62,685 nucleotides of DNA, taken from a virus (taxonomy: Duplodnaviria > Caudoviricetes). The notes below the pieces were generated by a model that was not told the DNA's origin, ran no database searches, and worked only from the letters and a program-made list of their open reading frames with translations. This document shows positions 1 to 62,685 of this stretch, piece by piece. The stretch is taken from positions 1-62,685 of IMG/VR virus record IMGVR_UViG_3300032242_000480; one strand, given 5' to 3'. Every line of letters begins with the position of its first letter. Positions within the stretch are counted from its first letter, which is position 1. Both the position numbers and the translations under genes were made by a program.

Positions 1-123
1 CACACTACCTCAGACTTCTTCCACCGCCGCGCTCTAAGGATTCGCCCACGCTCCCTGCTTTGGCTTGCTCATGTAACAGGGTTGTTTAAGAAGCCACCAT
101 CGACGTACCGCATGGATTCCGAG
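1..123. repeat. Terminal direct repeat, copy 1 (circular assembly overlap)
   Basis: 1-123 is identical to 62563-62685. Confidence 0.95.
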
Positions 124-145
124 TTGGGCGTGGAAAGTACAGACG

Positions 146-308
146 AAAAAAAGCCGCTTGCAACTGCGATCCCGGTAGCAACCTTGCCAAATGACCCTCC
201 CACAGAGAGCATTTGGTAAGGCGGAATCGCATGTGTAAGCGGCCTTGATTTGTTTGTTACTTGCTACGGCAACAGCCCGAATGTATCACATACGAACAGT
301 TGGTGCAA
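146..308 (-). promoter_or_regulatory. sigma70-like promoter followed by a long bulged hairpin ending in a U-tract (attenuator/terminator; c4-target-like architecture)
   Basis: Minus-strand TTGCAC(308-303)-N17-TACATT(285-280). Stems 153-162/234-243, 165-174/222-231 and 182-193/210-221, then T7 at 152-146. The bulge at 175-181 is complementary to 261-267. Confidence 0.6.
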
Positions 309-375
309 GATATTTAATAGGGATAAACCCTTACAGTCTCCTACGCAGACTGTACGCTCTGCCGCGCAGGGTGCA

Positions 376-454
376 TGGTAGCGGGGGCAGGATTTGAACC
401 TGCGATCTTCGGCTTATGAGACCAACGAGGACGACCTGACTCCTCTACCCCGCA
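376..454 (-). tRNA. tRNA-Met(CAT), initiator-like
   Basis: Cloverleaf TGCGGGGTAGAGGAGTCAGGTCGTCCTCGTTGGTCTCATAAGCCGAAGATCGCAGGTTCAAATCCTGCCCCCGCTACCA with encoded CCA, GGTTCAAATCC T-arm and a 1:72 mismatch. Confidence 0.93.
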
Positions 455-459
455 GCAAA

Positions 460-770
460 TGTTGTTGGCAACCGAGAACCCCCAGTCCTACAGCGATCAT
501 CTACTCATGTGAATACATCGACTGCTTAACCAACACGGCTGAGAACTGATAGGGGGCACTGCCCTTCAAGGCTCCGGCACTCTCGGAGTCAATCCCCATG
601 CGTGTTAGTTGTTGGTGCCCCCATGAAGCAGGGTCGGCAGGACAACACTTCACTGAAACCTGCCCCGGCGCTGACCCGATTTGCACCAACAAGGGAAACC
701 ACAGCCCGCCCATCTCAAACACCGACAGCCTAGAAAACGGCGTCTGGTCTCAGCGGTGTGGCCCTTGATC
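460..770 (-). ncRNA. Candidate array of structured RNA modules upstream of the tRNA
   Basis: Tandem units closed by GTTGG(T)...(A)CCAAC stems (about 462-535, 528-610, 609-692). G-U pairs in unit 2 work on the minus strand. No credible CDS. Confidence 0.45.
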
Positions 771-969
771 AAAAGGCTCACGGCTATGGCTTCTCTTCTT
801 GATGCTGTTCGCAAATTGTAGTCTGAAATCTCGCAACTTGCCGCAACTACCGCAACTGCGGTGCGTTTAAACATATCAAGGAATGAATTCAGAGAGTAGC
901 TCATGAGATGAGCCACCTGATGTAAACTTGCTGGGCGGGTTCTCTCCTCCCGCAAATGCAGTTGCATTC

Positions 970-1003
970 CTTTTGCCCCGGCCTAGCGCCGGGGTTTCTT
1001 TTT
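970..1003. terminator. Intrinsic terminator-like hairpin at the end of the rusA-like gene
   Basis: CCCCGGC-CTAGC-GCCGGGG with adjacent T-runs on the + strand. Confidence 0.4.
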
Positions 1004-1405
1004 GGGGGCTACCTCCTCCATCTTTTCCACGATGATTTCAGACCTTGGGTTCTCAGGGTCGAGCCTCCAGTATGTGTGCCGCTCCTTCACCTGACGGTCG
1101 TTCTCATACACCCTGTCTTGCATCAGGTCGAGGATCAGGGACTCATCCAAGTCCGGTCTGCGGCTGGCGTAGTAGATCACCATCGTCACCCTCAAGTCTC
1201 CAGTCATGAGCTTCGCCAGCGGCCTGCATTGCTGTTTAAACACATCAGAGTAGTTCAACGCCTTCTGCGATTTGATTAACCGGGACATGGTTCCGAACCG
1301 GACAACCCTCCGCGAATTTGCTTTTGATGCAGGCTCACCAAAAATAATTAGTGATAGGGCTTGCAATTCATGTATGATGGCACTATCATTCAGTTTCGTA
1401 GTCAT
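983..1405 (-). CDS. rusA: RusA-like Holliday junction resolvase
   Basis: GEPASKANSRR ... RRPDLDES..LDLMQ..VYENDRQV motif pattern. Start is uncertain (ATG 1405 or TTG 1366). Confidence 0.75.
   Translation of the reverse strand: MTTKLNDSAIIHELQALSLIIFGEPASKANSRRVVRFGTMSRLIKSQKALNYSDVFKQQCRPLAKLMTGDLRVTMVIYYASRRPDLDESLILDLMQDRVYENDRQVKERHTYWRLDPENPRSEIIVEKMEEVAPKKKPRR
1361..1389 (+). promoter_or_regulatory. sigma70-like promoter for the rightward operon
   Basis: TTGCAA-N17-TATCAT, followed by SD AAGGAG at 1414 and ATG at 1425. Confidence 0.6.
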
Positions 1406-1424
1406 ATCAACCCAAGGAGAAAAG

Positions 1425-2297
1425 ATGAAAATCACGAACGTTCACAACGTCCCGCAGCCGCTAGTGACTCTAGCATCCAAACAATACTACAGCAAGGGGG
1501 CATCTGATTACAGCGTCACCGAACTGATGTCTCCTCCCCGTGTGCGCCGCCTGAAGGAGAAGCATGATGCTGATCTGGTGCAGGATGTATCTCAGATGCT
1601 GTGGCCCCTGCTTGGCTCTGCCTTGCACGTAGTCATGGAGCGCGGCATCACTGACGGGTGGATCACTGAGGAGCGTCTGTTTGCCAAGATGGATGAGGTC
1701 ACCCTCTCCGGTGCGATCGACATCCAAGAAGAAACGCCCGAGGGGCTGATCATCCACGACTACAAGATGACATCTGCGTGGGCGGTGATGAATGACAAGA
1801 TTGAGTGGGAGCAACAACTCAATGTGTACAAGTGGTTGGTTGAGACCACAAAAAACAAGAAGGTGATCGGGCTTCGCATCTGCGCCCTGATCCGTGACTT
1901 CAGCCGCCATGAGATGGGCCGCGCTGGTTACCCGCAGTCCCCTATCCATGTGATCGAGTTGCCCATGTGGGACAGCTACAAAGCTGAGACATACATCCGT
2001 GAGCGTTTAAATGTTCACCGCGACTCTAAGGTCGCCGCAGACTTCGGTGAGTCACTGCCCGAGTGCTCACCAGAAGAACAGTGGATGTCGGAAACGACAT
2101 ACGCTGTGAAGAGAGAAGGTCGCAAGACAGCGATCCGTGTTTTGAAGGATGCAACTGAAGCCAGTGAGATGGCAGAAAAGGAGAAAGGCTATGTCGAAAC
2201 CCGACTCGGAGAACCCAAGAGATGCACCGGGAACTACTGCGGAGTCGCAGACCACTGCGAGCAGTTCAAGCGATTCAAAGCCGCTAACGCAGTTTGA
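1425..2297 (+). CDS. Cas4-like PD-(D/E)XK exonuclease
   Basis: GSALH..ME, SGAID, HDYK, QLNVY motifs and a C-terminal Cys cluster (RC...YC....HC). Good SD before 1425. Confidence 0.85.
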   Translation: MKITNVHNVPQPLVTLASKQYYSKGASDYSVTELMSPPRVRRLKEKHDADLVQDVSQMLWPLLGSALHVVMERGITDGWITEERLFAKMDEVTLSGAIDIQEETPEGLIIHDYKMTSAWAVMNDKIEWEQQLNVYKWLVETTKNKKVIGLRICALIRDFSRHEMGRAGYPQSPIHVIELPMWDSYKAETYIRERLNVHRDSKVAADFGESLPECSPEEQWMSETTYAVKREGRKTAIRVLKDATEASEMAEKEKGYVETRLGEPKRCTGNYCGVADHCEQFKRFKAANAV

Positions 2298-2586
2298 ACA
2301 GCGCAAGAAAGACTGGTGGGAGTGGCACAAAGCAAACCCTCATGTCTGGTTGTTCTTTGAGCGGTTCTCAATGGAGGCCGTGCGGAAGGGGCGAAAGAAG
2401 ATCAGCCACTGGCTCATCATCAATCGCATCAGATGGGAGGTCAACATTGTCACCACCGGGGAAGACTTCAAGATCAGCAATGACTACATCGCGTTTTACG
2501 CGAGGCTTTGGAAAGCAAAGCACCCACAGCATAAAGACCTGTTTACAACCAAGCGAATGATCGGAGAACCGAATGACACCGAATGA
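2191..2586 (+). CDS. Hypothetical protein (conserved-looking phage ORF overlapping the exonuclease 3' end)
   Basis: SD AAGGAG before ATG 2191. The C-terminal part (NPHVW..FE..RIRWE..FKISNDYIAFYAR) looks like a folded domain. Confidence 0.7.
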   Translation: MSKPDSENPRDAPGTTAESQTTASSSSDSKPLTQFEQRKKDWWEWHKANPHVWLFFERFSMEAVRKGRKKISHWLIINRIRWEVNIVTTGEDFKISNDYIAFYARLWKAKHPQHKDLFTTKRMIGEPNDTE

Positions 2587-3226
2587 ACTGCTCAAGGTCA
2601 ACGTCAATGACCACACGGAGAAGAAGAACGGCCTGACCTACCTGTCATGGGCATGGGCATGGGCCAAAGTGTTGGAGGCTGACCCTGCCGCCAACTACGA
2701 GGTGAAGACATTCCCTCACATGGACAACCCCGGCCTGACTTTGCCGTACATGGATTTGGGAGGCTCATGTTTTGTTTGGGTCACTGTAACCATCCACGGC
2801 AAACCGATGACCGTACAACTGCCTGTGATGGACTACCGCAACAAATGCATCCCCGCTCCCAATGCGTTTGACATCAACACATCCATCATGCGTTGCTTGG
2901 TCAAGGGCATCGCCATGCATGGACTGGGTCTGTACATCTACGCAGGGGAAGACCTGCCAATGATCAACGATGAAGCTGACGCGCCAGAAGAAAAGGCAAA
3001 GCCAGCCCCCAAGGTTGAGACCGACCCACAGACACGCGCAGACGATGAATTATTCGTTGACGCCATGATCCAGTACACCAGCCTGTCGGCCAGTGTTAAG
3101 GATTTAAACAGCTACTGGAAGTCCAACCAAGGACAACTGGACAAGCTCAAGGTCACAAGCCCTGACCTCTACGACAAAGTTCGCAACGTCTTTGCCGATC
3201 TTAAAAAATCATTCACTCAGGAGTAA
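2573..3226 (+). CDS. sak: Sak-type (DUF1071, Rad52-like) single-strand annealing protein
   Basis: KKNGLTYLSWAWAW ... LPVMDYRN ... INTSIMRCLVKGIAMHGLGLYIYAGEDLP signature. Confidence 0.9.
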   Translation: MTPNELLKVNVNDHTEKKNGLTYLSWAWAWAKVLEADPAANYEVKTFPHMDNPGLTLPYMDLGGSCFVWVTVTIHGKPMTVQLPVMDYRNKCIPAPNAFDINTSIMRCLVKGIAMHGLGLYIYAGEDLPMINDEADAPEEKAKPAPKVETDPQTRADDELFVDAMIQYTSLSASVKDLNSYWKSNQGQLDKLKVTSPDLYDKVRNVFADLKKSFTQE

Positions 3227-3229
3227 ACC

Positions 3230-3634
3230 ATGAAAGCATCAATCATCATCATCGCCGCGCTGGCCTTAACTGCGTGTGGCAAAAACGAAGTCAGCTTTAA
3301 CTCATTGGAGGAAGCCAAGGGCACAGCGCGTGAGAATGCAATGTGGAACGCGCAGAAGTACCGCCAAGAGAACGTTTTGCTCAAGGGCTGGGACATTGTC
3401 GGGCGCGGTGACTCAACGCAAGACAACGCTTGCCCTCAAGGCGATGGCTGGGCCACGATGGAGTTTGTCAATCCAGAAAAAACACAGATCGTGAAGGTCA
3501 AGTGTTCCACGGTATCTGGCAACACCGGATGCTTGGAAGATGCAGACTTCAAGACCAAGCCGTTTGCCTCGGATGATGGGCACTGCCAGCCTACCAACAA
3601 GGTTCCCTACCCTCTGCCAAAGATTGCCAAATGA
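3230..3634 (+). CDS. Lipoprotein with paired cysteines
   Basis: MKASIIIIAALALTA|C lipobox, four further Cys. Confidence 0.8.
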   Translation: MKASIIIIAALALTACGKNEVSFNSLEEAKGTARENAMWNAQKYRQENVLLKGWDIVGRGDSTQDNACPQGDGWATMEFVNPEKTQIVKVKCSTVSGNTGCLEDADFKTKPFASDDGHCQPTNKVPYPLPKIAK

Positions 3635-3753
3635 TCGCAACAATCAGTTTTAGCTCAATGGCCGAATGGATCATCGGTGCTTACATCGCGGGATGCATGA
3701 CCGGATCAGCATTCATGCTGTGGCTGTATACCCGCAAGTCCAACAAAAAATAA
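3631..3753 (+). CDS. Small membrane protein (40 aa; not in the ORF track)
   Basis: ATGA overlap with the upstream stop. MIATISFSSMAEWIIGAYIAGCMTGSAFMLWLYTRKSNKK has one TM helix and a basic tail. Confidence 0.65.
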   Translation: MIATISFSSMAEWIIGAYIAGCMTGSAFMLWLYTRKSNKK

Positions 3754-3778
3754 CCCATCACCTATCAAAGGAAAAATC

Positions 3779-4012
3779 ATGGAAAACAACGAACTGACGT
3801 TTGGGCAAAAAGCCTGTGGAGTTAGCTTTAACCCCGGAGGCCATCCCGGTGTGGCAATGATGAAGAATCAGTTTGCCGCCCTTGTAGACATTCTGCATAC
3901 CAACCGCGAAATGAATTCTGATCCAGATGTCAAGCGTATGTTGAGCATTGCAATCACCGAAGCACAGACTGCGCAAATGTGGGCAGTCAAAGCAATCACT
4001 TGGACTAACTGA
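3779..4012 (+). CDS. Acb2/Tad1-like helical-hairpin protein (candidate anti-defence nucleotide sponge)
   Basis: C-terminal R.LSIAITEAQTAQMWAVKAITW pattern, 77 aa. Confidence 0.6.
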   Translation: MENNELTFGQKACGVSFNPGGHPGVAMMKNQFAALVDILHTNREMNSDPDVKRMLSIAITEAQTAQMWAVKAITWTN

Positions 4013-4023
4013 AAGGAAAAATC

Positions 4024-4323
4024 ATGTCTGAAAAATTCAAACCATATCCCGATGCAGGTTCTCTCCGCGCCAGCGGCACGAAGAAAGGCCCGAAGTCTCC
4101 CGACTACTGGGGCACGATTGCCATCAACCTCAAAGACCTGACCAACATCCACACAGAGGACGGCCTGACGGTCGTGAAGCTCAGTGGCTGGAAGAAGGTT
4201 GACCGCGCAGGTAAGACTTACCTGTCGATTGCTGTTGATCGCTTTGTGCCCAACGCACAAGGTGCCCGTCAGGAATCTCAGGCGCAGTCCTTCCCTGATG
4301 ATGACAGCGACATCCCATTCTGA
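4024..4323 (+). CDS. SSB-like ssDNA-binding protein
   Basis: PDYWG..I, SGWKK, YLSI beta-strand pattern with acidic tail DDDSDIPF; lies next to Sak. Confidence 0.75.
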   Translation: MSEKFKPYPDAGSLRASGTKKGPKSPDYWGTIAINLKDLTNIHTEDGLTVVKLSGWKKVDRAGKTYLSIAVDRFVPNAQGARQESQAQSFPDDDSDIPF

Positions 4324-4333
4324 GGAGAACAAC

Positions 4334-5017
4334 ATGGATTTGACCTACCAAGGAAAAGGATACGCTTTTGTGTCGGCAAATCCAGATTGCACTTTTGAGC
4401 AGTTTCAAAAGGCAACTGGATGCACCAAGCAATCATGGTACGACAGTCGGCACAAGGTAAAAAAGAATGGCGTGAGGTCATCTGCAAAACTTCAGAATGA
4501 CACGAAGTTTCTGATTTCCAACCCCAACGCCACAGCCGAGGAATACATTGCAAAGTTTGGCGGGACTCAACACAGCTACAGCCAAGCTCGAGGCAGGGCA
4601 AAGAAATACTTGAAAGTTCGCGGCCTTGAGAAACTGATGACGCCTTTCCGTAAAAGAAAACCTACAAAGGTTAAAGCCGCCCCCAAAGCTGCCGAAGCTC
4701 CAAGCAATCCGTTTAAACAGGAAAACCCTGATCAGGTTCGCTTGGAACAGGCTTACGCCCGCGATGGTGTTGAGCAAATGAATGAGATCGTCAGTCTTGG
4801 CATCACGCCTGATTTCATTTGGTATGAGTCCACCATCATTCGCAACGACTTTGAGCGAACCATGAGCCGCTTTGAGCATCTGGTGCGTGTGATGGAAGCC
4901 CGTCAGGCGGACAACAACAAGGTGATGTCTCGCATGGTGGATGATTACAAGAAGCTGCGCGAGGAGAACAAGTCTCTGACCGCCATCTTGGAATCCAAAA
5001 CCAATCCGGGAGCCTGA
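4334..5017 (+). CDS. Hypothetical DNA-binding protein with two internal helical repeats and a C-terminal coiled coil
   Basis: SD GAGGAG. Repeats NPDCTFEQFQKATGCTKQSWYDSR and NPNATAEEYIAKFGGTQHSYSQAR. Confidence 0.65.
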   Translation: MDLTYQGKGYAFVSANPDCTFEQFQKATGCTKQSWYDSRHKVKKNGVRSSAKLQNDTKFLISNPNATAEEYIAKFGGTQHSYSQARGRAKKYLKVRGLEKLMTPFRKRKPTKVKAAPKAAEAPSNPFKQENPDQVRLEQAYARDGVEQMNEIVSLGITPDFIWYESTIIRNDFERTMSRFEHLVRVMEARQADNNKVMSRMVDDYKKLREENKSLTAILESKTNPGA

Positions 5018-5018
5018 C

Positions 5019-5426
5019 ATGGCACTTCAATTTGAAGCTAGAAAAATTGCCATGAAGCAAGACAGAACAGGTTTTGTCTTGACGCTCTGCATTCATCCGG
5101 ATGAGCTGCCAGATGAGCTAATCCGTGACTTTGTTGGGGCGCGGTATGGATGTGCGCTTGTCCGTATCCAAGACGATGAGTCTGCGACCCCGTACAGCAA
5201 CCGAGTTCAAAAGGCTGGGATGCTGTGCCGGGATGAGAATTTCCAAGAGTTCATTGCCCAGCGTTTGGTTGGTCACTCAGTCAATGAGGATCAAACAGCG
5301 CATGCCCTGTGTAAACAGTGCGGCATTGAATCCCGATCTGAGTTGAACGGCAACGCCAAGGCTCAGGAAATGTTTGACGCAATGGTGATTGATTATGAAA
5401 ACTGGACAAAAGATGACGCCTTCTAA
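5019..5426 (+). CDS. Hypothetical protein
   Basis: 135-aa ORF in a tightly packed operon. Confidence 0.75.
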   Translation: MALQFEARKIAMKQDRTGFVLTLCIHPDELPDELIRDFVGARYGCALVRIQDDESATPYSNRVQKAGMLCRDENFQEFIAQRLVGHSVNEDQTAHALCKQCGIESRSELNGNAKAQEMFDAMVIDYENWTKDDAF

Positions 5427-5736
5427 CAACTACAAACCTTTCATGGCGTACATCACGCCAGCGGACTACGCTCGACTGCGCAAGCTGTCTACTAAATCTA
5501 AGATTCCAATGTCACAGTTGGTGCGGGAAGGCATCTCTTCTCGCTTGTCCACGGGTAACCCTCATGTCGCAGGATTTAACGATGGTTTGACAAAGGCTGT
5601 GCAGATTGTCAGTGGACTGACTGCGTCTGAGATGCGGTTCCCATCGGGCAAATCCTTTGGTGAGTTGGTTGCCGAAGCTGTGATGGCGCAGGTCATTGTG
5701 GAGGAGAAGAATGAAAATTCTCAGGGGCCAGCGTAA
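5413..5736 (+). CDS. Ribbon-helix-helix DNA-binding protein
   Basis: KPFMAYITPADYARLRKLS..SKIPMSQLVREGI strand-helix-helix pattern. Confidence 0.6.
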   Translation: MTPSNNYKPFMAYITPADYARLRKLSTKSKIPMSQLVREGISSRLSTGNPHVAGFNDGLTKAVQIVSGLTASEMRFPSGKSFGELVAEAVMAQVIVEEKNENSQGPA

Positions 5737-5989
5737 CCAGTGCCAAGGGTGCAAGGAATACTTCAACAGCAACTACGCTTTTGATAAGCACCGCACTGGC
5801 GATCATGGCAAAAACCGCAGATGTCTTACCCCGGCAGAAATGCTTGAAAAAGGAATGGCTTTAAACGAAGCCGGTTTCTGGGTGGGCAACCCACAACAAT
5901 CACACTGGAGAGAAGAAGATGCAAACGAGGAAACTGAAGATAGTTCCGGCGGAGAAGAAGACTCAACCCCAATCCCTGTTAGACCCTAA
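5711..5989 (+). CDS. Phage FDxHR zinc-binding protein
   Basis: CQGCKEYF...AFDKHRTG....RRCL motif. Confidence 0.7.
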   Translation: MKILRGQRNQCQGCKEYFNSNYAFDKHRTGDHGKNRRCLTPAEMLEKGMALNEAGFWVGNPQQSHWREEDANEETEDSSGGEEDSTPIPVRP

Positions 5990-6095
5990 CTTTAAGTACG
6001 TCAGCGCGGCGGCAACAGACATCACGCAGACATGGCGCAGATTTGGTTGGAAGCCAATTGAAAACCGGAGGAAGCACTATGAAAGCGGTACTTGA
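5919..6095 (+). CDS. Small hypothetical protein (58 aa; not in the ORF track)
   Basis: SD GGAG. MQTRKL...LDPNFKYVSAAATDITQTWRRFGWKP; fills the gap in the operon. Confidence 0.6.
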   Translation: MQTRKLKIVPAEKKTQPQSLLDPNFKYVSAAATDITQTWRRFGWKPIENRRKHYESGT

Positions 6096-6285
6096 GTTTA
6101 ACTACCCAGAAGACACAGAGAAGTGCCGCAGAGCCATCCATGCAGATGAGGCATTCGACACCCTCTGGTCAATCCGTGAGAAGGTTAACAAGAAGTTTGC
6201 TCACAAGGCTGATCTGGAATCTGTGCTGCGGTATGTGCAGGAGATTGTGGATGACGCTTTGAAGATTTCAGGAGAAGACATATGA
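6079..6285 (+). CDS. Hypothetical protein
   Basis: SD GGAGG before MKAVLEFNYPED. Confidence 0.7.
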   Translation: MKAVLEFNYPEDTEKCRRAIHADEAFDTLWSIREKVNKKFAHKADLESVLRYVQEIVDDALKISGEDI

Positions 6286-6449
6286 AGAAGCATTTCTGGG
6301 CCATATGGCAGGGCAAGGGCGTTTTGATGGACAAGGAGAACCGCCCGTTGATTTTTCCCCGTCTGGTGGATGCGAAGGTTTGGATGATTGAGCATCCATT
6401 TGCTCACGCACGGATTGTGAAGTGCCACATTCAGGAGGAAGAAGCATGA
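6282..6449 (+). CDS. Small hypothetical protein (55 aa; not in the ORF track)
   Basis: ATGA overlaps at both ends; MKKHFWAIWQGKG... Confidence 0.6.
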   Translation: MKKHFWAIWQGKGVLMDKENRPLIFPRLVDAKVWMIEHPFAHARIVKCHIQEEEA

Positions 6450-6634
6450 ACAACAAAACAACTTACCGCCTACTGGCTGTGTTCCTGATCATCTTCTGGT
6501 CAGGGTTGATCTGGCTGAGTTTTCAACTGGCAACGCCTGAGAAACGGATTGATTGCAGCATGGCTGAGTTCCACCCGGACTACACCGCCGAGATGCGCAA
6601 GGCTTGTCGTGAACGCAGGAGCCATAAGTTATGA
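6446..6634 (+). CDS. Small membrane-anchored protein
   Basis: TM segment followed by DCSMAEFHPD....RKACR. Confidence 0.7.
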   Translation: MNNKTTYRLLAVFLIIFWSGLIWLSFQLATPEKRIDCSMAEFHPDYTAEMRKACRERRSHKL

Positions 6635-6849
6635 AAGACACCCTGAAGATGGCCCATGAAGCTGGGCTTAATGTTGGCCACGCAGGAACAACCAACACTG
6701 TGTGGGGTAGCGACGAAAACCTCGAAGCCTTCGAGGCCCTTGTACGTTCTGATGAGCGTAAAAGGTTTTGCGATGTACTGAGTCAACTGCATGATTCATA
6801 TTCATTGGCAAGCGACCCAAGAGCCATCCGAGCAAGGAGAAACACATGA
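6631..6849 (+). CDS. Hypothetical protein (mosaic small-ORF family)
   Basis: ATGA overlaps; F.ALVR.DER and AIRAR motifs shared with neighbours. Confidence 0.7.
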   Translation: MKDTLKMAHEAGLNVGHAGTTNTVWGSDENLEAFEALVRSDERKRFCDVLSQLHDSYSLASDPRAIRARRNT

Positions 6850-7067
6850 CCAAAGAACGATTGATTGAGTTGGCAAAACAAGCAGGATGGGAATACGCCG
6901 ACGGTGATCGTGGATTTGAACCGCTTTGGGATTTTGCCGAACTTGTTCGTGCTGATGAACGCGAGGCGTGTGCAAAGGTGTGTGATGCAGTGCATTCGGA
7001 ATATGAAGGCGAAGAAGTGTCCGCAAGTTGGATTGCCGCCGCCATCCGAAACAGGGGAAACACATGA
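6846..7067 (+). CDS. Hypothetical protein (mosaic small-ORF family)
   Basis: FAELVRADEREACAKVC...AAAIR. Confidence 0.75.
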   Translation: MTKERLIELAKQAGWEYADGDRGFEPLWDFAELVRADEREACAKVCDAVHSEYEGEEVSASWIAAAIRNRGNT

Positions 7068-7399
7068 CTGACAAACAACTACTGAAGCAGGCGCTGGAAA
7101 CGCAGCGCTATGCGCTTGCTTGCTTGTTAAACCAGTTAAGCACAAAAGACAAACACGCTTATGCGGTTGAAAAGCTGGATGCAAGCATCACCGCCATCCG
7201 AGCAAGGCTGGAGCAGCCAGAAGAAAAATACACATACGGCACACCATTGCTGGATGCGTTTACCAACCCACCCGCACAGCCAGCACCTGCACAGCGAGAG
7301 CACATCACAGACGGAAGCCAATGCTGGTGCGAACCTGAAACAGATTACATAGACCCCGAGACTGGCGCAGCAGTCATCGTTCACAAGGAGCCGCAATGA
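7064..7399 (+). CDS. Hypothetical protein (mosaic small-ORF family)
   Basis: LLKQALE...AITAIRARLEQP...CWCEP. Confidence 0.7.
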   Translation: MTDKQLLKQALETQRYALACLLNQLSTKDKHAYAVEKLDASITAIRARLEQPEEKYTYGTPLLDAFTNPPAQPAPAQREHITDGSQCWCEPETDYIDPETGAAVIVHKEPQ

Positions 7400-7665
7400 A
7401 ACAATTGATTGAAGACCTTATCACTGCGATGGAGTATCACATCGAGCAGACGCGCCCTGTCCACATGACAACCGTGGCGATTCAAGCAGCGAAGGATGCA
7501 CTCAAGGCAATGGCTACCACCCCACCAGCAGCACAGCGGCAATGGGTTGGGCTGACGGATGAGGAAAGAAAAGAGATTGCCGAGCAGTGCATACAGCCTT
7601 TGATTTTTCTTGTGAAAGATCATGCGCAAGCCATCGAAGCCAAGCTGCGCGAGAAAAACACATGA
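7396..7665 (+). CDS. Hypothetical protein (mosaic small-ORF family)
   Basis: WVGLTDEE...AIEAKLREKNT. Confidence 0.75.
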   Translation: MKQLIEDLITAMEYHIEQTRPVHMTTVAIQAAKDALKAMATTPPAAQRQWVGLTDEERKEIAEQCIQPLIFLVKDHAQAIEAKLREKNT

Positions 7666-7955
7666 AACTTCTACCCGCCATCCTGCTGGCGCTTCCTCTT
7701 GTGTCGCTGGCCGATGTTGACGCAACGTTCACACGGCGCAAAGGTGAAGAAGCGCGTATGGTGATCTGGGTTCGCATGGACAACGATCGGCTGCAACATT
7801 TCTGCGCATTGGCATCTGACAAAACAGGAAACTTTCTTGGCTGCGCCGTACCTGAGCCGTCTGGCCGTTGCACGATCTACACCAGCACAGAAACCACCCA
7901 CGCTGTACTCGGGCATGAGTTGCGGCATTGCTATGAAGGAGCGTTTCACCAATGA
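7662..7955 (+). CDS. Exported protein with HExxH zinc-metallopeptidase-like motif
   Basis: Signal peptide MKLLPAILLALPLVSLA; GHELRHC. Confidence 0.65.
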   Translation: MKLLPAILLALPLVSLADVDATFTRRKGEEARMVIWVRMDNDRLQHFCALASDKTGNFLGCAVPEPSGRCTIYTSTETTHAVLGHELRHCYEGAFHQ

Positions 7956-8185
7956 ACATCATTATCTACACCAAGGCCAACTGCCCCAACTGCGTGGCAG
8001 CCAAGCAACTGCTCAAGTCCAAGGGGCTGGACTACTTTGAATGTAGCGTAGACCTTGAGTCAAACCGCCTTGACTTGCTGACCCGATACCCCGAAGCCAA
8101 GCAACTCCCGCAAATCATCATCGACAAACAGCGTGTCGGTGGCTTGGCCGGGTTGCAGGCTGCGTTTAAACAACTGGGAATATGA
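7952..8185 (+). CDS. Glutaredoxin
   Basis: IYTKANCPNC..AK, LPQI, VGG. Confidence 0.92.
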   Translation: MNIIIYTKANCPNCVAAKQLLKSKGLDYFECSVDLESNRLDLLTRYPEAKQLPQIIIDKQRVGGLAGLQAAFKQLGI

Positions 8186-8186
8186 A

Positions 8187-8387
8187 ATGAACGAAGCAGG
8201 TAAAGGCGACAAGCGCCGCCCAACAGACGAATCCAAATACCAATCAAACTACGACAGCATTTTTCGCAAGGAGAAAAAACATGATGACACAGCCACTACG
8301 AACATCTTGGGCAAAACCGGAGAATCCTTTCACGGGAAAGGTTCCAATGAAGGAAGTTCCGATTCCCAAGGTGGTGATGCCACGTAA
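8187..8387 (+). CDS. Small hypothetical protein
   Basis: GKGDKRRP....Y..NYD.IF N-terminal motif; the 3' part overlaps the next gene. Confidence 0.55.
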   Translation: MNEAGKGDKRRPTDESKYQSNYDSIFRKEKKHDDTATTNILGKTGESFHGKGSNEGSSDSQGGDAT

Positions 8388-8598
8388 AGGCCACACCAAG
8401 TACGACGAGCAATTTGAGAAGCTGCTCACGTTTAAAACAGGCATTGAGTCCACGGAAGATGGATTTGAAATTTTGCGCCGCGCCATGCAACGGTTTGTTG
8501 AGAACCGTGGCATCAAACAAAAGGTGAGCATCCGCCGCCAGATAGACAAGAAAACCCGCATGGTCACACTGTGGCTGGAACCCAAGGAGAAACAATGA
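8281..8598 (+). CDS. Hypothetical protein
   Basis: SD AAGGAG; 105 aa, basic. Confidence 0.7.
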   Translation: MMTQPLRTSWAKPENPFTGKVPMKEVPIPKVVMPRKGHTKYDEQFEKLLTFKTGIESTEDGFEILRRAMQRFVENRGIKQKVSIRRQIDKKTRMVTLWLEPKEKQ

Positions 8599-8882
8599 AC
8601 CTCGACCCACGTAGCCCATTCAACTGGAGACTTGATCCCCGCCCCAGCATCTTTGCAACTGACCCATCCTTCCGCGCAGGTAAGAACGGCAAGAGCATCA
8701 GCGAAACTCAAACCGAGCACATGAACAAACGCCGCGATGAAGGAGAGGCTGTTGGGTACGTGTACGGCCTTGGCAAGGAGAGCAAGGAGAAAGTTGATCG
8801 TATGCTGGCCTACAAGCAGTTTGGCGTTTACTCCCGTGCCCAGCCGGTTAAGAAAGCCAACAAACATGAGGGGAAGGAATGA
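8595..8882 (+). CDS. Hypothetical protein
   Basis: SD AAGGAG; ATGA overlap. Confidence 0.7.
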   Translation: MNLDPRSPFNWRLDPRPSIFATDPSFRAGKNGKSISETQTEHMNKRRDEGEAVGYVYGLGKESKEKVDRMLAYKQFGVYSRAQPVKKANKHEGKE

Positions 8883-9082
8883 AAGACTGCCACAACCGAT
8901 TCTGCGACTTCATCGGCTCCAAGGCTTTTGAATATGATGGCGGTTGGTCATGGGAGGTCTGGCAAGCCGCCTACAAAGCTGGCCTGACTGTTGCCGAGGC
9001 TCGGTTTAAACGGATGGGGGAAATCCCTATGACCGGGAAAGATGTTGCCGCCGACCTCAAGAGGATGCGTGATGAACAGTAA
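8879..9082 (+). CDS. Hypothetical protein
   Basis: ATGA overlap; WEVWQAA motif. Confidence 0.65.
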   Translation: MKDCHNRFCDFIGSKAFEYDGGWSWEVWQAAYKAGLTVAEARFKRMGEIPMTGKDVAADLKRMRDEQ

Positions 9083-9338
9083 GAACCTGACGGCCAAGGA
9101 TCGTAGGCACTTTGCTTTGATCAAGGCCATGTCTTGCGGTGTATGTGGCGCTCCCGGCCCAAGTGATGCACATCACATTGAGCAGGGGCTTCACTTCCTG
9201 TGCATCCCCCTATGCAAGGACTGCCATCAGGGTTCACACAACGGCATCCACGGGCGCAGGTCGATCTGGAATGTTTTGAAGAAGACGGAGCAGTCCGTCC
9301 TCAACGAAACAATCCAGAAGCTCACCGAGTCTCGCTGA
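9072..9338 (+). CDS. Ref/DUF968-like zinc-binding HNH nuclease
   Basis: CGVC...DAHHI...IPLCKDCHQG..GIHG. Confidence 0.75.
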   Translation: MNSKNLTAKDRRHFALIKAMSCGVCGAPGPSDAHHIEQGLHFLCIPLCKDCHQGSHNGIHGRRSIWNVLKKTEQSVLNETIQKLTESR

Positions 9339-12300
9339 TCGCTTTCTTGATCTGCTGAATGTTGGCGGTCAAGTTGTTCTCAGCCTGACCGATGGTTGAC
9401 AGCGCATCCTTCTTCTCGGAGCCAGACATTGGGGAGGATATGATCATCTGCTTCATTTCGCGGAACTGTTTCATGTCCTTCTCCATGTTTCTGACGTAGT
9501 CCTTGAAGGCCAGCGTACCCATGTTTTCACCAAGGTATTTGGCAAACTCATCAGGCTTCATGCTCTTTTCGAGCAGGTTCACCGTCCGCACCACGGTGTC
9601 CACCTCATCCTTGAGCTTGTAGTAGGCGGTGACTGAGCCACGCGCCTCGGGATCGGCCATGAAGCGTTTGATAACTGGCATCTGTTCAAACCGCTTGTTG
9701 GGCTTTGGACTGTCGCCATACAGGCCCATGACGGAATCCATCAGGTCGATCGCATACATGCCCATCGTGCCCGTGTAGCCCTTGATCACATGGTCAACCT
9801 TGAGAGGTGACATGCCCAGCGTCTTGCCGACAAACTCTGCGACAGAGGATGTCCCCGGCCCAACTTGGAACTCGGGCGCAACGTCCTTCATGCCCTGACC
9901 CACAATCTCCCGGCCAGTGAACATGTTGTAGTTCGTCATGGCTTCGACCATAGGTTTAAACACCTGCGGCACGTAACCCACTGGGTTGATTGGCAGCGTA
10001 GAAAGCGTTGCCCGGTACAGTGAGTCACGCAGGTCTTGGCCTGTGTCATTGCCAAAGCTGTAGCGGTAGATGCGCTCAGGGATTGTTTTAAACAGCGTAC
10101 CCACTTCAAACGGGATTGGAATCTTCAGCCGAACGCCGGGGACGATCCAGTTGTTGTCCTTGGTTTCATCCTCTTGGGCTTCGTAGTCTGGATCACCAGC
10201 AACTGCTGCGGCGTACAAGAAGGATGTTGCAAACATCATGGCTGCACGGGCAATGAATCGACGCTGGATCAGCTTGGCATCCGAGGTGTTCATGTTGCCA
10301 GTGGCTGCGCGGTAGAACACATCCAGACCTTGTAAACGAGCGTTCAAGAACGGCACGGCGGCAGTCAGCACACGGATGATGGGAGAACTGCCCTTGCGGT
10401 TGAAGTTCAGGATTTCCCATGCGGCCCGGATGGCTTCAGCCTCATTGCCTGTTTCGCGCATGACACGGTCGTACACAGCAACACGGGTCGCTGCATCAGA
10501 CGCAGTTGTGGCTTTCTCAAGACCATCCCACAGCGATGTAAACGGACGCAGAGCCACCGGCCCTTTGTTGCCTGCTCGCTTGGAAAGTTCCTTGGCGACC
10601 GTGCGGCCAGACTGCTCCACGTTCTCACTGAACTCATAGCCGCCAATCACACCAGCATTCATCAGAGCTTCAAAGCCGGGAGACTTGCGAGCGTAAGCCT
10701 TCCCGAAATTGATGACCGTATCAGAGATAGGTGTGATGTTCTGGCCGCTGGTTGCGTAGGCCGACAGCGAGTCACGAACCAAGTTGGCAAGGATGAAGCC
10801 GGGATCGCGTGTCACAGCCTCACGCAGCAGGTTGGATGGCCCAGACAGCAAGCCCATGAACGGGATGTCAGGCATGTGCAGACTCTTTACCGCATCAACG
10901 AACAGCGGATCATCAGACTGATACTCCTTCATCACACCGTTTTCAAGCACCTTGATTTTCTCAAGATCGCTGACGGTCTTGCCGGGTTGAATGTCGTGAA
11001 CCACGCCAGCCTGTTTACCCACATCGCGGGCACGTTGGGCTGCGATGTTCTTCATGCCAGCGGCAATGGCTGACTGGCTGTTACGCACGACAGTTTCGAG
11101 GAAGTCCGCCAGCGGAGCCTCACCACCCTTCAATGCTTTGGGCTTCTTGACCCCAGAAATGGATTGGTAGATGTTCGGCCCCATCGTCTTCTCGCCGTCA
11201 AGCTGACGGAAGAATGGGATGTAGTCGTAGTACTTGGTGTACTCCTGTGCATCACGTTCAGACAGAACGCCAGCCGCCTTTTGGTAGGCAATCAGGTGGT
11301 TGTTGTACTCAACCCAGTCCTTGCGAATCTGCTCAAACTCAGGGAACTTCTGAGCCAACTCTTGTGCAAACGCAACATCACCCGGCTGGATCAGGCGCTC
11401 ACGGCCTTCAGAATACAAACGGGCACCGCGTTTAACCGCAGAGTAGAACTGAAAGTAACGGTAGGCTTTGGGGTCGCTGTACTTTGCCAAGGGTTGCAGG
11501 ATTTCCAGCAAACCTTTTTTGCTGTCATCGATTGTGGTCAAGCCATTCTTGATGACGGGCACACCGCCGCTGCGGCCACCGATACCAAAGGCAGACGCAG
11601 TCACACCAGCATGCATGTCAGACATCAGAGCGGCATGTTCTGCGCTGTTCTCAGCCATCATGGTGACGCCGCCCATCTTCTTGGCTGCTTCCTTGTCGGC
11701 CACGCTCAGTTCGTTGTAGCGGTTCAAGAACTGCTGGCGGTACATGCTGTAGTTCTCAGGCTTGAGGGCGCTCATCATGCGGTCAAAGAAGCCCTTCTCC
11801 TCGCGCACAGTGGTGGTCTCATTGATCCGGTTCTCAGCGCCAGCAGAAATCTGTGGCAAGCTGTAACGGACATCTTTAACTTCTCGGTTAAACGCACCCT
11901 CATTCCCGGTTGCAGACTTCAACTGGTAGGAGTTGTAAACAGCGTAGTTCTTCTTGCCAGCTTTGTTTTCACGGACGGCAAAGCCATCAAAGCCGTTCTT
12001 GCGAATGGCTTCTTGAACAAAGTCCTGCTCAATGGTCGCAAAGTAACCCTCCTCAATTGCACCCTTGAGGCGATTGAGGAATTGGTTGATGTTGACGCCG
12101 TTGGCTTCTTTCTTGGCAATGACCTTGCTGTTGTTGACGATCCATTGATACAGGCCATTCACATGGTCAGGGTTCTGGTAGTCAAAGATGTTGAGGCCGC
12201 TGGCGTACAGGGGCATGATCCTGATCTTCGCTGGAGACAGGGCATTGATTTCATCGTAGACAAGCTGCTCCAGATCGCCGCCAAAGAATGAGCCGTATTT

Positions 12301-15300
12301 GGGGTCTCTGCGTTCAACCTTGCGGATGATGTCTTTGGCTTCTTCTTTGGTGATGCTGCCCTGCTCAACGGCCTTGTCTGTGGCGCGTTGGAACATGGCG
12401 ACCTTCTCTTCTTTGCGCAGGGCGGCGTAAGCCATCTTGCGGCTGCGGTCTTCATCTTCGCTGGCAAAGCCTTCAGCCTCTTCTGGACTTTCCGAAATGA
12501 AAATGGCTTGAGCCTCCCCGGCAGGAGTGAACTCATAGAACTCACGGGATGTGCCGTGGTACATCACCTTTGGTGTGCCGTCAGGATTGACGAACTGCGT
12601 CTGGCGGATGAACTTCTTGAACTCCGGTGTGTCGGGCGTACCAGCTTCTTTGACCGCAGCTTTGGCTTCTCGGACGCTGTCAAAGCTGACCCGTTTGAGA
12701 CTTTGCTTGCCACCCTTCTCGGCCAACTCACTGACTGTGCCAAGATAGTTGACGGGCGCGTTGTGGTTCAGGACGACCATCATGCCCATAGAGGGCACTG
12801 CGTAGCCATCGTAACCAGCGTCAATCACTTCGGTTTCAAAGTTGTTTGAGTCACCCTGAGCGCGTGTAAACAACTTGCTCATCTCTGGGCCGGGGCCAAG
12901 GATGTTGTCAAACTGCTGGCTGTAAACGTACTGGCCTAAGCCCGCCTCACGCAGCGGCATTGTGCCATCTTCCTTGGGCACGTAGAAGTAAACACGGTTC
13001 TTGATGCGCTCATCAAACGCATCTTCTAAGCGGCGGCGTTCAGCGCCACGGATGCCTGTGCCGTACTTGCTGCCAGAAAGCTCTTGTACTTTTGCAGTGC
13101 CGTAGTGGGTGCCTGTGAAGGTGGAGGCGTTGGGCTGCTTTGTGCCCAGCGTTACGCCACCCTTGGCTGGCTCCTGCATGTCTCCAGCGCGGCCTTCATT
13201 CCATGTCCACTCAGGCATCAGGCCAGCCTTCTGGTCTGCAAACACGGTGTCTTCCGCTTTGGCTGATTTGTTCTTCTGCCCCTCTGGGCCAAAGTTCACC
13301 CAACTGTTTTGACCTCTTGTCTCAGAAGTCAAAGCGCCAATTGCTGGGCCTGTAAACAGCCTTGCATGAGCCTGCCATGCATTTTCTTCCCCACGGGCAC
13401 GAAAGCCTGCGCCCTCAATTCCATGACCAAATGCGTCATGAACAGCCCTGAACAAGTCGTTTGCCAACACTGGTGCAAGGGGGCCGTTTGGCCCGCCGAT
13501 GGGCCACTCAATGTTGGTTTTTTCCAGAAGCGGGTTTGCCTCTGGGCTGAAGTTTTCTTCGCTTCCAAAGCCCTCGTTTGTTGGGTACACGCCCATCTCT
13601 TTGTTGGCGCGAATATCCCGCATCGCATTCCAAGGCGATGACAAATATTCAAGGTTGCTTTCGTTGCTGGTGTCGATGAACCAGAATTTGTACCCGGCAT
13701 CTTCTAAGGCGCGGTACTGATCTTCCGTCTGCCTGATCAGGTCTTGATACGCAGCTTTGACCTTGGGGTCTTGCGGAGCATGCTCCATCGCGGCGTACTC
13801 ATCGGCAAGTCGCCGTGCGCGATCCTCATCCACATCAACGTAAGACGCCTGACGCTTTAGAGAGATGCCTTTTTGGGCTGCATATTTTTCTGCGACCGCA
13901 ACAATTCTTGGGTCTGGGCCATGAAAGCCTTCGACTGATGGCGCATCCGCAAGAGGCGTAATTGTCCGTCCCTCTTCTCGTCCGCCTCGTTCTCCAAGCG
14001 AGAGCTTGGCTTGTTTGCCTCTTGTGCCGGGTCTTTCGGCAGGTTGTTCAGATCGAGTGGTTGGTTCATTCTTTTCTCCTTTTGATTTCAACCCGCTTGG
14101 AGTTGCCTTAGCAACAGGGCTGACACCCTTCTCACCGCCTCGACCTCCTCGGGATTCCGCATATTTTGCGGCTCCGTCACTGAATCCGTAGGATGGGGAG
14201 AAGACTCCCATTTTGGTGAAGAGTTGCTGCTCGTAGAACCAAAGGAGGGATTGGACTTGGTACGGCTTGATTCCTGCATTTTTTGCTACCTCATTGACAA
14301 GTGCTTTGACCGCTTTGCGTTGCGGCTCGGTAGGTGCATCGATGATCTTTCCATCGGCATCAGTCATTGTGCCAAAGTATCGATTGAACGTTCGGGTCAT
14401 CCACTTGTCAACAGTGACATCGTGAATGCCGTTCAGGTTTGAAACAAACGGGCCAACCTTCGGGCCAAAGGCGTAAAGCCCCGGCACGGTGTCGGTCAAC
14501 TTGCCGCCAATACCGGATTTGATATTACCGTACTTCTGACGGAAATCGTTGATTTCCTTGACCGAGTGATCGGTGAACAACCACTCAAGGGCTTTCTTCT
14601 GACCCATGTCCTTGACCATGCGATCAAGGAACTCAAGTTGAATTTTCTTGTTGGGTGACTGAGTGCCACCCTGCCACAGACCGCCGGTCTCCGGATTGTT
14701 TCCGGGGATGTCTTTGGTTGCAACGTAGTGCTCGTATGCCTTGGCGGCAATGTTCCAGTTGTCGCGGGCGTTGGTCTGCGGCGACATGATCCCGGCCATG
14801 ACGCTGAAGAGCAGACGGTTATCTGTTTTGCCAAGCTCGGGCAAAAACTTTCTGGTTTGTTTAAACGCTTCCTTGATGTCCTCTTCGTACCAGTCAAGGC
14901 CGGACTTCTCTTGGGCCAGTTGGTGCTTGACCTCTTCGGTCGCAGCCTTGACCGCATTGTCAAAACTCTGGCTGTCGTTGTAAGACAGCTTGGAGCCGCT
15001 GCGCTCTTTGACTTGGTCATCAAAGTATTTGCCAATTAGATCAACCGTGGGCTTGAGCTTGGCTGGCTTGGTCTCACCCTCCTTCAGGGGGGCTTCAAAT
15101 TTTGGAACCTCTTCTCCGCGCACGATTGGGAGGCTCAATTTCTCAGCGCCCGCAAGTTTGGCGGTGGATGGCTTCAGTTCCCCACGTTCGATCTTACCAA
15201 ACACACTCTCTGCGGTCTGGAAGCCTGCGCCCGTGAAGCCATTCTTCAATGCCTCAAAGAACTTCTTGAGCTTGGCATGGAGGGACGCAAGCATGCCGGG

Positions 15301-17472
15301 AGGGGCATTCTTGATGTCAAAGGAGCCGAACGCATCAGCGATGGCTTCCTCAATGATTTCATCTTCAGTCAAGCCCAGTTTGCGGTAACCCTCAAGGCGG
15401 CTCATCCGCTGGCCGTCAATCTCAGTCTGCTGAGAGCCGAGGTATTCGTTGACCCATTTGTTCTTCGCCATGTTCTGAAGAACAGACCATTGCTGCGGCG
15501 TGAAGAAGCCCAAGTCTTTCAGGGCATGCACCGACTCATGGCGCATCGTCTGAACGGGGTTTGGCTCATCCAGTGCAATGCTCACAAGGCGGTTCAGGTA
15601 CTTACCCCCTGCACCGTTCTCAAGTTGCTTGACAATCTCAAGGCCAACATTGCTCAGGCCAAACTGCTGCATCTTGGTTTCAAGGGTTGCCTTGAGAGCC
15701 GCGATCTGGTCGGCGTTAAATGTTTGTTGCTGCTGCTGTTCTTGATGCTGTGTAAACACCTCTGGGCCGACGGCTTCGCGCACCACATTCTCCGCCTCCT
15801 GCATGGAGGGGAATGTGCCGATGGGTTGGCCGTCCTTGGTCAGGGTGAACTGCTGCTGGGTCTGCGTCTGGACTTCTCCGGGCATATGAACCAAGTTGCG
15901 GCTCAGGTACTCGTTCCTGTCCATCAGTTCTTTGATCTGCTGGGAGGCTACATCCTTGTCCTGCTCAACCTTCTGGCGGGCAGCGGTGTACTCTGGGGTG
16001 TTGGCTTGGCCTGTGGCCTCCATCACCTCAATGGCCTGTTCCTGCTTCTTGATGCCTTCGTTGATTTTCTCAACCTGCTCAAGAGTTTTGGCGGCTTCCT
16101 GCTTGCGGATTTCGTTTAAACGCTCAATCTTCGGCCCGACTTCTTCGGCAGCCTGCACAGTAGCCAAAGGTGCTGTACCACCTTCTTCCATGATGTGGTG
16201 CTCGACGGGGGCTTCAAACTGGCCGACATTCTCAGCGATGACCTGATGGCCTCCGGGCAAGTCGTAGGTTTCTGGAGGAGCCTCGGCTGGAGCCTCTGGG
16301 GCATTGGCTGTGGCCGCTGCAAGTTCCTTGTCAAACTCAATCTGTTCTTTTTGCTGGCGCAGGTATTGGTCAAGGTTGTAGTCGCTGCGCATCTCCGACA
16401 TCTTGACCGGTGTAAACGCACCGCCGGTCAGGGCACCAACCGCTGCATCACGCAGGGCAGAGCCAAGAACACCTTGAGTGACATCACCCTCGAGCAAGCC
16501 TTCACGCTGCATTGCAAGGTTCTGCGCATACTGACCAAAGCCACCCTGAAGACCTTCAAGGGGAGCTTCACCAACAATTGAACGCAGGGCTGCACCGCCG
16601 AGCGATGGGGCTGTGACAGCCTTCTCGGGCAGTTCCTTGATGCCAGCCTCAACGGCTTCTTTGCTCAGTTTGCCCTTGCCAGCTTTTTGGATGGCTTTGC
16701 GGACGCCACCCTCAATGCCTGTAAACGCATCAAGAGCACCGAGGAGACCGCTTCCGCCAATCTCCAAGGCTTTGTCCATTGAGTATTCCTGCGCCTGAAT
16801 AGCAAGGCGCTCGGCTTCCTCTGGCTTGTAGCCTTTTTCAAGGTAAGCCTTCTTGACCTCATCATGGACGCTGCCTTTGTACTCGCCAACGCCTTGGGCT
16901 GTACCCATAGCGATCTGGCCCAGACGGACAACACCCAGCGCCAAAGCGCCTTCAGGCGCAGCAAACACAGTGGCAAGACTTGCAGCCAGTGTGGGGGCAG
17001 ACGTACCAAGGGCTTGGGCAACGGATTGAATGGGAGCTTCAGCCACACCGCCAAGGAACGTTTTGGCTTCTTGCAGGAAGCTACCGGACGCAGTAGCCCG
17101 CTTCTCCAGTTCCTGACGGCGGGCCATCTCAGCCTGACGCTCAGGAGAGATGCCAGCCTGAACCTCTTGAGCCTTCTGGCCCAAGTAATTGGAGGCGTCA
17201 TTACCAGCGCCAAAGACATCGGCAACTGTCTTGGCTCCGCCAATCAGGCCAACGCCGAGCGAACGGCCAATGTCACCAATGGATGTGGGTGCGGATGGAG
17301 CACTCTCCAACTCCGCCGTGGACATCTTGGAATAGTCAGTTGGCCCAGCCCCCAGTTGAGGCTGTTGCATTTGACTTTGAACAAACCGAAAGATTTGACT
17401 GTCTGTTGCGCCTTCTGGTGCATCAACTGAGTAAATCTTGCCATCAGGAGCTTGTACTTTATGGATTGGCAT
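9322..17472 (-). CDS. Giant polyvalent virion/ejection protein (2716 aa)
   Basis: HESVH metallopeptidase motif, HhH-glycosylase-like VTVDKWM region, FRAVHDAFGH domain, two ART-like segments (HYGT..GYDGY; YHGT..GFDG..QLKS) and an LPD38-like C-terminus (IPIPFEVG, NYNMFTGREIV). Confidence 0.85.
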   Translation of the reverse strand: MPIHKVQAPDGKIYSVDAPEGATDSQIFRFVQSQMQQPQLGAGPTDYSKMSTAELESAPSAPTSIGDIGRSLGVGLIGGAKTVADVFGAGNDASNYLGQKAQEVQAGISPERQAEMARRQELEKRATASGSFLQEAKTFLGGVAEAPIQSVAQALGTSAPTLAASLATVFAAPEGALALGVVRLGQIAMGTAQGVGEYKGSVHDEVKKAYLEKGYKPEEAERLAIQAQEYSMDKALEIGGSGLLGALDAFTGIEGGVRKAIQKAGKGKLSKEAVEAGIKELPEKAVTAPSLGGAALRSIVGEAPLEGLQGGFGQYAQNLAMQREGLLEGDVTQGVLGSALRDAAVGALTGGAFTPVKMSEMRSDYNLDQYLRQQKEQIEFDKELAAATANAPEAPAEAPPETYDLPGGHQVIAENVGQFEAPVEHHIMEEGGTAPLATVQAAEEVGPKIERLNEIRKQEAAKTLEQVEKINEGIKKQEQAIEVMEATGQANTPEYTAARQKVEQDKDVASQQIKELMDRNEYLSRNLVHMPGEVQTQTQQQFTLTKDGQPIGTFPSMQEAENVVREAVGPEVFTQHQEQQQQQTFNADQIAALKATLETKMQQFGLSNVGLEIVKQLENGAGGKYLNRLVSIALDEPNPVQTMRHESVHALKDLGFFTPQQWSVLQNMAKNKWVNEYLGSQQTEIDGQRMSRLEGYRKLGLTEDEIIEEAIADAFGSFDIKNAPPGMLASLHAKLKKFFEALKNGFTGAGFQTAESVFGKIERGELKPSTAKLAGAEKLSLPIVRGEEVPKFEAPLKEGETKPAKLKPTVDLIGKYFDDQVKERSGSKLSYNDSQSFDNAVKAATEEVKHQLAQEKSGLDWYEEDIKEAFKQTRKFLPELGKTDNRLLFSVMAGIMSPQTNARDNWNIAAKAYEHYVATKDIPGNNPETGGLWQGGTQSPNKKIQLEFLDRMVKDMGQKKALEWLFTDHSVKEINDFRQKYGNIKSGIGGKLTDTVPGLYAFGPKVGPFVSNLNGIHDVTVDKWMTRTFNRYFGTMTDADGKIIDAPTEPQRKAVKALVNEVAKNAGIKPYQVQSLLWFYEQQLFTKMGVFSPSYGFSDGAAKYAESRGGRGGEKGVSPVAKATPSGLKSKGEKNEPTTRSEQPAERPGTRGKQAKLSLGERGGREEGRTITPLADAPSVEGFHGPDPRIVAVAEKYAAQKGISLKRQASYVDVDEDRARRLADEYAAMEHAPQDPKVKAAYQDLIRQTEDQYRALEDAGYKFWFIDTSNESNLEYLSSPWNAMRDIRANKEMGVYPTNEGFGSEENFSPEANPLLEKTNIEWPIGGPNGPLAPVLANDLFRAVHDAFGHGIEGAGFRARGEENAWQAHARLFTGPAIGALTSETRGQNSWVNFGPEGQKNKSAKAEDTVFADQKAGLMPEWTWNEGRAGDMQEPAKGGVTLGTKQPNASTFTGTHYGTAKVQELSGSKYGTGIRGAERRRLEDAFDERIKNRVYFYVPKEDGTMPLREAGLGQYVYSQQFDNILGPGPEMSKLFTRAQGDSNNFETEVIDAGYDGYAVPSMGMMVVLNHNAPVNYLGTVSELAEKGGKQSLKRVSFDSVREAKAAVKEAGTPDTPEFKKFIRQTQFVNPDGTPKVMYHGTSREFYEFTPAGEAQAIFISESPEEAEGFASEDEDRSRKMAYAALRKEEKVAMFQRATDKAVEQGSITKEEAKDIIRKVERRDPKYGSFFGGDLEQLVYDEINALSPAKIRIMPLYASGLNIFDYQNPDHVNGLYQWIVNNSKVIAKKEANGVNINQFLNRLKGAIEEGYFATIEQDFVQEAIRKNGFDGFAVRENKAGKKNYAVYNSYQLKSATGNEGAFNREVKDVRYSLPQISAGAENRINETTTVREEKGFFDRMMSALKPENYSMYRQQFLNRYNELSVADKEAAKKMGGVTMMAENSAEHAALMSDMHAGVTASAFGIGGRSGGVPVIKNGLTTIDDSKKGLLEILQPLAKYSDPKAYRYFQFYSAVKRGARLYSEGRERLIQPGDVAFAQELAQKFPEFEQIRKDWVEYNNHLIAYQKAAGVLSERDAQEYTKYYDYIPFFRQLDGEKTMGPNIYQSISGVKKPKALKGGEAPLADFLETVVRNSQSAIAAGMKNIAAQRARDVGKQAGVVHDIQPGKTVSDLEKIKVLENGVMKEYQSDDPLFVDAVKSLHMPDIPFMGLLSGPSNLLREAVTRDPGFILANLVRDSLSAYATSGQNITPISDTVINFGKAYARKSPGFEALMNAGVIGGYEFSENVEQSGRTVAKELSKRAGNKGPVALRPFTSLWDGLEKATTASDAATRVAVYDRVMRETGNEAEAIRAAWEILNFNRKGSSPIIRVLTAAVPFLNARLQGLDVFYRAATGNMNTSDAKLIQRRFIARAAMMFATSFLYAAAVAGDPDYEAQEDETKDNNWIVPGVRLKIPIPFEVGTLFKTIPERIYRYSFGNDTGQDLRDSLYRATLSTLPINPVGYVPQVFKPMVEAMTNYNMFTGREIVGQGMKDVAPEFQVGPGTSSVAEFVGKTLGMSPLKVDHVIKGYTGTMGMYAIDLMDSVMGLYGDSPKPNKRFEQMPVIKRFMADPEARGSVTAYYKLKDEVDTVVRTVNLLEKSMKPDEFAKYLGENMGTLAFKDYVRNMEKDMKQFREMKQMIISSPMSGSEKKDALSTIGQAENNLTANIQQIKKAISETR

Positions 17473-17490
17473 TGGTTTGTTCCAAAGTAT

Positions 17491-19197
17491 TTATTTGACT
17501 ATTCTAAATCCAGCAAACTCCTGTCCATCCTGTCCTGCGCCGCCATAAACACTTTGTGCTGTAGCCTTGTGCTGATTGATTTTGGCTTGAATCTGCGAAT
17601 TGATTTGAGCCACTGCACGGGCGTCATTTGTCTTTTGGGCGTTGATCAACTGCATGTTCAAAAGTTTCAAGCTGGTGTCTTCTGAAATGGCTTTTTCCAC
17701 CGCAGCACCAATTTTGGCTTGAGCGCCCAACTCAGATTTGTCATAGCCTGTTGCCATGCGAGTTGCCATGCTCATGACATCTGTGTTGGACTTGTTTTTG
17801 TTTTCGGGGTCTGCACGGAGCAGGTTGTAGATACCCATAGCGCCACCCTGCTGTGCGGCTTTGGCTCTTTCGATCGCCAACTTTTGAAGTTCAAGCTCAC
17901 GGGTTTGCGCAAGATGAGCGGCTTGGTAGCCCGACTGGTTGATGAGTCCGGTACGCTGCAAAGCCTCTTCGCCGCCAGCGCGTTTGGCTGTGAGGTCAAG
18001 CTGAGTGGCTTTAAACACATCATCACCAGCGCGTTGACCAGCCGTTTGAGCGGTTTGGTAGTTGCCCTTCTTGGCTGCAACCTTCTGTTGTTCAAAATTG
18101 TCGCGGGCGTCTTCCAGTTTCTCTTTGGCGGCACGGCTTGCGGCTTCACCTTGGATTAAAGACTGAATGCCCTGACGGCCTTCGTTGCCCAGAGCGCCAG
18201 CAAGAGTTCGTTCTTTGCTACCTGCGATACCAAAACCAAGGCTCATCAGGTTCATGGCTCGGGTCATGGCCAAGTCTTTTTCCTGAGAGGCTTTGCGGGC
18301 CTGCAACAGTTCTTCCCGTGTCTCAAAACCGGGTTTGTCAAAAGCCTCAAGTTCAGCCTGAGAAGCCTTGATGGCTTTCTCTGTGGCTTCCTTTTGCTTT
18401 TTGTCCATACCGCTAACGATGGACGCATAGTCAATTGCCTCTGGGGGCTTTTCAGGAGTCCAAGGTTGGTTTGGTTTAGCCGCAAAAGCGGTAAGTCCGG
18501 GTATCTTGTTGCCACCCATAGGCGCACCAGCGCCGGGTGCTGCAACTTGCGGCATCACACCGGGAGGGGTTTGGATTGTGGCTGGCGCAGGGTTTACAAC
18601 ATTTGCAGATTTGGTTGCAGCAGGAGGCTGTTGGGCCATTTGCCTTTTGAGCATTTCTTGCTCCAGCGCCAACTTGCGTTTCCACTCTGGCTCTTCTGGT
18701 TTAAACACCATGCGCTCCAGAAGCGATCGGCCAACATAGGGAGACTGGGTTCCGGCGGCGGACATGATTTCACTGCCACCCATCGAGTCAGGCATATCCA
18801 TGCTGACAGGCTGATCCATGTTGTTTGCAAAAGCCACAATGCCACCGCCAGCATAGGACTCGGGAAGGTTGGATGGCAGGGTTTCCACACCTTGGTCTTC
18901 TTGGGCCGCTTGTTGCATCACCTGTTGGGCCAGAGGCTCACTTCCCTGCGCAGGAGGCATACCAGCGCCAGCAGCTTGTTGGGCTGCATGGGCTTTGGCT
19001 GCGTTCAGCTTCTGGGTCAGTTCCTGAACCAGTGGAATGCCGACATAAGGCTTGATCGAGCCGCTTTGAATCTCAGCCACCAGACGCTGCTGGAGGGATT
19101 GAAGTTCTTGCGGGTTGTTCATCCGTTGTGCCATAGCTGCCATCGAGGCAGCGCGGCGAGACATCTCATCTTGGAGGCTATTGAGGCTCATGACCAA
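17491..19197 (-). CDS. Internal virion/DNA-ejection protein
   Basis: Helical, Ala/Gln-rich, 568 aa; position beside the giant protein; YAGGG motif. Confidence 0.6.
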   Translation of the reverse strand: MVMSLNSLQDEMSRRAASMAAMAQRMNNPQELQSLQQRLVAEIQSGSIKPYVGIPLVQELTQKLNAAKAHAAQQAAGAGMPPAQGSEPLAQQVMQQAAQEDQGVETLPSNLPESYAGGGIVAFANNMDQPVSMDMPDSMGGSEIMSAAGTQSPYVGRSLLERMVFKPEEPEWKRKLALEQEMLKRQMAQQPPAATKSANVVNPAPATIQTPPGVMPQVAAPGAGAPMGGNKIPGLTAFAAKPNQPWTPEKPPEAIDYASIVSGMDKKQKEATEKAIKASQAELEAFDKPGFETREELLQARKASQEKDLAMTRAMNLMSLGFGIAGSKERTLAGALGNEGRQGIQSLIQGEAASRAAKEKLEDARDNFEQQKVAAKKGNYQTAQTAGQRAGDDVFKATQLDLTAKRAGGEEALQRTGLINQSGYQAAHLAQTRELELQKLAIERAKAAQQGGAMGIYNLLRADPENKNKSNTDVMSMATRMATGYDKSELGAQAKIGAAVEKAISEDTSLKLLNMQLINAQKTNDARAVAQINSQIQAKINQHKATAQSVYGGAGQDGQEFAGFRIVK

Positions 19198-19200
19198 TCC

Positions 19201-20775
19201 TTATGATTTACCCATTGCGTTTGCCAGACCAACGCCAGCAATACCCATACCAGTGATTTGGTTTGCCAGTGTTGGTTGGGCAGAATACTGGGTTGTAGTT
19301 TGACCGGGCACAGCATAACCACGCAACAAAGCATTGAAGTTGTTGAGGTTGGTAAGCGGCTGCTGCTGCGCTTGCGCGTAGTTGTTGATTGCGTTGTTGA
19401 TGATGTTCTGCTGCTGGGCTTGCTGCTGACCACCAATGGTGTTCTGTAAACCAAGGATGCCCATCTGGGTTTGGTTTTGCTGTGTGCCCAAGGAGCCAAG
19501 GGTATTGGCCGCTTGGTTTGCCAAACCGTATCCGGCCTGAGCGCCGCTGACACCTTGCAGACCAACTTGAGCGCCCTGCATACCTTGAGCCGTGCCAGCC
19601 AGTTGACGATCCACACCCTGCAATCCCATGCCCGCGCCTTGGATGCCGGTTTGGTAGGCTTGGTTGGCTGCGTTTACACCAGACAAAGCGCCTTGTTGGC
19701 CTTGCAGCGCAGCACCAATGCCGGACAAGCCAAGCTGACCGCCCTGCAAAGCAGTTCCCAAACCAGACTGCGCACCGGACAAACCTTGAAGGCCAAGGGT
19801 GTTGCCATACTGCATGTTCTGCATGGCTTGGGCGTAAGCATTCTGCAAGCCTGTGGCTTGGTTCATGTTCATGGTGGACTGCAAAGCGCGGTTGGCTTCT
19901 GCATCCTCAATCGCCTGACGGGCACCACCAAAAGCACCAGCCCGAGCGGCGGCAGAACCGCGAGACTGCGCGGCAATGTCAGCTTGACGCTGTGCGGCTT
20001 GGTTTTGAAGGTCGGTCACACTCTGCAAGTACGGGTTCATGTACTGCTGAATGGCGGCGGCGTTGGTCGCTTGGTTGGCGTAGTTCTGCCCAGCCGCAGC
20101 TTGTTGAGCGGCGTAGTTCTGGGATTGGTTGGTGATCTGATTACCGGTATTTTGGGCGTTCAATCCCATCATGCCGATCTGAGAAGACAGGTCACCGTAG
20201 CCCTGAGCGTTACCAGCCAAATTAGCGGCTTGTTGTCCGTAGCCAGCACCCATGTTGCCGTAGTACTGACCGCCTTGTATGCCAAGCTGTTGGCCTTGCT
20301 GGCCGGATTGGAAACCCGCATTGCCGTAGCCAAGAGCTTGTTGGGCAGACTGCATGCCGCCCATACCCGCAGCATTTGCCAAATCGGTTCCCTGTTGAAA
20401 CTGACCGGGCATCTGCAAGTTCGCAGCGTTGTTCTGAACTTGCTGTTGCAAAGGACTGAAGCCAGCCACATAGTCAGCAGGGTTGGTGCTGTACGGGGTG
20501 TACGGCTTTGTCCCGGTGATGTCTTGCGCATAAGCCTGATTGCCATTGGCATCCAAAACAGGAGTGCCATCAGCATTCTTGAGTGCTGCACCTTTCTGCG
20601 TAGTGAACAACTGCTGCGTGGCCCCGCCAAGCAATTGTTCAACCTGCGGGCGAAGCCAATCAGGAATGTTGGATTGCGTAACGGTTGAGTTTGTTGGGCC
20701 ACCGCCGCCACCACCAAGGTGATATTCACGGCGACCGTCACGGCTGTAACCGTTAAATTTGTTTGGGATGATCAT
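19201..20775 (-). CDS. Gly/Gln/Ala-rich DNA transfer (pilot-like) protein
   Basis: GGGGG-PT..TVTQSNIPDW, YMNPY, AGAFGGARQ; low-complexity helical repeats. Confidence 0.65.
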   Translation of the reverse strand: MIIPNKFNGYSRDGRREYHLGGGGGGPTNSTVTQSNIPDWLRPQVEQLLGGATQQLFTTQKGAALKNADGTPVLDANGNQAYAQDITGTKPYTPYSTNPADYVAGFSPLQQQVQNNAANLQMPGQFQQGTDLANAAGMGGMQSAQQALGYGNAGFQSGQQGQQLGIQGGQYYGNMGAGYGQQAANLAGNAQGYGDLSSQIGMMGLNAQNTGNQITNQSQNYAAQQAAAGQNYANQATNAAAIQQYMNPYLQSVTDLQNQAAQRQADIAAQSRGSAAARAGAFGGARQAIEDAEANRALQSTMNMNQATGLQNAYAQAMQNMQYGNTLGLQGLSGAQSGLGTALQGGQLGLSGIGAALQGQQGALSGVNAANQAYQTGIQGAGMGLQGVDRQLAGTAQGMQGAQVGLQGVSGAQAGYGLANQAANTLGSLGTQQNQTQMGILGLQNTIGGQQQAQQQNIINNAINNYAQAQQQPLTNLNNFNALLRGYAVPGQTTTQYSAQPTLANQITGMGIAGVGLANAMGKS

Positions 20776-21203
20776 AAAAGTACCTCAACCAATGTGTTGC
20801 GTGGCTCAAAGTTGTATCGCTTCCAAAGGCGAACGATGGCATCACGGCCATACCCTTGAATTTTTGTTGCGCCACGGTTTTTCATCAAATTCTTCAACTG
20901 CTCAAATGTGTCTTCACTGGAAATCAGCTTGCCACCGATTGCAGTTACAAACGCCACACGGTGAAGCGGGTAGTTGATAAACGACACAGTGGCCGCACCG
21001 TGGATCACGTTTTCATCATCTACAGCAACCAGAAGCAGCCATTGACCAGATGTGACAAAGCCCTGAATGTGATCGACTGTGTAGCCAGCCGCCCACTCAG
21101 GGAAGTCTCCACCCTTTTTCATCGCCTCATCAATGTACGGCTTGACCAAAGGCCAAGTCTGTTGGATGTAATTCACATCAACGGGGCGAATGGTCAGGTT
21201 CAT
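20772..21203 (-). CDS. GNAT-fold protein of the ejection module
   Basis: AFVTAIGG ... GATKIQGYGR..IVRLWKRYNF pattern; syntenic with T7 gp13-like genes. Confidence 0.55.
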   Translation of the reverse strand: MNLTIRPVDVNYIQQTWPLVKPYIDEAMKKGGDFPEWAAGYTVDHIQGFVTSGQWLLLVAVDDENVIHGAATVSFINYPLHRVAFVTAIGGKLISSEDTFEQLKNLMKNRGATKIQGYGRDAIVRLWKRYNFEPRNTLVEVLL

Positions 21204-22249
21204 TTTTTACCAACCAAATTTGCAATCCCGCCTTTGGCGTAGTTGCGGACAACAGGCGTACCACGCATACCAGCCGATCGACTGTAAATTGGTTGCTGCG
21301 GGCCTGAGCTACGAGCAGCTTGATTTTGAAGTTGGTTCCAGTCACCTTGCGACTGCTGCCCAATCATGTTGTTGGCGGCATTGCGAATGATCTGGTCGTT
21401 AAACCCTTGACCCCGCGCTTGGTTGTAGAAGTTAGCCTTGTCCTGCATGGTTCCATTTTGCAAGCCGGGTGTCATGCCCATAGCCGCACCTTGCAACCAT
21501 CCCCATGCTTGGGGAGACTGCTGACCAAAAAGACCGCCCGCTTGGTTGTAAATCTGTTGATCAGTAAATCTGTTCTGAATTGCATTGCGGTACATGTTGG
21601 CTTTATCCGCCATGCTGCCTTGGCTCAAGTTCTGATCCATGTTCAAGAACGAGTTTGAGTAAGGGCTGTATGGATTGTTTGACCCATATTGCCCATAGCC
21701 ACCACCCTGCATCTGACCGCCAAACATTGAAAACGGTGTTTGCATTTGAGGGATGCCGCCAGATGGTTGCTGACCATACTGGCTCACATTCATGTTGTTG
21801 CCAGTGTTGTAGTTCTGGTACTGTGGCTGGTACACAGGTTGGTAGAACTGCGCCGATCCGGGCATGGGCCGATTGCCGGGAGCCTGTTGACCTGCATACT
21901 GCACCAGTTGATTCCAGTCGGAATCTGATTGGTTGCCAAACACCGTATTGGCAGACGAGCGAATCTGTTGGTCATTAAAACCTTGACCAAGCAGCGTGTT
22001 GTAGATGTTGCCTTTTTGCTGTGCCGTCACATTTGGGCCTTGAGCCTGCATCAATGTGTTGTAGCCAGCCTGCGTGTTTACACCCAAACCAGTCCAAGGT
22101 GTGGCTGAATTTGGGTTGTATGCAGGAGTTGTTGTGGCCGTGGTCGTAGTCACCGGAGCCGACACTACGGGCGCAGCATAACTGTCCCCTTCATTCGGGT
22201 AAACCCTGATACCAGCTTGGTAGCCACTGTATTTGATTGGAATAATCAT
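21200..22249 (-). CDS. Gln/Asn-rich virion protein with three internal repeats
   Basis: K.N.Y......GF.DQ.IR..A....G.QS...W..L occurs three times. Confidence 0.65.
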   Translation of the reverse strand: MIIPIKYSGYQAGIRVYPNEGDSYAAPVVSAPVTTTTATTTPAYNPNSATPWTGLGVNTQAGYNTLMQAQGPNVTAQQKGNIYNTLLGQGFNDQQIRSSANTVFGNQSDSDWNQLVQYAGQQAPGNRPMPGSAQFYQPVYQPQYQNYNTGNNMNVSQYGQQPSGGIPQMQTPFSMFGGQMQGGGYGQYGSNNPYSPYSNSFLNMDQNLSQGSMADKANMYRNAIQNRFTDQQIYNQAGGLFGQQSPQAWGWLQGAAMGMTPGLQNGTMQDKANFYNQARGQGFNDQIIRNAANNMIGQQSQGDWNQLQNQAARSSGPQQPIYSRSAGMRGTPVVRNYAKGGIANLVGKK

Positions 22250-22258
22250 GGCTGCTCC

Positions 22259-23353
22259 TTATGCGGGCATGTACTTGGCAGGTTTGATCTGCTTGCCTTG
22301 GGCAACCTTGCCTGTACGGGCCTGACGAACTTTGTTCATCATGGCGTACAACTGTTTGGCTCCTGCATCTGTGGAGCCGTTACCCAAATGGGAGACTACA
22401 TCTGCGGGCACAACAAATTCACCGTCAGCCAAACGGGCTGGGCGTTGACCACCAATTGTTGCTGGGATGTTGTCGGACATGCCATCACCGGGGCCGCGCA
22501 ACATCTGACCGCCGTCAGAATAGCTGCCCAGATTGGCAATGCCGCCATGAGCCATATTGGCTGTGGGGTACGCATCTTCACCGACTTGGCGATCGTAGCC
22601 GCCAGAAGCCAAAGTTGTGATGCCGCCTTCCGCATACATGGACGGACGGTAGTTGCTTGGGTCGTAGTGGAACCGCTTCAGGACGCCGTTGTATTCTGGG
22701 ACACCGGGCATTGGGCGGCGACCGCCAGTCGCACCAGCCAGCGCCGCAGCACCCATCTTGAACTTGTTGTCCATGATGTATTTGCTGGGGTCTTGAATCG
22801 CTTGTTGAAACGATGTTGGGCCAACAGCGCCCGGAGCGGCAACTTGCGCTGGAGGCAATGCAGAGATGCCCGGAGTCGCAGATGCGCCAGCTTGCAAACC
22901 AGACTGCGCCAGTTCGGGTGCAGCATTTGACAATGTGGTAGCTGCCGAGGGTGCGGTGAGCATGGAGCTTCCAAAGTTTCCCGCGCTTATTGAAGCTGGC
23001 GATCCAGCGCCAAGACTGCCAAGGTTGGCCCCTGCCGTCTGACCAAGCGTTGTGCCCGCCGTGCTGGCTGTCAAAGGAGTTTGTGCAGCCACATTGGCTG
23101 CTTGAGCCACTTCTGGTGTCAATGCTGCGGTTGTTCCGGGCATTGCACCACTCAAAGCGCCGCCAATCCCACTCATGGCCCCGCCCGTCAGGCCACCCAT
23201 CAAAGCACCCTTCAGGGGGTCACCGCCAGTGATAGCAGCAGAACCGCCACCCATCGCAGCACCGAGAAGCGCAGCTTCACCAATACCTCCATCGATGTAG
23301 TATTTGCGAATACCATCGCGGGAATAGCCATTGAATTTGTTTGGGATCAGCAT
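22259..23353 (-). CDS. Virion/ejection protein with Gly-zipper N-terminus and GPG..SD.IPA..L.DGEFV domain
   Basis: The C-terminal domain resembles the segment seen in many phage tape-measure/ejection proteins. Confidence 0.7.
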   Translation of the reverse strand: MLIPNKFNGYSRDGIRKYYIDGGIGEAALLGAAMGGGSAAITGGDPLKGALMGGLTGGAMSGIGGALSGAMPGTTAALTPEVAQAANVAAQTPLTASTAGTTLGQTAGANLGSLGAGSPASISAGNFGSSMLTAPSAATTLSNAAPELAQSGLQAGASATPGISALPPAQVAAPGAVGPTSFQQAIQDPSKYIMDNKFKMGAAALAGATGGRRPMPGVPEYNGVLKRFHYDPSNYRPSMYAEGGITTLASGGYDRQVGEDAYPTANMAHGGIANLGSYSDGGQMLRGPGDGMSDNIPATIGGQRPARLADGEFVVPADVVSHLGNGSTDAGAKQLYAMMNKVRQARTGKVAQGKQIKPAKYMPA

Positions 23354-23414
23354 TTAAACGCTCCTGTACCTTGGTTCATTTTATATGGTAGAGCCATAAA
23401 AGCCAAATGGGCTT

Positions 23415-23762
23415 TTATCCGACTTTCCAGTTTGTTCCGTCTGAGTAGACGGGCACATTTACAGTTCCGCCACCAACAACATTTGACCCAAACACAGGGG
23501 TCAAGGCGTTGGTCACAAAAGACCTTGCTCCTGCGCCAGCCGTAGCTGCGCTGGGTAGGGTGGCAACGGTGTAGTTGGTGAGGGCGGGTACATCATCTGC
23601 GGCTTTGAGACGAGCAATGAAATCGTCCAGCCGGTTGAAGTACAAACGGAGGACGCTGTTCAACTGATCGGCATACTTGGCGTCCCAAACCCTTGGAGCC
23701 AGCGGCAGGCTTGGGGCTGCAATTTTGTCGATCGCATAGTCTGTGGTGACAATTTTGCTCAT
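23415..23762 (-). CDS. Hypothetical virion protein
   Basis: ATGA overlap; YTVATLP, PVYSDGTNW. Confidence 0.7.
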   Translation of the reverse strand: MSKIVTTDYAIDKIAAPSLPLAPRVWDAKYADQLNSVLRLYFNRLDDFIARLKAADDVPALTNYTVATLPSAATAGAGARSFVTNALTPVFGSNVVGGGTVNVPVYSDGTNWKVG

Positions 23763-25873
23763 CGACGGCCATCCTGCCTGATGTCAATTCGAGGAGCGCC
23801 AAGCTGCCAAGTGGTGCCAATTTGGTTTGACTCAATCTTGAAGATCAACTGACGGCCACGCACCCGTGTGTAAACCTGACCGGTAAACTGTTCGGTGTTG
23901 TTGATGGTGTATGCCTGTTTAAACTTTACCGTGTCAGCATCAGATTTACCAATCCCGGAGCCTGAGTTTTGCAGGGGGTACAAAGTCATGGTGACCTGCG
24001 GAGGTAAACCATCTGGCGAAGTGCTGGAATCTTCAAAGGTCAAATCAGGCAAGACGCGCCAGACAAAACCAAATTGGTGCCCATCTCCAATGTCAAATTC
24101 AGAAGAGGAAATGTAGGCATTGATTGCCCGGATGTTTCCTGTCTCCTGATCATCAACACCATTTTCGTGGTTGACCAGCCTGTTGTTGTACGTGGCGGCA
24201 ATCGGGAACGCCAACAAGCCGGAATCCAGCCAAGCTGTTCGAGCCATAGTGCCGTAATACCAGTTGTCTTCCAAGTAGTTGTACACAACGTACTTGTCGA
24301 TGGTCGATGAATTTGCCGAGCAGTAGAACCACCAGACTTCATTGAAGCCCTCATTGGTGCTCGAGTACACCTGTTGGTTCTGAATTTGGTTGATGTCTTG
24401 GAACACGTAGCGGCGCAGGTCGCAATTGAGAGTCTGCACACGGCCATCGTATTTGTAGAATTTGTCCACACCCATCCAGTACACAATGCCTGACGCGAGA
24501 CTGACTGCGTTCGGCCCCATGACGGAGATGTTGTCACCCAGCAATTGACTGCCCCACACATACGGTGGGCCAAGGTATTGGAGGGAATACACAGCCTGAT
24601 CGGTCAGGACAACAATTTCCTGCCGGGTTTGGATGGCGGTGATGATCTGCGAGCCATGAGACAGTCTGACGCTACCCGCTTGGTTGGTTGCTTGCGGAGT
24701 CCATGTGTACGGGTCTTCCTGCGCAGACCAGCGAATCAGCATGGGGTCGAGATAGTCAGCGCCGTAATCGTTCGTGCCAAACACAAGAATGAACCGGGAT
24801 GTGTCTGAAACGATGATGTAGTTCTGGAACAGTGGTGTGTCCGCATCTCCTGCGTCAGCAAGGTCAACGCCCCGCTGGGAGATGTATTGAATGCCGGACT
24901 GTGTTCCAGAAGTATTGATCGCTGCACCGCCGATCGTGGTGGACAAGTTAAATGTGCCGCCCGTCGAATTTTTGGCAAAGTACACCTGACCGACCGTCAA
25001 ACCGGTTGGCAACGCCCCAGTTGATGCCAATGTGAAAGCCGTACCTTCAGGAATTGAAAACCCAGTTGGCAGTGTGACAACCCCCGGCGATGCAATGGAG
25101 ATGGTGATCTGGATTTGGCTGTAGCCAACGCTGGCGTTCCAGTAATACAAGCCACCACCACGGGGGCCGTAGACCAAATCTTCACCGTAGTTGTAAGCGT
25201 TCCAAAGCTGCAAAGCGGAGCCAGTGGACTGAGCGTAACCCCATGTTCCAGAACCCCAGCCGCCAGCGCCCCAACCAAGCAACGGGACTTGATAAGAGGG
25301 GCCGGTGTTGACTTGGTACTGGGCAACGGCGCTTCCGCCGCCGGGAGAACCGGAAACATCAGCAGCGGTGGCTGTTGCCGAGGCTGTGAAGGTGTACTGG
25401 TTGGCGTTGACAACAGTGACTTCAAATTCACCCTTCAGGACAGCAGCCGTGATGTTTCCACCCAAACCAGTGATGCCAGACCCGCTGTACGTTACGAAGT
25501 CGCCTGTCACGCAGCCATGACCAGTTTCATTGACTGTGATGATCTTGGAGCCAAGCGTGGCAGAAAACTTGTTGGTCAGCGTAACCGTCTTGCGGATTGG
25601 CGTGATGTCAAAAAACGCACCGCCTTGGCAGATGTAGTATTTCAAGTTGGTGCCAACACCAATCAAGTTTAAACCTGCCAGCGTCACCCAGTTCCAAAGG
25701 GAGCGGCAAACACCCAAAAAGGTGTTTACAGAAAACTGAGTCCAGCCGCCGATCTTCTCAGGGTTGCCTTGGCGGAAGCGAATTTTGTCGCACTCGTACC
25801 AGCCGCCCTCGGTGGTGTATCGGGTATTTTCCCGGTTTACACCGGGCTTGAGCAGGATTTTTTGTAATGGCAT
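23759..25873 (-). CDS. Tail nozzle/stabilisation protein (P22 gp10-like beta-propeller)
   Basis: Beta-rich; IRWS, YWMG..FY.YDG, NEVWWFY motifs; podovirus context. Confidence 0.65.
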   Translation of the reverse strand: MPLQKILLKPGVNRENTRYTTEGGWYECDKIRFRQGNPEKIGGWTQFSVNTFLGVCRSLWNWVTLAGLNLIGVGTNLKYYICQGGAFFDITPIRKTVTLTNKFSATLGSKIITVNETGHGCVTGDFVTYSGSGITGLGGNITAAVLKGEFEVTVVNANQYTFTASATATAADVSGSPGGGSAVAQYQVNTGPSYQVPLLGWGAGGWGSGTWGYAQSTGSALQLWNAYNYGEDLVYGPRGGGLYYWNASVGYSQIQITISIASPGVVTLPTGFSIPEGTAFTLASTGALPTGLTVGQVYFAKNSTGGTFNLSTTIGGAAINTSGTQSGIQYISQRGVDLADAGDADTPLFQNYIIVSDTSRFILVFGTNDYGADYLDPMLIRWSAQEDPYTWTPQATNQAGSVRLSHGSQIITAIQTRQEIVVLTDQAVYSLQYLGPPYVWGSQLLGDNISVMGPNAVSLASGIVYWMGVDKFYKYDGRVQTLNCDLRRYVFQDINQIQNQQVYSSTNEGFNEVWWFYCSANSSTIDKYVVYNYLEDNWYYGTMARTAWLDSGLLAFPIAATYNNRLVNHENGVDDQETGNIRAINAYISSSEFDIGDGHQFGFVWRVLPDLTFEDSSTSPDGLPPQVTMTLYPLQNSGSGIGKSDADTVKFKQAYTINNTEQFTGQVYTRVRGRQLIFKIESNQIGTTWQLGAPRIDIRQDGRR

Positions 25874-25882
25874 CGTTTACCT

Positions 25883-26482
25883 TCAGGTGGTAAGAGCCGC
25901 CAACGCTTTGTTTATACGGTTGATGCGGTCATCAAGTCCGATTGTCCCACCATTGATCCGCTTCGTCATCCCCACGTAATTCCGTGTATCTGCGAACTGA
26001 TTGAGCTTTTGGGTGTCCCAGAAGAACCCTGCTGTCAGGGCTGCGTACTGCGGGGTAGAAACCAGATCGGGGTTCATGATGAAATCCACGCCCAGCGCCT
26101 TACCAGCGTGGTAATAATTGGCCGATCCGGTGGTCTGGATGCAGCCACGACCACGGAAGCGGTAGCCGTCCCCAGAAGCCTCATCCCGGTTACCCATGCG
26201 GTTGGCATACACACAGTTGGCAATCTTTTGCGGGTTCTTGGCGTATTGGTTGGCAATTTCCAGCGTGGGAAATCGTTTGGGCCAAATCTTCATCAGGCCA
26301 GCGGCGCTGTAATACAAGCCCTCTTGCAAAATTGAGAAGTTGGCGCATTCATGGCCGCACTGCCCAATGAAGCAAGCCTGACGTATAGGCGTGTCAATGT
26401 TGAAACGCTGGAAGGTTTCGTTCAGCGGGTCAACCCACTGGGAACTGATGCCCAGCTTTGCAAGTTTTTCAGCGTTGACCAT
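25883..26482 (-). CDS. Glycoside hydrolase family 19 endolysin
   Basis: FIGQCGHEC, YANRMGN, GDGYRFRGRG.IQ.TG..NY, TKRINGG..GL.DR. Confidence 0.93.
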   Translation of the reverse strand: MVNAEKLAKLGISSQWVDPLNETFQRFNIDTPIRQACFIGQCGHECANFSILQEGLYYSAAGLMKIWPKRFPTLEIANQYAKNPQKIANCVYANRMGNRDEASGDGYRFRGRGCIQTTGSANYYHAGKALGVDFIMNPDLVSTPQYAALTAGFFWDTQKLNQFADTRNYVGMTKRINGGTIGLDDRINRINKALAALTT

Positions 26483-26570
26483 TTACTTCGCTCCTATAAT
26501 GGCGCAACGGCCCAGTGCTACCAACACTGAGCCGCCACTTCTCAAACCATTGCTTTAAAGGAGCAACAGC

Positions 26571-27065
26571 ATGAGCGACATTGATTTTACATTTCTGAAG
26601 GAACATCTTCAGTACGACCAAAAAACTGGCGAATTTGAATGGGTAAAGTCCCCCGCCAGAGCTATCAAAGCAAACACCAAAGCAGGTCGATTGAGGCCCG
26701 ACGGATACGTCAGCATTCAAATTAAAGGCCGACTGTATTTTGCGCACAGGATTGCTTGGCTGATTGTGTACGGAGAATGGCCAAAAGACCAAATTGACCA
26801 CATCAATCGAAATCGTTCCGACAACAGATTTGAAAATTTGCGCTGCGTTTCCAGAAGTCAAAACGGGCAAAACAGAAAACCAAACATTGGAAGTGCAAGC
26901 GGTCATCCGGGTGTTACTTGGAGCAATACGTTCAAACGTTGGCGTGCGCACATTACAAAAGACAAGAAACCAACCTATCTTGGGTCGTTTAAAACCTTGG
27001 ATGAGGCAATTTCCGCCAGAAAAAAAGCGGAAAAAATTATGTTTAGTCACGCCCCACTCCGTTGA
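26571..27065 (+). mobile_element. Free-standing HNH-AP2 homing endonuclease, antisense within the lysis cassette
   Basis: AHRIAW, IDHINRNRSDNRFENLR, GVTW...WRAHI...YLG.F; AT-richer than its flanks. Confidence 0.9.
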
Positions 27066-27519
27066 TCTGTTCTCGAACGGCGTTGTACGCATCCACACAT
27101 GCGTTTAATTGGTTGATGGCGCGGTCGCCGTCTGCGACGATGGCTGCAATAGCTTCCAAAGTCGCTGTGTCAGATTCGCCTCTTGCTTCTGGGCTATCTG
27201 CGGAGGCAGGGGTGGCACTTGGGCTGGCTTGAACACAACTGGGGGCGGGGAGGCGCACCCGGCCAGCACGAATAGCGCGTTGCAAAGCAGAAGATTCTTT
27301 TTCAAGGGCATCATTGGCCTCCATCAGTTTGGCGTTGTGTTCGTTGATCTTCCCGGTCATGACATGCTCAATTTCCCGAGCTTCAGCATCTTTCTTGGCA
27401 ATCTCAAGCTGCATCTCAGCATCCCGCTCTGCCCATCCGTAGTGGTGACCAGTGAAATAAGAAGCAACGGCCAGCACAAAAACGCCAATTGCAACGTAGG
27501 GCATTGGGATTCCAAACAT
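27043..27519 (-). CDS. Rz-like inner-membrane spanin
   Basis: N-terminal TM and coiled coil; D.AI.QLNAC; contains a nested lipoprotein ORF. Confidence 0.85.
   Translation of the reverse strand: MFGIPMPYVAIGVFVLAVASYFTGHHYGWAERDAEMQLEIAKKDAEAREIEHVMTGKINEHNAKLMEANDALEKESSALQRAIRAGRVRLPAPSCVQASPSATPASADSPEARGESDTATLEAIAAIVADGDRAINQLNACVDAYNAVREQINGVGRD
27105..27314 (-). CDS. Rz1-like outer-membrane spanin, fully embedded in Rz
   Basis: Lipobox VLAG|C with a Pro-rich mature region, in an alternative frame inside Rz. Confidence 0.8.
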   Translation of the reverse strand: MMPLKKNLLLCNALFVLAGCASPPPVVFKPAQVPPLPPQIAQKQEANLTQRLWKLLQPSSQTATAPSTN

Positions 27520-28037
27520 CAGAACACCTCCGACCGAGCAACGGCCAAGGCTTCGCGCTCATGGTCAGGCTCTTGGTGCTCTGGCGGTGTTGTGGGTGGC
27601 GGGCCGGGTGTCCAAGTCTCGTCCAGCGCGGGGTTTGTGTAACCCATCCAGTTGAAGTTGGGCATGGCCGAGGCTTGTGGCGCGATTGTGTAGGTTGTGC
27701 CATTGGGCGCAGGAGGCGTTACTACCGGAGCGGCTACTACCGGAGCAGAAGGCCCAGCCATTGCTTCCGATACGGCCCCCACGCCCTTCTTTGCCATGAT
27801 GCCGCCAATACCGCCCACGATCAGCAAAACAATGTCGTTCAGCATTTTGGTGAAAGCCTGATCGATCGGAGCCATCGACTTGATGGGCTGCACCACAAAG
27901 ATCACGGAGTACAACATGGACGCAGTGATACCGGCGAACACCAGCATCACAATGATGACCACAAAACCCCAGATACGGAGTTCGTATTCTTCAGCGGTTA
28001 GCCGAGGCTTCGGATGCTGGTTGTTGAGCTTGAACAT
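27519..28037 (-). CDS. Two-TM membrane protein (holin candidate)
   Basis: Two hydrophobic helices and a Pro-rich tail; in the lysis cassette. Confidence 0.55.
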   Translation of the reverse strand: MFKLNNQHPKPRLTAEEYELRIWGFVVIIVMLVFAGITASMLYSVIFVVQPIKSMAPIDQAFTKMLNDIVLLIVGGIGGIMAKKGVGAVSEAMAGPSAPVVAAPVVTPPAPNGTTYTIAPQASAMPNFNWMGYTNPALDETWTPGPPPTTPPEHQEPDHEREALAVARSEVF

Positions 28038-28227
28038 TGGCCTGTTTCTCCAAAATGGGGGCTACAAGGTACTCCGGGCATGTCTGTGTAAACAGGCAGC
28101 GCGGCTTCTGGCATTCTTTGGCGTAGAACTGGTCAGGGTCTTGGCACTTGTACCGGTAGTGATCATTGCACCCATCCAGCAAAAGCGCCGTGGCGACCAA
28201 GGCGACGGCAAGCATGATCCATCTCAT
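27991..28227 (-). CDS. Small Cys-rich lipoprotein
   Basis: Signal plus LDG|C; YRYKCQDP..ECQKPRC...TCP. Confidence 0.7.
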   Translation of the reverse strand: MRWIMLAVALVATALLLDGCNDHYRYKCQDPDQFYAKECQKPRCLFTQTCPEYLVAPILEKQANVQAQQPASEASANR

Positions 28228-28538
28228 TTGTGCCCCATTTTTTCTTTGAGGACGGCAATCTCTTGCCGATTGTTCATGATGTCGTCGCGGTTCTTTTGGA
28301 TTTCCTTCTCCAAGTCCTGACGCAATTTTTCACGCGCCAGTTCCGCTCCGGTGTTGGAAGCCTGCTTGTTGTCGCTGGTCACCACCAAACTGATCTTGCT
28401 GTTCAAGATCGTGACTTCGTGTGACAGGCTCGACAGCGCCGTCATAAGATACACCACGCACGAAAACAGGAGCGGCAAAACCGCAAACGTGATCTTCTCG
28501 ATCAACGCGCCCTTTGCGTCTTGGGTTTGTTCGCTCAT
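28224..28538 (-). CDS. TM/coiled-coil protein
   Basis: One TM followed by a heptad-rich tail. Confidence 0.65.
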   Translation of the reverse strand: MSEQTQDAKGALIEKITFAVLPLLFSCVVYLMTALSSLSHEVTILNSKISLVVTSDNKQASNTGAELAREKLRQDLEKEIQKNRDDIMNNRQEIAVLKEKMGHK

Positions 28539-29038
28539 CGTTTGACACTCCACTTGGTGGTTGAACGGTAGTCATAGATCATGTAAACACCAAAGCCCAG
28601 CAGACTGAAGCAAACCACCACCGCCATGACCACGGCGATGATTTCAACCATCTCTTCCTTTTCCCGCTTGGCGCGTCTGGCGCGGTCGCGTTCGGCTTGG
28701 GCGGCATGCTTGTCTTCCTGATCCATTGCACGGACACGTTCTTGGATGTGCTCCCAGATGTCCATGTTGTTGGGAAAGAACAAACCCTTGAGTTGTTCCT
28801 CAAAGTCAGCCTGCGCCTTCAAAGCCAGTTCAATCTCAACCGCCTTGCCAAGGTTGGAGCCACCCTCCTTTTTGGTTTCCTTGACCGCCTTCAGCGCGGT
28901 GTGTTTGGCATCAAAGTAGTTGCCGATCAGCGGCCCAAGACTCGCAACATCATTGGCAGTTTTGGATGCCTGCTTGATGAGCGAGACTGCTTTTTGAACT
29001 GCGGCAAATGCCGCGAGGGCGGTACTGATCGGCTCCAC
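28535..29038 (-). CDS. Hypothetical membrane protein
   Basis: MEPISTALAAF N-terminus, coiled coil, C-terminal TM. Confidence 0.7.
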   Translation of the reverse strand: MEPISTALAAFAAVQKAVSLIKQASKTANDVASLGPLIGNYFDAKHTALKAVKETKKEGGSNLGKAVEIELALKAQADFEEQLKGLFFPNNMDIWEHIQERVRAMDQEDKHAAQAERDRARRAKREKEEMVEIIAVVMAVVVCFSLLGFGVYMIYDYRSTTKWSVKR

Positions 29039-29046
29039 GATTTACC

Positions 29047-29556
29047 TCAAGGCTGAACGGGCCAGTCAATTGTCCAAGGAAAACCTGACTGCTTTGTGAC
29101 ATCGCGCAGGGCTTGGCGGTATGTAGCCCACACAGCTTTGTCCACCGGGGAATCAGCAAGCTGCGTCCAGTCAGATGCAGCCAACTTGGTGGTGCGTTCG
29201 GCACGAACAGATACGGCCTGTGCGGCGTCCTTCATGGCCCTGTAAGCGGCTTCCTGTTCGGCGGCGGTTTGAGCAGGCTCTGTCTCAGTGGCAGGGCGAT
29301 CGGTGAAGACTGGGCCAAGGATGTACTTGGTGTACCACTGGCCGTTGATCTGTTCCACGCCATCGTACTGGCTGTACTGGTAGTGGTTGCCGCCAGTTGC
29401 CTGTGGGCCTTCCAGCACGATGTCACCAGCAGGGTCTTCCGTGTAGGCATCAAGCCATTCCTGAGTCAGAGGCGTGGATGGCAGGTTGTGGGCAAAGCGA
29501 GTGCGGAACTCACTCTCGTACATGACCTCACCAGTTGAACGCAGACGAATTTGCAT
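29047..29556 (-). CDS. Tail fibre assembly chaperone
   Basis: R..R...L..SDWTQL.D.P....W..YRQALRD...Q.GFP..I.WP. Confidence 0.85.
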   Translation of the reverse strand: MQIRLRSTGEVMYESEFRTRFAHNLPSTPLTQEWLDAYTEDPAGDIVLEGPQATGGNHYQYSQYDGVEQINGQWYTKYILGPVFTDRPATETEPAQTAAEQEAAYRAMKDAAQAVSVRAERTTKLAASDWTQLADSPVDKAVWATYRQALRDVTKQSGFPWTIDWPVQP

Positions 29557-29567
29557 GATGTGCTCCT

Positions 29568-31586
29568 TTAAGCGATTGCAAGAAAGATGTATGTACTACC
29601 AGAGGCGTTTATACCTGCGGCAGTGCTGACGATTTGGAAGCCGCCAGTTGCGGTGTAGATGCTGTTTGCGTTGACTTCAGCAGCAGTGCTGTTCAGCAGC
29701 AACGATGGGTCTGTGCCGGATACCATGCCACGGGCTGTGTCCCAGACATACCAGTCACCTGTTGTATTGGTGCGCTTGACGAGGACAAACCGTGCCCCAC
29801 CTGTAAAGCCACAAGAGATAGTCTGCGTTGCACCAGTGCCTGTGTAGCTGCCGACTTTGGAAACGCCGGGGCAGGTTGCAAAGAGGTAGGCAACATAATT
29901 GTCACCGCTCACATTGGTGTCCCCCACATCTCCAACCGTAAAGGTTGTTGAGGTTGGCGTGGTCGCATTCCACATGGAAGAACTTGCAGTTGAAGCAGCG
30001 GTTGTGTTGAGAATCAGGTACGCACTTGCGCCAGTAGTTGCACTGTACACTTGCCAACGTTTAATATTGCTTCGATCCTTGACAATGATTAACTGAGGTA
30101 CAGCTTGTAAATTATGCGTCAATGAAAGCGCCGATGTTCCATCCCCCGTATAGCAAACCTCATCAAAGAAGCCGGGGGCGCGGGAAAAAATCCAATCAAT
30201 GTAGTTGACACCGCTGTTGTTTCCTTGCGGATTACTTTGCATCGCAACTGAATATTGACTTAAACCAAAATTTGTAATTGAACCATTAATAGACCCAGAT
30301 TCTTCTTGCATTGTACTTGTTGTTGCAATGACGTTTTGATACGTACCGCCGACACCACGAAGACGATCTTGTGTCCACCCTTCAGTCAGTTGCCCAGTAG
30401 ATGTGCGAGCCATTTGAATGCTTAAGTCAGGAAGATTGGGAAAAGTCAAAGATGAGACAGTTCCTGTGTATGTATTTGGATTAAACACCTTAGTCGCATC
30501 CGTAGGCACTTTCATCGGGCCACGGCGTATGGCGATGTAAATAATTTTGTCCCCAGCAGTAAAAAGAGAATTATGAACAAATCCTGTTGCTGTTGGATAT
30601 AACTTGTTGGCGCTCAATACGGTTTCTGCATTCGAAAGGTTTGGATCAAGTAATTGCCCACCTGTCAAAGAAAACCCGCGCATATTATCAACGATGTACC
30701 AGTTATCCGCAGATGTTGCATCTTTTACAAGCAGCCATTGTGGTTCGTAGCCAAGCGTTATTGTGTCTGTTGCAGATGCAGTCCAAGACCCGCACGAAAT
30801 CACATTGTCCGTACCCGTCAGGCCAAAGCCTCCTGCGTTGTGGGCGAATAGGTAGGCAACGTAAGAAGCGCCTGATGCGTTTGATCCAGAATATGTACCA
30901 ACTGAAAAAACTGAACTTGTTGGTGCAGTGCTATTCCAAAATGTTGGGCTAGAAGTTTGCGCTATGTTTGAGTTTAGGAAAAACGAGTACGCTGCACTGG
31001 TTAATCCGTTATGATAAACAGCCCAGTTTTGCGAACCATCCAATCTTTTGACGATGATGCAACCGGGAACACTACCAAGGTTATGCGGGATTGTTGTGTT
31101 TGCACCAGTTCCCGTATATGTCACTATATCAAAGAACTTTGGCTGCTTACGAAACGTCCATGAGGCGTAAGTTGCTGCGCTGGTGTTGTAGTTTGTATCT
31201 GCGCCAATGGTAAATCCAGTTGAACCAAAAGCAGTTAAGCCCGTGGTGTCTGTCGTCTGTGGCCCAGTGGTTTCGCTAATTAGCGCTTTAGTTGCGCCTC
31301 GAACTGTATCTGTCAGTTTGTTACTTGTGGCAGCACTTCTACTTTTAATCCAAGTCAATCCACCTTTAGTTAAATCAATATTATTGGTAATGGTTTGAGT
31401 CGCACCAGTACCTGTGTACAGCCAAGTGCTGAACACATCTTCGATGTAGTTGAAGGGTTGGCTGGGCCAAGTGCCAGCTTGTTGAGCTTGCTCCTGCTGG
31501 TCGAGCGTCCAGATGCCCGGAGCCGAAGAGGTCGTAGGCACAACTGGAGTTTGAGAGATGATCCCGCCGGGGTAGCGTTCAGACAT
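29568..31586 (-). CDS. Tail fibre/receptor-binding protein, paralogue A
   Basis: Repeated YTG.G / FFD.V.YTG / YVAYLFA modules; Thr/Gly/Ser-rich; upstream of the chaperone. Confidence 0.75.
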   Translation of the reverse strand: MSERYPGGIISQTPVVPTTSSAPGIWTLDQQEQAQQAGTWPSQPFNYIEDVFSTWLYTGTGATQTITNNIDLTKGGLTWIKSRSAATSNKLTDTVRGATKALISETTGPQTTDTTGLTAFGSTGFTIGADTNYNTSAATYASWTFRKQPKFFDIVTYTGTGANTTIPHNLGSVPGCIIVKRLDGSQNWAVYHNGLTSAAYSFFLNSNIAQTSSPTFWNSTAPTSSVFSVGTYSGSNASGASYVAYLFAHNAGGFGLTGTDNVISCGSWTASATDTITLGYEPQWLLVKDATSADNWYIVDNMRGFSLTGGQLLDPNLSNAETVLSANKLYPTATGFVHNSLFTAGDKIIYIAIRRGPMKVPTDATKVFNPNTYTGTVSSLTFPNLPDLSIQMARTSTGQLTEGWTQDRLRGVGGTYQNVIATTSTMQEESGSINGSITNFGLSQYSVAMQSNPQGNNSGVNYIDWIFSRAPGFFDEVCYTGDGTSALSLTHNLQAVPQLIIVKDRSNIKRWQVYSATTGASAYLILNTTAASTASSSMWNATTPTSTTFTVGDVGDTNVSGDNYVAYLFATCPGVSKVGSYTGTGATQTISCGFTGGARFVLVKRTNTTGDWYVWDTARGMVSGTDPSLLLNSTAAEVNANSIYTATGGFQIVSTAAGINASGSTYIFLAIA

Positions 31587-31596
31587 GTGTTATCCC

Positions 31597-33669
31597 TTAT
31601 GCGATTGCGAGGAAGATGTAGCTGGCAGCGTTGGTGTTGATCGCCGCCAAGACTGCTGCGTTGACTGCAAAGCCTGTGGTCACTGTGGTGACAGAGCCAA
31701 GCGTAGCAGTGCTTGCTGTTGAGCCGCTATTAAACAATAAATACGGGTCTGTCAGTGTGGTCATGCCACGGGCTGTATCGTACACATACCAGTTGCCACC
31801 AACTCCGTTTGTGCATTTAATCAGCACAAACCGAGCGCCGCCAGCAAAGCCGCAGTTGATCGTTTGCACTGTGCCGTTGCCTGTGTAGCTGCCGACTTTG
31901 GAAACGCCGGGGCAGGAGGCAAACAGGTAGGCAATAAATGTTTGGCTTGCGCCGTTTGTAAAGTCCTGTGTGCCAACAGTAAATACAGACGCTGTTGGTG
32001 CGGTACTGTTCCAGTACGTCGAGTCAGCAGTGGAGGCATCCGTTCTGTTGAGCGCCAAAAAGTTTGCTGCCGTTGTGGGGGCAGAGTACGTTGCCCAATA
32101 GCCTCCGCCTGAACGCTTTTTCACGAACATCAATTCAGGCGCAACCCCCAAATTGTGCGAAACAGTTGTTGCAGCACCCGTCCCTGTATAACAAACCTCA
32201 TCAAAAAAACTGGGGGCACGTTGATAATTTAAATAAAGCGTAGATGTTGTTTGGCCATATACAGGAATGCTAAAACTTGTATTGTTCCAGTTATTTGACG
32301 CTTGATACCCGGAAGCATTTTCCAAACTTGAAGCAGACGTTAAAAGTGTAGGGTAATAACCAAGATCAGACGGAATGGAAGATGATCCACGCAGCCTATC
32401 AACGACCAAAGAATAACTACCATCACCTGTTGTAGTGCCAACAAATTGACTGTCAATACGAAACCCTGTTGTGTTTACAGTATCTCTTGCGGCTGAAGAT
32501 AAAACAGGCGCAAATACCTTAGTCGCATCCGTAGGCACTTTCATCGGGCCACGGCGGATGGCGATGTAGATGAATGTGGTGGAAGCAGCAAATCCAGAGA
32601 ATTGAAGACCCGTAGCGGTAGGCCCCCAATAACCTGCGCCGCTTTCTGCTGAAGCTGTATTTGCGTACAATATTTGATCGCCGACACCGCTAGTAGTGGT
32701 CATCCCGCGCATTACATCACTAATATACCAAACACTAGTTACACTTTGTGCTTTAAATATTAAAAATTGTGGTTCATAGCCAAGGTTTACAGTCGCATTA
32801 CCACTGCCATCAGTCGTAAACGACCCACACGAAATCACATTGTCCGTACCCGTCAGGCCAAAGCCTCCTGCGTTGGAAGCAAAGATGTAGGCAACGTAAG
32901 TGCGACCAGAAGTATTGGTGTCACCACTTGAGCCAACAGTAAACACTGTTGATGTCGGGTCAACATATGTTGAATTATTGCCAAAAACAGTTCTGGCTTG
33001 CAAACTGGACTGCGCTCCAGTTGCATTTAGCTCAATATAGTATCCAGCACTTAATCCCATATGCCAAACCTTCCAATAAGTGCTGTTGTCGCTTGTGCAT
33101 TTAACAATAACGCAACCCGGAACGGAACCTAGACTGTGTGCAATATTTTGCGTAGAACCATTCCCCGTATACGTCACCACATCAAAGAACTTTGGCTGCT
33201 TGCGAAATGTCCACGAGGCAAATGTTGTGTTTGCCCCGTTCATTGCAGCATAGTCGCCAGTGGTAAAACCCGTTGTGGAGAAAGTTGGGGAAGCGTTACC
33301 GCCGCTGGAAATGCTGTAATTTGCAGCCGTAGTGTTTGACGCAAGCGTAAGGTTTGCGCCCCTTGCTGTATCAATCCAACTGTGATCACCAATTGAGTTT
33401 GTGCCAGCACGGCCCTTTACCCAAACCAATCCGCCATTAGCAGATAAGTTAATCCCGTTTGTAATGGTTATGTTGCCTGCATTACCTGTGTAAAGATATG
33501 TGCTGAACACATCCTCGATGTAGTAAAAGGGTTGGCTGGGCCAGTTACCAGCACCTTGAGCTTGCATCTGCTGTTGCAGAGTCCATGATCCGGGCGCAGT
33601 TCCACCTCCGCCGCCAGTAGTTGTTGGCGGTGTTGCAGAGATGACCGCGCCTTTGTATCGCAAACTCAT
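31597..33669 (-). CDS. Tail fibre/receptor-binding protein, paralogue B
   Basis: Same architecture as paralogue A, with shared identical DNA blocks. Confidence 0.75.
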   Translation of the reverse strand: MSLRYKGAVISATPPTTTGGGGGTAPGSWTLQQQMQAQGAGNWPSQPFYYIEDVFSTYLYTGNAGNITITNGINLSANGGLVWVKGRAGTNSIGDHSWIDTARGANLTLASNTTAANYSISSGGNASPTFSTTGFTTGDYAAMNGANTTFASWTFRKQPKFFDVVTYTGNGSTQNIAHSLGSVPGCVIVKCTSDNSTYWKVWHMGLSAGYYIELNATGAQSSLQARTVFGNNSTYVDPTSTVFTVGSSGDTNTSGRTYVAYIFASNAGGFGLTGTDNVISCGSFTTDGSGNATVNLGYEPQFLIFKAQSVTSVWYISDVMRGMTTTSGVGDQILYANTASAESGAGYWGPTATGLQFSGFAASTTFIYIAIRRGPMKVPTDATKVFAPVLSSAARDTVNTTGFRIDSQFVGTTTGDGSYSLVVDRLRGSSSIPSDLGYYPTLLTSASSLENASGYQASNNWNNTSFSIPVYGQTTSTLYLNYQRAPSFFDEVCYTGTGAATTVSHNLGVAPELMFVKKRSGGGYWATYSAPTTAANFLALNRTDASTADSTYWNSTAPTASVFTVGTQDFTNGASQTFIAYLFASCPGVSKVGSYTGNGTVQTINCGFAGGARFVLIKCTNGVGGNWYVYDTARGMTTLTDPYLLFNSGSTASTATLGSVTTVTTGFAVNAAVLAAINTNAASYIFLAIA

Positions 33670-33681
33670 AGCGGCTCCAAA

Positions 33682-34074
33682 TCAAGAAATGTTTTCGTAG
33701 CTGATGCTGAACGTCAGGGCGTTGGCGGTGCCGGATGTGATGGTGATCGACGTACCTTCTTGCAGGTAAACCGATGTTGTCTTGTCCATTGCAATCAAAG
33801 AAGCGCCGTTTGGTACAGCTACAGTCGAAATGATTGGGTACGCCGTACCGCCCGAAGGAGCAGAGCCTTGAGCAACAGCGCCGTTGGTGTAGATGGATAC
33901 CGTGGCGTTGGCTGTGCTACCTGTGGTGTTGGAAACCACGATTTGGTTGATCTTGAAGACCAGACCAGAAGCCGCAGCATTAGGCAGCAGCACCACGGCG
34001 GTTGTACCGGATGGTGTGTAGTAGGTGGTCGTGCCGTAAATGGCACTGACGTTGACTATGTTCGGGTTTGCCAT
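33682..34074 (-). CDS. Virion structural protein
   Basis: MANPNIVNV, beta-sandwich-like composition. Confidence 0.7.
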   Translation of the reverse strand: MANPNIVNVSAIYGTTTYYTPSGTTAVVLLPNAAASGLVFKINQIVVSNTTGSTANATVSIYTNGAVAQGSAPSGGTAYPIISTVAVPNGASLIAMDKTTSVYLQEGTSITITSGTANALTFSISYENIS

Positions 34075-34083
34075 GATGACTCC

Positions 34084-34671
34084 TTAGAAACCGAAAATGA
34101 GTGAAAAAGCGATGGACTTGCCAGCAGTGATGCCACCGCTGGAAGGTGAGGATACCCAATTGGTTCCGTCAGATGTCAGGACGTTACCAGACGTACCAAC
34201 GGCAGACAAACCTGTACCGCCGTGTGACGGAGTAAGAACGCCACTGACATCCGTGCCAAGGGCGATGGGGTTGCTGACGATCTTGTCATAGTCCGTGCCG
34301 TTCCAAGAAACGATTGCCCGGACGCCTGCGGCCAGAGTGACACCTGTCGTTGGGCCTGCGCCGCGAATGACGATCGGGGCCGTGCCTGCGTTGATGACGA
34401 TGTACGCTTTGCTCTGTGCGGGCGCAGTGATGTACCGTGTTACCGAATTGGTAGCAGCCCACAAGATGATGGCTTCACGCGAAGTGTTGGATGCACCCAG
34501 CGTAGTGGTCAGTGTGACATCGGCATCCGTGGTCAGTGTGGTTGTGCCAGCGATCGCGGAGTCAATCAGCGATGTAATTGAGTCGTTGACTGTTGTGCCC
34601 CAAGTGCCTTGCAGGTCACCTGTGGTCGGCAGCGCAAGACCAAGTAGCGGGGAGAAGTTGGTTACGGCCAT
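34084..34671 (-). CDS. Tail fibre proximal protein
   Basis: GTWG.TVN, GGTG, GNVLTSDGT.W fibre motifs. Confidence 0.65.
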   Translation of the reverse strand: MAVTNFSPLLGLALPTTGDLQGTWGTTVNDSITSLIDSAIAGTTTLTTDADVTLTTTLGASNTSREAIILWAATNSVTRYITAPAQSKAYIVINAGTAPIVIRGAGPTTGVTLAAGVRAIVSWNGTDYDKIVSNPIALGTDVSGVLTPSHGGTGLSAVGTSGNVLTSDGTNWVSSPSSGGITAGKSIAFSLIFGF

Positions 34672-34680
34672 GATGATCCT

Positions 34681-35571
34681 TTATAGGGCCAGAATACGCA
34701 TTGCCTGCGCGTAGGACTTGGAAGCCGATGTAGGGGTTGACCAAGTTGGCGGGGCAGCAGAGCCAGCAGAAGTCAGCACCTGTCCGGCAGTGCCATATCC
34801 GGTCGTGCCCGTTGTAGCGGCGCTGGTTCCCAAGTTGGTTGTCAAGCCAATCGCCCCGGCAGCGTTGATTACATGGGCTGATTGACCCGCTGTACCCCAA
34901 GCCAAATATGTTTTGAATCCATTCCCCGAACCTACGGTGACATCCCCATCGTGTGCAGAGAAGTAAACCCCGTTGTTCATTGAGAAGAAGTCTGTGTATG
35001 TCGTTGAGGCATACGCAGAGGAGTTCATGCCAAATTCACCGTAGTACGTTGAATCTGTTCCCAAGTCGTTGGAGAGGACGTAGTTGGTAGAAGCGCCAGA
35101 AGTCCCGCTCTTGTTTTGAATTACTGTTTGCAAGTAGCTGTTTGCTACAGATGCGCCCGAAGTGAAACCAGAGTTGCTGGCGTTGAACGTCAAGTTTGGC
35201 GTTGTGCTGGTGGTCGAGTTGACAACCAGAACTGGAACGATGACCGTACCGGAGCCGTCTTGGTTGACGGATTTGCCCGATGGGTACGTGACAAACACAT
35301 CTTTGGTTCCGGCGCTGAAGTTGACCAGCGAGCCAGAGTTGCTTGAGGACAGCACGGTAGTGCGAGCCAATGTGGTGCCGGACGATGTGTACGTACCGAT
35401 ACCCACTTCCCATTCAGAGCCGGTTTGACCTGCAATTGTGTAGAACGTGGTGTTGCCGTTGCCGATCACGGCAAACGATTGGTAGCCCGTGGAAGCGCCG
35501 AGCAAAGTCACCGTACCAGTACCAGTGGTAGTGGTAGTCTCCTTTACGCGATCTGCTAAAACAAGTGCCAT
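34681..35571 (-). CDS. Tail fibre/structural protein
   Basis: MALVLADRVKETTTTTGTG, WEVGIGTY, GQVLTSAG. Confidence 0.7.
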   Translation of the reverse strand: MALVLADRVKETTTTTGTGTVTLLGASTGYQSFAVIGNGNTTFYTIAGQTGSEWEVGIGTYTSSGTTLARTTVLSSSNSGSLVNFSAGTKDVFVTYPSGKSVNQDGSGTVIVPVLVVNSTTSTTPNLTFNASNSGFTSGASVANSYLQTVIQNKSGTSGASTNYVLSNDLGTDSTYYGEFGMNSSAYASTTYTDFFSMNNGVYFSAHDGDVTVGSGNGFKTYLAWGTAGQSAHVINAAGAIGLTTNLGTSAATTGTTGYGTAGQVLTSAGSAAPPTWSTPTSASKSYAQAMRILAL

Positions 35572-35580
35572 ATTCAGTCC

Positions 35581-36609
35581 TTACACAACCATATCAACTT
35601 CTTGCCAACCCGGTGTTTGCTCATCGCTCACCAGTGACCAGCCAGCCGTCTGTGCATCATCCACATTTTGCCAGTTTGGAGTCTCGCTGTCATCTATGGT
35701 TGTCCAATAGAAGTCCCGCATCGTCCCCAGTTTTCCAGCAGCCTGCACACCTGTGAGCGCCACAGTCCGGTTGGCGCTTGGGATTGACCCAACCCTACCA
35801 GCCGCCTGCACTCCGGTCAGGAATGCTACATACGAAAAACCTACCGTACCAACTGCGCCTTGAGCCGAAACACCGGTCAGGGCAACCGTGATGTTGTCAC
35901 CTTCAACGCCCACTGCACCAGTGGCTTGAACACCTGTCAGGGCAAGAGTCTGGTTGAACCCAACCGAACCAACTGCGCCAGCAGCAGCCACGCCAGTCAG
36001 AGCAACGGATTTTGCAACCCCAACAGTCCCGACCTGCCCGTATCCAATGACGCCAGATTCGGCCTCAGTCTCCGTTGCAACCACCGTTCCCACTGCACCA
36101 GCAGCGGATACACCCGTGAGAGCTTTGGATGCACCTTGAGAAACCGTGCCCACCGAGCCAGCGGCTTGAACTCCTGTGAGCGCAACCGATTGACTCTCAG
36201 TAACCGTACCAACCGACCCAGATGCGGCAACGCCCGTGATGGCGATTGTCAGGTTTGCTGTTGCATTCCCCGCGAACCCGGAAGCCGCAACGCCCGTCAG
36301 GGCTGTTGTTGAGGTAACGGTAGCTGTACCGACCGACCCGGAAGCCTGAACCCCAGTGACGGCAACCGGAACCGCATATCCAACCGATCCGACTGCTCCA
36401 GAAGCTGCAACACCTGTCAGCGCAGCAGACTTTGCGGTTGCAACAGACCCAACCAAACCAGCGGCTTGAACCCCAGTTGTAGCCACTTGCGCATTGGCCG
36501 TGGCTGTACCTACCGCGCCAGAAGCCTGAACGCCGGTAAGTGCAACAACAACCGTCTGCCCCGAAAGCGAGGCGAACGGCGCACCTGCAAATGGGGCTAT
36601 ACCGAACAT
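35581..36609 (-). CDS. Repeat-rich virion protein
   Basis: About 13 tandem ~21-aa repeats, VALTGV(Q/A)A.G.VG.V. Confidence 0.75.
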   Translation of the reverse strand: MFGIAPFAGAPFASLSGQTVVVALTGVQASGAVGTATANAQVATTGVQAAGLVGSVATAKSAALTGVAASGAVGSVGYAVPVAVTGVQASGSVGTATVTSTTALTGVAASGFAGNATANLTIAITGVAASGSVGTVTESQSVALTGVQAAGSVGTVSQGASKALTGVSAAGAVGTVVATETEAESGVIGYGQVGTVGVAKSVALTGVAAAGAVGSVGFNQTLALTGVQATGAVGVEGDNITVALTGVSAQGAVGTVGFSYVAFLTGVQAAGRVGSIPSANRTVALTGVQAAGKLGTMRDFYWTTIDDSETPNWQNVDDAQTAGWSLVSDEQTPGWQEVDMVV

Positions 36610-36640
36610 GGTTTAAACGGCGAGTTACCGCCGCCCCCTA

Positions 36641-37120
36641 TCAGGTTGTAGCCAAGCGCAACAGAGCGGTCGTAGTGCTGTTGGATGGCATCGTCAATGT
36701 AAACGTGCCAGCAGTGATAGTCTGCGAGCCAAAGGTGTGAACGCTGACGGCCTTGTTAGCTTGAGTCGAGTTGTAGATCAACACAGTGTCAAAGGCGGTT
36801 GACAAGGTCACGCTGGAATACGTGATGCTTGCGGAAGGCGTCCAGTAACCTACACCAGCCGTCGAGGACGAGTTGGTTGAGGTTGGGTTGGTTGCGTTGG
36901 TCACAGTCACACCACCCGCCGTATAACCAGTACCAGTCACCTCGCCGGTAGCTGAGTAAGCGGTTGTGCTGGCGTTCAAAGTGGCTGTAGTCAGGTACAG
37001 CGCAGCCTTAAAAGTATCAGCAGTGCTGGCAGTGTGGGCTGGGTTGGCCGAACTGAAGTTGTGAGTGGCACTGAGAAGTTCACCAAGGAACGAAGTACAC
37101 ATGCTTTGGGTGTTTGCCAT
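36641..37120 (-). CDS. Virion structural protein
   Basis: FKAALY..EV.GTGYTAGG; paralogous to 37324-37746. Confidence 0.75.
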   Translation of the reverse strand: MANTQSMCTSFLGELLSATHNFSSANPAHTASTADTFKAALYLTTATLNASTTAYSATGEVTGTGYTAGGVTVTNATNPTSTNSSSTAGVGYWTPSASITYSSVTLSTAFDTVLIYNSTQANKAVSVHTFGSQTITAGTFTLTMPSNSTTTALLRLATT

Positions 37121-37129
37121 GATGGCTCC

Positions 37130-37324
37130 TTATGCAATTTGCGCTGCTTCTGCAAACAGCGCGGGAGAGGTTTTGAGGGTGACATGTGCAGAACGATGTA
37201 CCAGTTCTCCATCAAGCCAGTATTCAGTCCATGTGGTCAGTTCAACCTCATTGTCGATGGAACCTTCCCGCTTTTCAAGCAGAGATTCGTCCATGTCGCC
37301 TTTGGTGGTGGTGATGAGTGCCAT
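37130..37324 (-). CDS. Small hypothetical protein
   Basis: MALITTTKGDMD...EYWLDGELVHRSAHV. Confidence 0.7.
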   Translation of the reverse strand: MALITTTKGDMDESLLEKREGSIDNEVELTTWTEYWLDGELVHRSAHVTLKTSPALFAEAAQIA

Positions 37325-37746
37325 TACGCGATCCTTATGATGGCCGATGTGTTGGTGGCCGATGGAAATTGAACAGTGAATGCGATGTTGGAAGTCTTGT
37401 CCGCGCCAAAATCTAAAACGCAGACAGTCTTGTTGCCGTTGGTTACGTCGTAAATCAGAGCACCGCGAGCGGTGATCTTTCCGGCCCAAGACACATTGCC
37501 AAATGAGATGTACGCCACATTGCCAGAGCTTCCGGTTGTGGGCGTCACCGTCACTGTGAGAGCTTGCCCGCCAGCCGAATATCCAGAAGCAACCACCTCA
37601 TTGTCCAAGGTGTACACGGATGTCTGCTCATTGAGCGTGGCGTTGGCAGTGTACAAAGCAATCTTGAACGAGTCAGTGTTGAAGTTGTACGTGCCGCTCA
37701 TCATGCCCGTCTTGAAGACGTTGGTGGCTGTTTGGGTAAGCGCCAT
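37324..37746 (-). CDS. Virion structural protein
   Basis: FKIALY..NEV...GYSAGG, ARGALIY, VLDFG.DK. Confidence 0.75.
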   Translation of the reverse strand: MALTQTATNVFKTGMMSGTYNFNTDSFKIALYTANATLNEQTSVYTLDNEVVASGYSAGGQALTVTVTPTTGSSGNVAYISFGNVSWAGKITARGALIYDVTNGNKTVCVLDFGADKTSNIAFTVQFPSATNTSAIIRIA

Positions 37747-37747
37747 G

Positions 37748-38446
37748 TCAGACCACCTTCTGCTTGTACTGGCCGTCACGGTAAGCGTCACCACGCTCCA
37801 TGCCGTCACCCAGACGTTTTGCCTGACCAAGAACTTCTTGGTACTTGGCTTGGTACACAGCCATCATGTCGGACTCACCCTTCATGTATGTGTACGCCTC
37901 AATCAAACAACCATACAGCAACACAGTGTCAAAGTTGTCGCCCAACCAAGTTGTGTTGGCTGTGACGATCGACTCTGGGTAGTAGTAGAAGTGCAACTCA
38001 GCCGTGTAGTTGTCCGCTGGCGTTGGGCCAAGGATGAAGGTCAACTCATTGGTGATTGTGCTGCCACTCAACGCAGGGCCAAACAAGGCGTAGTACTTGG
38101 GGATGCCCGTGTCGGTTGTTGGGTTCGGATACGACTGGCGGATGAAGTTGACATCCTTGTTCAGCAGGTACTCGTAGTTCCCATCGGCGTCAATCACGGC
38201 CAGCGAGTATGACGCCAAAAAGTCATCCGGGGCTTTGAGGTACTTGTTGCCAGACTGGATGTTGCCCGTCATGTTCTTGCGAAGTGACGGGAACTGGATC
38301 GTGTTGTAGATGCGTAGCTCTGCCTGCTCGATGAAGCGATTGATCTGCTCGGTAGACGTAACTGTCGTACCGTCAGCAAGGTACGTATCGGGAAACTGGT
38401 TCTCCGTGTAGCTTTGAATACTGGCTACAAGTTGTTGATAATTCAC
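37748..38446 (-). CDS. Head-tail adaptor/tail tubular protein-like
   Basis: FIEQAELRIY, P.YYA, GPTP...Y..ELHF, LLYG.L.EA. Confidence 0.6.
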   Translation of the reverse strand: MNYQQLVASIQSYTENQFPDTYLADGTTVTSTEQINRFIEQAELRIYNTIQFPSLRKNMTGNIQSGNKYLKAPDDFLASYSLAVIDADGNYEYLLNKDVNFIRQSYPNPTTDTGIPKYYALFGPALSGSTITNELTFILGPTPADNYTAELHFYYYPESIVTANTTWLGDNFDTVLLYGCLIEAYTYMKGESDMMAVYQAKYQEVLGQAKRLGDGMERGDAYRDGQYKQKVV

Positions 38447-39066
38447 GACTCAACCCTTTGCAATGTGTACGCACAATGCACTTTTATTTTATGCGCAATT
38501 GCGTAGCGGATGCCAGTGTGGCTAAGGCCAAGTTGACGGGCTGCCTCAGCAGTTGATTCAAAAATTTGCTGCGTTTCTTGGCAAAATACTTTTTTTGCCC
38601 TTGCAGCACTTCCCAGTGCAGCAACAACACGCCCGCGAGCTTTTGCTTCCGCAGTAGAAGCCAGAACTTTAATCTTTGCAATTTGCTCTGAGCGCCATTC
38701 TGAGTTAGACCATTTTTCTTTGAGCCTTGCAGAACGACCTTGGCGCACAGATTCAGAAGCCTTCACACCACGATGCCCAGCGCCGCCTTTGGTAATGTTG
38801 TACTCGGGGTGCAATTCTTGAATCCAAGCAATTTCTGCATTGTTCAAAATGTCCGCATCAAATGCCGTAAAAACTTCTAAAAATTCAAAACTGTGCGGCC
38901 CGTAATGTTGAATGGCTTTTGCCAATTTGTACTTTGCCGCAACTTTTGAATTAGCAGTGTTGATATGGCACTTCCATCTACGCAACGCTTTTTGGCGTGT
39001 TTGACCAACATACTGCTCACCAGTAGCAGTATTGGTTACAACATAGATGGAGCCGTAACGTGTCAT
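38443..39066 (-). mobile_element. GIY-YIG homing endonuclease with NUMOD1-like tail
   Basis: SIYVVTN....YVGQT..RW..H, E..WI, YN...GG; C-terminal V.C.ET..IFES..EAAR; AT-richer. Confidence 0.88.
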
Positions 39067-39362
39067 GCCATCGGGCCTCGAGCCATAACGCCTTTGGTAG
39101 CTGCACCAGTACCACGGATTTTGATGCCGCTGGTTTTTGTTGGCTCATTGCCAGCAGACTTGCTGATGTTGCCAATGCTGACATCGTACTCATCGAGCTT
39201 GCTGCGGTTGCGGCCAGCACCGGGATTTTCTTGAACGCGCACAGTCTTACCGCTCATGGTGTGCGGTTTGGCATAAGCCTCGGCTGGCTTGTTGTCGCGG
39301 TTAGCACCAGTCTTGATGGCTGGGCTGTTTTTCTTTGTGGGCTTGACTTCTGCGACCATCAT
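39063..39362 (-). CDS. Small basic virion-region protein
   Basis: Ends KIRGTGAATKGVMARGPMA. Confidence 0.7.
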   Translation of the reverse strand: MMVAEVKPTKKNSPAIKTGANRDNKPAEAYAKPHTMSGKTVRVQENPGAGRNRSKLDEYDVSIGNISKSAGNEPTKTSGIKIRGTGAATKGVMARGPMA

Positions 39363-39550
39363 TTGCTCCCAGACTTTTGGTTCATGGCGCGTGACAAATT
39401 CTTGCCGTACATCTTGCGGTCAAGACTTGTGGGGCCACCTTTTTTGAGCTTCAAAGTCGTGCCTTTGCCGCCTTTGTGCTCTTGAGCATCATGTTGTTTA
39501 AACGCTTTTTTGATCAGCGATTTGTCTTGCTTCAAGTCTGATTTGTCCAT
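39359..39550 (-). CDS. Small basic protein
   Basis: SD AAGGAG; LKKGG motif. Confidence 0.7.
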   Translation of the reverse strand: MDKSDLKQDKSLIKKAFKQHDAQEHKGGKGTTLKLKKGGPTSLDRKMYGKNLSRAMNQKSGSK

Positions 39551-39560
39551 GTTCGACTCC

Positions 39561-39992
39561 TTATGTCGTTTCAATCGTAACTGTACCAATTTGTACACCC
39601 ATTGCCAAGTAATTTGGCGTCAGAAGAGCGTCAAAACTGCTGGCTCCACCGACTGGTGCCCATCCCCACTGAATGATCCGGCTACCATCACTTGGATAAC
39701 CAACTGCGTCAGGCGATGTGCCGCCGCTGTTGGAGATTTGCAGGCCAGTTGTACCGGCCTCGTAGTAGCTGATGTCCGGGCGTGGCTCCCGAACGGCTTG
39801 AGGGTCGTACACAGGGTACATGCCCAATTGCAACTGAGGCTGATCTGGTTCCCAGCATTCCGGGCAAACCTTGATGTTGGTCAGCTTCGTCTTGATTGTC
39901 AGCTTGCGCAACTGCTTGAGCATGTACCGCTGTCCACAGCGGTCGCACTCAGCAATCGAAAATTTGCCAGCAGCATACTTAGGCCCAGCCAT
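39561..39992 (-). CDS. Zinc-finger-containing hypothetical protein
   Basis: CDRCG...VCPECWEP.QPQL. Confidence 0.75.
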   Translation of the reverse strand: MAGPKYAAGKFSIAECDRCGQRYMLKQLRKLTIKTKLTNIKVCPECWEPDQPQLQLGMYPVYDPQAVREPRPDISYYEAGTTGLQISNSGGTSPDAVGYPSDGSRIIQWGWAPVGGASSFDALLTPNYLAMGVQIGTVTIETT

Positions 39993-39995
39993 ACA

Positions 39996-40937
39996 TCACC
40001 TGTAGAACTGGACGCGAGGCACAAACCGATCGTTGGCCTTGTCGCGGTCTTCTTCTGCGGCCAACTGGAACTGTTGTTCGTATTCAGACTTCAGGCCCAT
40101 GATTCGGTTGGGGTCAATGTCTGGCAACTTCAAAGACAGTTTGTACGCAAGGCCAGCGACCATGCATTCCAAAAAGCGGAATGGGATGTCCTGAGTCCGA
40201 ACGCCAGAACCGGTGTCCTGAATGCGGCGCATACGCCAGTACACCATCGTGTAGTACGGGTTGCCAGCAGAGCCTTGGCTGGGCGTGGGCCAGATGTTTA
40301 CACAGGGCAGGTTCTGCACAGTGATTGACGCACCCACAGCATGGGTGGCTGCGGTTGTGCCGTTTTGCCCACGCGAGCAATACAGCAAGTTGCCGTTGAC
40401 TGTATCAACGGCAGAGTAAACGATGACTTCAGAGCCGACCAAGATGAACCCAGTGGAACCCAACTGATCAATCCCGTTGACGGGGATCGTTGTAGCATCC
40501 GCTGTCAGTGTGGTTGTGCCGCCAATTGTGGCGGTGGTCAGGTTGGATTCGCCAGACTGACGGTTGATCCAGAACTGAATCGGACGGCCAGTGGCGTTCT
40601 TGTTGGGGATCGTGGAGTACGTGGACTCGGAAATCCGGTTGATGTTGATGTCCTGCTGGTTCGTACCAGAACCGGTACGTGTCACTTGATCCAGCAGGTC
40701 GATCGTGTCTGTGGGCAAAGCGTAGATGATCTGGCCGGGGTACAGCGGAATCTGCCCCTCTTCGATCGTCCACAGGTTGATGCCACGGTTGGCCCATTCA
40801 ATGGTCAACAGGTTGAGACTGCGGCGGGCAGTCTTGAAGTTGTAACCGGTACGCAGTTCCTGACCGCAACGCTCGAACGCCTCCTCAATGAGGTCGTTGA
40901 CATCAAGGTTGAAGACTGAGGTTCCGGTCGTGGTCAT
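39996..40937 (-). CDS. Head-tail adaptor-like structural protein
   Basis: IEEAFERCG, ARRSLNLL..EWANRG.NLWT, IWPTP, P.RF..C.VAGLAY. Confidence 0.6.
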   Translation of the reverse strand: MTTTGTSVFNLDVNDLIEEAFERCGQELRTGYNFKTARRSLNLLTIEWANRGINLWTIEEGQIPLYPGQIIYALPTDTIDLLDQVTRTGSGTNQQDININRISESTYSTIPNKNATGRPIQFWINRQSGESNLTTATIGGTTTLTADATTIPVNGIDQLGSTGFILVGSEVIVYSAVDTVNGNLLYCSRGQNGTTAATHAVGASITVQNLPCVNIWPTPSQGSAGNPYYTMVYWRMRRIQDTGSGVRTQDIPFRFLECMVAGLAYKLSLKLPDIDPNRIMGLKSEYEQQFQLAAEEDRDKANDRFVPRVQFYR

Positions 40938-40940
40938 GTT

Positions 40941-41189
40941 TTACTTCTTCGCGGTCTTTGCAGATTGGACAAATGCTTGAGCGGTTGGAGCGCCTTTGGC
41001 ACCCGGCTTGCGCATATGCTCACCGGAGCCTTTGGCAATTCGCTTGCGCTTGGCATTGATGTTGGCATAAAGACCGACCTTGCCGCCTTCAGCATACTGC
41101 GTGAAATCTGTGTCATCCCGTCTGGCCTTTGTCTTGGCCTTCGGCATTTTGGATGCGCTAATGTCACCCATTCCACGGCTTGCCATCAT
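40941..41189 (-). CDS. Small basic protein
   Basis: SRGMG; YAEGG; GLYANINAKRKRI. Confidence 0.75.
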   Translation of the reverse strand: MMASRGMGDISASKMPKAKTKARRDDTDFTQYAEGGKVGLYANINAKRKRIAKGSGEHMRKPGAKGAPTAQAFVQSAKTAKK

Positions 41190-41191
41190 GA

Positions 41192-41851
41192 TTACACCAT
41201 CCGACCGCGAGTTTTGCCTTTGGAGGCAATGCCATCACCACGACGCGATGCGCTGGAAGCCTTCACAGCGCCACCCTTTTTGAAGTTTTCAGCCATGCCC
41301 TTTGGGCCAGACATCCAAGCCATCGGGTTCATGGTCTTCTTCTCGCGCATTCCCTGCTTAACAGCGGCGGCTTCAGTTGCGTTTAAACCTTCGCCTGCAC
41401 GGCGGGCTGCTGCGCGGGCGTTGTAAGCCTTCTGCGCTGCGTTTTCAGCCATGCGCTCACGGGCTGCAAGCGAAAGACCAGTGACAAGGCGACCCGGCCC
41501 CATCGCATTGGCTGCGGCGGACAGGTTCCGGCCCAACTCAGTGCTGTCTACGCGCTCACCAGAATTTGGGTCAAACTTTGGCGGGTTGTAGGGTGTGCCC
41601 TTGATGGAGTCGGTTTTTGGAGCAGCATAGCGGCGCGACAGACGATCGCCTTCATCGCCGGTGTCAGTTTTTGACATGGCTTGCTTGCGAGCGGGTTTGG
41701 CTTCGGCTTTGGGAGCCTCTGCTTCTGCGCTGTTTTGTTGCTCGAGCCAACGCATGGCACGGGCGCGTGTGTCATTGTCAATGTTTGAATTTTGACCTTC
41801 GCGGACACCGCCGCCTTCGTCATAACGTTTGGCTTTTTTCTTCATGGTCAT
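41192..41851 (-). CDS. Basic low-complexity protein
   Basis: YDEGG, FKKGG, C-terminal RGDGIASKGKTRG. Confidence 0.75.
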   Translation of the reverse strand: MTMKKKAKRYDEGGGVREGQNSNIDNDTRARAMRWLEQQNSAEAEAPKAEAKPARKQAMSKTDTGDEGDRLSRRYAAPKTDSIKGTPYNPPKFDPNSGERVDSTELGRNLSAAANAMGPGRLVTGLSLAARERMAENAAQKAYNARAAARRAGEGLNATEAAAVKQGMREKKTMNPMAWMSGPKGMAENFKKGGAVKASSASRRGDGIASKGKTRGRMV

Positions 41852-41852
41852 C

Positions 41853-42047
41853 TCACTTTTTGGTCATGCCGCCGCCGCACATGGCCTCAACACCGTCCAT
41901 GTGATGCTTGTGACCTGCCGCATGTTTTTTGAATTCATGCTTGTGGTGCTTATGAGTTTCTGTTTCATGCTGTGAAATGAACTCATCATGGCGCTGCATG
42001 TCTGGGCCAAAGCGGGGTTCCATCTTTTCTTTGATCATCGGTTTCAT
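41853..42047 (-). CDS. His-rich small protein
   Basis: HETETHKHHKHEFKKHAAGHKHH; MCGGG. Confidence 0.7.
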   Translation of the reverse strand: MKPMIKEKMEPRFGPDMQRHDEFISQHETETHKHHKHEFKKHAAGHKHHMDGVEAMCGGGMTKK

Positions 42048-42057
42048 GTTGGTTTCC

Positions 42058-42306
42058 TTAACAAACTGTGCCGCGAGTTTTGCCGCGCTGTGCAATGCCA
42101 TCAGCACGGCTGGAGGCTGAACCGCCTTTTGCCATGCGCTTCACTGGAGCAGACGCTTCTGGCTTGGGAGCCATTGGAATTGTGTTTGCCTTGTCATAGG
42201 CAGTCGTTTCCTTGGTGCGGCGTTTTGCATCAGCCACATCCGCAGGAGACACATTCATCATGTCCTGATCAGGAGCGAATGTTGGTTTGACTTTTGCTTC
42301 CGGCAT
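42058..42306 (-). CDS. Small protein
   Basis: MAKGG; RADGIAQRGKTRG. Confidence 0.7.
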   Translation of the reverse strand: MPEAKVKPTFAPDQDMMNVSPADVADAKRRTKETTAYDKANTIPMAPKPEASAPVKRMAKGGSASSRADGIAQRGKTRGTVC

Positions 42307-42316
42307 GATTGGCCTC

Positions 42317-42658
42317 TTACTTCTTGCCGCCGCGAGCGCCGGACTGAATGCCAACACGTTTGCCGCTGTCACCCATGTTTTTGCCTTTGGTTTTGCCACG
42401 TTGTGCAACACCGTCACGGCTGGGAGCAGCAGTTTTGACTTTGCCCATTTTGGCTGTAGTCATGCCGTTCTTTTCTTTGGGGCCGGAGCCAAATTTTGTA
42501 GCCATAGTTTCACCACCTTTTGAAAATTTGCGGCCCTTGTCCGCAGTTGAAAAGTCTTTTCCCACGGACTGTGGGACGCCAGCTTTCTTCGCAAAAGCCG
42601 CGCTGTGAGCAATGGCTTCCATGAAGTTGTGTTGCGCTTTACTTTTGCTCGGCATCAT
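42317..42658 (-). CDS. Small basic protein
   Basis: MPSKSKAQHNFM; FSKGG; RDGVAQRGKTKG. Confidence 0.75.
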   Translation of the reverse strand: MMPSKSKAQHNFMEAIAHSAAFAKKAGVPQSVGKDFSTADKGRKFSKGGETMATKFGSGPKEKNGMTTAKMGKVKTAAPSRDGVAQRGKTKGKNMGDSGKRVGIQSGARGGKK

Positions 42659-42894
42659 TTCCCCTCTTGAATGAGTTGGTCAATTTTTGCTTCCAAGCGG
42701 TTAAAGCGTTGGTCAATGTGGTCTGTAATGCGCTGAACTTCTGTTTGAGTGACGTAATCACGGGCAATCTCCTCGCGTGTTTTGTTCAAGAGAATATCCA
42801 AGCGTTTTAATTCCGCGAACTTCTCCCTCATTGTCATTCCAATGAGCGTGGTGGTTAAAGTCAGCGCCGCTGACCAGATGGTGTTTAAGTCCAT
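42655..42894 (-). CDS. Small TM/coiled-coil protein
   Basis: LLNKTREEIARDYVT...RLEAKID. Confidence 0.75.
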   Translation of the reverse strand: MDLNTIWSAALTLTTTLIGMTMREKFAELKRLDILLNKTREEIARDYVTQTEVQRITDHIDQRFNRLEAKIDQLIQEGK

Positions 42895-43140
42895 TTAGCA
42901 CTTCCAAGCCTTGAGGCTTTTGTTGATGCGCGAATCCGGGTCTTTGGCCGTCTTTGCGCTGGTCAGCTTTTTCTTCATGCCCTCCATCCGGGCGCAGAAA
43001 GAGTCGCGGCGTTTGCCGCCCTCTGGCTGCGGGGGTTTGAGGTTCATGCCCTCGGCCTTGGCAGAGGCTCGCCCCTTGGCGTTCAATCCGCCCTTGGGGT
43101 TCTTGCCTTCCTTGCGTTGCCATGCTGCTGTCTTAGCCAT
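42895..43140 (-). CDS. Small basic protein
   Basis: GGLNAKGRAS, RRDSFCARM, SL.AWKC. Confidence 0.8.
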   Translation of the reverse strand: MAKTAAWQRKEGKNPKGGLNAKGRASAKAEGMNLKPPQPEGGKRRDSFCARMEGMKKKLTSAKTAKDPDSRINKSLKAWKC

Positions 43141-43426
43141 AAAACACCGTGATGCCAGCGATCGAACCAGTGCTGATCGTCAAATGCAACGTGTTGGAGA
43201 ACAAGATGCCTTCGTTTGGGACAGCAACGTAGAACGAATTTGGGTTGGAGTTTGTTGGCAGGTCAATCTGGCACATGATTGGGCCAGTGGCACCGCCATC
43301 GCGGAATTCAAATGTGGCCGTAGTACTGACTGCGGGAGCCACGGAAAAACCCTTGAGACGGGTACGACCACCATACAACTGACCGGCAGTTGATAAATGG
43401 GCGCTTTTGATGTCACCTTGCATCAT
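43133..43426 (-). CDS. Virion structural protein
   Basis: Beta-rich; P.EGILF, TVFYG. Confidence 0.7.
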   Translation of the reverse strand: MMQGDIKSAHLSTAGQLYGGRTRLKGFSVAPAVSTTATFEFRDGGATGPIMCQIDLPTNSNPNSFYVAVPNEGILFSNTLHLTISTGSIAGITVFYG

Positions 43427-43442
43427 AATCAATCTCCTGTAA

Positions 43443-43463
43443 AGCGGGGGCCGAAGCCCCCAA
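43443..43463 (-). terminator. Intrinsic terminator-like hairpin
   Basis: GGGGGC-CGAA-GCCCCC on +, a UUCG loop on the minus strand. Confidence 0.6.
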
Positions 43464-43469
43464 GATCAA

Positions 43470-43955
43470 TTAGACTTGGCTGGGGTTGGCTGCGCCATCA
43501 GAGCCGCGAACTGTATAGCGGCAAGTGACGGTTGCAGCGCCGCCACTGGCTGTACCGGCGCAAGCGTAGATCACTTGCACGATCAAGTCAGAAGTGCCAA
43601 CGTTTACAAATGTGGCAACTTGTGCGCCGGTGTTGGTCACAGTGGCGCGGCCAGCGGCCAAAGGTGTGGTGGATGCACTACCAACAGTAGCCAACGAAGA
43701 GCCGCCAGCAGTCTGAATGGTGATGGTGTTACCGGTCGTGCCAGCATAGGCAGTGGTAATGTCCACGATGAAGTCAAGAATCTGAGCGCCAGCGGGGATA
43801 ACAAACAGCGTAACTGCTGATGTATCGTTAACAGTGGTCAAACCGGTTTGGGCAACAGTGGTTGCGCCCATGTTGCGAATGGTGCCAGCGGTTGTACCAG
43901 TGGTGTTTTTGACAGTGCCCAAGAGCCAAGGGCCGAGGTGAGTAGCGAATCCCAT
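43470..43955 (-). CDS. Capsid decoration/cement-like protein
   Basis: Thr/Gly/Ala-rich; IPAGAQI; directly downstream of the capsid gene. Confidence 0.55.
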   Translation of the reverse strand: MGFATHLGPWLLGTVKNTTGTTAGTIRNMGATTVAQTGLTTVNDTSAVTLFVIPAGAQILDFIVDITTAYAGTTGNTITIQTAGGSSLATVGSASTTPLAAGRATVTNTGAQVATFVNVGTSDLIVQVIYACAGTASGGAATVTCRYTVRGSDGAANPSQV

Positions 43956-43961
43956 GATGGT

Positions 43962-44035
43962 GTCCTCAATCTGCGCCTACTGTCCTTGAGGGATGCCTGC
44001 CAAGCCAGTCAGTAAGCTGTAAAAAATTCTTGGTG
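43962..44035 (-). ncRNA. Pseudoknotted RNA downstream of the capsid gene (Mu-gpT-DE-like motif)
   Basis: Minus-strand stem GCTTACTG/CAGTAGGC with two crossing pairings, CCAAG/CTTGG and CCTCAA/TTGAGG; position matches the described Mu-gpT downstream element. Confidence 0.6.
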
Positions 44036-44040
44036 CTGTG

Positions 44041-44069
44041 TTTATACCATGCAGTTTAAACATGCACAA
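44041..44069 (-). promoter_or_regulatory. sigma70-like promoter with GTTTAAAC in the spacer
   Basis: TTGTGC-N17-TATAAA on the minus strand; spacer ATGTTTAAACTGCATGG. Confidence 0.6.
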
Positions 44070-44070
44070 G

Positions 44071-44101
44071 AAAAAAGGGGGCCGAAGCCCCCTCTTTTTT
44101 T
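44071..44101. terminator. Bidirectional intrinsic terminator after the capsid gene
   Basis: A6-GGGGGC-CGAA-GCCCCC-TCTTTTTT. Confidence 0.85.
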
Positions 44102-44107
44102 GCCCTA

Positions 44108-45019
44108 TCAGGACGCGCCGGGTGAACCGTACATGCCGAGTGGGTCGCTCCAGCCGAAGCTGTAACGCTCACGGGACTTGTAACGGACGTTGCCGGTGTC
44201 AAAGTCGCCGTCCATCGAGTTGGACAGAGGGCTACGCTCGAAGTGCTTCATGCCGTTAGGAACATCGGTAGTCAAATACCAGCCGTTGTTGTCGGTCAAG
44301 AAGTGGTTAACAGTGTAACCTTCTGCGATCGAACCGTTGTTCTTCAAAGCGTTGATGTCGTTGTCTGTAGTGCCGACACGCAGTTCGGTTTCCAGCAAAC
44401 GAGTAGCAACGAATTGCAGAGCAGGAGGAACAATCAGCTTCTTGGGCTTGGCAGCAATCAGCAGGCCACGCTCATCAGTCCAAGCTGCGATCTGAATAAC
44501 GGCGGCTTCCAAGGAAGTCTCGTTCAGGTCAGCGGCAACCGATGGGGTGTTGCTGTTTGTGCCACCAGACACCAGAGGGTGAGCGGTGTTGAACAGCGAA
44601 ACGCCGTCGCCACCTTGGTAGCCGTTGTTAAAGCCGTTGTTCAGAACGGCAGCGGCTTTCACCTGTTTGGTGTACGCCATAGCACGGGCCAGAGCCTTGG
44701 TGTAGCGAGCCGACAGGGAGTCATAGAGGTTGTCCTCAATGGCTTCTTCGGTCAAGCTGAAACCCAAAGCAATGGTTTCGTGGTTGTAGCGAGCAGTCCA
44801 TGCTTCCTGCGCATTGTCATAACGGATGGCAGAGCCTTCGTTCTTGACAGGTGCAGCAGAGAAACCAGACAGCTTGGTTTCTTCTTCAAAGCTACGCTCC
44901 GATGTCTCGGTTTCGTAGATTTCTTTGTGCTCTTCGCCGTAACGTGCATATTCCAGACCGAACAGAGCGTTCAGGCCGGGGAGCAGTTCCTTGAGCAGTT
45001 GTGCGCGTGAAATAGCCAT
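44108..45019 (-). CDS. Major capsid protein (Mu gpT-like family)
   Basis: MAISRAQLLKELLPGLNALFGLEY, K.EG..I.YD, GDFDTGNVRYK.RERYSFGWSD. Confidence 0.88.
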   Translation of the reverse strand: MAISRAQLLKELLPGLNALFGLEYARYGEEHKEIYETETSERSFEEETKLSGFSAAPVKNEGSAIRYDNAQEAWTARYNHETIALGFSLTEEAIEDNLYDSLSARYTKALARAMAYTKQVKAAAVLNNGFNNGYQGGDGVSLFNTAHPLVSGGTNSNTPSVAADLNETSLEAAVIQIAAWTDERGLLIAAKPKKLIVPPALQFVATRLLETELRVGTTDNDINALKNNGSIAEGYTVNHFLTDNNGWYLTTDVPNGMKHFERSPLSNSMDGDFDTGNVRYKSRERYSFGWSDPLGMYGSPGAS

Positions 45020-45029
45020 GATTTACTCC

Positions 45030-45887
45030 TTAAGCGGCGTAGTAGTTGTGGACGCCGAAGTTCAGTTTCACCAGAACTTCTGGAGATTGAACCAAGACGA
45101 TGGTGGCACCAGCGGATGGGGTCGTGGTAACAGCGGCGCTGATGGTCAGCGTAGTGTTGCCAGTTGTGGTCACAGTCGCGGCAGTAGCCACGTTTGCGCC
45201 AACACCCAGTTGCTGCAATTGACCGCCAACCAGTTGGAACAGGTCAGTGCCCACGGGGATGACTTGACCAACGGTGAGGCCAGAAACCACAAACGAAGTT
45301 GTAGTCGTGCTCACGAAAGTGGCGGAAGTGGTAACTTGCGTATCGGGCACAAGACCCAGAATACGGAAAGCGCCACCGGAACCCACAGCGGTAGTTGTGT
45401 TAGCAGCCACCAGACCAGCACCAGAGTTGCCAGTGGTCACGTTGCCGACAGGAGTGTTCTCCACAGCATTCAAGCCAACCATTGCGGAAGGGAACGAAGA
45501 GATGATGTTGGAGGAAGCCGAAGCCACTGCCACCATCTTGAACACGGTATCAGGATCGTCAGCGACGATGGCCTGAATGTCACCAGCAGCAGTGTTTGCA
45601 GGGTAGTACTGCGAGAACAGCTTTTGCTTGGTGGTTGGGTTGGTGTAAGAACAGCCCAAGAAAACACCAACGGTGCCCTTGGATGTCAGGCTGGTGTTAG
45701 TAGCCGCAGGAATGATACAGCCAGCAACGGAGCCGGTAGTACCGAGAGTGACGAGGTCGCCGTAGAAAATGTTGGTTCCGTAGTTATACGAAATGGGGTA
45801 CTGACGGGTAGAACCCGCATACACCTGACCACCAATCAAATTCTGTGGCAGAACACCGTAAGGTGCTGAAACAGTTGGATAAGCCAT
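45030..45887 (-). CDS. Capsid-associated structural protein
   Basis: NIFYGD.V, GVFLGCSYTNP; between scaffold and capsid genes. Confidence 0.6.
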   Translation of the reverse strand: MAYPTVSAPYGVLPQNLIGGQVYAGSTRQYPISYNYGTNIFYGDLVTLGTTGSVAGCIIPAATNTSLTSKGTVGVFLGCSYTNPTTKQKLFSQYYPANTAAGDIQAIVADDPDTVFKMVAVASASSNIISSFPSAMVGLNAVENTPVGNVTTGNSGAGLVAANTTTAVGSGGAFRILGLVPDTQVTTSATFVSTTTTSFVVSGLTVGQVIPVGTDLFQLVGGQLQQLGVGANVATAATVTTTGNTTLTISAAVTTTPSAGATIVLVQSPEVLVKLNFGVHNYYAA

Positions 45888-45905
45888 TTTGAACTCCAAA
45901 GAGGA

Positions 45906-46361
45906 TTAAGTGCCTTTGCCAAAGCTGGTCGAGGATTTGCCTTCTTTGAAGATAGGCATCCGCGCATCGCTCTGACGCATCAAATTGTTGTCCACAGCTT
46001 CAGCTTGAGATTGTGTGATCCGTGCAAAATGTTCATTTCGCTGGCGCACAAAGTCTTCTGGAGTCTTGCAGAGCAACAACCCGCCAACCTCAATGTTGTC
46101 GCGAAAGCGACTCTGAGGATCAGCTAACAGTCGGAATTTGGGTTGTTCCTCGAGTGCAACGGGTTCCCAGCCTTCACGTAGTTTGGACGAAAGGTTGCGG
46201 GGGTCTGCGTTGTTCAACGTCGAGACACGAATCCAGCGATAGCTGTAACCCGGCTGCTTGTCTGGCTCGGGCAACAATTCGGGAGACATCCACTGCTTGG
46301 GACGCTCCGCCATATCGCGTGTGGTCAACTCGCGTGTGAGTTTTTGATCTTTTTCAGCCAT
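45906..46361 (-). CDS. Hypothetical head-module protein
   Basis: YRWIR, REGWEPV, GGLLLCK. Confidence 0.75.
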   Translation of the reverse strand: MAEKDQKLTRELTTRDMAERPKQWMSPELLPEPDKQPGYSYRWIRVSTLNNADPRNLSSKLREGWEPVALEEQPKFRLLADPQSRFRDNIEVGGLLLCKTPEDFVRQRNEHFARITQSQAEAVDNNLMRQSDARMPIFKEGKSSTSFGKGT

Positions 46362-47292
46362 TGCGGGCCTCCAATTCAAGTTGTGCCTTCACATATTGTT
46401 CGGGCGTTAAACCCAGCTTCTTTGCCAGATTTACTTGGCTTTGCTTCAGCTTCACCTTGTTAGATGATGTGCTGCGAACTGCCGGGGCTACCACTGTTCC
46501 TGCTCTTGTACGGGAACCCTGTTTGCCCTCATCCTCGAATTTCTCCGGGAATCGTTTGCGCATGGTTTTGTCCAACGCTTGGTAATACTCATCAGAACCA
46601 ACCTCAATCCCATTGCTGCTCAGGTCTTCGTGTAAACCCAGCGCAAAGGCCGTCATTCCCTTGTCTTGCCCGAACCAGCCATTTCGCTTTTGCCAAGAAA
46701 CGGCTTTTTCGTCTGGTTGAGGAACGCTCGGTGCAGGTTGATACTGCACAGTTTGCGTTTGTACAGGAGATTCTTCCTCCTGTAAAGATGGCATACGAAA
46801 GTTTTTTGCCTGAATCAATTTGATGTTGGCAAGTTGCAATGCTTGCTGGGCTTCCACAACTTTGTCTGAATCGCCAGCTTCGTATGCTTCTTTGTATGCG
46901 CGTTTTGCGTTCTCCATCTCCATTTGGGCGGAGTGCTGGACGGTTGTCACATACTCTTTTTCACCCGTGGTGAGAATGGTTTTGATGCGCTTGTTTTCTT
47001 CCAGCAGGCGCTGCGCCAAAGCGATTGCCTCTTGCTGCTCGCGCAAGGCGGACTCTTTTTCGCGGCGCTCGTCATGCCAGACCTTGCGCATCTGCTTGAG
47101 CTTGTTCTTGACGTTTTCATCATATTCGTCAATTTCATCCCGATCCAACTCTTCCTTCAAAGATGCTGGCAGAGGTGCGCGACCGCGATCCTCTTCGGGT
47201 GTGTCATCCTCGATTTCAATCTCGATTTCAGGTTTATCCTTACCATCAATTTCATCGGGGAACTTGAATTCTTCTTTGTCAAATGAAGGCAT
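46354..47292 (-). CDS. Capsid scaffolding protein
   Basis: Acidic coiled coil; N.WFG; C-terminal AKKLGLTPEQY. Confidence 0.7.
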   Translation of the reverse strand: MPSFDKEEFKFPDEIDGKDKPEIEIEIEDDTPEEDRGRAPLPASLKEELDRDEIDEYDENVKNKLKQMRKVWHDERREKESALREQQEAIALAQRLLEENKRIKTILTTGEKEYVTTVQHSAQMEMENAKRAYKEAYEAGDSDKVVEAQQALQLANIKLIQAKNFRMPSLQEEESPVQTQTVQYQPAPSVPQPDEKAVSWQKRNGWFGQDKGMTAFALGLHEDLSSNGIEVGSDEYYQALDKTMRKRFPEKFEDEGKQGSRTRAGTVVAPAVRSTSSNKVKLKQSQVNLAKKLGLTPEQYVKAQLELEARNG

Positions 47293-47303
47293 TTTGTGCT
47301 CCT

Positions 47304-47732
47304 TTATTTACGCTTGATGCCCCGTGGATCGTCCACGGTTCCGTCCACAGAATCATCATTGATCATGCGGAACTCTCGGCCATGAATGACAAGGCGCGAT
47401 CCTGCGTGTGGCTTGGTAAGGATGAAGTCACCCTTCTTGCACCACGGCCCAGTTGGAAATTTGGCTTTGTCCACATAGCAGTCCGGCCCCATGTCAACAA
47501 CGAAAAGAACCGTGGTTAGGGTCTCCTCATTGCGCATGGTTTCATCAGCTTTGATCAAACCAATTTCACTCTCCTCAAACTTGCTGTCCGCTTCCGGGAT
47601 GGCACAAAGGATTTTGTAGCCAGCAGGTTTGGGAAGTTGTTTGCCCTTTTCTTCTGCGGTTGCAGAAAAGTTATAGGCTCCCACAACTTGGGGGTTGTTG
47701 GCGTCTGTAGCCAACAAAATGGATTCAGTCAT
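47304..47732 (-). CDS. GroES-like co-chaperonin
   Basis: P.GYKIL, VVDMGPD.Y, WCKKGDFI, G.EFRMINDD. Confidence 0.8.
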   Translation of the reverse strand: MTESILLATDANNPQVVGAYNFSATAEEKGKQLPKPAGYKILCAIPEADSKFEESEIGLIKADETMRNEETLTTVLFVVDMGPDCYVDKAKFPTGPWCKKGDFILTKPHAGSRLVIHGREFRMINDDSVDGTVDDPRGIKRK

Positions 47733-47916
47733 CCGAATGCTCCAGTCTTTGCTTCAGGTCTAATGCGTATCCCCGTGCAATGAGCAGACCCCGAATCTCA
47801 CCGCACAGTCTCTTGTACTCCTCAAAGGTTGCAGCTTTACCTTCCGCCACATGGTCTTTGAGTTGTGCAATCTTTTCATCCGTTTGTTGGACGATTACGT
47901 CAAGCGCATCCATCAT
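47725..47916 (-). CDS. Small hypothetical protein
   Basis: EEYKRLCGEIRGL. Confidence 0.75.
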   Translation of the reverse strand: MMDALDVIVQQTDEKIAQLKDHVAEGKAATFEEYKRLCGEIRGLLIARGYALDLKQRLEHSDD

Positions 47917-50426
47917 TCAGCCTTTGGTTGTTTGGTTTGTTGCTGGCGCATTTGAATTCGCTCCTGCATCATGCGCAGTTGCTCTTCGTGACTCTTGTTG
48001 GAAAGCTGCTTCAAGATGTCAACTCCCGTGTCAGTCATATGCTTTTGGTTGTCTGCCCGCATCTGCACGGCGGACTTCACTGCGTCCACCTGAATGCGCT
48101 TGGCTTCTGTTGCCTGTTGCGCCTGAATGCGCTCGCGCTCGATTTGCAACTGCTGCGCCTTGAGGGCATTGTCTGCCTGATCTTTTGCAGCTTTGCGCTG
48201 GTTTTCCTGCGCCTTGAGTTGCAGTTCTTGCATTTGCATCTGCACGATCGGGTCTTGGGACTGCTGCTGGTTTTGAGCCTGTTGAGCCTGTTGCTGGTTT
48301 TGTTGCAACAGACGCTGGGCTGCTTGAGCCAACATGGGAGCCAAGCGGGCTTCCACCTCTGGGTTGAGGTGCTGCTCTTCGCCGGATTCGTCCATCTGCG
48401 GGGGCAGAGAAAAACCAAGCTGTTGCTCAATCTGCTTGCGGTACTCAAAGCCCAAGTGCTCATTGATGTGGGACATCATGGCCGCTTGCATCTGCTGGGC
48501 CATTGGGTTGTTTTGCAGCAAGGATTGAATCTTGGGGTCTTGCATCGATGCCATGTGGACAACGATGTGCGACTGGTGATCCTGAGAGATGAACGCCTTC
48601 ACTGGCTTGCCCATCAAGATGTTTTGGTTCTCAGTCACTGGGTCAACGGGCTTCATGTCATCATCCATTGGGATGAGCTTTTGCGCGTCCTTGATGCCCA
48701 GCACCTCGAGCATCTGACGATGCAAGAGAGGCAGGTTGTACAACTGAGGAGCGCCCTGCGCCAGTTGGAGAACTGACTGGTACTGCACGATCTTCTGCGC
48801 CATTGTGGAGGCGTTTGGATCGCTGACGGGGATGACATCCACGTTTTCGTAGTCGCTCTTCTTGGCGCGGCGGCTACCTTCTTCAGGGTCGTAGTCGTAG
48901 TCCTCTGGGGTGTAGGCGGCAATGATGCCCTTGAGCAAACCCAGTTCCCGCTTCATCGAGTAATGGATGCGGGCTTGAATGGCCGACATGTTTTTGAGGG
49001 TGCGCTCAAGAATTGCCAAGGTTGTGCCCACTGGAGCGTTGGCGCTCATGTCGCTGACATCCAAATCGGTTGAGTTGGCCGCACGGCGACCCTCATCAAC
49101 GATCTGGTTCAACAGAGCCATCAGGGTTTGGCTTGGCTCTTTGTATGGCAGGGGCAGCAGGTTGTCACGCAAAACACCGCTTGGCACATCCACATCGCGC
49201 CACTCGCCGGGAGAGATGGGTGTGTCATCGCCTTTGACGCGCATGCCACGGGTCTTGAAGCCACCGGGCAAGTTGCTCAACGTACCAGCATCAACCAACT
49301 GACGGATCAACGATGTGCCGGACTTGGCAAACGCACCGATCAGGTGGATCAGGCCGAAGTAGTAGAAACCAAAACCGGGCACGTAGCCATAGTGGACAAG
49401 GTGTGTGCGCTTTGTGTAGCTGTCATCATCAGGCTCCCAGTTGCGGCGCACAGCCAAAACCTTGTTGGTTCCCTTCTCGAAGGTCACGATGTATGGGAGA
49501 GCAATGCCATCCTCATGCTCAAAACCGGGCAGGTCAAGGTCAACCTGCATCTCGAGAATCTTGAAACGATCGTCGCTGGTTGCACGGAAGCCCAGCTTCT
49601 CAGCAATCTTTTTTTCGATTTCATCGAGGGAGGTCTGCGGGGTTCCCAGATCGATGTCACGGTAGAAACCGGCAACTTGAAGTTTGCGCAGTTCATTTTC
49701 CGTCTTGCGCATCACATGGGTGACGCGAGGGGTGGTCTCGAGGTTCGATGCTCCATAGGGAACAACGATGTCTTCCGCTGTGACAAATATCGATACCTGA
49801 CGTTTAAACGATGGGTCGTAGTACACCTTTTTGAAGGCGTTGCCAGACAGGCCCAAGCCCCACAACATGCGCTCATGCTCAGGACGGTATTCCGTCATGA
49901 CATCAGTCAATTGGTAGTTCATGTCATCTTGGACACGCTTGGCGGCTTCCTTCTTGGCCGGGGTCTCTTTGCCGATGATCTGCGTTTTCACAGGGCCAGC
50001 GGCGGGGAAGGTGGACATCATGGTCTCGGACTGGAACTTGACCAGAGCCTCGGACAGCATGGGGTGATAAACACCGCAGGCTCCTTCCCAAGGTTCCGAT
50101 CGCTCCTCGAGCTTCATGCCAAGGAGTTCAAGGCCGTCAACGTAGGTCTGCATCCAGTCTTTGCGGCTGGAGACATCATCCTCAAAATCAGAAGCCAACT
50201 CGCTTGCCAGTGTCTCAAGCTCTTGCTCGGACATGTCCTCTGCCAAGTTGCGGTTGAAATCATCCTCATCCTCGCCGGGTTCCATGTGGATGTCCATGTC
50301 TCCAACATGAATATCCACTGACTCGGGGTCTTCAATTTCAATCTCAATTGGGGATGAGTTGGCGTCCATCGACTCCAATTCATCCAAACCCATTGGGGCT
50401 GCGTACAGGGATTTCTCAATAGCCAT
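47913..50426 (-). CDS. Portal protein
   Basis: 837 aa directly after TerL; GNAFKKVYYD, FYYFGLIH, LVDAGTLSN; Gln-rich C-terminal coil. Confidence 0.85.
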   Translation of the reverse strand: MAIEKSLYAAPMGLDELESMDANSSPIEIEIEDPESVDIHVGDMDIHMEPGEDEDDFNRNLAEDMSEQELETLASELASDFEDDVSSRKDWMQTYVDGLELLGMKLEERSEPWEGACGVYHPMLSEALVKFQSETMMSTFPAAGPVKTQIIGKETPAKKEAAKRVQDDMNYQLTDVMTEYRPEHERMLWGLGLSGNAFKKVYYDPSFKRQVSIFVTAEDIVVPYGASNLETTPRVTHVMRKTENELRKLQVAGFYRDIDLGTPQTSLDEIEKKIAEKLGFRATSDDRFKILEMQVDLDLPGFEHEDGIALPYIVTFEKGTNKVLAVRRNWEPDDDSYTKRTHLVHYGYVPGFGFYYFGLIHLIGAFAKSGTSLIRQLVDAGTLSNLPGGFKTRGMRVKGDDTPISPGEWRDVDVPSGVLRDNLLPLPYKEPSQTLMALLNQIVDEGRRAANSTDLDVSDMSANAPVGTTLAILERTLKNMSAIQARIHYSMKRELGLLKGIIAAYTPEDYDYDPEEGSRRAKKSDYENVDVIPVSDPNASTMAQKIVQYQSVLQLAQGAPQLYNLPLLHRQMLEVLGIKDAQKLIPMDDDMKPVDPVTENQNILMGKPVKAFISQDHQSHIVVHMASMQDPKIQSLLQNNPMAQQMQAAMMSHINEHLGFEYRKQIEQQLGFSLPPQMDESGEEQHLNPEVEARLAPMLAQAAQRLLQQNQQQAQQAQNQQQSQDPIVQMQMQELQLKAQENQRKAAKDQADNALKAQQLQIERERIQAQQATEAKRIQVDAVKSAVQMRADNQKHMTDTGVDILKQLSNKSHEEQLRMMQERIQMRQQQTKQPKAE

Positions 50427-50435
50427 CGTGTGTCC

Positions 50436-51935
50436 TTAGTAGTAGGAGGCTCTGCGGCGGAAGGACTTTTCTTCATCCTGCTCATCGGAAGCCAACTGAA
50501 TGAACCCGCCGCGCCGGTAGCGCAGCAATGCTTGCGTCATTGAGTCAACCAAGTCATCATGATCGCCAGAAGGAAATGCCGCGACTTCCTCGATCAACTC
50601 ATCTGCCCAGCGCGTATTGGGCACCCAAACATGTCCAGATGCAAATATATCAGCAACGGCGTTTAAACGAGCAATTTTGTCATTGCCCTTGCTGGGTGTG
50701 AACTCTTGAACGGGGATGCCCATCGCACGAAGTTCAAAGATCAGCGGTGAGCCTGCGGCCTTGGCTTCAACGATCAGGCTGTCCACTTCCCATTCTTTGA
50801 ACTCATCAAAAGCACGTTGCTTGAGTTCCGGGAACTCCATGCGTTTCTTGAAAGCGTTGAGCAAAATGATGTTGGCGCGAGATTTGCCTGTTTCATCGTC
50901 CTGATAGAACACACCCCATGTGGTGCAAGCCGAGAAGTCGGAGCGTTCCGTCTTCAAGAAGGCTGTATCCCAAGACTGGATGATGAATTCGCAAAATGGC
51001 GGGCTGTCATGATCCCAAATCTTCCAGTATTCGCGCTTGACGATCGCGCCTTCCTCGGAAGTAGGGTTCTGTTGGTACTGCGCGTTCCATTTGGAGGTGG
51101 GAATCTCAGCCTTGATGGCCTCAAGTTCCTCTTTTTTCCAAAATCCGGGCCACAAAGGGGCACCGGAGGGCAAAAGGGCGGGAAATTCAATGACTTCCCA
51201 GCCATCTACGCCGTCTTTTTCGCTGTTTTTGAGAATCTGACCTGTCAGGTCACGTTTAGACCAGCGAGTCATCACCACAATGATGGCTCCTCCCGGCTGT
51301 AAACGCTGACGGGGGCCGGATGTGTACCACTCATACACGTTGTCAAAGACTGCGGGGTTGTTCTGCTTGGCTTCTTGTTCCGAATGGGGGTCGTCGATGA
51401 TCAAAAGATCAGCGCCCTTACCGGTAACGGCACCGCCAACACCGATAGCGAAGTAGTCGCCCCCTTCGTTGGTGTTCCATCTGCCCGCAGCCTTGGAATC
51501 TGAGGAGAGCTTGGTGTCAAACACCTTCTCATACTGCGAGGATTGAACCAAATTCCTGACCTTACGCCCGAACCCAACGGCCAGTTCTGCGGTGTGAGCA
51601 GTCTGAATGATCTTCTTTCCGGGGTGAATGCCCAAGAACCATGCCGGGAGCAAGTAGGAAGCAAACTCCGACTTGGTGTGCCGAGGAGGCATGTTGATGA
51701 TCAACCGCTTCAACTCACCAGCAGCCACACGCTCAAAGGCATCGGCCATGATCTGGTGGTGCTTGCCCGAGATAAAGCCTTCCCACATCTGCGAGACAAA
51801 GAAAATGAAAGACTGCCTGCACCTTTCAGTCTTGTCCATCTCCAGAAGCTGGCGAATCTTCCTGCGCTCATCCAGACCCACCATCGGGATCATGGAGTTC
51901 AAATCGTCAATCTCCTGCTTTGTCAGCAATGTCAT
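50436..51935 (-). CDS. terL: Terminase large subunit
   Basis: INMPPRHTKS Walker A, IIDDPH Walker B, QSWDTA and HDDLVDS nuclease motifs. Confidence 0.95.
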   Translation of the reverse strand: MTLLTKQEIDDLNSMIPMVGLDERRKIRQLLEMDKTERCRQSFIFFVSQMWEGFISGKHHQIMADAFERVAAGELKRLIINMPPRHTKSEFASYLLPAWFLGIHPGKKIIQTAHTAELAVGFGRKVRNLVQSSQYEKVFDTKLSSDSKAAGRWNTNEGGDYFAIGVGGAVTGKGADLLIIDDPHSEQEAKQNNPAVFDNVYEWYTSGPRQRLQPGGAIIVVMTRWSKRDLTGQILKNSEKDGVDGWEVIEFPALLPSGAPLWPGFWKKEELEAIKAEIPTSKWNAQYQQNPTSEEGAIVKREYWKIWDHDSPPFCEFIIQSWDTAFLKTERSDFSACTTWGVFYQDDETGKSRANIILLNAFKKRMEFPELKQRAFDEFKEWEVDSLIVEAKAAGSPLIFELRAMGIPVQEFTPSKGNDKIARLNAVADIFASGHVWVPNTRWADELIEEVAAFPSGDHDDLVDSMTQALLRYRRGGFIQLASDEQDEEKSFRRRASYY

Positions 51936-52162
51936 AGACCCAGAACTTCCTTCGCTCCCTTGTCCAACACCCGAATGGAATTGAACTTGTACGGACGCAT
52001 CGTCACCCATCCCTCATCCTGCAAATTGTGGACGATCCGGTGAATGTTCGACTTTGACTTCAAACCAATCCCATTGGCAATCACCTGATAGGAAGGAGCC
52101 ACCCCATGAATCTTCATGTAGGCACGGATGAAATCCAAAACAAGTTGGTGCTTCTCAGACAT
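51932..52162 (-). CDS. LexA-like winged-helix DNA-binding protein (no peptidase domain)
   Basis: VLDFI......G.APSYQ.IA..IGLKS.S.IHR.V..L...G; 76 aa. Confidence 0.8.
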   Translation of the reverse strand: MSEKHQLVLDFIRAYMKIHGVAPSYQVIANGIGLKSKSNIHRIVHNLQDEGWVTMRPYKFNSIRVLDKGAKEVLGL

Positions 52163-52476
52163 GGCTGAAGTTTAAACACAATTGTGAACGTTCGCAACAG
52201 TGTAAATACACTTTGCTTCGCTCAGTTGTGTAAACGCAAAAATATATAGGGGTGGGGCATTCACGTTTAAACTTGTGACGGGGGGTGTTTGGGTGGATGG
52301 TGGATGAGAACGTTCTGGTTGTGAAGAAGGGGGTGAGGGGATGAGTGAAACACAGTGCAAGGTCAGGCGGGGAGTCCCAAACGTCAAAAAGGGGTGTGGG
52401 GGTCACTCACAGCCGCTCCCGGCATTCCGCAAGCCGTACCCCAGCGCACCACAGGCCGATGACCGTAGCAGAGGCA

Positions 52477-53169
52477 TCACTGTTTAAACGGCACAGTCAA
52501 CGGCTCCACTTCCATGTCAATGATCTGCGCTCGCTTCATCGGTCTGCTGTTACTCATGAGACGCAAGTGTCCCGCCAAATCCTTCTTCAACTGCTCTGCA
52601 CTCACGCTCACCTCATCTGTGACCTTCTCCTCTTGTTTGGAGAACATCCCGACAGTCTTTCCCATCAACTCCAGTGCCTTCAAACGACTGCCCTCTTGCT
52701 TGCCTTCTTTCACATAGTGCAACAACGTCTTGAGTACGAACCGTTTGGTCGCCGCTGTGTCCTCTGCCAGCACCTCCACCGTCTCACCCCAATGCTCATT
52801 CAGCATCGCTTGGATTCTGCTGTCCTGTGCCAGCGACCATGCATTCGACTTGATCACTGTGGGCTTTGCCTTGGCATCTGGGTAGGCATCCCTGTAGGCT
52901 TGCTCTTGTGTCTTTCCCTCTATCAGTCCTCTTGCGAACTGGTACTGCTTGCCTGTCAGTGGTCTGACTCTCTCACTTCCTACAGGCTTACCGTCCACTC
53001 TCATTTTTGGAGGTTCTGCGAGAGCGGCTAACCGTTCCGCTTCGCTTATCTGACCGGGCGATTCATCCCCGTCTGCACCCTCATCCTGTGCGGCATCTTC
53101 CAAAGCCTTCATGTAGTCACCTCTGGACAGTTTGCCCTCACTGTCCAACTGCTCGCTGTGGATTTTCAT
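52477..53169 (-). CDS. terS: Terminase small subunit
   Basis: LT.KQ..FA.......TQ..AYR.AY, A..L, KALELMGK..GMF. Confidence 0.75.
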   Translation of the reverse strand: MKIHSEQLDSEGKLSRGDYMKALEDAAQDEGADGDESPGQISEAERLAALAEPPKMRVDGKPVGSERVRPLTGKQYQFARGLIEGKTQEQAYRDAYPDAKAKPTVIKSNAWSLAQDSRIQAMLNEHWGETVEVLAEDTAATKRFVLKTLLHYVKEGKQEGSRLKALELMGKTVGMFSKQEEKVTDEVSVSAEQLKKDLAGHLRLMSNSRPMKRAQIIDMEVEPLTVPFKQ

Positions 53170-53231
53170 GTCGTCACCCTCTCACTGTGTTTAAACCTAC
53201 AAGGTTCGCATGGTACAACCTACATTCGGAC

Positions 53232-53292
53232 TTGTCCACAGGGTGTGGATAACTCCCGAATTGTCCACAGGGTGCTGTGGATATGTGCATAA
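53232..53292. promoter_or_regulatory. Cluster of five DnaA-box-like 9-mers
   Basis: TTGTCCACA 53232, TGTGGATAA 53244 (perfect), TTGTCCACA 53261, TGTGGATAT 53276, TGTGCATAA 53284. Confidence 0.7.
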
Positions 53293-53566
53293 CTTATGTA
53301 AACTTTGTTATGACACATTGCGTTTAACGCCCCTGTCGTTTCCCGGCAATACCACGGTGGCCCCAGACCCTCTCAGCGCCTTGTAGGCCGTTTAAATCGG
53401 TTGTCCTTTGAAACCCTGCATTTGGTATGACACCCTGTAGTCTGCCCTCTATATAGAGCGTTTTTCCCTGCTCTCTCATGTCATCCATACCTTGTCTCAC
53501 TTCCCTGTCTGGAGTGCCCAAGCCTGTCGGTCGGACTAATAACCCCACAGATCACTCAGGTATATG

Positions 53567-53597
53567 TTGACACTGGTTTAAACACTTGTGCTATGAT
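53567..53597 (+). promoter_or_regulatory. Early promoter with GTTTAAAC in the spacer
   Basis: TTGACA-N19-TATGAT with extended -10 TG. Confidence 0.65.
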
Positions 53598-53743
53598 TCG
53601 TCCAACTGCTAGTGATAGCAGATGTGAACGGCCCACGATAAGGTCGGTCTGAGGCGAAACCCGGAGGAAGTCCGGGAGCAAGTCAGACAGGGTTCAAGCC
53701 CTGTAGCTGTCCACCGTGACGCTAGATAAAAAATCCCCTATGT

Positions 53744-54053
53744 GATTCCACCGTGATGCACAGCGTGTCTGTGCATTGCAGTGCAATCCCGCACATCACT
53801 GGAGACCCCTTATGACATACAACGAATACCACACCACCTACACCAACAAGGCCAAGAGCTACTCGATCAATGCCTGTCGCCGTGCGCTTGAAGACTGCTA
53901 CGCCACCATGACGATGTGGAACGCAGAACTCAGCGCCGAATACAGCACCCGCCTGTGGGCTGAGATAGATGCCATGCGTGAGCGCATCGCCTACCTGCAA
54001 CGCAAGCACTGATTTCACCGTGAAGCCCATGCTGTGGGCTTTGCAGTGCAACC
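53744..54053 (+). repeat. Two copies of a long irregular hairpin preceding early genes (53744-53788, 54011-54053)
   Basis: GATTYCACCGTGA-[variable hairpin]-TTGCAGTGCAAYC. Confidence 0.75.
53812..54012 (+). CDS. Early hypothetical protein
   Basis: SD GGAG; 66 aa. Confidence 0.7.
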   Translation: MTYNEYHTTYTNKAKSYSINACRRALEDCYATMTMWNAELSAEYSTRLWAEIDAMRERIAYLQRKH

Positions 54054-54079
54054 CGTTTAAACCAACCGAAAGGAAAACC

Positions 54080-54490
54080 ATGTCCCGCTCTGTCTCTTAC
54101 GCCAACAATTCTGTCCACATCGAATACGCTCACATCGACTGCGATGATGAATATGACTTTCAGTTTGTCCTTGAGGATATTCAATCGGCACTGACCCGCG
54201 CATTCCCCAGCGTCACCGAATGTGACGAATGGGTCGGGCGAGAGGATCACGCCATCGCAGAAAACCGATTTGCTTACTTTGGAATCAGCGAATACTGTGG
54301 CCTGATTTCCGTCTGGTGTACCCCAAAGGACACCGACTACTACTCTGATTCGGGGTTTGAAAACCTGCGCGATCACTGGGTTGATCAAGTGGGCAAGACG
54401 TTCCGCAAGACTGTGCGCTCTTCCGTGGGGACGCCCCTGTCTCTGGTCGGTCGATTCAGTAACGGCGAAGCTATTTTTCAGGCGGTTTAA
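54080..54490 (+). CDS. Early hypothetical protein (acidic)
   Basis: SD AAAGGA; ISEYCGL; RFSNGEA.F. Confidence 0.75.
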   Translation: MSRSVSYANNSVHIEYAHIDCDDEYDFQFVLEDIQSALTRAFPSVTECDEWVGREDHAIAENRFAYFGISEYCGLISVWCTPKDTDYYSDSGFENLRDHWVDQVGKTFRKTVRSSVGTPLSLVGRFSNGEAIFQAV

Positions 54491-54492
54491 TC

Positions 54493-54636
54493 ATGACCAA
54501 GTATTACATCCACATCCCATCATGGGCACACGCCATGACTGCATACGGCATGAACAAAAAAGATGCGCTGATTCGCTTCAAGCACCAGCATGGCATGACC
54601 CGTATGCCTACGGGCTACGGAATCTGGGAGGCATGA
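54493..54636 (+). CDS. Small early protein (47 aa; not in the ORF track)
   Basis: MTKYYIHIPSWAHAMTAYG...; ATGA overlap with the next ORF. Confidence 0.55.
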   Translation: MTKYYIHIPSWAHAMTAYGMNKKDALIRFKHQHGMTRMPTGYGIWEA

Positions 54637-54770
54637 CCATGCACATCGCCCTTATGTCCATCATGTCCGCTGGCCTGTTGGCTGTCGGACTGTCCAATGA
54701 CTGGCACACCGTGATGATTCTCGGTGGGCTGTTTACAGGTCATGCACTGACCGAACTTCTAAACCACTAG
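54633..54770 (+). CDS. Small hydrophobic protein
   Basis: SD GGAGG; two short hydrophobic segments. Confidence 0.55.
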   Translation: MTMHIALMSIMSAGLLAVGLSNDWHTVMILGGLFTGHALTELLNH

Positions 54771-54828
54771 CACTGTGTGTAAACCTGTGCAATAATATCA
54801 ACCGTTCTCATTTCACTGAAAGCACCTT

Positions 54829-55407
54829 ATGTCTCAATACCAAACCCGTGAAGAGTGGCTGACCGCCGCCGTGGAGGAACTGCGCCCTGTCTTTGAGGGT
54901 GTCGGTCGCCCTGTCCCCCAGAAAATTCGTGTGGCCTGTGGTTTCCCTCTGGATGCCAAGCGAAGCAAGGCCATCGGGCAATGCTGGGCTGACACCGCAT
55001 CGGCTGACCGCGCTATCGAAATTCTCATCAGCCCCACGCTGGATGACAAGGTCACCGTTTTTGAGACACTGGTGCATGAGCTTTGCCACGCTACCGCCGG
55101 GGCAATGAACCACGGCGTCAACTTCCAGATCGCCGCCAAGGCCATGCTCTTGCAGGGTGTGCATCAGTCCAAGCAACCTTGGAAAGCAACCAAGGGCACG
55201 GCTGACTTCCTCCCTGCATACGGCGACATGATCGAAGGCTTGGGTGACTACCCTCACGCCGCCCTCACCTTCAACACCCGCAAAACCCAAGGCACACGGA
55301 TGCTCAAGGCTTGCTGTCCATCGTGCGGGTATACCGTGCGACTGACCCAGAAGTGGGCAGATCAAGGTCTGCCTACCTGCCCCTGTGGCGACTCCCTTTC
55401 CCTGTAA
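54829..55407 (+). CDS. SprT-like zinc metalloprotease
   Basis: TLVHELCHA....HG..F; C-terminal CPSCGY...PTCPCG zinc ribbon. Confidence 0.85.
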   Translation: MSQYQTREEWLTAAVEELRPVFEGVGRPVPQKIRVACGFPLDAKRSKAIGQCWADTASADRAIEILISPTLDDKVTVFETLVHELCHATAGAMNHGVNFQIAAKAMLLQGVHQSKQPWKATKGTADFLPAYGDMIEGLGDYPHAALTFNTRKTQGTRMLKACCPSCGYTVRLTQKWADQGLPTCPCGDSLSL

Positions 55408-55426
55408 CCCCAACCGAAAGTAAATC

Positions 55427-56863
55427 ATGGCACTCAACCAACTCATCATCGAAATCAGCCGCCTCCCTCTGGGTGTGGTGGCTGGCGCTTACAACAAGCA
55501 CAACAAAAACCCCCTGCCGGGGGCGACAAAGGCCGACTGCGTCCGCTGGCTTGCCGAGCGGGTCGATCAAGGCTCCCTCTTGATTTCCGAGGTCAAGGGC
55601 GCGGCCCCCGGCACTCTGGCTGTGGCCCCCGTGCTACCTGACCCTGCGACCATCGCCAAGGTGGATGCCGCTGGCTCCACTGCCAGCAAGGCGCATGATC
55701 TGGCAATGACTGCCATCGGTCGCGCAGATGTGCTGGCTGACACGATGGACGCCCAGATCAAGGCCAGCAAAGCCATCGACAAGGCCGTGCAAGCCCTCTC
55801 TGAGAAGGTCGGATCATTCACCGTTGACCCTGACCTGATCGCGCAGTCTGTCGCCACTGCTGTCGCCACTGAATTCGCACCGTTTAAACAAGCTGTCCGC
55901 GATGTCGGCGCTGAGGCTGTGATCGCCGACCTCTCCTCTGTCCATGTGGTCGGGCACAAGACATTTGCCGAGGTGTTCGGTATCCACATCGTGAACGCGA
56001 AGGGCCAACCGATGACCGTAGCCCTCTGGAATGACCCCGCCGCCCCGGCTGTTGATCCTGATTTCATCTGGACTGCCGACATCTTGCGTCACCTCGCGCT
56101 GTCTGATGCCACTGGTGAAAACGTTTGGTTCGGTGGTGAGAAGGGCACAGGCAAGTCTGAGACCGCCCGTCAATTCGCCGCCAAGACAGGCCGTGGGTTT
56201 AAACGTATCAACTTCCACAAGCACACCTGCGCTGAGGAATACTTGGGAGCAACTGGTCTCATCGATGGCAACACCCATTTTGAGCCACGCGACTTCCTGA
56301 CCGCCTACACCTCGCCCTCCACGGTGATTCTGTTGGATGAAATTACCAACGCCGATCCGGGTGAACTGGCCCCGCTCAACGGGTTTCTTGAACCCAACGC
56401 CGCTGTGTCATTCGGTGGTCAGGTCTGGCGCAAAGCCCCCGGTGTGCTGGTCTTTGCCGCTGATAACACCTTTGGCTCGGGTGATGATTCCGGTCGGTAC
56501 TCTGGAACCCGTGTTCAAAACGTGGCGCTGGTTGATCGATTCTCGCGGGTGATCCCCTTCACCTTCTTGCCCCAGCATGAGGAGGTCGCCGCCATCGTCA
56601 AGCGCACAGGGTGCCACACCGCGCTGGCTGAATACGTCCACTCTGTCATTCGCGCCGCCCGTGCGAAGGTCGAGCAAGCGGAAATTGTTGATGCCCCATC
56701 GATCCGCTCCATCATGGCCTTCATTCGGGCCTTGCAAGTCCTGACACCCCGTCAGGCATGGGAGACCGCTGTTGTCGCCCGTCAACCCTCTGAGTCCCAC
56801 GCTACCCTGCGCGGCCTGTATGAGGCTTACATCGATGAAACCGTCCTGATCAATAACCTGTGA
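55427..56863 (+). CDS. MoxR/CbbQ (CobS-like) AAA+ ATPase
   Basis: GEKGTGKS Walker A, ILLDEI Walker B, AADNTFGSG, ALVDRF, PSIR. Confidence 0.9.
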   Translation: MALNQLIIEISRLPLGVVAGAYNKHNKNPLPGATKADCVRWLAERVDQGSLLISEVKGAAPGTLAVAPVLPDPATIAKVDAAGSTASKAHDLAMTAIGRADVLADTMDAQIKASKAIDKAVQALSEKVGSFTVDPDLIAQSVATAVATEFAPFKQAVRDVGAEAVIADLSSVHVVGHKTFAEVFGIHIVNAKGQPMTVALWNDPAAPAVDPDFIWTADILRHLALSDATGENVWFGGEKGTGKSETARQFAAKTGRGFKRINFHKHTCAEEYLGATGLIDGNTHFEPRDFLTAYTSPSTVILLDEITNADPGELAPLNGFLEPNAAVSFGGQVWRKAPGVLVFAADNTFGSGDDSGRYSGTRVQNVALVDRFSRVIPFTFLPQHEEVAAIVKRTGCHTALAEYVHSVIRAARAKVEQAEIVDAPSIRSIMAFIRALQVLTPRQAWETAVVARQPSESHATLRGLYEAYIDETVLINNL

Positions 56864-56870
56864 GGTCAAC

Positions 56871-58412
56871 ATGAAGATTTACAAAGGCTATCAATTCAAG
56901 TCTGCCGTGGCAGAACTGATCTGCAAAATTGCCAAGGATGTGGGCCACACCGTCCGCATCAGGTGGGACTCTGGTATCACCACCGCTGGCATCAATCACT
57001 GGGGCGATGTCCACCTCGCTGATGTGGCAGATGACGCCGTGCTGACCCATGTTGATCTGGTCAAGTATGTCGGGTTTGGGGTGCATGAAATCCTCCACGC
57101 CAAGCACACCAATTTTGGCGTCATGTCATGCGACCGATACCTTGATCAACTGCACAACGCCGTAGAGGATGCATACATCGAGCGCGAAGGCATTGCCAAC
57201 GTGATGACTGGCAACATCGCCAACCTGCTGACCACGCTGGTGGACAACATGGTCGCCAAGGCTGTGGTCGAGGTGAAGGACTGGGCCGACCCCCGTCAAT
57301 ACCCCTTTGCGCTGGCGATCTACCTGCGTGATCACGCTGTCAACAAAGTGCCTTTGGCTGATGGGTTGGAGCCGATCTTTGCCGAGGCCAAGCGCCGCTT
57401 GGTTAACTGCAAGTCTTCCACCGATACGCTGGCTGTTGCCGAGTGGGTTCACAGCCAACTGAAAAACCTGCCCGAGAATCCCCCTCAGAAGCCTCAGAAC
57501 GGGTCTACAAGCCCCGATCAAGGTGAGGGTGAGGGTGCAGGTCAGGGTAACAAGCCCTCTGTTGGCCCTGCCCGCCGACCTGCTGATTTTGAGGAGGCCG
57601 CATCTGCCGAGCCAGAGAATGACGCACCCGCTGGCAAAGGTGGTTCGGGTTCCTACTCAGAGGATGCCACTGTCTGCAAGCCCGGAAGCCACTTGAAAAC
57701 CGCCGCTTGGATGAACAAGGACATTGTTATCCCCGCCCGTCTGCGGTATGAGGTCAAGCGTTTGTTTGATGATTCAGGCATCAATGACTTTCAGCGCAAC
57801 CGCCGTGCTGGGTCGGTCAACGTCCATGCATTGACCAGCGCAGGGTACAACGACAAGGTGTTTAAACGCCGCCATGATGTGGCGGGCATCGATACTTGCG
57901 TAGCGATCCTGTTGGACATTTCCGGATCGATGTTTGCTGACGGGGACTACAACGCTGAAACGCACATGAATCAGCGGATCACCACTGCCGTGCAGTCATG
58001 CATCGCCCTGCTGGAGACCTTGCAAAAGGCTCAGGTAGCGACAGCCGTGCTGACGTTCGGCGGTCGGGTCGCCGTGCAGAAAACCTTTGAGCAATCCACC
58101 TTGAAGGCAATCGAAGCCCTGCGCCGCGCCGATGATGATGGTTCGACCAACGATTACTTTGCTGTGCGCTATGCACACAAGTTGCTGTTGAATCGTCCTG
58201 AGCAACGCAAGATTTGCTTTGTCCTGACAGACGGTGATGGCTTTGTGTCCGAGTGCCACGATCAAGTCCTGACAGGCGAGCGGCTGGGTGTGACCACCAT
58301 CGGGCTGGGCATTGAGCATCAGGTGGGCCATGTCTACCCGCAAAACGCGACAGTCATTGACCTGCGCGATCTGGGCAGTGTGTCGTTTAAACAAATCAAG
58401 CTGGCCGCTTGA
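56871..58412 (+). CDS. vWA-domain protein with N-terminal HExxH region (CobT-like partner)
   Basis: HEILH..., NAVEDAYIE; MIDAS LLDISGSM, STND, LTDG. Confidence 0.88.
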   Translation: MKIYKGYQFKSAVAELICKIAKDVGHTVRIRWDSGITTAGINHWGDVHLADVADDAVLTHVDLVKYVGFGVHEILHAKHTNFGVMSCDRYLDQLHNAVEDAYIEREGIANVMTGNIANLLTTLVDNMVAKAVVEVKDWADPRQYPFALAIYLRDHAVNKVPLADGLEPIFAEAKRRLVNCKSSTDTLAVAEWVHSQLKNLPENPPQKPQNGSTSPDQGEGEGAGQGNKPSVGPARRPADFEEAASAEPENDAPAGKGGSGSYSEDATVCKPGSHLKTAAWMNKDIVIPARLRYEVKRLFDDSGINDFQRNRRAGSVNVHALTSAGYNDKVFKRRHDVAGIDTCVAILLDISGSMFADGDYNAETHMNQRITTAVQSCIALLETLQKAQVATAVLTFGGRVAVQKTFEQSTLKAIEALRRADDDGSTNDYFAVRYAHKLLLNRPEQRKICFVLTDGDGFVSECHDQVLTGERLGVTTIGLGIEHQVGHVYPQNATVIDLRDLGSVSFKQIKLAA

Positions 58413-58418
58413 TACAAC

Positions 58419-58439
58419 CCGCCCCCTCGGGGGCTTTTT
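58419..58439 (+). terminator. Intrinsic terminator
   Basis: GCCCC-CTCG-GGGGC-TTTTT. Confidence 0.65.
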
Positions 58440-58452
58440 AAGGAGAACTGAA

Positions 58453-58686
58453 ATGAACACCGCAGAAAAATTTGCCTGTGACGAGTGGCTGTCCACCTAT
58501 CCGGATGATGCCAGTTACGATGAGGTGATCGACATGATCCATGATGATGACGAGCGGGTCATGGCATGGGCCATTGACGCAACGATGGGTTATGAAATTG
58601 TGGAGCGCATCGACTGCACAAGGATGCACTTTGAGGCTGTTGTTGACAAACTGATGACCGTACCCTCGGAGGCTCCCCATGCATGA
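58453..58686 (+). CDS. Acidic hypothetical protein
   Basis: SD AAGGAG. Confidence 0.7.
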   Translation: MNTAEKFACDEWLSTYPDDASYDEVIDMIHDDDERVMAWAIDATMGYEIVERIDCTRMHFEAVVDKLMTVPSEAPHA

Positions 58687-58921
58687 GCAACTGATCAACA
58701 CCCTGCGCGGCGCTGGTTGGATCGTTACCCTGTTTGACATCGGCATTGACGAGGCTTGCCTTGTCCTTGCTGTCAAAGCCACCGTCAACGATCTGTTTTA
58801 TCTGGGCCGCGAATGCGCCGCGATGGATGTGGGCGCAGTGTTCTACAACCCCGGCGACAAGCTGGCCTATTTCCCCGCTATGGTCGCTGACGCAGAAGAT
58901 TTCAAGCTGGTGATGGCATGA
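58679..58921 (+). CDS. Hypothetical protein
   Basis: SD GGAGG. Confidence 0.7.
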   Translation: MHEQLINTLRGAGWIVTLFDIGIDEACLVLAVKATVNDLFYLGRECAAMDVGAVFYNPGDKLAYFPAMVADAEDFKLVMA

Positions 58922-59145
58922 GGGAAATCAAAGCCATCACCCACCACCATCCCGTCTTCTTGAAGGAGGCATACAAGTATGAAAGGATCAAGCTGTTCAG
59001 CGATGATCGGTTCTTCCGCAAAGGGGATCGATACATCAAATTCAATCCAAGCACCCTGCGGTTTTGCGTTTACACGCACACGGGTAAGATGCCAAATCTT
59101 GCAGGGTCATTCGACAATATTCTGTCCGCAATGTTCAACACTTGA
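58918..59145 (+). CDS. Hypothetical protein
   Basis: ATGA overlap. Confidence 0.65.
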   Translation: MREIKAITHHHPVFLKEAYKYERIKLFSDDRFFRKGDRYIKFNPSTLRFCVYTHTGKMPNLAGSFDNILSAMFNT

Positions 59146-59154
59146 AAGCAAACC

Positions 59155-59343
59155 ATGATCACCACAACCGAATTTTTTCTTTTCATTGGCTGGGTACTGG
59201 CTATCGTCTGGGGGTTCCACTGGAAATCCGAAGCAAAGAAGTCTCACCGCCTGATCATTGAAATGTTTGAGAACGACACCATGAGGGAGCGCATCGTGAA
59301 AGACTTCCAACTGTTCAAAAAATCCATCATCAAAGATGTGTAA
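59155..59343 (+). CDS. Small membrane-anchored protein
   Basis: N-terminal TM. Confidence 0.7.
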   Translation: MITTTEFFLFIGWVLAIVWGFHWKSEAKKSHRLIIEMFENDTMRERIVKDFQLFKKSIIKDV

Positions 59344-59372
59344 AAAGAAAGGGGGCGCAAGCCCCCTTTCTT
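59342..59372. terminator. Bidirectional terminator between convergent blocks
   Basis: AAGAAAGGGGGC-GCAA-GCCCCCTTTCTT. Confidence 0.85.
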
Positions 59373-59485
59373 GTTGACCCCGTCAGGATGGAAAGTATCA
59401 CCCCCGGCCAACTGATGCGGTTATCCTTCTCCAAGCCACTCACACCTTACGCTCGGGCGGGGCCAATCAACCCCGCCAACCCAAG

Positions 59486-61183
59486 TCAAAAACTGTCCAG
59501 ATTCTCCGTGTAGACACCCGCTGTCTTGTTGTACAGGAGAGTCGTTTCCCCCTGCGTACCGACCCATCGGTATCGGCACTTCCACACAGCAATCTCCACC
59601 ACTGCGCCCTGTCCCCTGTGTACAGTCACGCCGCAGTCGGCCTTAGCCCACCACGCCATCGATCCACTGATCGACATCCCGTCTGGTCGCGGCTGTTCAT
59701 TGCCTGATCGGCTCATCTTGGAAGGATGGGCCACGAACCATGTATGCACATCGTTCGCCATGCAAAACTTCCTCACCTTGGTCAGCATATTGCTGATCGC
59801 CTCTGTCTCTGTTGAATCCTTCTTGTCCATGTCAATGTAGTTGTACGGGTCAATCACCATGCCCCGCACACCCATGCGTTTGACTGCGGCCCGTGCCCTC
59901 TCAAGGATTGAATCCAACGTGCTGGGTTCCTCGCCGTTTGAATCGATGAACAGGAAATGATCCTGCACCCATTTAAACGCTTGCTCTTTCTCTGCCTCGG
60001 CCATCCTGTCGCGCCCGTCAAAGAACCGTTTGCCCATGTAGATTTCCATGAGTCGGGTGATGTGTATCTCAGGCTGGTTTTCAAATGAGCAGATGGCAAA
60101 CTTCCAATCCGACCCCTTTGCGAGGTTGACCATGATTTGATCCACGAAGTTAGACTTACCCGAAGATGGGTATCCGGTGACCACCGACAACTGACCGGGG
60201 GCCACCGTGTAAATCTCATCCACTGTCGGGTAACCGGTGGACATTCCTTTGCCGGTGCCCTGTTTAAACAGATCATTGATCCGGTCGCGGTATACCTCGG
60301 GGTCGCTCAATCCGCTGATGGGATAGGGCTGCGCTCGGTCGAGGATGTCTTGGATGCTTTCCTGAGAAGGGTCATCGCTTGTGTGAACCTCGTTCAGGTC
60401 TTTCTTGTCAAACTTTGCGAGTCGGCATTTGTCTTTGCCGATTCGCCTTGCAAGTTCTTCTGCGAGCGCCTGACCGGGAGCGTCCTGATCGGTGGCAAGG
60501 ATGACGTAGGGAGCGGCTTCTAGAATTTCCCGTGCGTTCCAAACAAAGGCAAACTTCTTGTCCTCAGAGGGGAGAACCTTTCCATCTGCGACCTTGACCG
60601 GAGCGCCGCCGGGTACTGACACGATGTTGTTTAAACCTACTTGAAGCCCGGTCAGGTAGTCCATCTCACCTTCTACGATGATGAGGGGCTGGCCCTTCTC
60701 TACATTCTCGATGCCGAAGAAGTCGTGCGCTCCTCCTGCCTCCTGTGTAAAGTCCTTACCGTCAATGGATCGGTACTTGGCCGCGACCAGTGCGCCGTTG
60801 CGGTAGTAGGGGAAGCCGATGGCCTCGGTCTCCTTGTCCAGTTTGTGAAACCATTTTCGGGCTGAGAAAAGTTTTGCTCGGTCGGCAGTCTCGGATGAGA
60901 TGCCACGGGTTGCAAGGAATGCGTAATGCTCTGGGCGCAGGGCATTGTTGAGAATGATGGGGTTGGGTACGGCAGACAAAGTTGTCCTCTTGATTTCTTG
61001 TTTGTGTGGTTGAACTGAGCCGTTGGCAGAGCAGTGGTGGCAGTGATACACCACCGCTCCGTCCGACTTGCGGGTAAGGGTCATGTCCTTGATGTTCTTC
61101 TTTCTGCGCTCGGGCAGACAGAAGGGGCAGACAACCCTCGTTGTCTCATCGAATGAGACTGAGGATATGACGGCGTCAATCAT
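59486..61183 (-). CDS. T7 gp4/Twinkle-like primase-helicase
   Basis: Zinc finger CPFC..CHHC; TOPRIM VEGEMD and DQD; SF4 helicase TGYPSSGKS, VIDPYN, VAHP, ISGS. Confidence 0.93.
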   Translation of the reverse strand: MIDAVISSVSFDETTRVVCPFCLPERRKKNIKDMTLTRKSDGAVVYHCHHCSANGSVQPHKQEIKRTTLSAVPNPIILNNALRPEHYAFLATRGISSETADRAKLFSARKWFHKLDKETEAIGFPYYRNGALVAAKYRSIDGKDFTQEAGGAHDFFGIENVEKGQPLIIVEGEMDYLTGLQVGLNNIVSVPGGAPVKVADGKVLPSEDKKFAFVWNAREILEAAPYVILATDQDAPGQALAEELARRIGKDKCRLAKFDKKDLNEVHTSDDPSQESIQDILDRAQPYPISGLSDPEVYRDRINDLFKQGTGKGMSTGYPTVDEIYTVAPGQLSVVTGYPSSGKSNFVDQIMVNLAKGSDWKFAICSFENQPEIHITRLMEIYMGKRFFDGRDRMAEAEKEQAFKWVQDHFLFIDSNGEEPSTLDSILERARAAVKRMGVRGMVIDPYNYIDMDKKDSTETEAISNMLTKVRKFCMANDVHTWFVAHPSKMSRSGNEQPRPDGMSISGSMAWWAKADCGVTVHRGQGAVVEIAVWKCRYRWVGTQGETTLLYNKTAGVYTENLDSF

Positions 61184-61419
61184 TTCATCGAGCCGTCCGA
61201 GTTTCTTTTAAACGATCTGTTCTTGGATGGGGATTCCAGTTTGATACCAGTTGCATTTGACCCTCCCTTGCTCAGAGCTTTAACGTGGGCCACATCTTTC
61301 CCGGTTCGATCCACACCCTTTGCATCCAGCTTTCGTCTGGCGCGTTGGCGCTCCATTCGGTTTTCATGTTCTCCACGGGCTTTTTGGAGTTTGTAATCTT
61401 GTTTGTAATCACGGGGCAT
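61180..61419 (-). CDS. Small HNH-like protein
   Basis: RARRKL....GKDVAHVKALSKGGSN....SKNRS. Confidence 0.7.
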   Translation of the reverse strand: MPRDYKQDYKLQKARGEHENRMERQRARRKLDAKGVDRTGKDVAHVKALSKGGSNATGIKLESPSKNRSFKRNSDGSMK

Positions 61420-62143
61420 GGGTGTACTCAAGGTTAAATTTTGGGGCGGATGAACCGAAGACAGCAAAGCTGATCGCGGCTCCGTATCTGGTGTAGCAGA
61501 TGAGCAAACAGGTCATCTCTCCAGCAATACTGTACTGAGGATTGACCACGATGTCACCCAATTCCTGACCATTTAACAGGCTCAAATCGCTTTGCTCAAC
61601 CAGCTTGCATTCCCATGTGGGGAGGACACTCAATGTGCCACCGTCTTGGAATGCAATGCAAACATTTGATCCGTTTAAACCAATGTCAATGATGGTTCTG
61701 TTTGCGATGGTTTTGAAAACGTCAATGTTTGTTTTGATTCTTGAGCTTTCCAAAGTTGATGGGTTGGGCTGGCTGGCCCACGGTTTAGGGTTTACGATGG
61801 TTCCGGTTAGAGACCCACTGCTTGGTTGAACCGGGTTTGTCTTTTGAATAAGACCAGACTTGGTTGCCATCTGCGCCGCAGCAATTTTTCTCTGTATATC
61901 AGCGTCTATAGCGGATTGCCCCGCCATGTGCATCTCCATGTCTCTTTTCAACGCCGCCATCTTGTCTCTGACAACCCAGTCCATCAGGTCTGCCTTATCC
62001 TGATCTGCGGGGTCAACGGCAACAATCATTTTGTCGGTGTTGATGTCGTACTGAGCGGGCGTTTTGCAAGCTGACTTATCCCATTTTTGCCAGTCTTCCC
62101 ACTGCTCTTTCGTCAGAGCCAATGTTGTTTTTTGAATTGCCAC
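61409..62143 (-). CDS. Hypothetical protein
   Basis: SD AGGAG before GTG; 244 aa. Confidence 0.7.
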   Translation of the reverse strand: MAIQKTTLALTKEQWEDWQKWDKSACKTPAQYDINTDKMIVAVDPADQDKADLMDWVVRDKMAALKRDMEMHMAGQSAIDADIQRKIAAAQMATKSGLIQKTNPVQPSSGSLTGTIVNPKPWASQPNPSTLESSRIKTNIDVFKTIANRTIIDIGLNGSNVCIAFQDGGTLSVLPTWECKLVEQSDLSLLNGQELGDIVVNPQYSIAGEMTCLLICYTRYGAAISFAVFGSSAPKFNLEYTHAP

Positions 62144-62164
62144 TTTCTTTCTCCTGTTTAAATG

Positions 62165-62190
62165 AAAAAGGGACTCCGAAGAGTCCCCTG
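62165..62190 (-). terminator. Intrinsic terminator
   Basis: Minus strand GGGACT-CTTCGG-AGTCCC-TTTTT. Confidence 0.7.
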
Positions 62191-62191
62191 C

Positions 62192-62407
62192 TTACTCGCT
62201 CAAGTCGAGTTCGTTTTGGTCTGCGTCCCGGACGCTTTCGACCTTTGTTCCTTGGCTGATCAGGTCAACCAATTCATCCTGTCCGGCGACCCGAACATTG
62301 AAGGTTGTCTGCGCAGCATGAGACAAAGCCTGAGCGCGGCTCTTGGCCCGCACCAGTCTTGCTTCAGTCCCGTGATACACAGCATAAATTCTTTCACTCA
62401 TCTTCAT
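62192..62407 (-). CDS. Small hypothetical protein
   Basis: SD AAGGAG; RLVRA.S.AQALSH.A. Confidence 0.75.
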   Translation of the reverse strand: MKMSERIYAVYHGTEARLVRAKSRAQALSHAAQTTFNVRVAGQDELVDLISQGTKVESVRDADQNELDLSE

Positions 62408-62419
62408 TCTCCTTGTTGG

Positions 62420-62685
62420 TTGTCAAAAGAGGGACAACCTTCCTCTTATCCCTGTAGAACCCCTTATGATTTCTGGTGGATGTTTGAACAAAGCACAGCC
62501 TTACCGTGGTCAAAACCAACAGTTCGCTCTGTGCCATGATTTCCGGAGCCACGCCATCACATCACACTACCTCAGACTTCTTCCACCGCCGCGCTCTAAG
62601 GATTCGCCCACGCTCCCTGCTTTGGCTTGCTCATGTAACAGGGTTGTTTAAGAAGCCACCATCGACGTACCGCATGGATTCCGAG
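62420..62685 (-). ncRNA. Candidate large structured RNA spanning the circular junction (continues to about 145)
   Basis: No credible ORF; nested stems and a pseudoknot (see findings). Confidence 0.4.
62563..62685. repeat. Terminal direct repeat, copy 2
   Basis: Identical to 1-123. Confidence 0.95.

Follow-up and report, generated by a model that had tools for sequence, protein, structure and literature searches.

The 62,685-nt stretch of viral DNA analysed here (the window), a complete phage genome, carries 30 copies of the palindrome GTTTAAAC, and this word is under selection at the DNA level. The words probably serve as docking sites for the phage's own SprT-like zinc-ribbon protein; the link between word and protein, drawn from sequence comparisons, is correlative, and the binding itself is what we infer. 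A literature search found no paper describing a pairing of this word with a SprT-like protein.

Excess and placement of the word

All 30 positions given for the word in an earlier note are exact matches, compared with 0.70 copies expected (100 dinucleotide-preserving shuffles, maximum 4). GTTTAAAC is the top 8-mer of the window; the runner-up 8-mer has 16 copies and the runner-up palindrome 6. Its flanks are nearly random (position −1, C12/T9/G6/A3; position +8, A12/G10/C6/T2). With the 78 crude gene calls (the window ORFs) taken as the gene set, 22 of the 30 copies lie within genes vs. 1.49 on average and at most 5 in 500 codon-preserving shuffles, and 22 of the 33 peptide contexts able to encode the word realise it (16/19 and 6/14). 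The idea of a selected genome-wide mark at the DNA level is supported; the excess survives both kinds of shuffling.

These contexts are realised despite TTA making up just 4% of Leu codons. The claim that the word runs against a TTC/AAG/CTG preference is correct only in part, as AAA accounts for 41% of Lys codons and TTT for 54% of Phe codons.

The one-mismatch form GTGTAAAC/GTTTACAC is also in excess, as had been noticed (14 vs. 2.2 expected), while ATTTAAAC shows a weak excess (6 vs. 2.3). Eight of the 30 sites fall outside gene calls, compared with 9.9% non-coding DNA (P = 0.007). Six copies lie within 52170–54055, as first seen, and five of these crowd together with one GTGTAAAC in the divergent control region 52170–53583; the stretch from 25667 to 36611 is indeed free of the word. 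Word density is 2 to 4 times higher in the early/replication arms holding the SprT-like gene than in the late region.

Sites of GTTTAAAC (no strand assigned; G001–G003 are relatives of the phage):
865–872, outside gene calls
1234–1241, outside gene calls; retained in G002, GTTTAAAT in G001
4711–4718, coding, P-F-K-Q
8164–8171, coding, A-F-K-Q
9004–9011, coding, R-F-K-R
9954–9961, in the 2716-aa ORF; absent from G001–G003
14859–14866, in the 2716-aa ORF
16114–16121, in the 2716-aa ORF, R-L-N frame
18699–18706, coding
23917–23924, coding
25667–25674, coding; relatives without the site
36611–36618, 1 base before the start codon of ORF 35581–36609 (minus strand)
39496–39503, coding
41381–41388, coding
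44054–44061, intergenic, adjoining a terminator-like hairpin (44076–44093); GTTTAAAT at the corresponding position of G003
49802–49809, portal gene; relatives without the site
50661–50668, terminase gene; GTTTACAC at the corresponding position of G001–G003
52170–52177, 7 nt before the wHTH ORF 51932–52162 (minus strand) starts; retained in G002
52265–52272, intergenic control region
52482–52489, final codons of ORF 52477–53169 (minus strand)
53189–53196, intergenic control region
53576–53583, between TTGACA and TATGAT at 19-nt spacing; no promoter by scan
54055–54062, coding
55882–55889, MoxR-type AAA gene; retained in G002
56197–56204, AAA gene; retained in G001, ATTTAAAC in G003
57860–57867, vWA gene; retained in G002
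58385–58392, vWA gene; ATTTAAAC in G003
60262–60269, primase/helicase gene; relatives without the site
60629–60636, primase/helicase gene; retained in G001 and G002
61673–61680, coding

Sites of the secondary word GTGTAAAC:
5309–5316, plus
12864–12871, plus
15750–15757, plus
16410–16417, plus
23868–23875, plus
28086–28093, plus
46630–46637, plus
52228–52235, plus, control region
54777–54784, plus, ahead of the SprT-like gene by about 45 nt
19672–19679, minus
22076–22083, minus
25835–25842, minus
40296–40303, minus
59068–59075, minus

Conservation of the sites is partial: some are retained in G001 or G002, others changed or missing in G001–G003. Individual sites turn over among relatives, and word density is maintained.

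The SprT-like protein and its phyletic link to the word

Just one of the 78 window ORFs (54829–55407) is common to unrelated word-rich phages by tblastn, with matches in 4A, Emotion, Zeta1847, MaGuCo, Marky, R5C, Pan1 and Alexa. Its features are as follows:
54829–55407, plus strand, encodes P0001, the 192-aa SprT-like zinc-ribbon protein that is proposed to read the word
55075–55089, plus strand, HELCH (HExxH) zincin metal site, residues 83–87, read from the translation
55243–55404, plus strand, C-terminal module, residues 139–192, the proposed DNA-reading part, where alignment A1 has its cluster of invariant columns
55288–55299, plus strand, Q154-G-T-R157, with Arg157 as a candidate contact; relatives with Q-S-T-N have changed words

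The protein matches PF10263 at 22.6 bits (E 4.1e-6), under the gathering cut-off of 25.6. Its AF2 model (pLDDT 92.8) resembles 4jiu (Z 7.6), 6mdx (Z 7.5; rmsd 3.7, 98 residues aligned) and 5xbn, Wss1 (Z 7.4). The protein, akin to DNA-repair proteases, has a zincin domain of the SPRTN/Wss1 type in its N-terminal part. The C-terminal module is laid out as Y-P-H, K-x-Q-x-T-R-M-L-K and a zinc ribbon, CxxC...R-x-T-x-K-W...CxC.

When 8-mers were ranked blindly, GTGTAAAC came first (observed/expected) in 4A (13/0.65), Emotion (17/0.3), Zeta1847 (22/0.57) and Marky (35/1.25) and second in MaGuCo (15/0.56), and CGTTTAAA/GTTTAAAC came first in R5C (17/0.52), Pan1 (16/0.2) and Alexa (8/1.0). Carriers of the SprT-like gene with GTGTAAAC are Arthrobacter, Microbacterium and Streptomyces phages, and those with GTTTAAAC are Dinoroseobacter, Pseudanabaena and Acinetobacter phages; the hosts span Actinobacteria, Alphaproteobacteria, Cyanobacteria and Gammaproteobacteria. 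In every case the gene lies inside the word-dense arm. Matches to the virion, terminase and portal ORFs were limited to Pag-Yong1, DSL-LC04, CRP-901 and RW; these phages, which have the window's virion genes and no SprT-like gene, lack the word too (0–1 copies, and no related word among the top four over-represented 8-mers). Phages of the same host, Microbacterium foliorum, differ: GTGTAAAC occurs 16 times in Floof and 16 times in Mabodamaca vs. 0 in Dismas and 0 in Brahms.

A reverse search of IMG/VR for pairs of words separated by 60–90 nt identified 80 loci, of which 39 were enriched (mostly in two big related groups of 19 and 14 loci, hence non-independent events), 6 intermediate and 35 not enriched. 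In a blind clustering of their ORFs, the SprT-like family was the most widespread, with 21 loci, 20 of them enriched, 1 intermediate and 0 not enriched. A profile search found the family in 22 of the 39 enriched records and in 0 of the 34 searchable not-enriched ones (35 in total), bar one 29-residue, 16-bit match. The 17 enriched records without a homolog are 8–54% complete, apart from G030 (90% complete; 12 copies vs. 0.73 expected), where, as in its near-twin G028 (14 vs. 0.77), hmmsearch --max found no homolog and the word-rich arm exits the contig end. The gene is carried by 79 of the 79 close terminase relatives that extend far enough upstream, the wordless controls being distant phages. 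Taken together, these genome comparisons indicate that the word and the SprT-like gene are phyletically linked.

The C-terminal signature and the spelling of the word

Word presence tracks the C-terminal Q-x-T-R zinc-ribbon signature, not the HExxH protease site. HExxH is retained in 120 of 120 close homologs and is missing in G034, G062, G039, L083 and L109, all of which are still word-rich (49, 43 and 41 copies in the first three). The homologs in Dismas, Brahms, CN1 and Epa5 are without Q-x-T-R/R-x-T-x-K-W, and no related word was found in these four phages.

Moreover, an Arg-to-Asn change in the signature accompanies a G-to-A change at the outer position of the word. In L303 and G085, which have Q-S-T-N, CATTTAAA/ATTTAAAT replace CGTTTAAA/GTTTAAAC (observed/expected: CATTTAAA 25/4.8, ATTTAAAT 9/1.8, GTTTAAAC 2/2.6), a co-variation drawn from one lineage whose terminase is 74–75% identical to that of the window. 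Likewise in this lineage, V153/P155/L161 in G003 and G004 accompany GTTTAAAT, with 32 copies in G003 vs. 1 of GTTTAAAC. This asymmetric word shows no orientation bias relative to gene direction (11 sense, 12 antisense), and a symmetric dimer would not explain it. Several other observations count against the reading: in G085, GTTTAAAT (15) exceeds ATTTAAAT (9) and enrichment is just 3.5–5 fold; Mano (4/0.1) and ep3 (4/0.7) have the signature with weak enrichment; and G033 is word-rich (46 copies) yet has D-G-V-R in place of Q-x-T-R. Within the SprT-like family, the word is linked to the C-terminal signature, and residues and spelling co-vary.

Other readings, known systems and a possible role

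The earlier note had taken the word for a binding or modification mark. That a phage protein reads it remains most likely, but the candidates then named, the LexA-like wHTH (51932–52162) and the RHH protein (5389–5736), are both confined to the window's own lineage and are unsupported; outside that lineage, the SprT-like ORF is the only one that word-rich phages have in common with the window. It is unlikely on the whole that another DNA-binding protein, of phage or host, reads the word, with the SprT-like protein co-travelling or acting on that reader, e.g. by cleavage as by IrrE or CapP of their repressors. In favour of such a reader, the wHTH, RHH, AAA and vWA proteins and ORF 52477–53169 are equally co-inherited within the window's lineage, the word lies just ahead of the wHTH start codon, and the word-rich G030 and G028 yielded no homolog. 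Nevertheless, no further window ORF is common to word-rich phages of other lineages, and within the SprT-like family the word tracks the C-terminal signature and shifts with its residues. A common host reader, also suggested before, is improbable across four bacterial phyla and with one host's phages differing.

A methylation or modification target kept by methyltransferase-linked repair bias or by selection for the mark, as in HIP1, is quite improbable. In its favour, GTTTAAAC is the recognition site of the restriction enzyme PmeI. The DNA methyltransferase families PF01555, PF00145, PF02086 and PF05869 gave no match at E ≤ 1 in the six-frame genome, although a host methyltransferase is possible for this uncultured phage. 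The relatives' words GTTTAAAT and GTGTAAAC are asymmetric, the words are packed in one arm rather than genome-wide, and same-host phages differ; on the other side stand the exact 8-bp palindrome, the near-random flanks and the near-saturated synonymous opportunities, statistics like those that PMC5861425 gives for HIP1. Slightly less probable still than a modification mark are transcription signals, as parts of promoters, terminators or pause sites for host or phage RNA polymerase: the surplus outside gene calls and the crowded control region would fit, but 22 of the 30 sites lie within genes in both usable frames, the G003 variant is almost evenly split between sense and antisense, and consensus scans called no promoter at either of the two copies once placed in promoter spacers, 53576 and 44054. 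Least probable of all is a copied host-genome signal (an uptake sequence, or a Chi-like/KOPS-like word) or an artefact of composition or assembly. Mirroring of host words is known from some phages; however, the same word recurs across many independently assembled sequences as well as finished genomes of cultured phages, the excess survives dinucleotide and codon shuffles, and host range and same-host differences speak against a host signal.

Several known systems bear comparison with the proposed docking sites. parS-ParB, Noc NBS, SlmA SBS and matS-MatP are short, mostly palindromic words over a replicon region, each with one dedicated reader, and mark DNA territory, as the phage word may do; they have other reader families, are longer (about 12–16 bp), are far fewer per kb and sit in host chromosomes. 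SPRTN, Wss1 and bacterial SprT share with the window's protein an HExxH zincin domain and a small C-terminal nucleic-acid-binding module. The differences are that neither SPRTN nor Wss1 is known to have a sequence-specific target word, that the phage protein scores under the Pfam gathering cut-off, and that HExxH is gone in several word-rich lineages. HIP1 (GCGATCGC, cyanobacteria) is likewise an exact 8-bp palindrome strongly over-represented within coding DNA, 15- to 300-fold (PMC5861425), compared with about 16- to 43-fold for the phage word, and PMC13756078 links it to the methylases DmtA and DmtC. The phage word differs from it in spelling, in lying in phage rather than host DNA, in being packed into a single arm of the genome, in its link to one particular phage gene, and in that no methyltransferase gene was found in the window. 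The stoperators of Cluster A mycobacteriophages, read by an L5 gp71-type repressor, also come in dozens of short copies mostly off promoters, with a phage-encoded reader and a spelling that drifts with it among relatives; each such site is asymmetric, 13 bp long and aligned with the direction of transcription, and the protein that binds it is an immunity repressor of the HTH type (PMC6550527). Unlike stoperators, the phage word is palindromic with 8 bp, or asymmetric without orientation bias in its variant form, and mostly lies within codons; a protein combining a zincin domain with a zinc ribbon is the candidate reader, and the pairing spans unrelated phage lineages and host phyla.

In the mechanism that we favour, all 30 copies of GTTTAAAC, and probably also the 14 of GTGTAAAC, would be docking sites under selection on the double-stranded DNA of the phage; within genes, codon choice produces them. 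The 192-aa SprT-like protein would read them through the zinc-ribbon module at its C-terminus (Y-P-H ... K-x-Q-x-T-R-M-L-K ... R-x-T-x-K-W), in which Arg157 is a candidate for contacting the outer G. SPRTN is a DNA-binding, DNA-dependent protease (PMC5127644). Every function downstream of docking is one that we infer: given the DNA dependence of SPRTN-type proteases, the docked protein would most likely act as a protease concentrated on early phage DNA, perhaps cutting proteins there, and the lineages without HExxH may retain a binding-only role, such as occlusion or a roadblock.

Over-representation of the word and its placement in the genome

The palindromic octamer GTTTAAAC (hereafter, the word) occurs as an exact copy at all 30 coordinates (30/30) listed in the earlier note on this DNA, against 0.70 on average and never more than 4 in 100 dinucleotide-preserving shuffles. 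It is the commonest of all 8-mers in the window, the runner-up having 16 copies and the next palindrome 6. Its length is eight bases exactly, the flanks being near random with only a weak Y at −1 and a weak R at +8. Short palindromes are expected to be avoided by phage genomes. The enrichment survived the codon-preserving shuffle that the same note had called for: 22 sites fall inside genes (a set of 78 crude gene calls), as compared to a mean of 1.49 and a maximum of 5 in 500 shuffles keeping each protein and its codon usage. Since the third reading frame reads TAA, the word fits just two frames, and both are occupied, with xxG-TTT-AAA-Cxx found 16 times and xGT-TTA-AAC found 6 times; the word is spelled in 16 of the 19 compatible peptide contexts in the first frame and in 6 of 14 in the second. 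The Phe-Lys dipeptide is mildly above expectation (52 vs. 36.9), and the one-base variant GTGTAAAC is enriched too (14 vs. 2.2). The word is written into genes even via TTA, which makes up 4% of the Leu codons in the window, thus indicating that the DNA word is selected more strongly than codon choice. The observation is real, and the word is strongly selected.

The window record is a complete IMG/VR phage genome with direct terminal repeats. Genes similar to its portal, terminase and structural genes are found in Pag-Yong1, DSL-LC04, HTVC023P, CRP-901 and Caulobacter phage RW. The two early/replication arms (31.9% of the genome) hold 18 of the 30 sites (P = 0.0014), and 8 of the 30 lie outside the gene calls, compared with 9.9% of non-coding DNA (P = 0.007). 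The divergent control region 52170-53583 is crowded, bearing five GTTTAAAC and one GTGTAAAC. The gap between 25667 and 36611, where no copy had been seen, is indeed free of GTTTAAAC; the placement of words in promoter spacers gained no support from consensus promoter scans. The features of the genome referred to here are:

1272-3226 (+), recombination module: a PD-(D/E)XK nuclease (1272-2297), then a Sak-type single-strand annealing protein (2573-3226)
9322-17472 (-), a single late-region ORF of 2716 aa in which the word occurs three times
29568-33669 (-), a pair of neighbouring, similar tail-fibre-like genes (672 and 690 aa) inside the word-free stretch, both matching phrog_19943 and phrog_24898
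51932-52162 (-), a 76-aa ORF, the LexA-like winged helix of the earlier note, found in the window's lineage only, with GTTTAAAC 7 nt upstream of its start codon
54829-55407 (+), the SprT-like protein, 192 aa
55427-58412 (+), MoxR-type AAA (AAA_5) and vWA/CobT-like genes immediately following the SprT-like gene, with conservation limited to the window's lineage

The sole match of the 2716-aa ORF among the compared phages is in Pag-Yong1 (28% of the ORF aligned, at 27% identity), and megablast gave no match for it among cultured phages.

Co-occurrence of the word with the SprT-like gene

Full-length homologs of the SprT-like protein were found by tblastn in 164 cultured phage records. The sample comprised 14 of these carriers, hand-picked across hosts and identities, and, as controls, 8 portal-clade relatives outside the 164. 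The exact word was counted 17 times in Dinoroseobacter phage R5C, 16 times in Pan1, 8 in Alexa, 4 in ep3 (marginal, observed/expected 4/0.7), 4 in Mano (a modest enrichment, 4/0.1), 2 in Marky, 1 in 4A and 0 in the other seven carriers; the controls had 0-2. A blind ranking of over-represented 8-mers, covering the 14 carriers and 4 of the 8 controls, placed GTGTAAAC at the top in 4A, Emotion, Zeta1847 and Marky and in second place in MaGuCo, and CGTTTAAA/GTTTAAAC first in R5C, Pan1 and Alexa; it returned no related word in Dismas, Brahms, Epa5, CN1, ep3, Mano and the four controls. Among the Microbacterium foliorum phages, Floof and Mabodamaca bear 16 GTGTAAAC each, and Dismas and Brahms none. 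Among the 78 window ORFs, none other than the SprT-like one matches word-rich phages of unrelated lineages; matches of the structural, terminase, portal and primase ORFs are confined to wordless controls. The cultured phages show a double dissociation: the word tracks the SprT-like gene, not the virion, terminase, portal or primase genes.

Other octamers are strongly over-represented in some of these phages, namely CCCGCAGG in MaGuCo (39/4.4), CCCTGGGC in Epa5 (57/9.7), CGGTTCAG in Pag-Yong1 (34/4.6) and ACCTCAGC in RW (34/4.1).

A gene-independent reverse scan of IMG/VR, which looked for a pair of words separated by 60-90 nt, gave 80 loci. The word was enriched at 39 of them, most of which belong to two related groups (19 and 14 loci); 6 were intermediate, and 35 showed no enrichment. 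When their ORFs were clustered blindly, all against all, the SprT-like family proved the most widely shared, with 21 loci (20 enriched, 1 intermediate, 0 not enriched), followed by the terminase and primase/helicase families. By family profiles, the gene was present in 22 of the 39 enriched records, those without a match being mostly small fragments, in 2 of the 6 intermediate ones, and in none of the 34 not-enriched records searched (35 less L054), barring one 29-residue, 16-bit match. The tallies were made without PF10263 because this Pfam profile alone is too weak, matching 8 of 79 IMG/VR records, while the family profile matched many more.

In three word-rich records (G049:C1:5821-5952, G053:C1:2247-2384 and G059:C1:2898-3035), only the last 42-44 profile residues, the zinc-ribbon end, are matched, within ORFs of 60-99 aa; these short ORFs may be split or stand-alone zinc-ribbon forms. 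The densest phages (group 2: L041, L060, L078, L082, L091 and relatives) bear about one word per 250-350 bp, and in group 2 loci a glutamine amidotransferase and Amidoligase_2 cassette lies near a SprT-like gene devoid of HExxH.

Within the window's own lineage, copies of ORF 54829-55407 that are 41-90% identical are encoded in seventeen IMG/VR loci. In L003-L014, the twelve closest, GTTTAAAC ranks first among the palindromes; in L015-L018 the leading word is GTTTAAAT, which is asymmetric, and L019 has none. In the whole records of the relatives, RTTTAAAY occurs 28-53 times vs. 1-4 times for the reversed control. The record G003 holds 32 GTTTAAAT and 1 GTTTAAAC, and the asymmetric word shows no bias in its orientation to genes there (11 sense, 12 antisense). 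A replication- or packaging-directed polarity of this word, considered for G003 and G004 with a same-orientation run of 11, was not significant (15 runs vs. 16 expected).

Site-by-site conservation by blastn was limited by a nucleotide identity of about 70%, such that an alignment to one or more of four relatives was obtained for only 15 of the 30 window sites. One relative or more retains the word or an RTTTAAAY variant at 8 of the 15 sites, 2 sites have a GTTTACAC-type variant instead, and nothing is retained at 5; therefore, the word density is maintained while individual sites turn over. A search among terminase relatives for close ones without the SprT-like gene found none. Some terminase relatives have an excess of a second word, TATCCACA, which is unrelated to the first (9/0.78 in G087, locus L299, and 5/0.3 in L276).

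The SprT-like protein and the spelling of the word

The match of ORF 54829-55407 to PF10263 scores 22.6 bits (cut-off 25.6; E 4.1e-6), and some close homologs carry a precomputed PF10263 match. The protein has a HELCH metal site (HExxH), a further His, H95, and a tail with the pattern CxxC...CxC. Within the window's own sub-lineage, the protease site was conserved throughout the homologs compared (120 of 120). The AF2 model, a confident one (pLDDT 92.8), matches, over residues 1-134, abylysin (4jiu, Z 7.6), SPRTN (6mdx, Z 7.5) and Wss1 (5xbn, Z 7.4), values that are middling on the scale of the tool for a putative minigluzincin/SPRTN-like fold of the catalytic domain; the best Foldseek E-value was 0.032. 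A search of PDB sequences with the profile of alignment A1 gave nothing meaningful, the best being lysozyme (E 0.27). The zinc-ribbon family PF17283 (Zn_ribbon_SprT) was discarded, its sole match being a chance stretch in the giant ORF (E 0.0015) and the SprT-like gene remaining unmatched. A putative homodimer scored 0.74, yet one unrelated control scored 0.61.

The alignments show a concentration of invariant residues in the C-terminal module (Y141, P142, Q154, T156, R157, C163, R171, P182 and C184). The homologs from wordless phages (Dismas, Brahms, CN1, Epa5) are devoid of the K-x-Q-x-T-R-M-L-K and R-x-T-x-K-W stretches. HExxH is lost in G034, G062, G039, L083 and L109, and the first three of these still bear 49, 43 and 41 words, respectively. 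Therefore, it is the C-terminal module, rather than the protease site, that the word tracks.

In the homologs L303 and L322 (record G085), Q-S-T-N replaces Q-x-T-R; the terminases are 74-75% identical to that of the window. With these homologs, GTTTAAAC is at background (2/2.6), and the words are CATTTAAA (25/4.8), ATTTAAAT (9/1.8) and GTTTAAAT (15/4.2), so that R157N accompanies ATTTAAA-type words. As a rule of thumb, direct contact with the base would be expected to couple an Arg-to-Asn change with G-to-A. G003 and G004 have V153/P155/L161 in common and use GTTTAAAT; the co-variation of spelling and residues consists of these two switches only.

Possible readers of the word and known systems

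Most likely, the SprT-like zinc-ribbon protein that the phage itself encodes docks at the words, a reading that the comparison of sequences makes fairly probable. The word-rich records G030 and G028 speak against it: no SprT-like homolog was found in either, even with hmmsearch --max, although in both the word-rich arm runs off the contig end. Near-identical and of 44% GC, they hold 12 and 14 GTTTAAAC, respectively, each in one arm (G030:C1:23323-34953 and G028:C1:750-14169). The record G033, which departs from the signature, also counts against it. A simple symmetric dimer is at odds with the asymmetric GTTTAAAT and with the mixed words of G085.

The earlier note had taken the word for a genome-wide binding or modification mark akin to cyanobacterial HIP1, with the LexA-like winged helix or an RHH protein as candidate readers. 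Both proteins are confined to the window's lineage and do not track the word across lineages. The HIP1 analogy stands insofar as both are exact palindromic octamers, strongly over-represented in coding and non-coding DNA; however, HIP1 is GCGATCGC in cyanobacterial chromosomes and has a cognate methyltransferase in the same genome, whereas the window word is GTTTAAAC in a phage genome, of which the six-frame translation gave no match at E <= 1 to the DNA methyltransferases PF01555, PF00145, PF02086 and PF05869. This speaks against a methylation-driven word, and a host-derived one is countered by carrier hosts that span four phyla. A PmeI-type restriction-modification target does not fit either, as the site is about 16-43 fold enriched rather than avoided, and no methyltransferase of these four families was found.

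The stoperators of Cluster A mycobacteriophages are the nearest described kind (PMC6550527). Like the window word, with its 30 sites of which 22 lie in genes, they comprise many copies of one word, mostly outside promoters, and their spelling co-varies with the reader protein, as it does here in the R157N and V153/P155/L161 switches. Unlike the palindromic window word and its G003 variant with 11 sense and 12 antisense copies, a stoperator is asymmetric and lies mainly in one orientation; its reader is the HTH immunity repressor of a temperate phage, whereas here the word tracks a SprT-like zinc-ribbon gene. With the SprT-like/SPRTN/Wss1 zincins, the window protein shares HExxH and a further His, the DNA-dependent protease activity being putative here. 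No report of the word array was found in the literature searched; the supplements of the Cluster AZ preprint and repeats mentioned as "data not shown" could bear on prior notice.

Considerably more tentative than the docking reading, and rather unlikely in our estimate, is a portable two-part phage system, made of an address word and a SPRTN-like protease whose zinc ribbon reads it, which would be tethered, mobile, re-spelling and sometimes protease-dead. A short DNA address word would be present in dozens of copies within the early genes of the phage and be read by the zinc ribbon of the putative protease. Being thus tethered to the DNA of its own phage, the protease could clear this DNA of host proteins, for instance silencers, defence nucleases or stalled complexes. 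Such a module would pass from one phage to another, unrelated one, across four bacterial phyla or more; its word would be re-spelled through changes of single residues (Arg to Asn, together with G to A), and in some lineages the module would decay to a protease-dead binding protein.

Cultured carriers with harmless hosts exist, and the idea is therefore directly testable at the bench. If the SprT-like protein is the reader, a testable function would be provided for a gene annotated as "SprT-like protease" in hundreds of cultured actinobacteriophages, together with a compact 8-bp recognition module whose specificity apparently changes with single residues. To our knowledge, no sequence-addressed member of the SPRTN/Wss1 protease family has been described earlier, and this would be the first. 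If true, it would also explain why such a word array is found again and again in a very large number of uncultured phages from aquatic and soil samples.

Follow-up and report, generated by a model that had tools for sequence, protein, structure and literature searches.

In phage T4, the internal proteins IPI-III and Alt carry a capsid-targeting sequence (CTS) that is cut by the prohead protease gp21, and the site recognized by this protease has the form L/I-x-E. Bacteriocins likewise have double-glycine leader peptides, and RiPPs can be tailored by GNATs after leader removal. For P22, passages of two reports describe that the N-terminal 20 residues of gp7 are removed by host OpdA before assembly to give a mature N-terminus of Lys-Gly-Gly-Lys-Gly, that gp7 binds procapsids through residues 21-154, and that ~60% of the burst remains when the leader is deleted (PMC8402733; PMC4992974). 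This leader has been regarded as an oddity peculiar to one protein. The IVP-A slot of such phages (that of T7 gp13 and P22 gp14) holds proteins that have long been unexplained, and passages of Hardies et al. 2016 (PMC4819975) had already called it acetyltransferase-like and non-structural. Here, we describe the genome of an uncultured podovirus-type phage, in which three putative ejection proteins with dissimilar bodies open with one common leader, and in which their genes flank a GNAT-fold gene in the IVP-A slot.

Ejectosome operon and shared leader

The window, i.e., the whole 62.7-kb stretch of DNA analyzed here, is a complete podovirus-type genome, and its late region from P364 to P2716, together with the hub and needle-slot genes, is an ejectosome module (Table 1). 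The operon is ordered tail hub, needle-slot protein, P364, P349, GNAT (IVP-A), P524 (IVP-B position), P568 and a 2716-aa polyvalent protein, an order that corresponds to P22 genes 10-26-14-7-20-16 (NC_002371 annotation). With tblastn, relatives of P704 turned up in 144 phage records, including those of LUZ24-like phages, under the labels stabilization protein or virion structural protein; based on its match to LUZ24 gp56 and on gene order, P704 is likely the equivalent of Pa223 gp59 (tail hub). Homologues of P115 come after the hub gene in the relatives' loci that were inspected and have variable C-termini, and their position is that of P22 gene 26 and Pa223 gp58. The C-terminal 90 aa of P364 match MinM2, Pag-Yong1 and Caulobacter phage proteins. 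At the other end of the module, P568 had no family match in family-profile searches, and P2716 contains the Pfam domains LPD38 (4e-36), ART-PolyVal (3e-8) and DUF7178.

Table 1 Features of the ejectosome module and its leaders in the window
Feature	Position	Strand	Basis
P704, tail hub / 'stabilization' protein, first in module	23759..25873	-	phrog_3287, E=1e-60
P115, small protein, tail-needle slot	23415..23762	-	gene position
P364, Gly-zipper-rich putative ejection protein with leader, 364 aa	22259..23353	-	
Leader of P364, residues 1-21	23291..23353	-	
P349, Q/N/G-rich putative ejection protein with leader, 349 aa	21200..22249	-	
Leader of P349, residues 1-18	22196..22249	-	
GNAT-fold protein, 143 aa, IVP-A slot	20772..21203	-	AF2 + Foldseek
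P524, 524 aa, IVP-B-position ejection protein	19201..20775	-	directly downstream of IVP-A
Leader of P524, residues 1-20	20716..20775	-	
P524 hexa-glycine run, proposed mature N-terminus and processing junction	20698..20715	-	analogy to P22 gp7 KGGKG
P568, next ejection protein, position of P22 gp20 / T7 gp15	17491..19197	-	position only
P2716, giant polyvalent internal protein, position of P22 gp16 / T7 gp16	9322..17472	-	

P524, whose gene is overlapped by that of the GNAT by 4 nt (ATGA), is a putative outer-membrane-channel component with the conserved region GGGGGGPTxSTVTQSNIPDWLRPQVE. Its Venkman counterpart matches phrog_4287 'DNA ejection protein', and passages of the Pa223 preprint identify the counterpart of LUZ24 gp53 as a virion ejection protein, an equivalence we infer from the same 313-aa length and the same genus. 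The P524 profile itself does not retrieve LUZ24 gp53 or Venkman gp46.

P524, P349 and P364 open with the motif M[IL]IPxK[FY]xGY…GxRxY, which a six-frame regular-expression scan located at exactly these three places in the window and nowhere else, and a leader HMM recovered the three proteins among 11,155 ORFs at E=9e-16, 5e-15 and 2e-12. An earlier sequence-only reading of this DNA had assigned a common leader to the same three ORF starts (Table 1), and these starts hold: each motif Met is the first ATG, 0-3 codons past an in-frame stop, and is preceded at 8-12 nt by an SD-like site (GAGG, AAGGAG or AGGAG). True starts downstream of the leader, which that reading had seen as a possible objection, find little room, as no other start codon lies within the first 30 codons of P524 or P364 and the sole alternative in this range of P349 is a GTG at codon 29. 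P524 and P364 are identical at 15 of their first 20 residues, nine of which are specified by different codons (41/60 nt identical), confirming that the peptide rather than the DNA is conserved and that the codons quoted in support of this were correct. The proposed dissimilarity of the bodies was also reproduced, since after residue 26 no composition-corrected BLASTP match among the three proteins was better than E=0.06. The Gly run of P349 has decayed to NEGD, and relatives with the same leader continue with GGGGGG (L102); P349 orthologues mostly carry this leader (type 1) followed by poly-Gly.

Distribution of the leader and its possible function

When the leader profile was searched against 1.84 billion representatives (cut-off E≤0.001), 149 protein clusters were found, in 147 of which the leader starts within residues 1-8; in IMG/VR, a scan with a degenerate DNA pattern returned 44 loci, 31 of which hold genuine leaders at the start of an ORF. 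The leader is a widespread, strictly N-terminal module on several cargo families, with 106 bodies (≥120 aa) forming 10 BLAST components (sizes 44, 28, 25 and 3, and six singletons). The family pattern reads M-[IL]-I-P-x-K-[FH]-x-G-Y, 2-3 residues, G-x-R-x-[YF], 0-3 residues and an oligo-Gly run, which begins after 18-25 residues (median 20) in 141/147 clusters. The residue preceding the run is varied (M 23, P 22, D 20, S 19, K 17, F 13, others), so there is no clear cleavage motif.

Conservation of the motif extends far beyond the window, as the sequence-only reading had asked, but among sister phages the leader is optional. In phages whose tail hubs show 62-75% identity, the same proteins lack it, and orthologues of P364, P349 and P524 that begin at Met and the Gly run occur in L005, L020, L104 and L117 (for P364, e.g., in L005 and L104). 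Across 67 non-redundant loci, the type-1 leader is absent from 43, present once in 23 and present three times only in the window. Its location varies as well, being P349 in some phages, the IVP-B protein in others and three genes in the window, and IVP-B proteins show six or more further types of N-terminal extension, each ahead of the same invariant poly-Gly. Overall, the module is N-terminal, modular and optional. Judged from these natural leaderless orthologues, the leader appears to be dispensable, and its strong peptide-level conservation combined with synonymous divergence implies a function beyond what the term 'dispensable propeptide' names.

The reading we favor, to which we give about an even chance, is that the leader is a cleavable, dispensable propeptide cut before assembly, with the IVP-A GNAT alongside. 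Approximately 20 residues would be cut off by a peptidase at the Gly-run junction before procapsid entry, most likely by a host oligopeptidase of the OpdA type, and the mature proteins would start with oligo-Gly, as leaderless orthologues do once their initiator Met is gone. The tag would be helpful but dispensable and would move between ejection-protein genes by recombination, this phage happening to have it on three of them. We infer the cleavage, its enzyme and its timing before assembly by analogy with the P22 gp7 propeptide, the closest precedent of the leader. The sequence-only reading had suggested a 'capsid-targeting or cleavable leader'; cleavability is supported by the same analogy, by the location of the three genes within the ejection-protein operon and by the leaderless orthologues that start exactly at the Gly run, whereas capsid targeting is not supported.

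For capsid targeting, the leader would be a T4-CTS-style tag that docks the three cargos to scaffold, portal or core and is either retained or cut by a phage protease, which we regard as possible but doubtful. One N-terminal tag common to unrelated internal proteins, as in T4, and conserved at the peptide level would fit such a role, and NG and DG turn motifs in the alignment suggest a small beta-hairpin suited to docking. However, the tag is missing from these proteins in the sister phages, only 1/141 clusters has Glu ahead of the junction, unlike the T4 site, and the P22 gp7 leader, as described above, is removed before assembly from a protein that binds procapsids through later residues. 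Pfam and PHROG scans of the head module between terminase and capsid turned up no prohead protease family, although these were sequence searches only, which a divergent protease could escape. What they did recover was a portal, a GroES-like protein, an acidic coiled-coil protein, a beta-rich protein of 289 aa and a Mu gpT-like capsid; the product encoded after the portal has the look of an acidic coiled-coil scaffold.

GNAT-fold neighbor in the IVP-A slot

The GNAT fold proposed earlier for the ORF between P349 and P524 is borne out by structure prediction: the AF2 model (pLDDT 89.7, pTM 0.83) gave 268 PDB matches at E≤0.001 in Foldseek, the top ones all being GNAT acetyltransferases (E ~1e-8, TM ~0.65). 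The ORF had no Pfam match at E≤0.1, and its profile reached a best E=0.077 against PDB sequences. In a 22-sequence alignment of the family, acetyl-CoA motif A (R/Q-x-x-G-x-G/A, beta4-alpha3 loop) is not conserved, and only L57, G69 and G111 are invariant. Members of the family include LUZ24 gp54 (hhalign 95%, E=2e-8), NV1 gp50 and Venkman gp47 (38.6% identity). The comparison with T7 gp13 made in the sequence-only reading was apt, as the GNAT occupies the gp13 (IVP-A) slot, and such phages were previously known to carry this helper gene. We propose that it would act as a non-virion IVP-A morphogenesis factor, co-inherited with the oligo-Gly N-terminus on the downstream gene; 'gp57' has no text match in those passages of the Pa223 preprint that list virion proteins found by MS, gp57 being the likely equivalent by way of LUZ24.

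Presence of the GNAT gene goes along with an oligo-Gly N-terminus of the downstream ejection protein (28/32 versus 2/36 loci), spanning ~8 independent contrasts. Among cultured phages, LUZ24, NV1 and Venkman encode, after the GNAT homologue, a protein in which a leader precedes KGGS, KGGGS or KGGGGG. This co-variation is a new point, and a link of IVP-A to an oligo-Gly N-terminus downstream is not mentioned in the passages of Hardies et al. 2016 (PMC4819975); the two genes are linked, so their exchange together may explain it. Co-occurrence of the GNAT with the leader, a check suggested by the sequence-only reading, did not emerge: GNATs 65-77% identical to that of the window precede proteins whose N-termini are of four types or of none (including types 0, 1, 2 and 4), and the GNAT therefore varies independently of the leader. 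What it does track is the oligo-Gly N-terminus, so the GNAT may have some link to an N-terminal glycine, and the IVP-A acetyltransferase-like proteins gain a concrete candidate partner in the Gly-rich N-terminus of the neighboring gene's protein.

One form of this link would follow a RiPP-like logic, in which leader removal exposes an N-terminal Gly for N-acylation by the neighboring GNAT (with an acetyl or a fatty acyl group), readying the ejection protein for membrane insertion. We consider such acylation unlikely, and it is equally improbable that the IVP-A GNAT is more generally an N-terminal acyltransferase of the oligo-Gly N-terminus on the outer-membrane ejection protein, whether exposed by leader removal or by Met excision. 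In addition to the co-variation, the idea draws on the translational coupling of the GNAT gene to that of the Gly-run protein, usually by a 4-nt overlap, on a locus (L075) where this slot is filled by a canonical Pfam GNAT (PF00583, E=6e-9) and a poly-Gly protein follows, and on leaderless M-G-G-G-G forms, which would be expected to expose Gly after Met excision. Conversely, the window's GNAT family is without conserved motif A and without a Pfam GNAT match, co-variation of adjacent, overlapping genes that are exchanged together may be linkage, and the pairing of closely related GNATs with differing N-termini argues against leader recognition. Furthermore, Pfam labels T7 gp13 'probable scaffold protein', and T7 gp14 has no Gly-run N-terminus. 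If acylation were true, phages would have their equivalent of the N-myristoylated proteins that serve eukaryotic viruses in penetration, the role of T7 gp13-type proteins would be explained, and the interchangeable 20-residue leaders would be pro-sequences that time GNAT modification.

Relation to described leaders and ejection systems

That the shared peptide is a functionless recombination remnant (recent gene conversion) or a product of miscalled starts is close to refuted: the leader plainly moves between genes, but the synonymous divergence between two of the leaders, the N-terminal restriction in 147 divergent clusters across the database, the SD-like sites and the two of three genes without an alternative start all speak against it. 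Returning to the propeptide reading, our analysis suggests that podovirus ejection proteins carry a widespread class of interchangeable pro-sequences, of which the P22 gp7 leader is one case, that every member ends at an oligo-Gly junction, and that one sequence type is reused on several unrelated cargo groups. Gene callers and structural work on ejectosomes should then expect mature N-termini ~20 residues past the annotated start.

Like double-glycine bacteriocins and RiPPs, this system has a short leader that ends at glycines and a GNAT gene beside the substrate. Unlike them, it has no C39 peptidase or transporter nearby, its cargo consists of virion proteins of 350-1200 aa, and the GNAT is indifferent to leader type. 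With the T4 CTS it shares one short N-terminal leader on unrelated internal or ejected proteins, and it differs in its leaderless orthologues, its junction without Glu and the lack of a detected prohead protease. The GNAT resembles the IVP-A proteins (T7 gp13, PF11090; P22 gp14, PF11039; phiRIO-1-group podoviruses) in being an acetyltransferase-like gene of ~140 aa between hub/needle and IVP-B, whereas its family has no detectable sequence similarity to either T7 gp13 or P22 gp14 and no sequence membership of PF11090 or PF11039.

The comparison with P22 gp7 goes furthest. The window leaders span 20, 18 and 21 residues up to the Gly run or, in P349, its decayed form, and P524 is encoded directly downstream of IVP-A in the same hub-needle-IVP-A-IVP-B order. 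Homology of the cargo to gp7 is at most hinted at: hhalign placed P524 against gp7 along a short KPFTP…S-L motif with a probability of 1.7% and E=0.029, and LUZ24 gp53 matches gp7 over the same region by BLASTP (E=0.006). Similarity between the leaders themselves is not demonstrable, the Gly run at the junction is longer than in gp7, and P364 and P349, which lie upstream of IVP-A, do not fit the P22 scheme. Unlike the gp7 leader, moreover, the leader family described here recurs across four or more cargo groups of more than one member and, within a single genome, on three genes.

Genome layout and the leader in the window

The virus record is complete (62,685 bp, direct terminal repeats), and its structural genes are almost all on the minus strand, where two tail-fibre paralogues, a lysis block and the leader-protein module accompany the genes listed in the table. 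The module runs in the order P704 (tail hub), P115 (needle-slot protein), P364, P349, a 143-aa protein, P524, P568 and a 2716-aa polyvalent protein. P364, P349, P524 and P568 had no family in Pfam or PHROG scans, and no match to isolated phages was obtained for the 17-26 kb region by megablast or for P524 by tblastn. An HESVH string (zincin-like) in the 2716-aa protein was considered as a processing metallopeptidase and dropped, as it was without Pfam or PDB support. P349 contains three imperfect ~40-aa repeats recognizable by eye (K-x-N-x-Y … G-F-x-D-Q-x-I … W-N-Q-L), for which no DNA-level tandem repeat was found, and a G-G-I-[AV]-x-[LF] motif recurs in three proteins, close to the C-terminus in P349 and P364 and within the first third in P568 (BLASTP E=0.06).

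Positions of structural, ejection and homing-endonuclease-type genes in the window
Feature	Position	Strand	Remarks
2716-aa polyvalent internal protein	9322-17472	-	LPD38, ART-PolyVal (ADP-ribosyltransferase) and DUF7178 domains
P524	19201-20775	-	Ejection protein, IVP-B position
143-aa GNAT protein	20772-21203	-	IVP-A slot
P349	21200-22249	-	Putative ejection protein
P364	22259-23353	-	Putative ejection protein
P704	23759-25873	-	phrog_3287; isolated-phage relatives annotated 'stabilization protein'; matches LUZ24 gp56
HNH_3 + AP2 gene	26571-27065	+	Homing-endonuclease type; opposite strand, between lysis genes
GIY-YIG gene with I-TevI-like DNA-binding domain	38443-39066	-	Homing-endonuclease type; in structural/lysis region
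Mu gpT-like capsid gene	44108-45019	-	
Acidic coiled-coil protein, probably scaffold	46354-47292	-	
GroES-like co-chaperonin	47304-47732	-	phrog_3188, E=1e-6; between portal and putative scaffold genes
Portal	47913-50426	-	
Terminase	50436-52010	-	

The three ORF starts at which the sequence-only reading had placed a common leader are correct. In a six-frame scan the motif occurred at these three sites only, each at the first ATG, 0-3 codons past a stop and with an SD-like sequence on its 5' side. For P524 and P364, which have no alternative start codon within their first 30 codons, a true start further downstream is unlikely. Between these two proteins the leader is identical at 15/20 residues and 41/60 nt, and nine of the 15 identical residues are encoded by different codons, which argues for selection on the peptide and agrees with the earlier view that the peptide rather than the DNA is conserved. 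No DNA repeat underlying the leaders was detected by Tandem Repeats Finder. The bodies are unrelated; past residue 26, composition-corrected comparison gave nothing better than E=0.06.

Distribution and modularity of the leader

The leader on which the sequence-only reading was built is conserved beyond the window. A profile built from 22 leaders and run against 1.84 billion representative proteins (E<=0.001) gave 149 matches, 147 of which started within the first 8 residues; in 141 of these 147 proteins a Gly run begins after 18-25 residues (median 20). When the 106 cargo bodies with a length of 120 aa or more were grouped by single-linkage BLAST, 10 components were obtained, comprising 44 IVP-B/P524-like, 28 P349-like, 25 mixed and 3 further members plus 6 singletons; the mixed component includes P364-like Gly-zipper proteins, and low complexity may have chained its members. 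When IMG/VR was scanned with a degenerate DNA pattern encoding M-I-[IV]-P-x-K-[FY]-x-G-[YF], 44 loci were hit: 31 had a true leader at the beginning of an ORF with a Gly run after it, one was apparently frameshifted and 12 were unrelated (5 within glycosyltransferases, 3 in a small 73-aa protein). A full-text literature search with four 8-residue leader strings returned no paper.

Relatives of the phage are abundant: a search with its hub protein hit at least 600 stretches in IMG/VR, and 80 loci were retained from these. Among the 67 non-redundant loci with both P364- and P524-family genes, 43 had no copy of the type-1 leader (M[IL]IPxK[FY]xGY…GxRxY, ending at an oligo-Gly run), 23 had one, and only the window had three. 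Orthologues of all three proteins in sister phages (e.g., L005, L020, L104 and L117) start at M plus the Gly run. Within the P524 family the poly-Gly stretch is invariant and is followed by PTxSTVTQSNIPDWLRPQVE, and at least six other extensions can precede it (e.g., MSYSRRELYAMGEPLGES…GGRIIY, MLFFKYIPGLYQGADHTGRRVFNM and MNLFKFWKSFFFDQF…), several of them ending in a G-R-R-x-aromatic element that resembles the type-1 leader. The P364 family of other relatives has another N-terminal module, ~50 aa long, which also heads the P524 counterpart of phage Venkman (gp46). Taken together, these sequence comparisons indicate that the ejection proteins can do without the tag and that it moves between their genes, and the window is unusual only in having three tagged genes.

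The ~50-aa module (G-[DN]-x-x-L-[VA]-H-[MIV]-x-P-x-E … G-G-x-x-T-I-N-P-x-T-G-L-P-E) had no Pfam or PHROG family. It heads large P364-family proteins of relatives lacking the GNAT gene (L010:11782-14871, L025:5058-8588, L129:8405-9313 and 20 other loci), is duplicated within one of these large proteins, and in L025 stands after the G-G-I-[AV]-x-[LF] motif. The 1029-aa protein of L010 (11782-14871) additionally matched DUF4214 (E=1e-10) and, below threshold, a pretoxin-HINT domain (E=1e-4), which hints that some ejection proteins may be self-processing.

The GNAT protein and the glycine run

The GNAT fold proposed earlier for the 143-aa protein is supported by its structural model (pLDDT 89.7), for which Foldseek returned 268 matches in the PDB (E<=0.001), the best of them GNAT acetyltransferases. 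No Pfam match was found for the protein, and its family shows no conserved acetyl-CoA motif A, whereas Y78, P79 and R120 are nearly invariant. Comparison of this family with T7 gp13 and with P22 gp14 by hhalign gave no similarity, and the link to the IVP-A slot is therefore based on position, fold and the account of internal virion proteins by Hardies et al. 2016 (PMC4819975), the relevant part of which describes a gene in the IVP-A slot as resembling acetyltransferases. The same family includes LUZ24 gp54 (hhalign 95%, E=2e-8), NV1 gp50 (HMM E=3e-6 among 9 proteins) and Venkman gp47 (38.6% identity). In all three phages the gene after the GNAT encodes a protein with a 24-57-residue leader followed by KGGS, KGGGS or KGGGGG. 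These proteins are LUZ24 gp53 (leader then KGGS, like Pa223 gp56), NV1 gp49 and Venkman gp46. LUZ24 gp53 and Venkman gp46 were missed by the P524 profile; gp46 matches phrog_4287 'DNA ejection protein', and gp53 has the same length as the 313-aa Pa223 gp56. In passages of the Pa223 preprint this gp56 is an ejection protein of the virion and putatively an outer-membrane channel, gp59 is the tail hub and gp58 the needle; 'gp57' had no text match.

Presence of the GNAT gene co-varies with the Gly run. Among 68 unique P524-family N-termini, GGG within the first 55 residues was present in 32, and in 28 of these a GNAT gene of the window's family lies immediately upstream, mostly with a 4-nt overlap. 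The remaining four comprise L116, with the GNAT two genes upstream; L075, whose IVP-A slot (14558-15016) holds a canonical Pfam GNAT (PF00583, E=6e-9); L121, with an unrelated 149-aa protein in the slot; and L021, with a fused protein. Of the 36 N-termini without GGG, 34 lack the GNAT and the other two show GG-containing N-termini. Between its GNAT and IVP-B genes L116 has two inserted genes (2174-3332, -), one for a 155-aa helical protein and one for a SAM-dependent methyltransferase (PF08241, E=3e-8); a homologue of the 155-aa protein takes the place of the GNAT in L121. The L075 GNAT is barely alignable to the window's family (hhalign E=0.056) and may represent either extreme divergence or non-orthologous replacement.

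For a FastTree phylogeny of 56 tail-hub proteins, L075 was scored as GNAT-positive, and either MSGGS or GGG within the first 50 residues counted as a Gly run. The tree requires at least 9 changes of the GNAT state, 8 of them imposed by well-supported branches. Across ~8 independent contrasts the Gly run shifted in the same direction in 6.9 on average and in the opposite direction in 0.0 (median p=0.016 by sign test). Near-identical hubs (L038/L043, L045/L076/L079 and other pairs on the tree) differ in carrying either a GNAT plus Gly-run IVP-B cassette or a GNAT-less cassette, so the front end of the ejectosome has been swapped as a unit on at least 8 occasions among the 56 loci. Because the GNAT and IVP-B genes overlap, they are swapped as a cassette, so linkage competes seriously with function as an explanation. 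N-termini of types 0, 1, 2 and 4 all occur downstream of GNATs that share 65-77% identity with that of the window, which speaks against the GNAT recognizing the leader. Co-folding of the GNAT-family alignment with the P524 alignment (residues 1-70) scored 0.01 in a run without controls and counts neither for nor against binding. The further suggestion of the sequence-only reading, that the GNAT acylates an N-terminal Gly of the ejection protein, gains some new support from the co-variation; however, the latter may be linkage, motif A is degenerate, and acylation is considered improbable.

Comparison with P22 gp7

Phage P22 (NC_002371, gene order 10-26-14-7-20-16) offers a counterpart in gp7, whose record states 'N-terminal 20 amino acids cleaved by host Salmonella OpdA protease' and whose sequence passes from a leader into KGGKGG. 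In the relevant parts of the two published studies, a host protease takes off the 20 residues ahead of assembly (Wu et al. 2016, PMC4992974), the mature N-terminus is Lys-Gly-Gly-Lys-Gly, residues 21-154 bind procapsids, and deletion of the 20 residues leaves a burst of ~60% (Leavitt et al. 2021, PMC8402733).

Of the two roles proposed in the sequence-only reading, a cleavable leader is upheld by analogy with gp7, while T4-like capsid targeting is less likely given the contrary P22 data, the occurrence of leaderless orthologues, the lack of a Glu junction and the lack of any protease family in searches by sequence families. A P22 gp7-like propeptide is the reading of the leader best supported by analogy. 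A peptidase would cut it at the Gly junction, and this enzyme could plausibly be a host OpdA-type oligopeptidase. That enzyme has a preference for Gly or Ala near the scissile bond and, as far as is known, takes only short N-terminal segments, a limit that would fit the tight leader length of ~20 residues. Sequence comparison gives no more than a hint of homology between the cargo proteins and P22 gp7.
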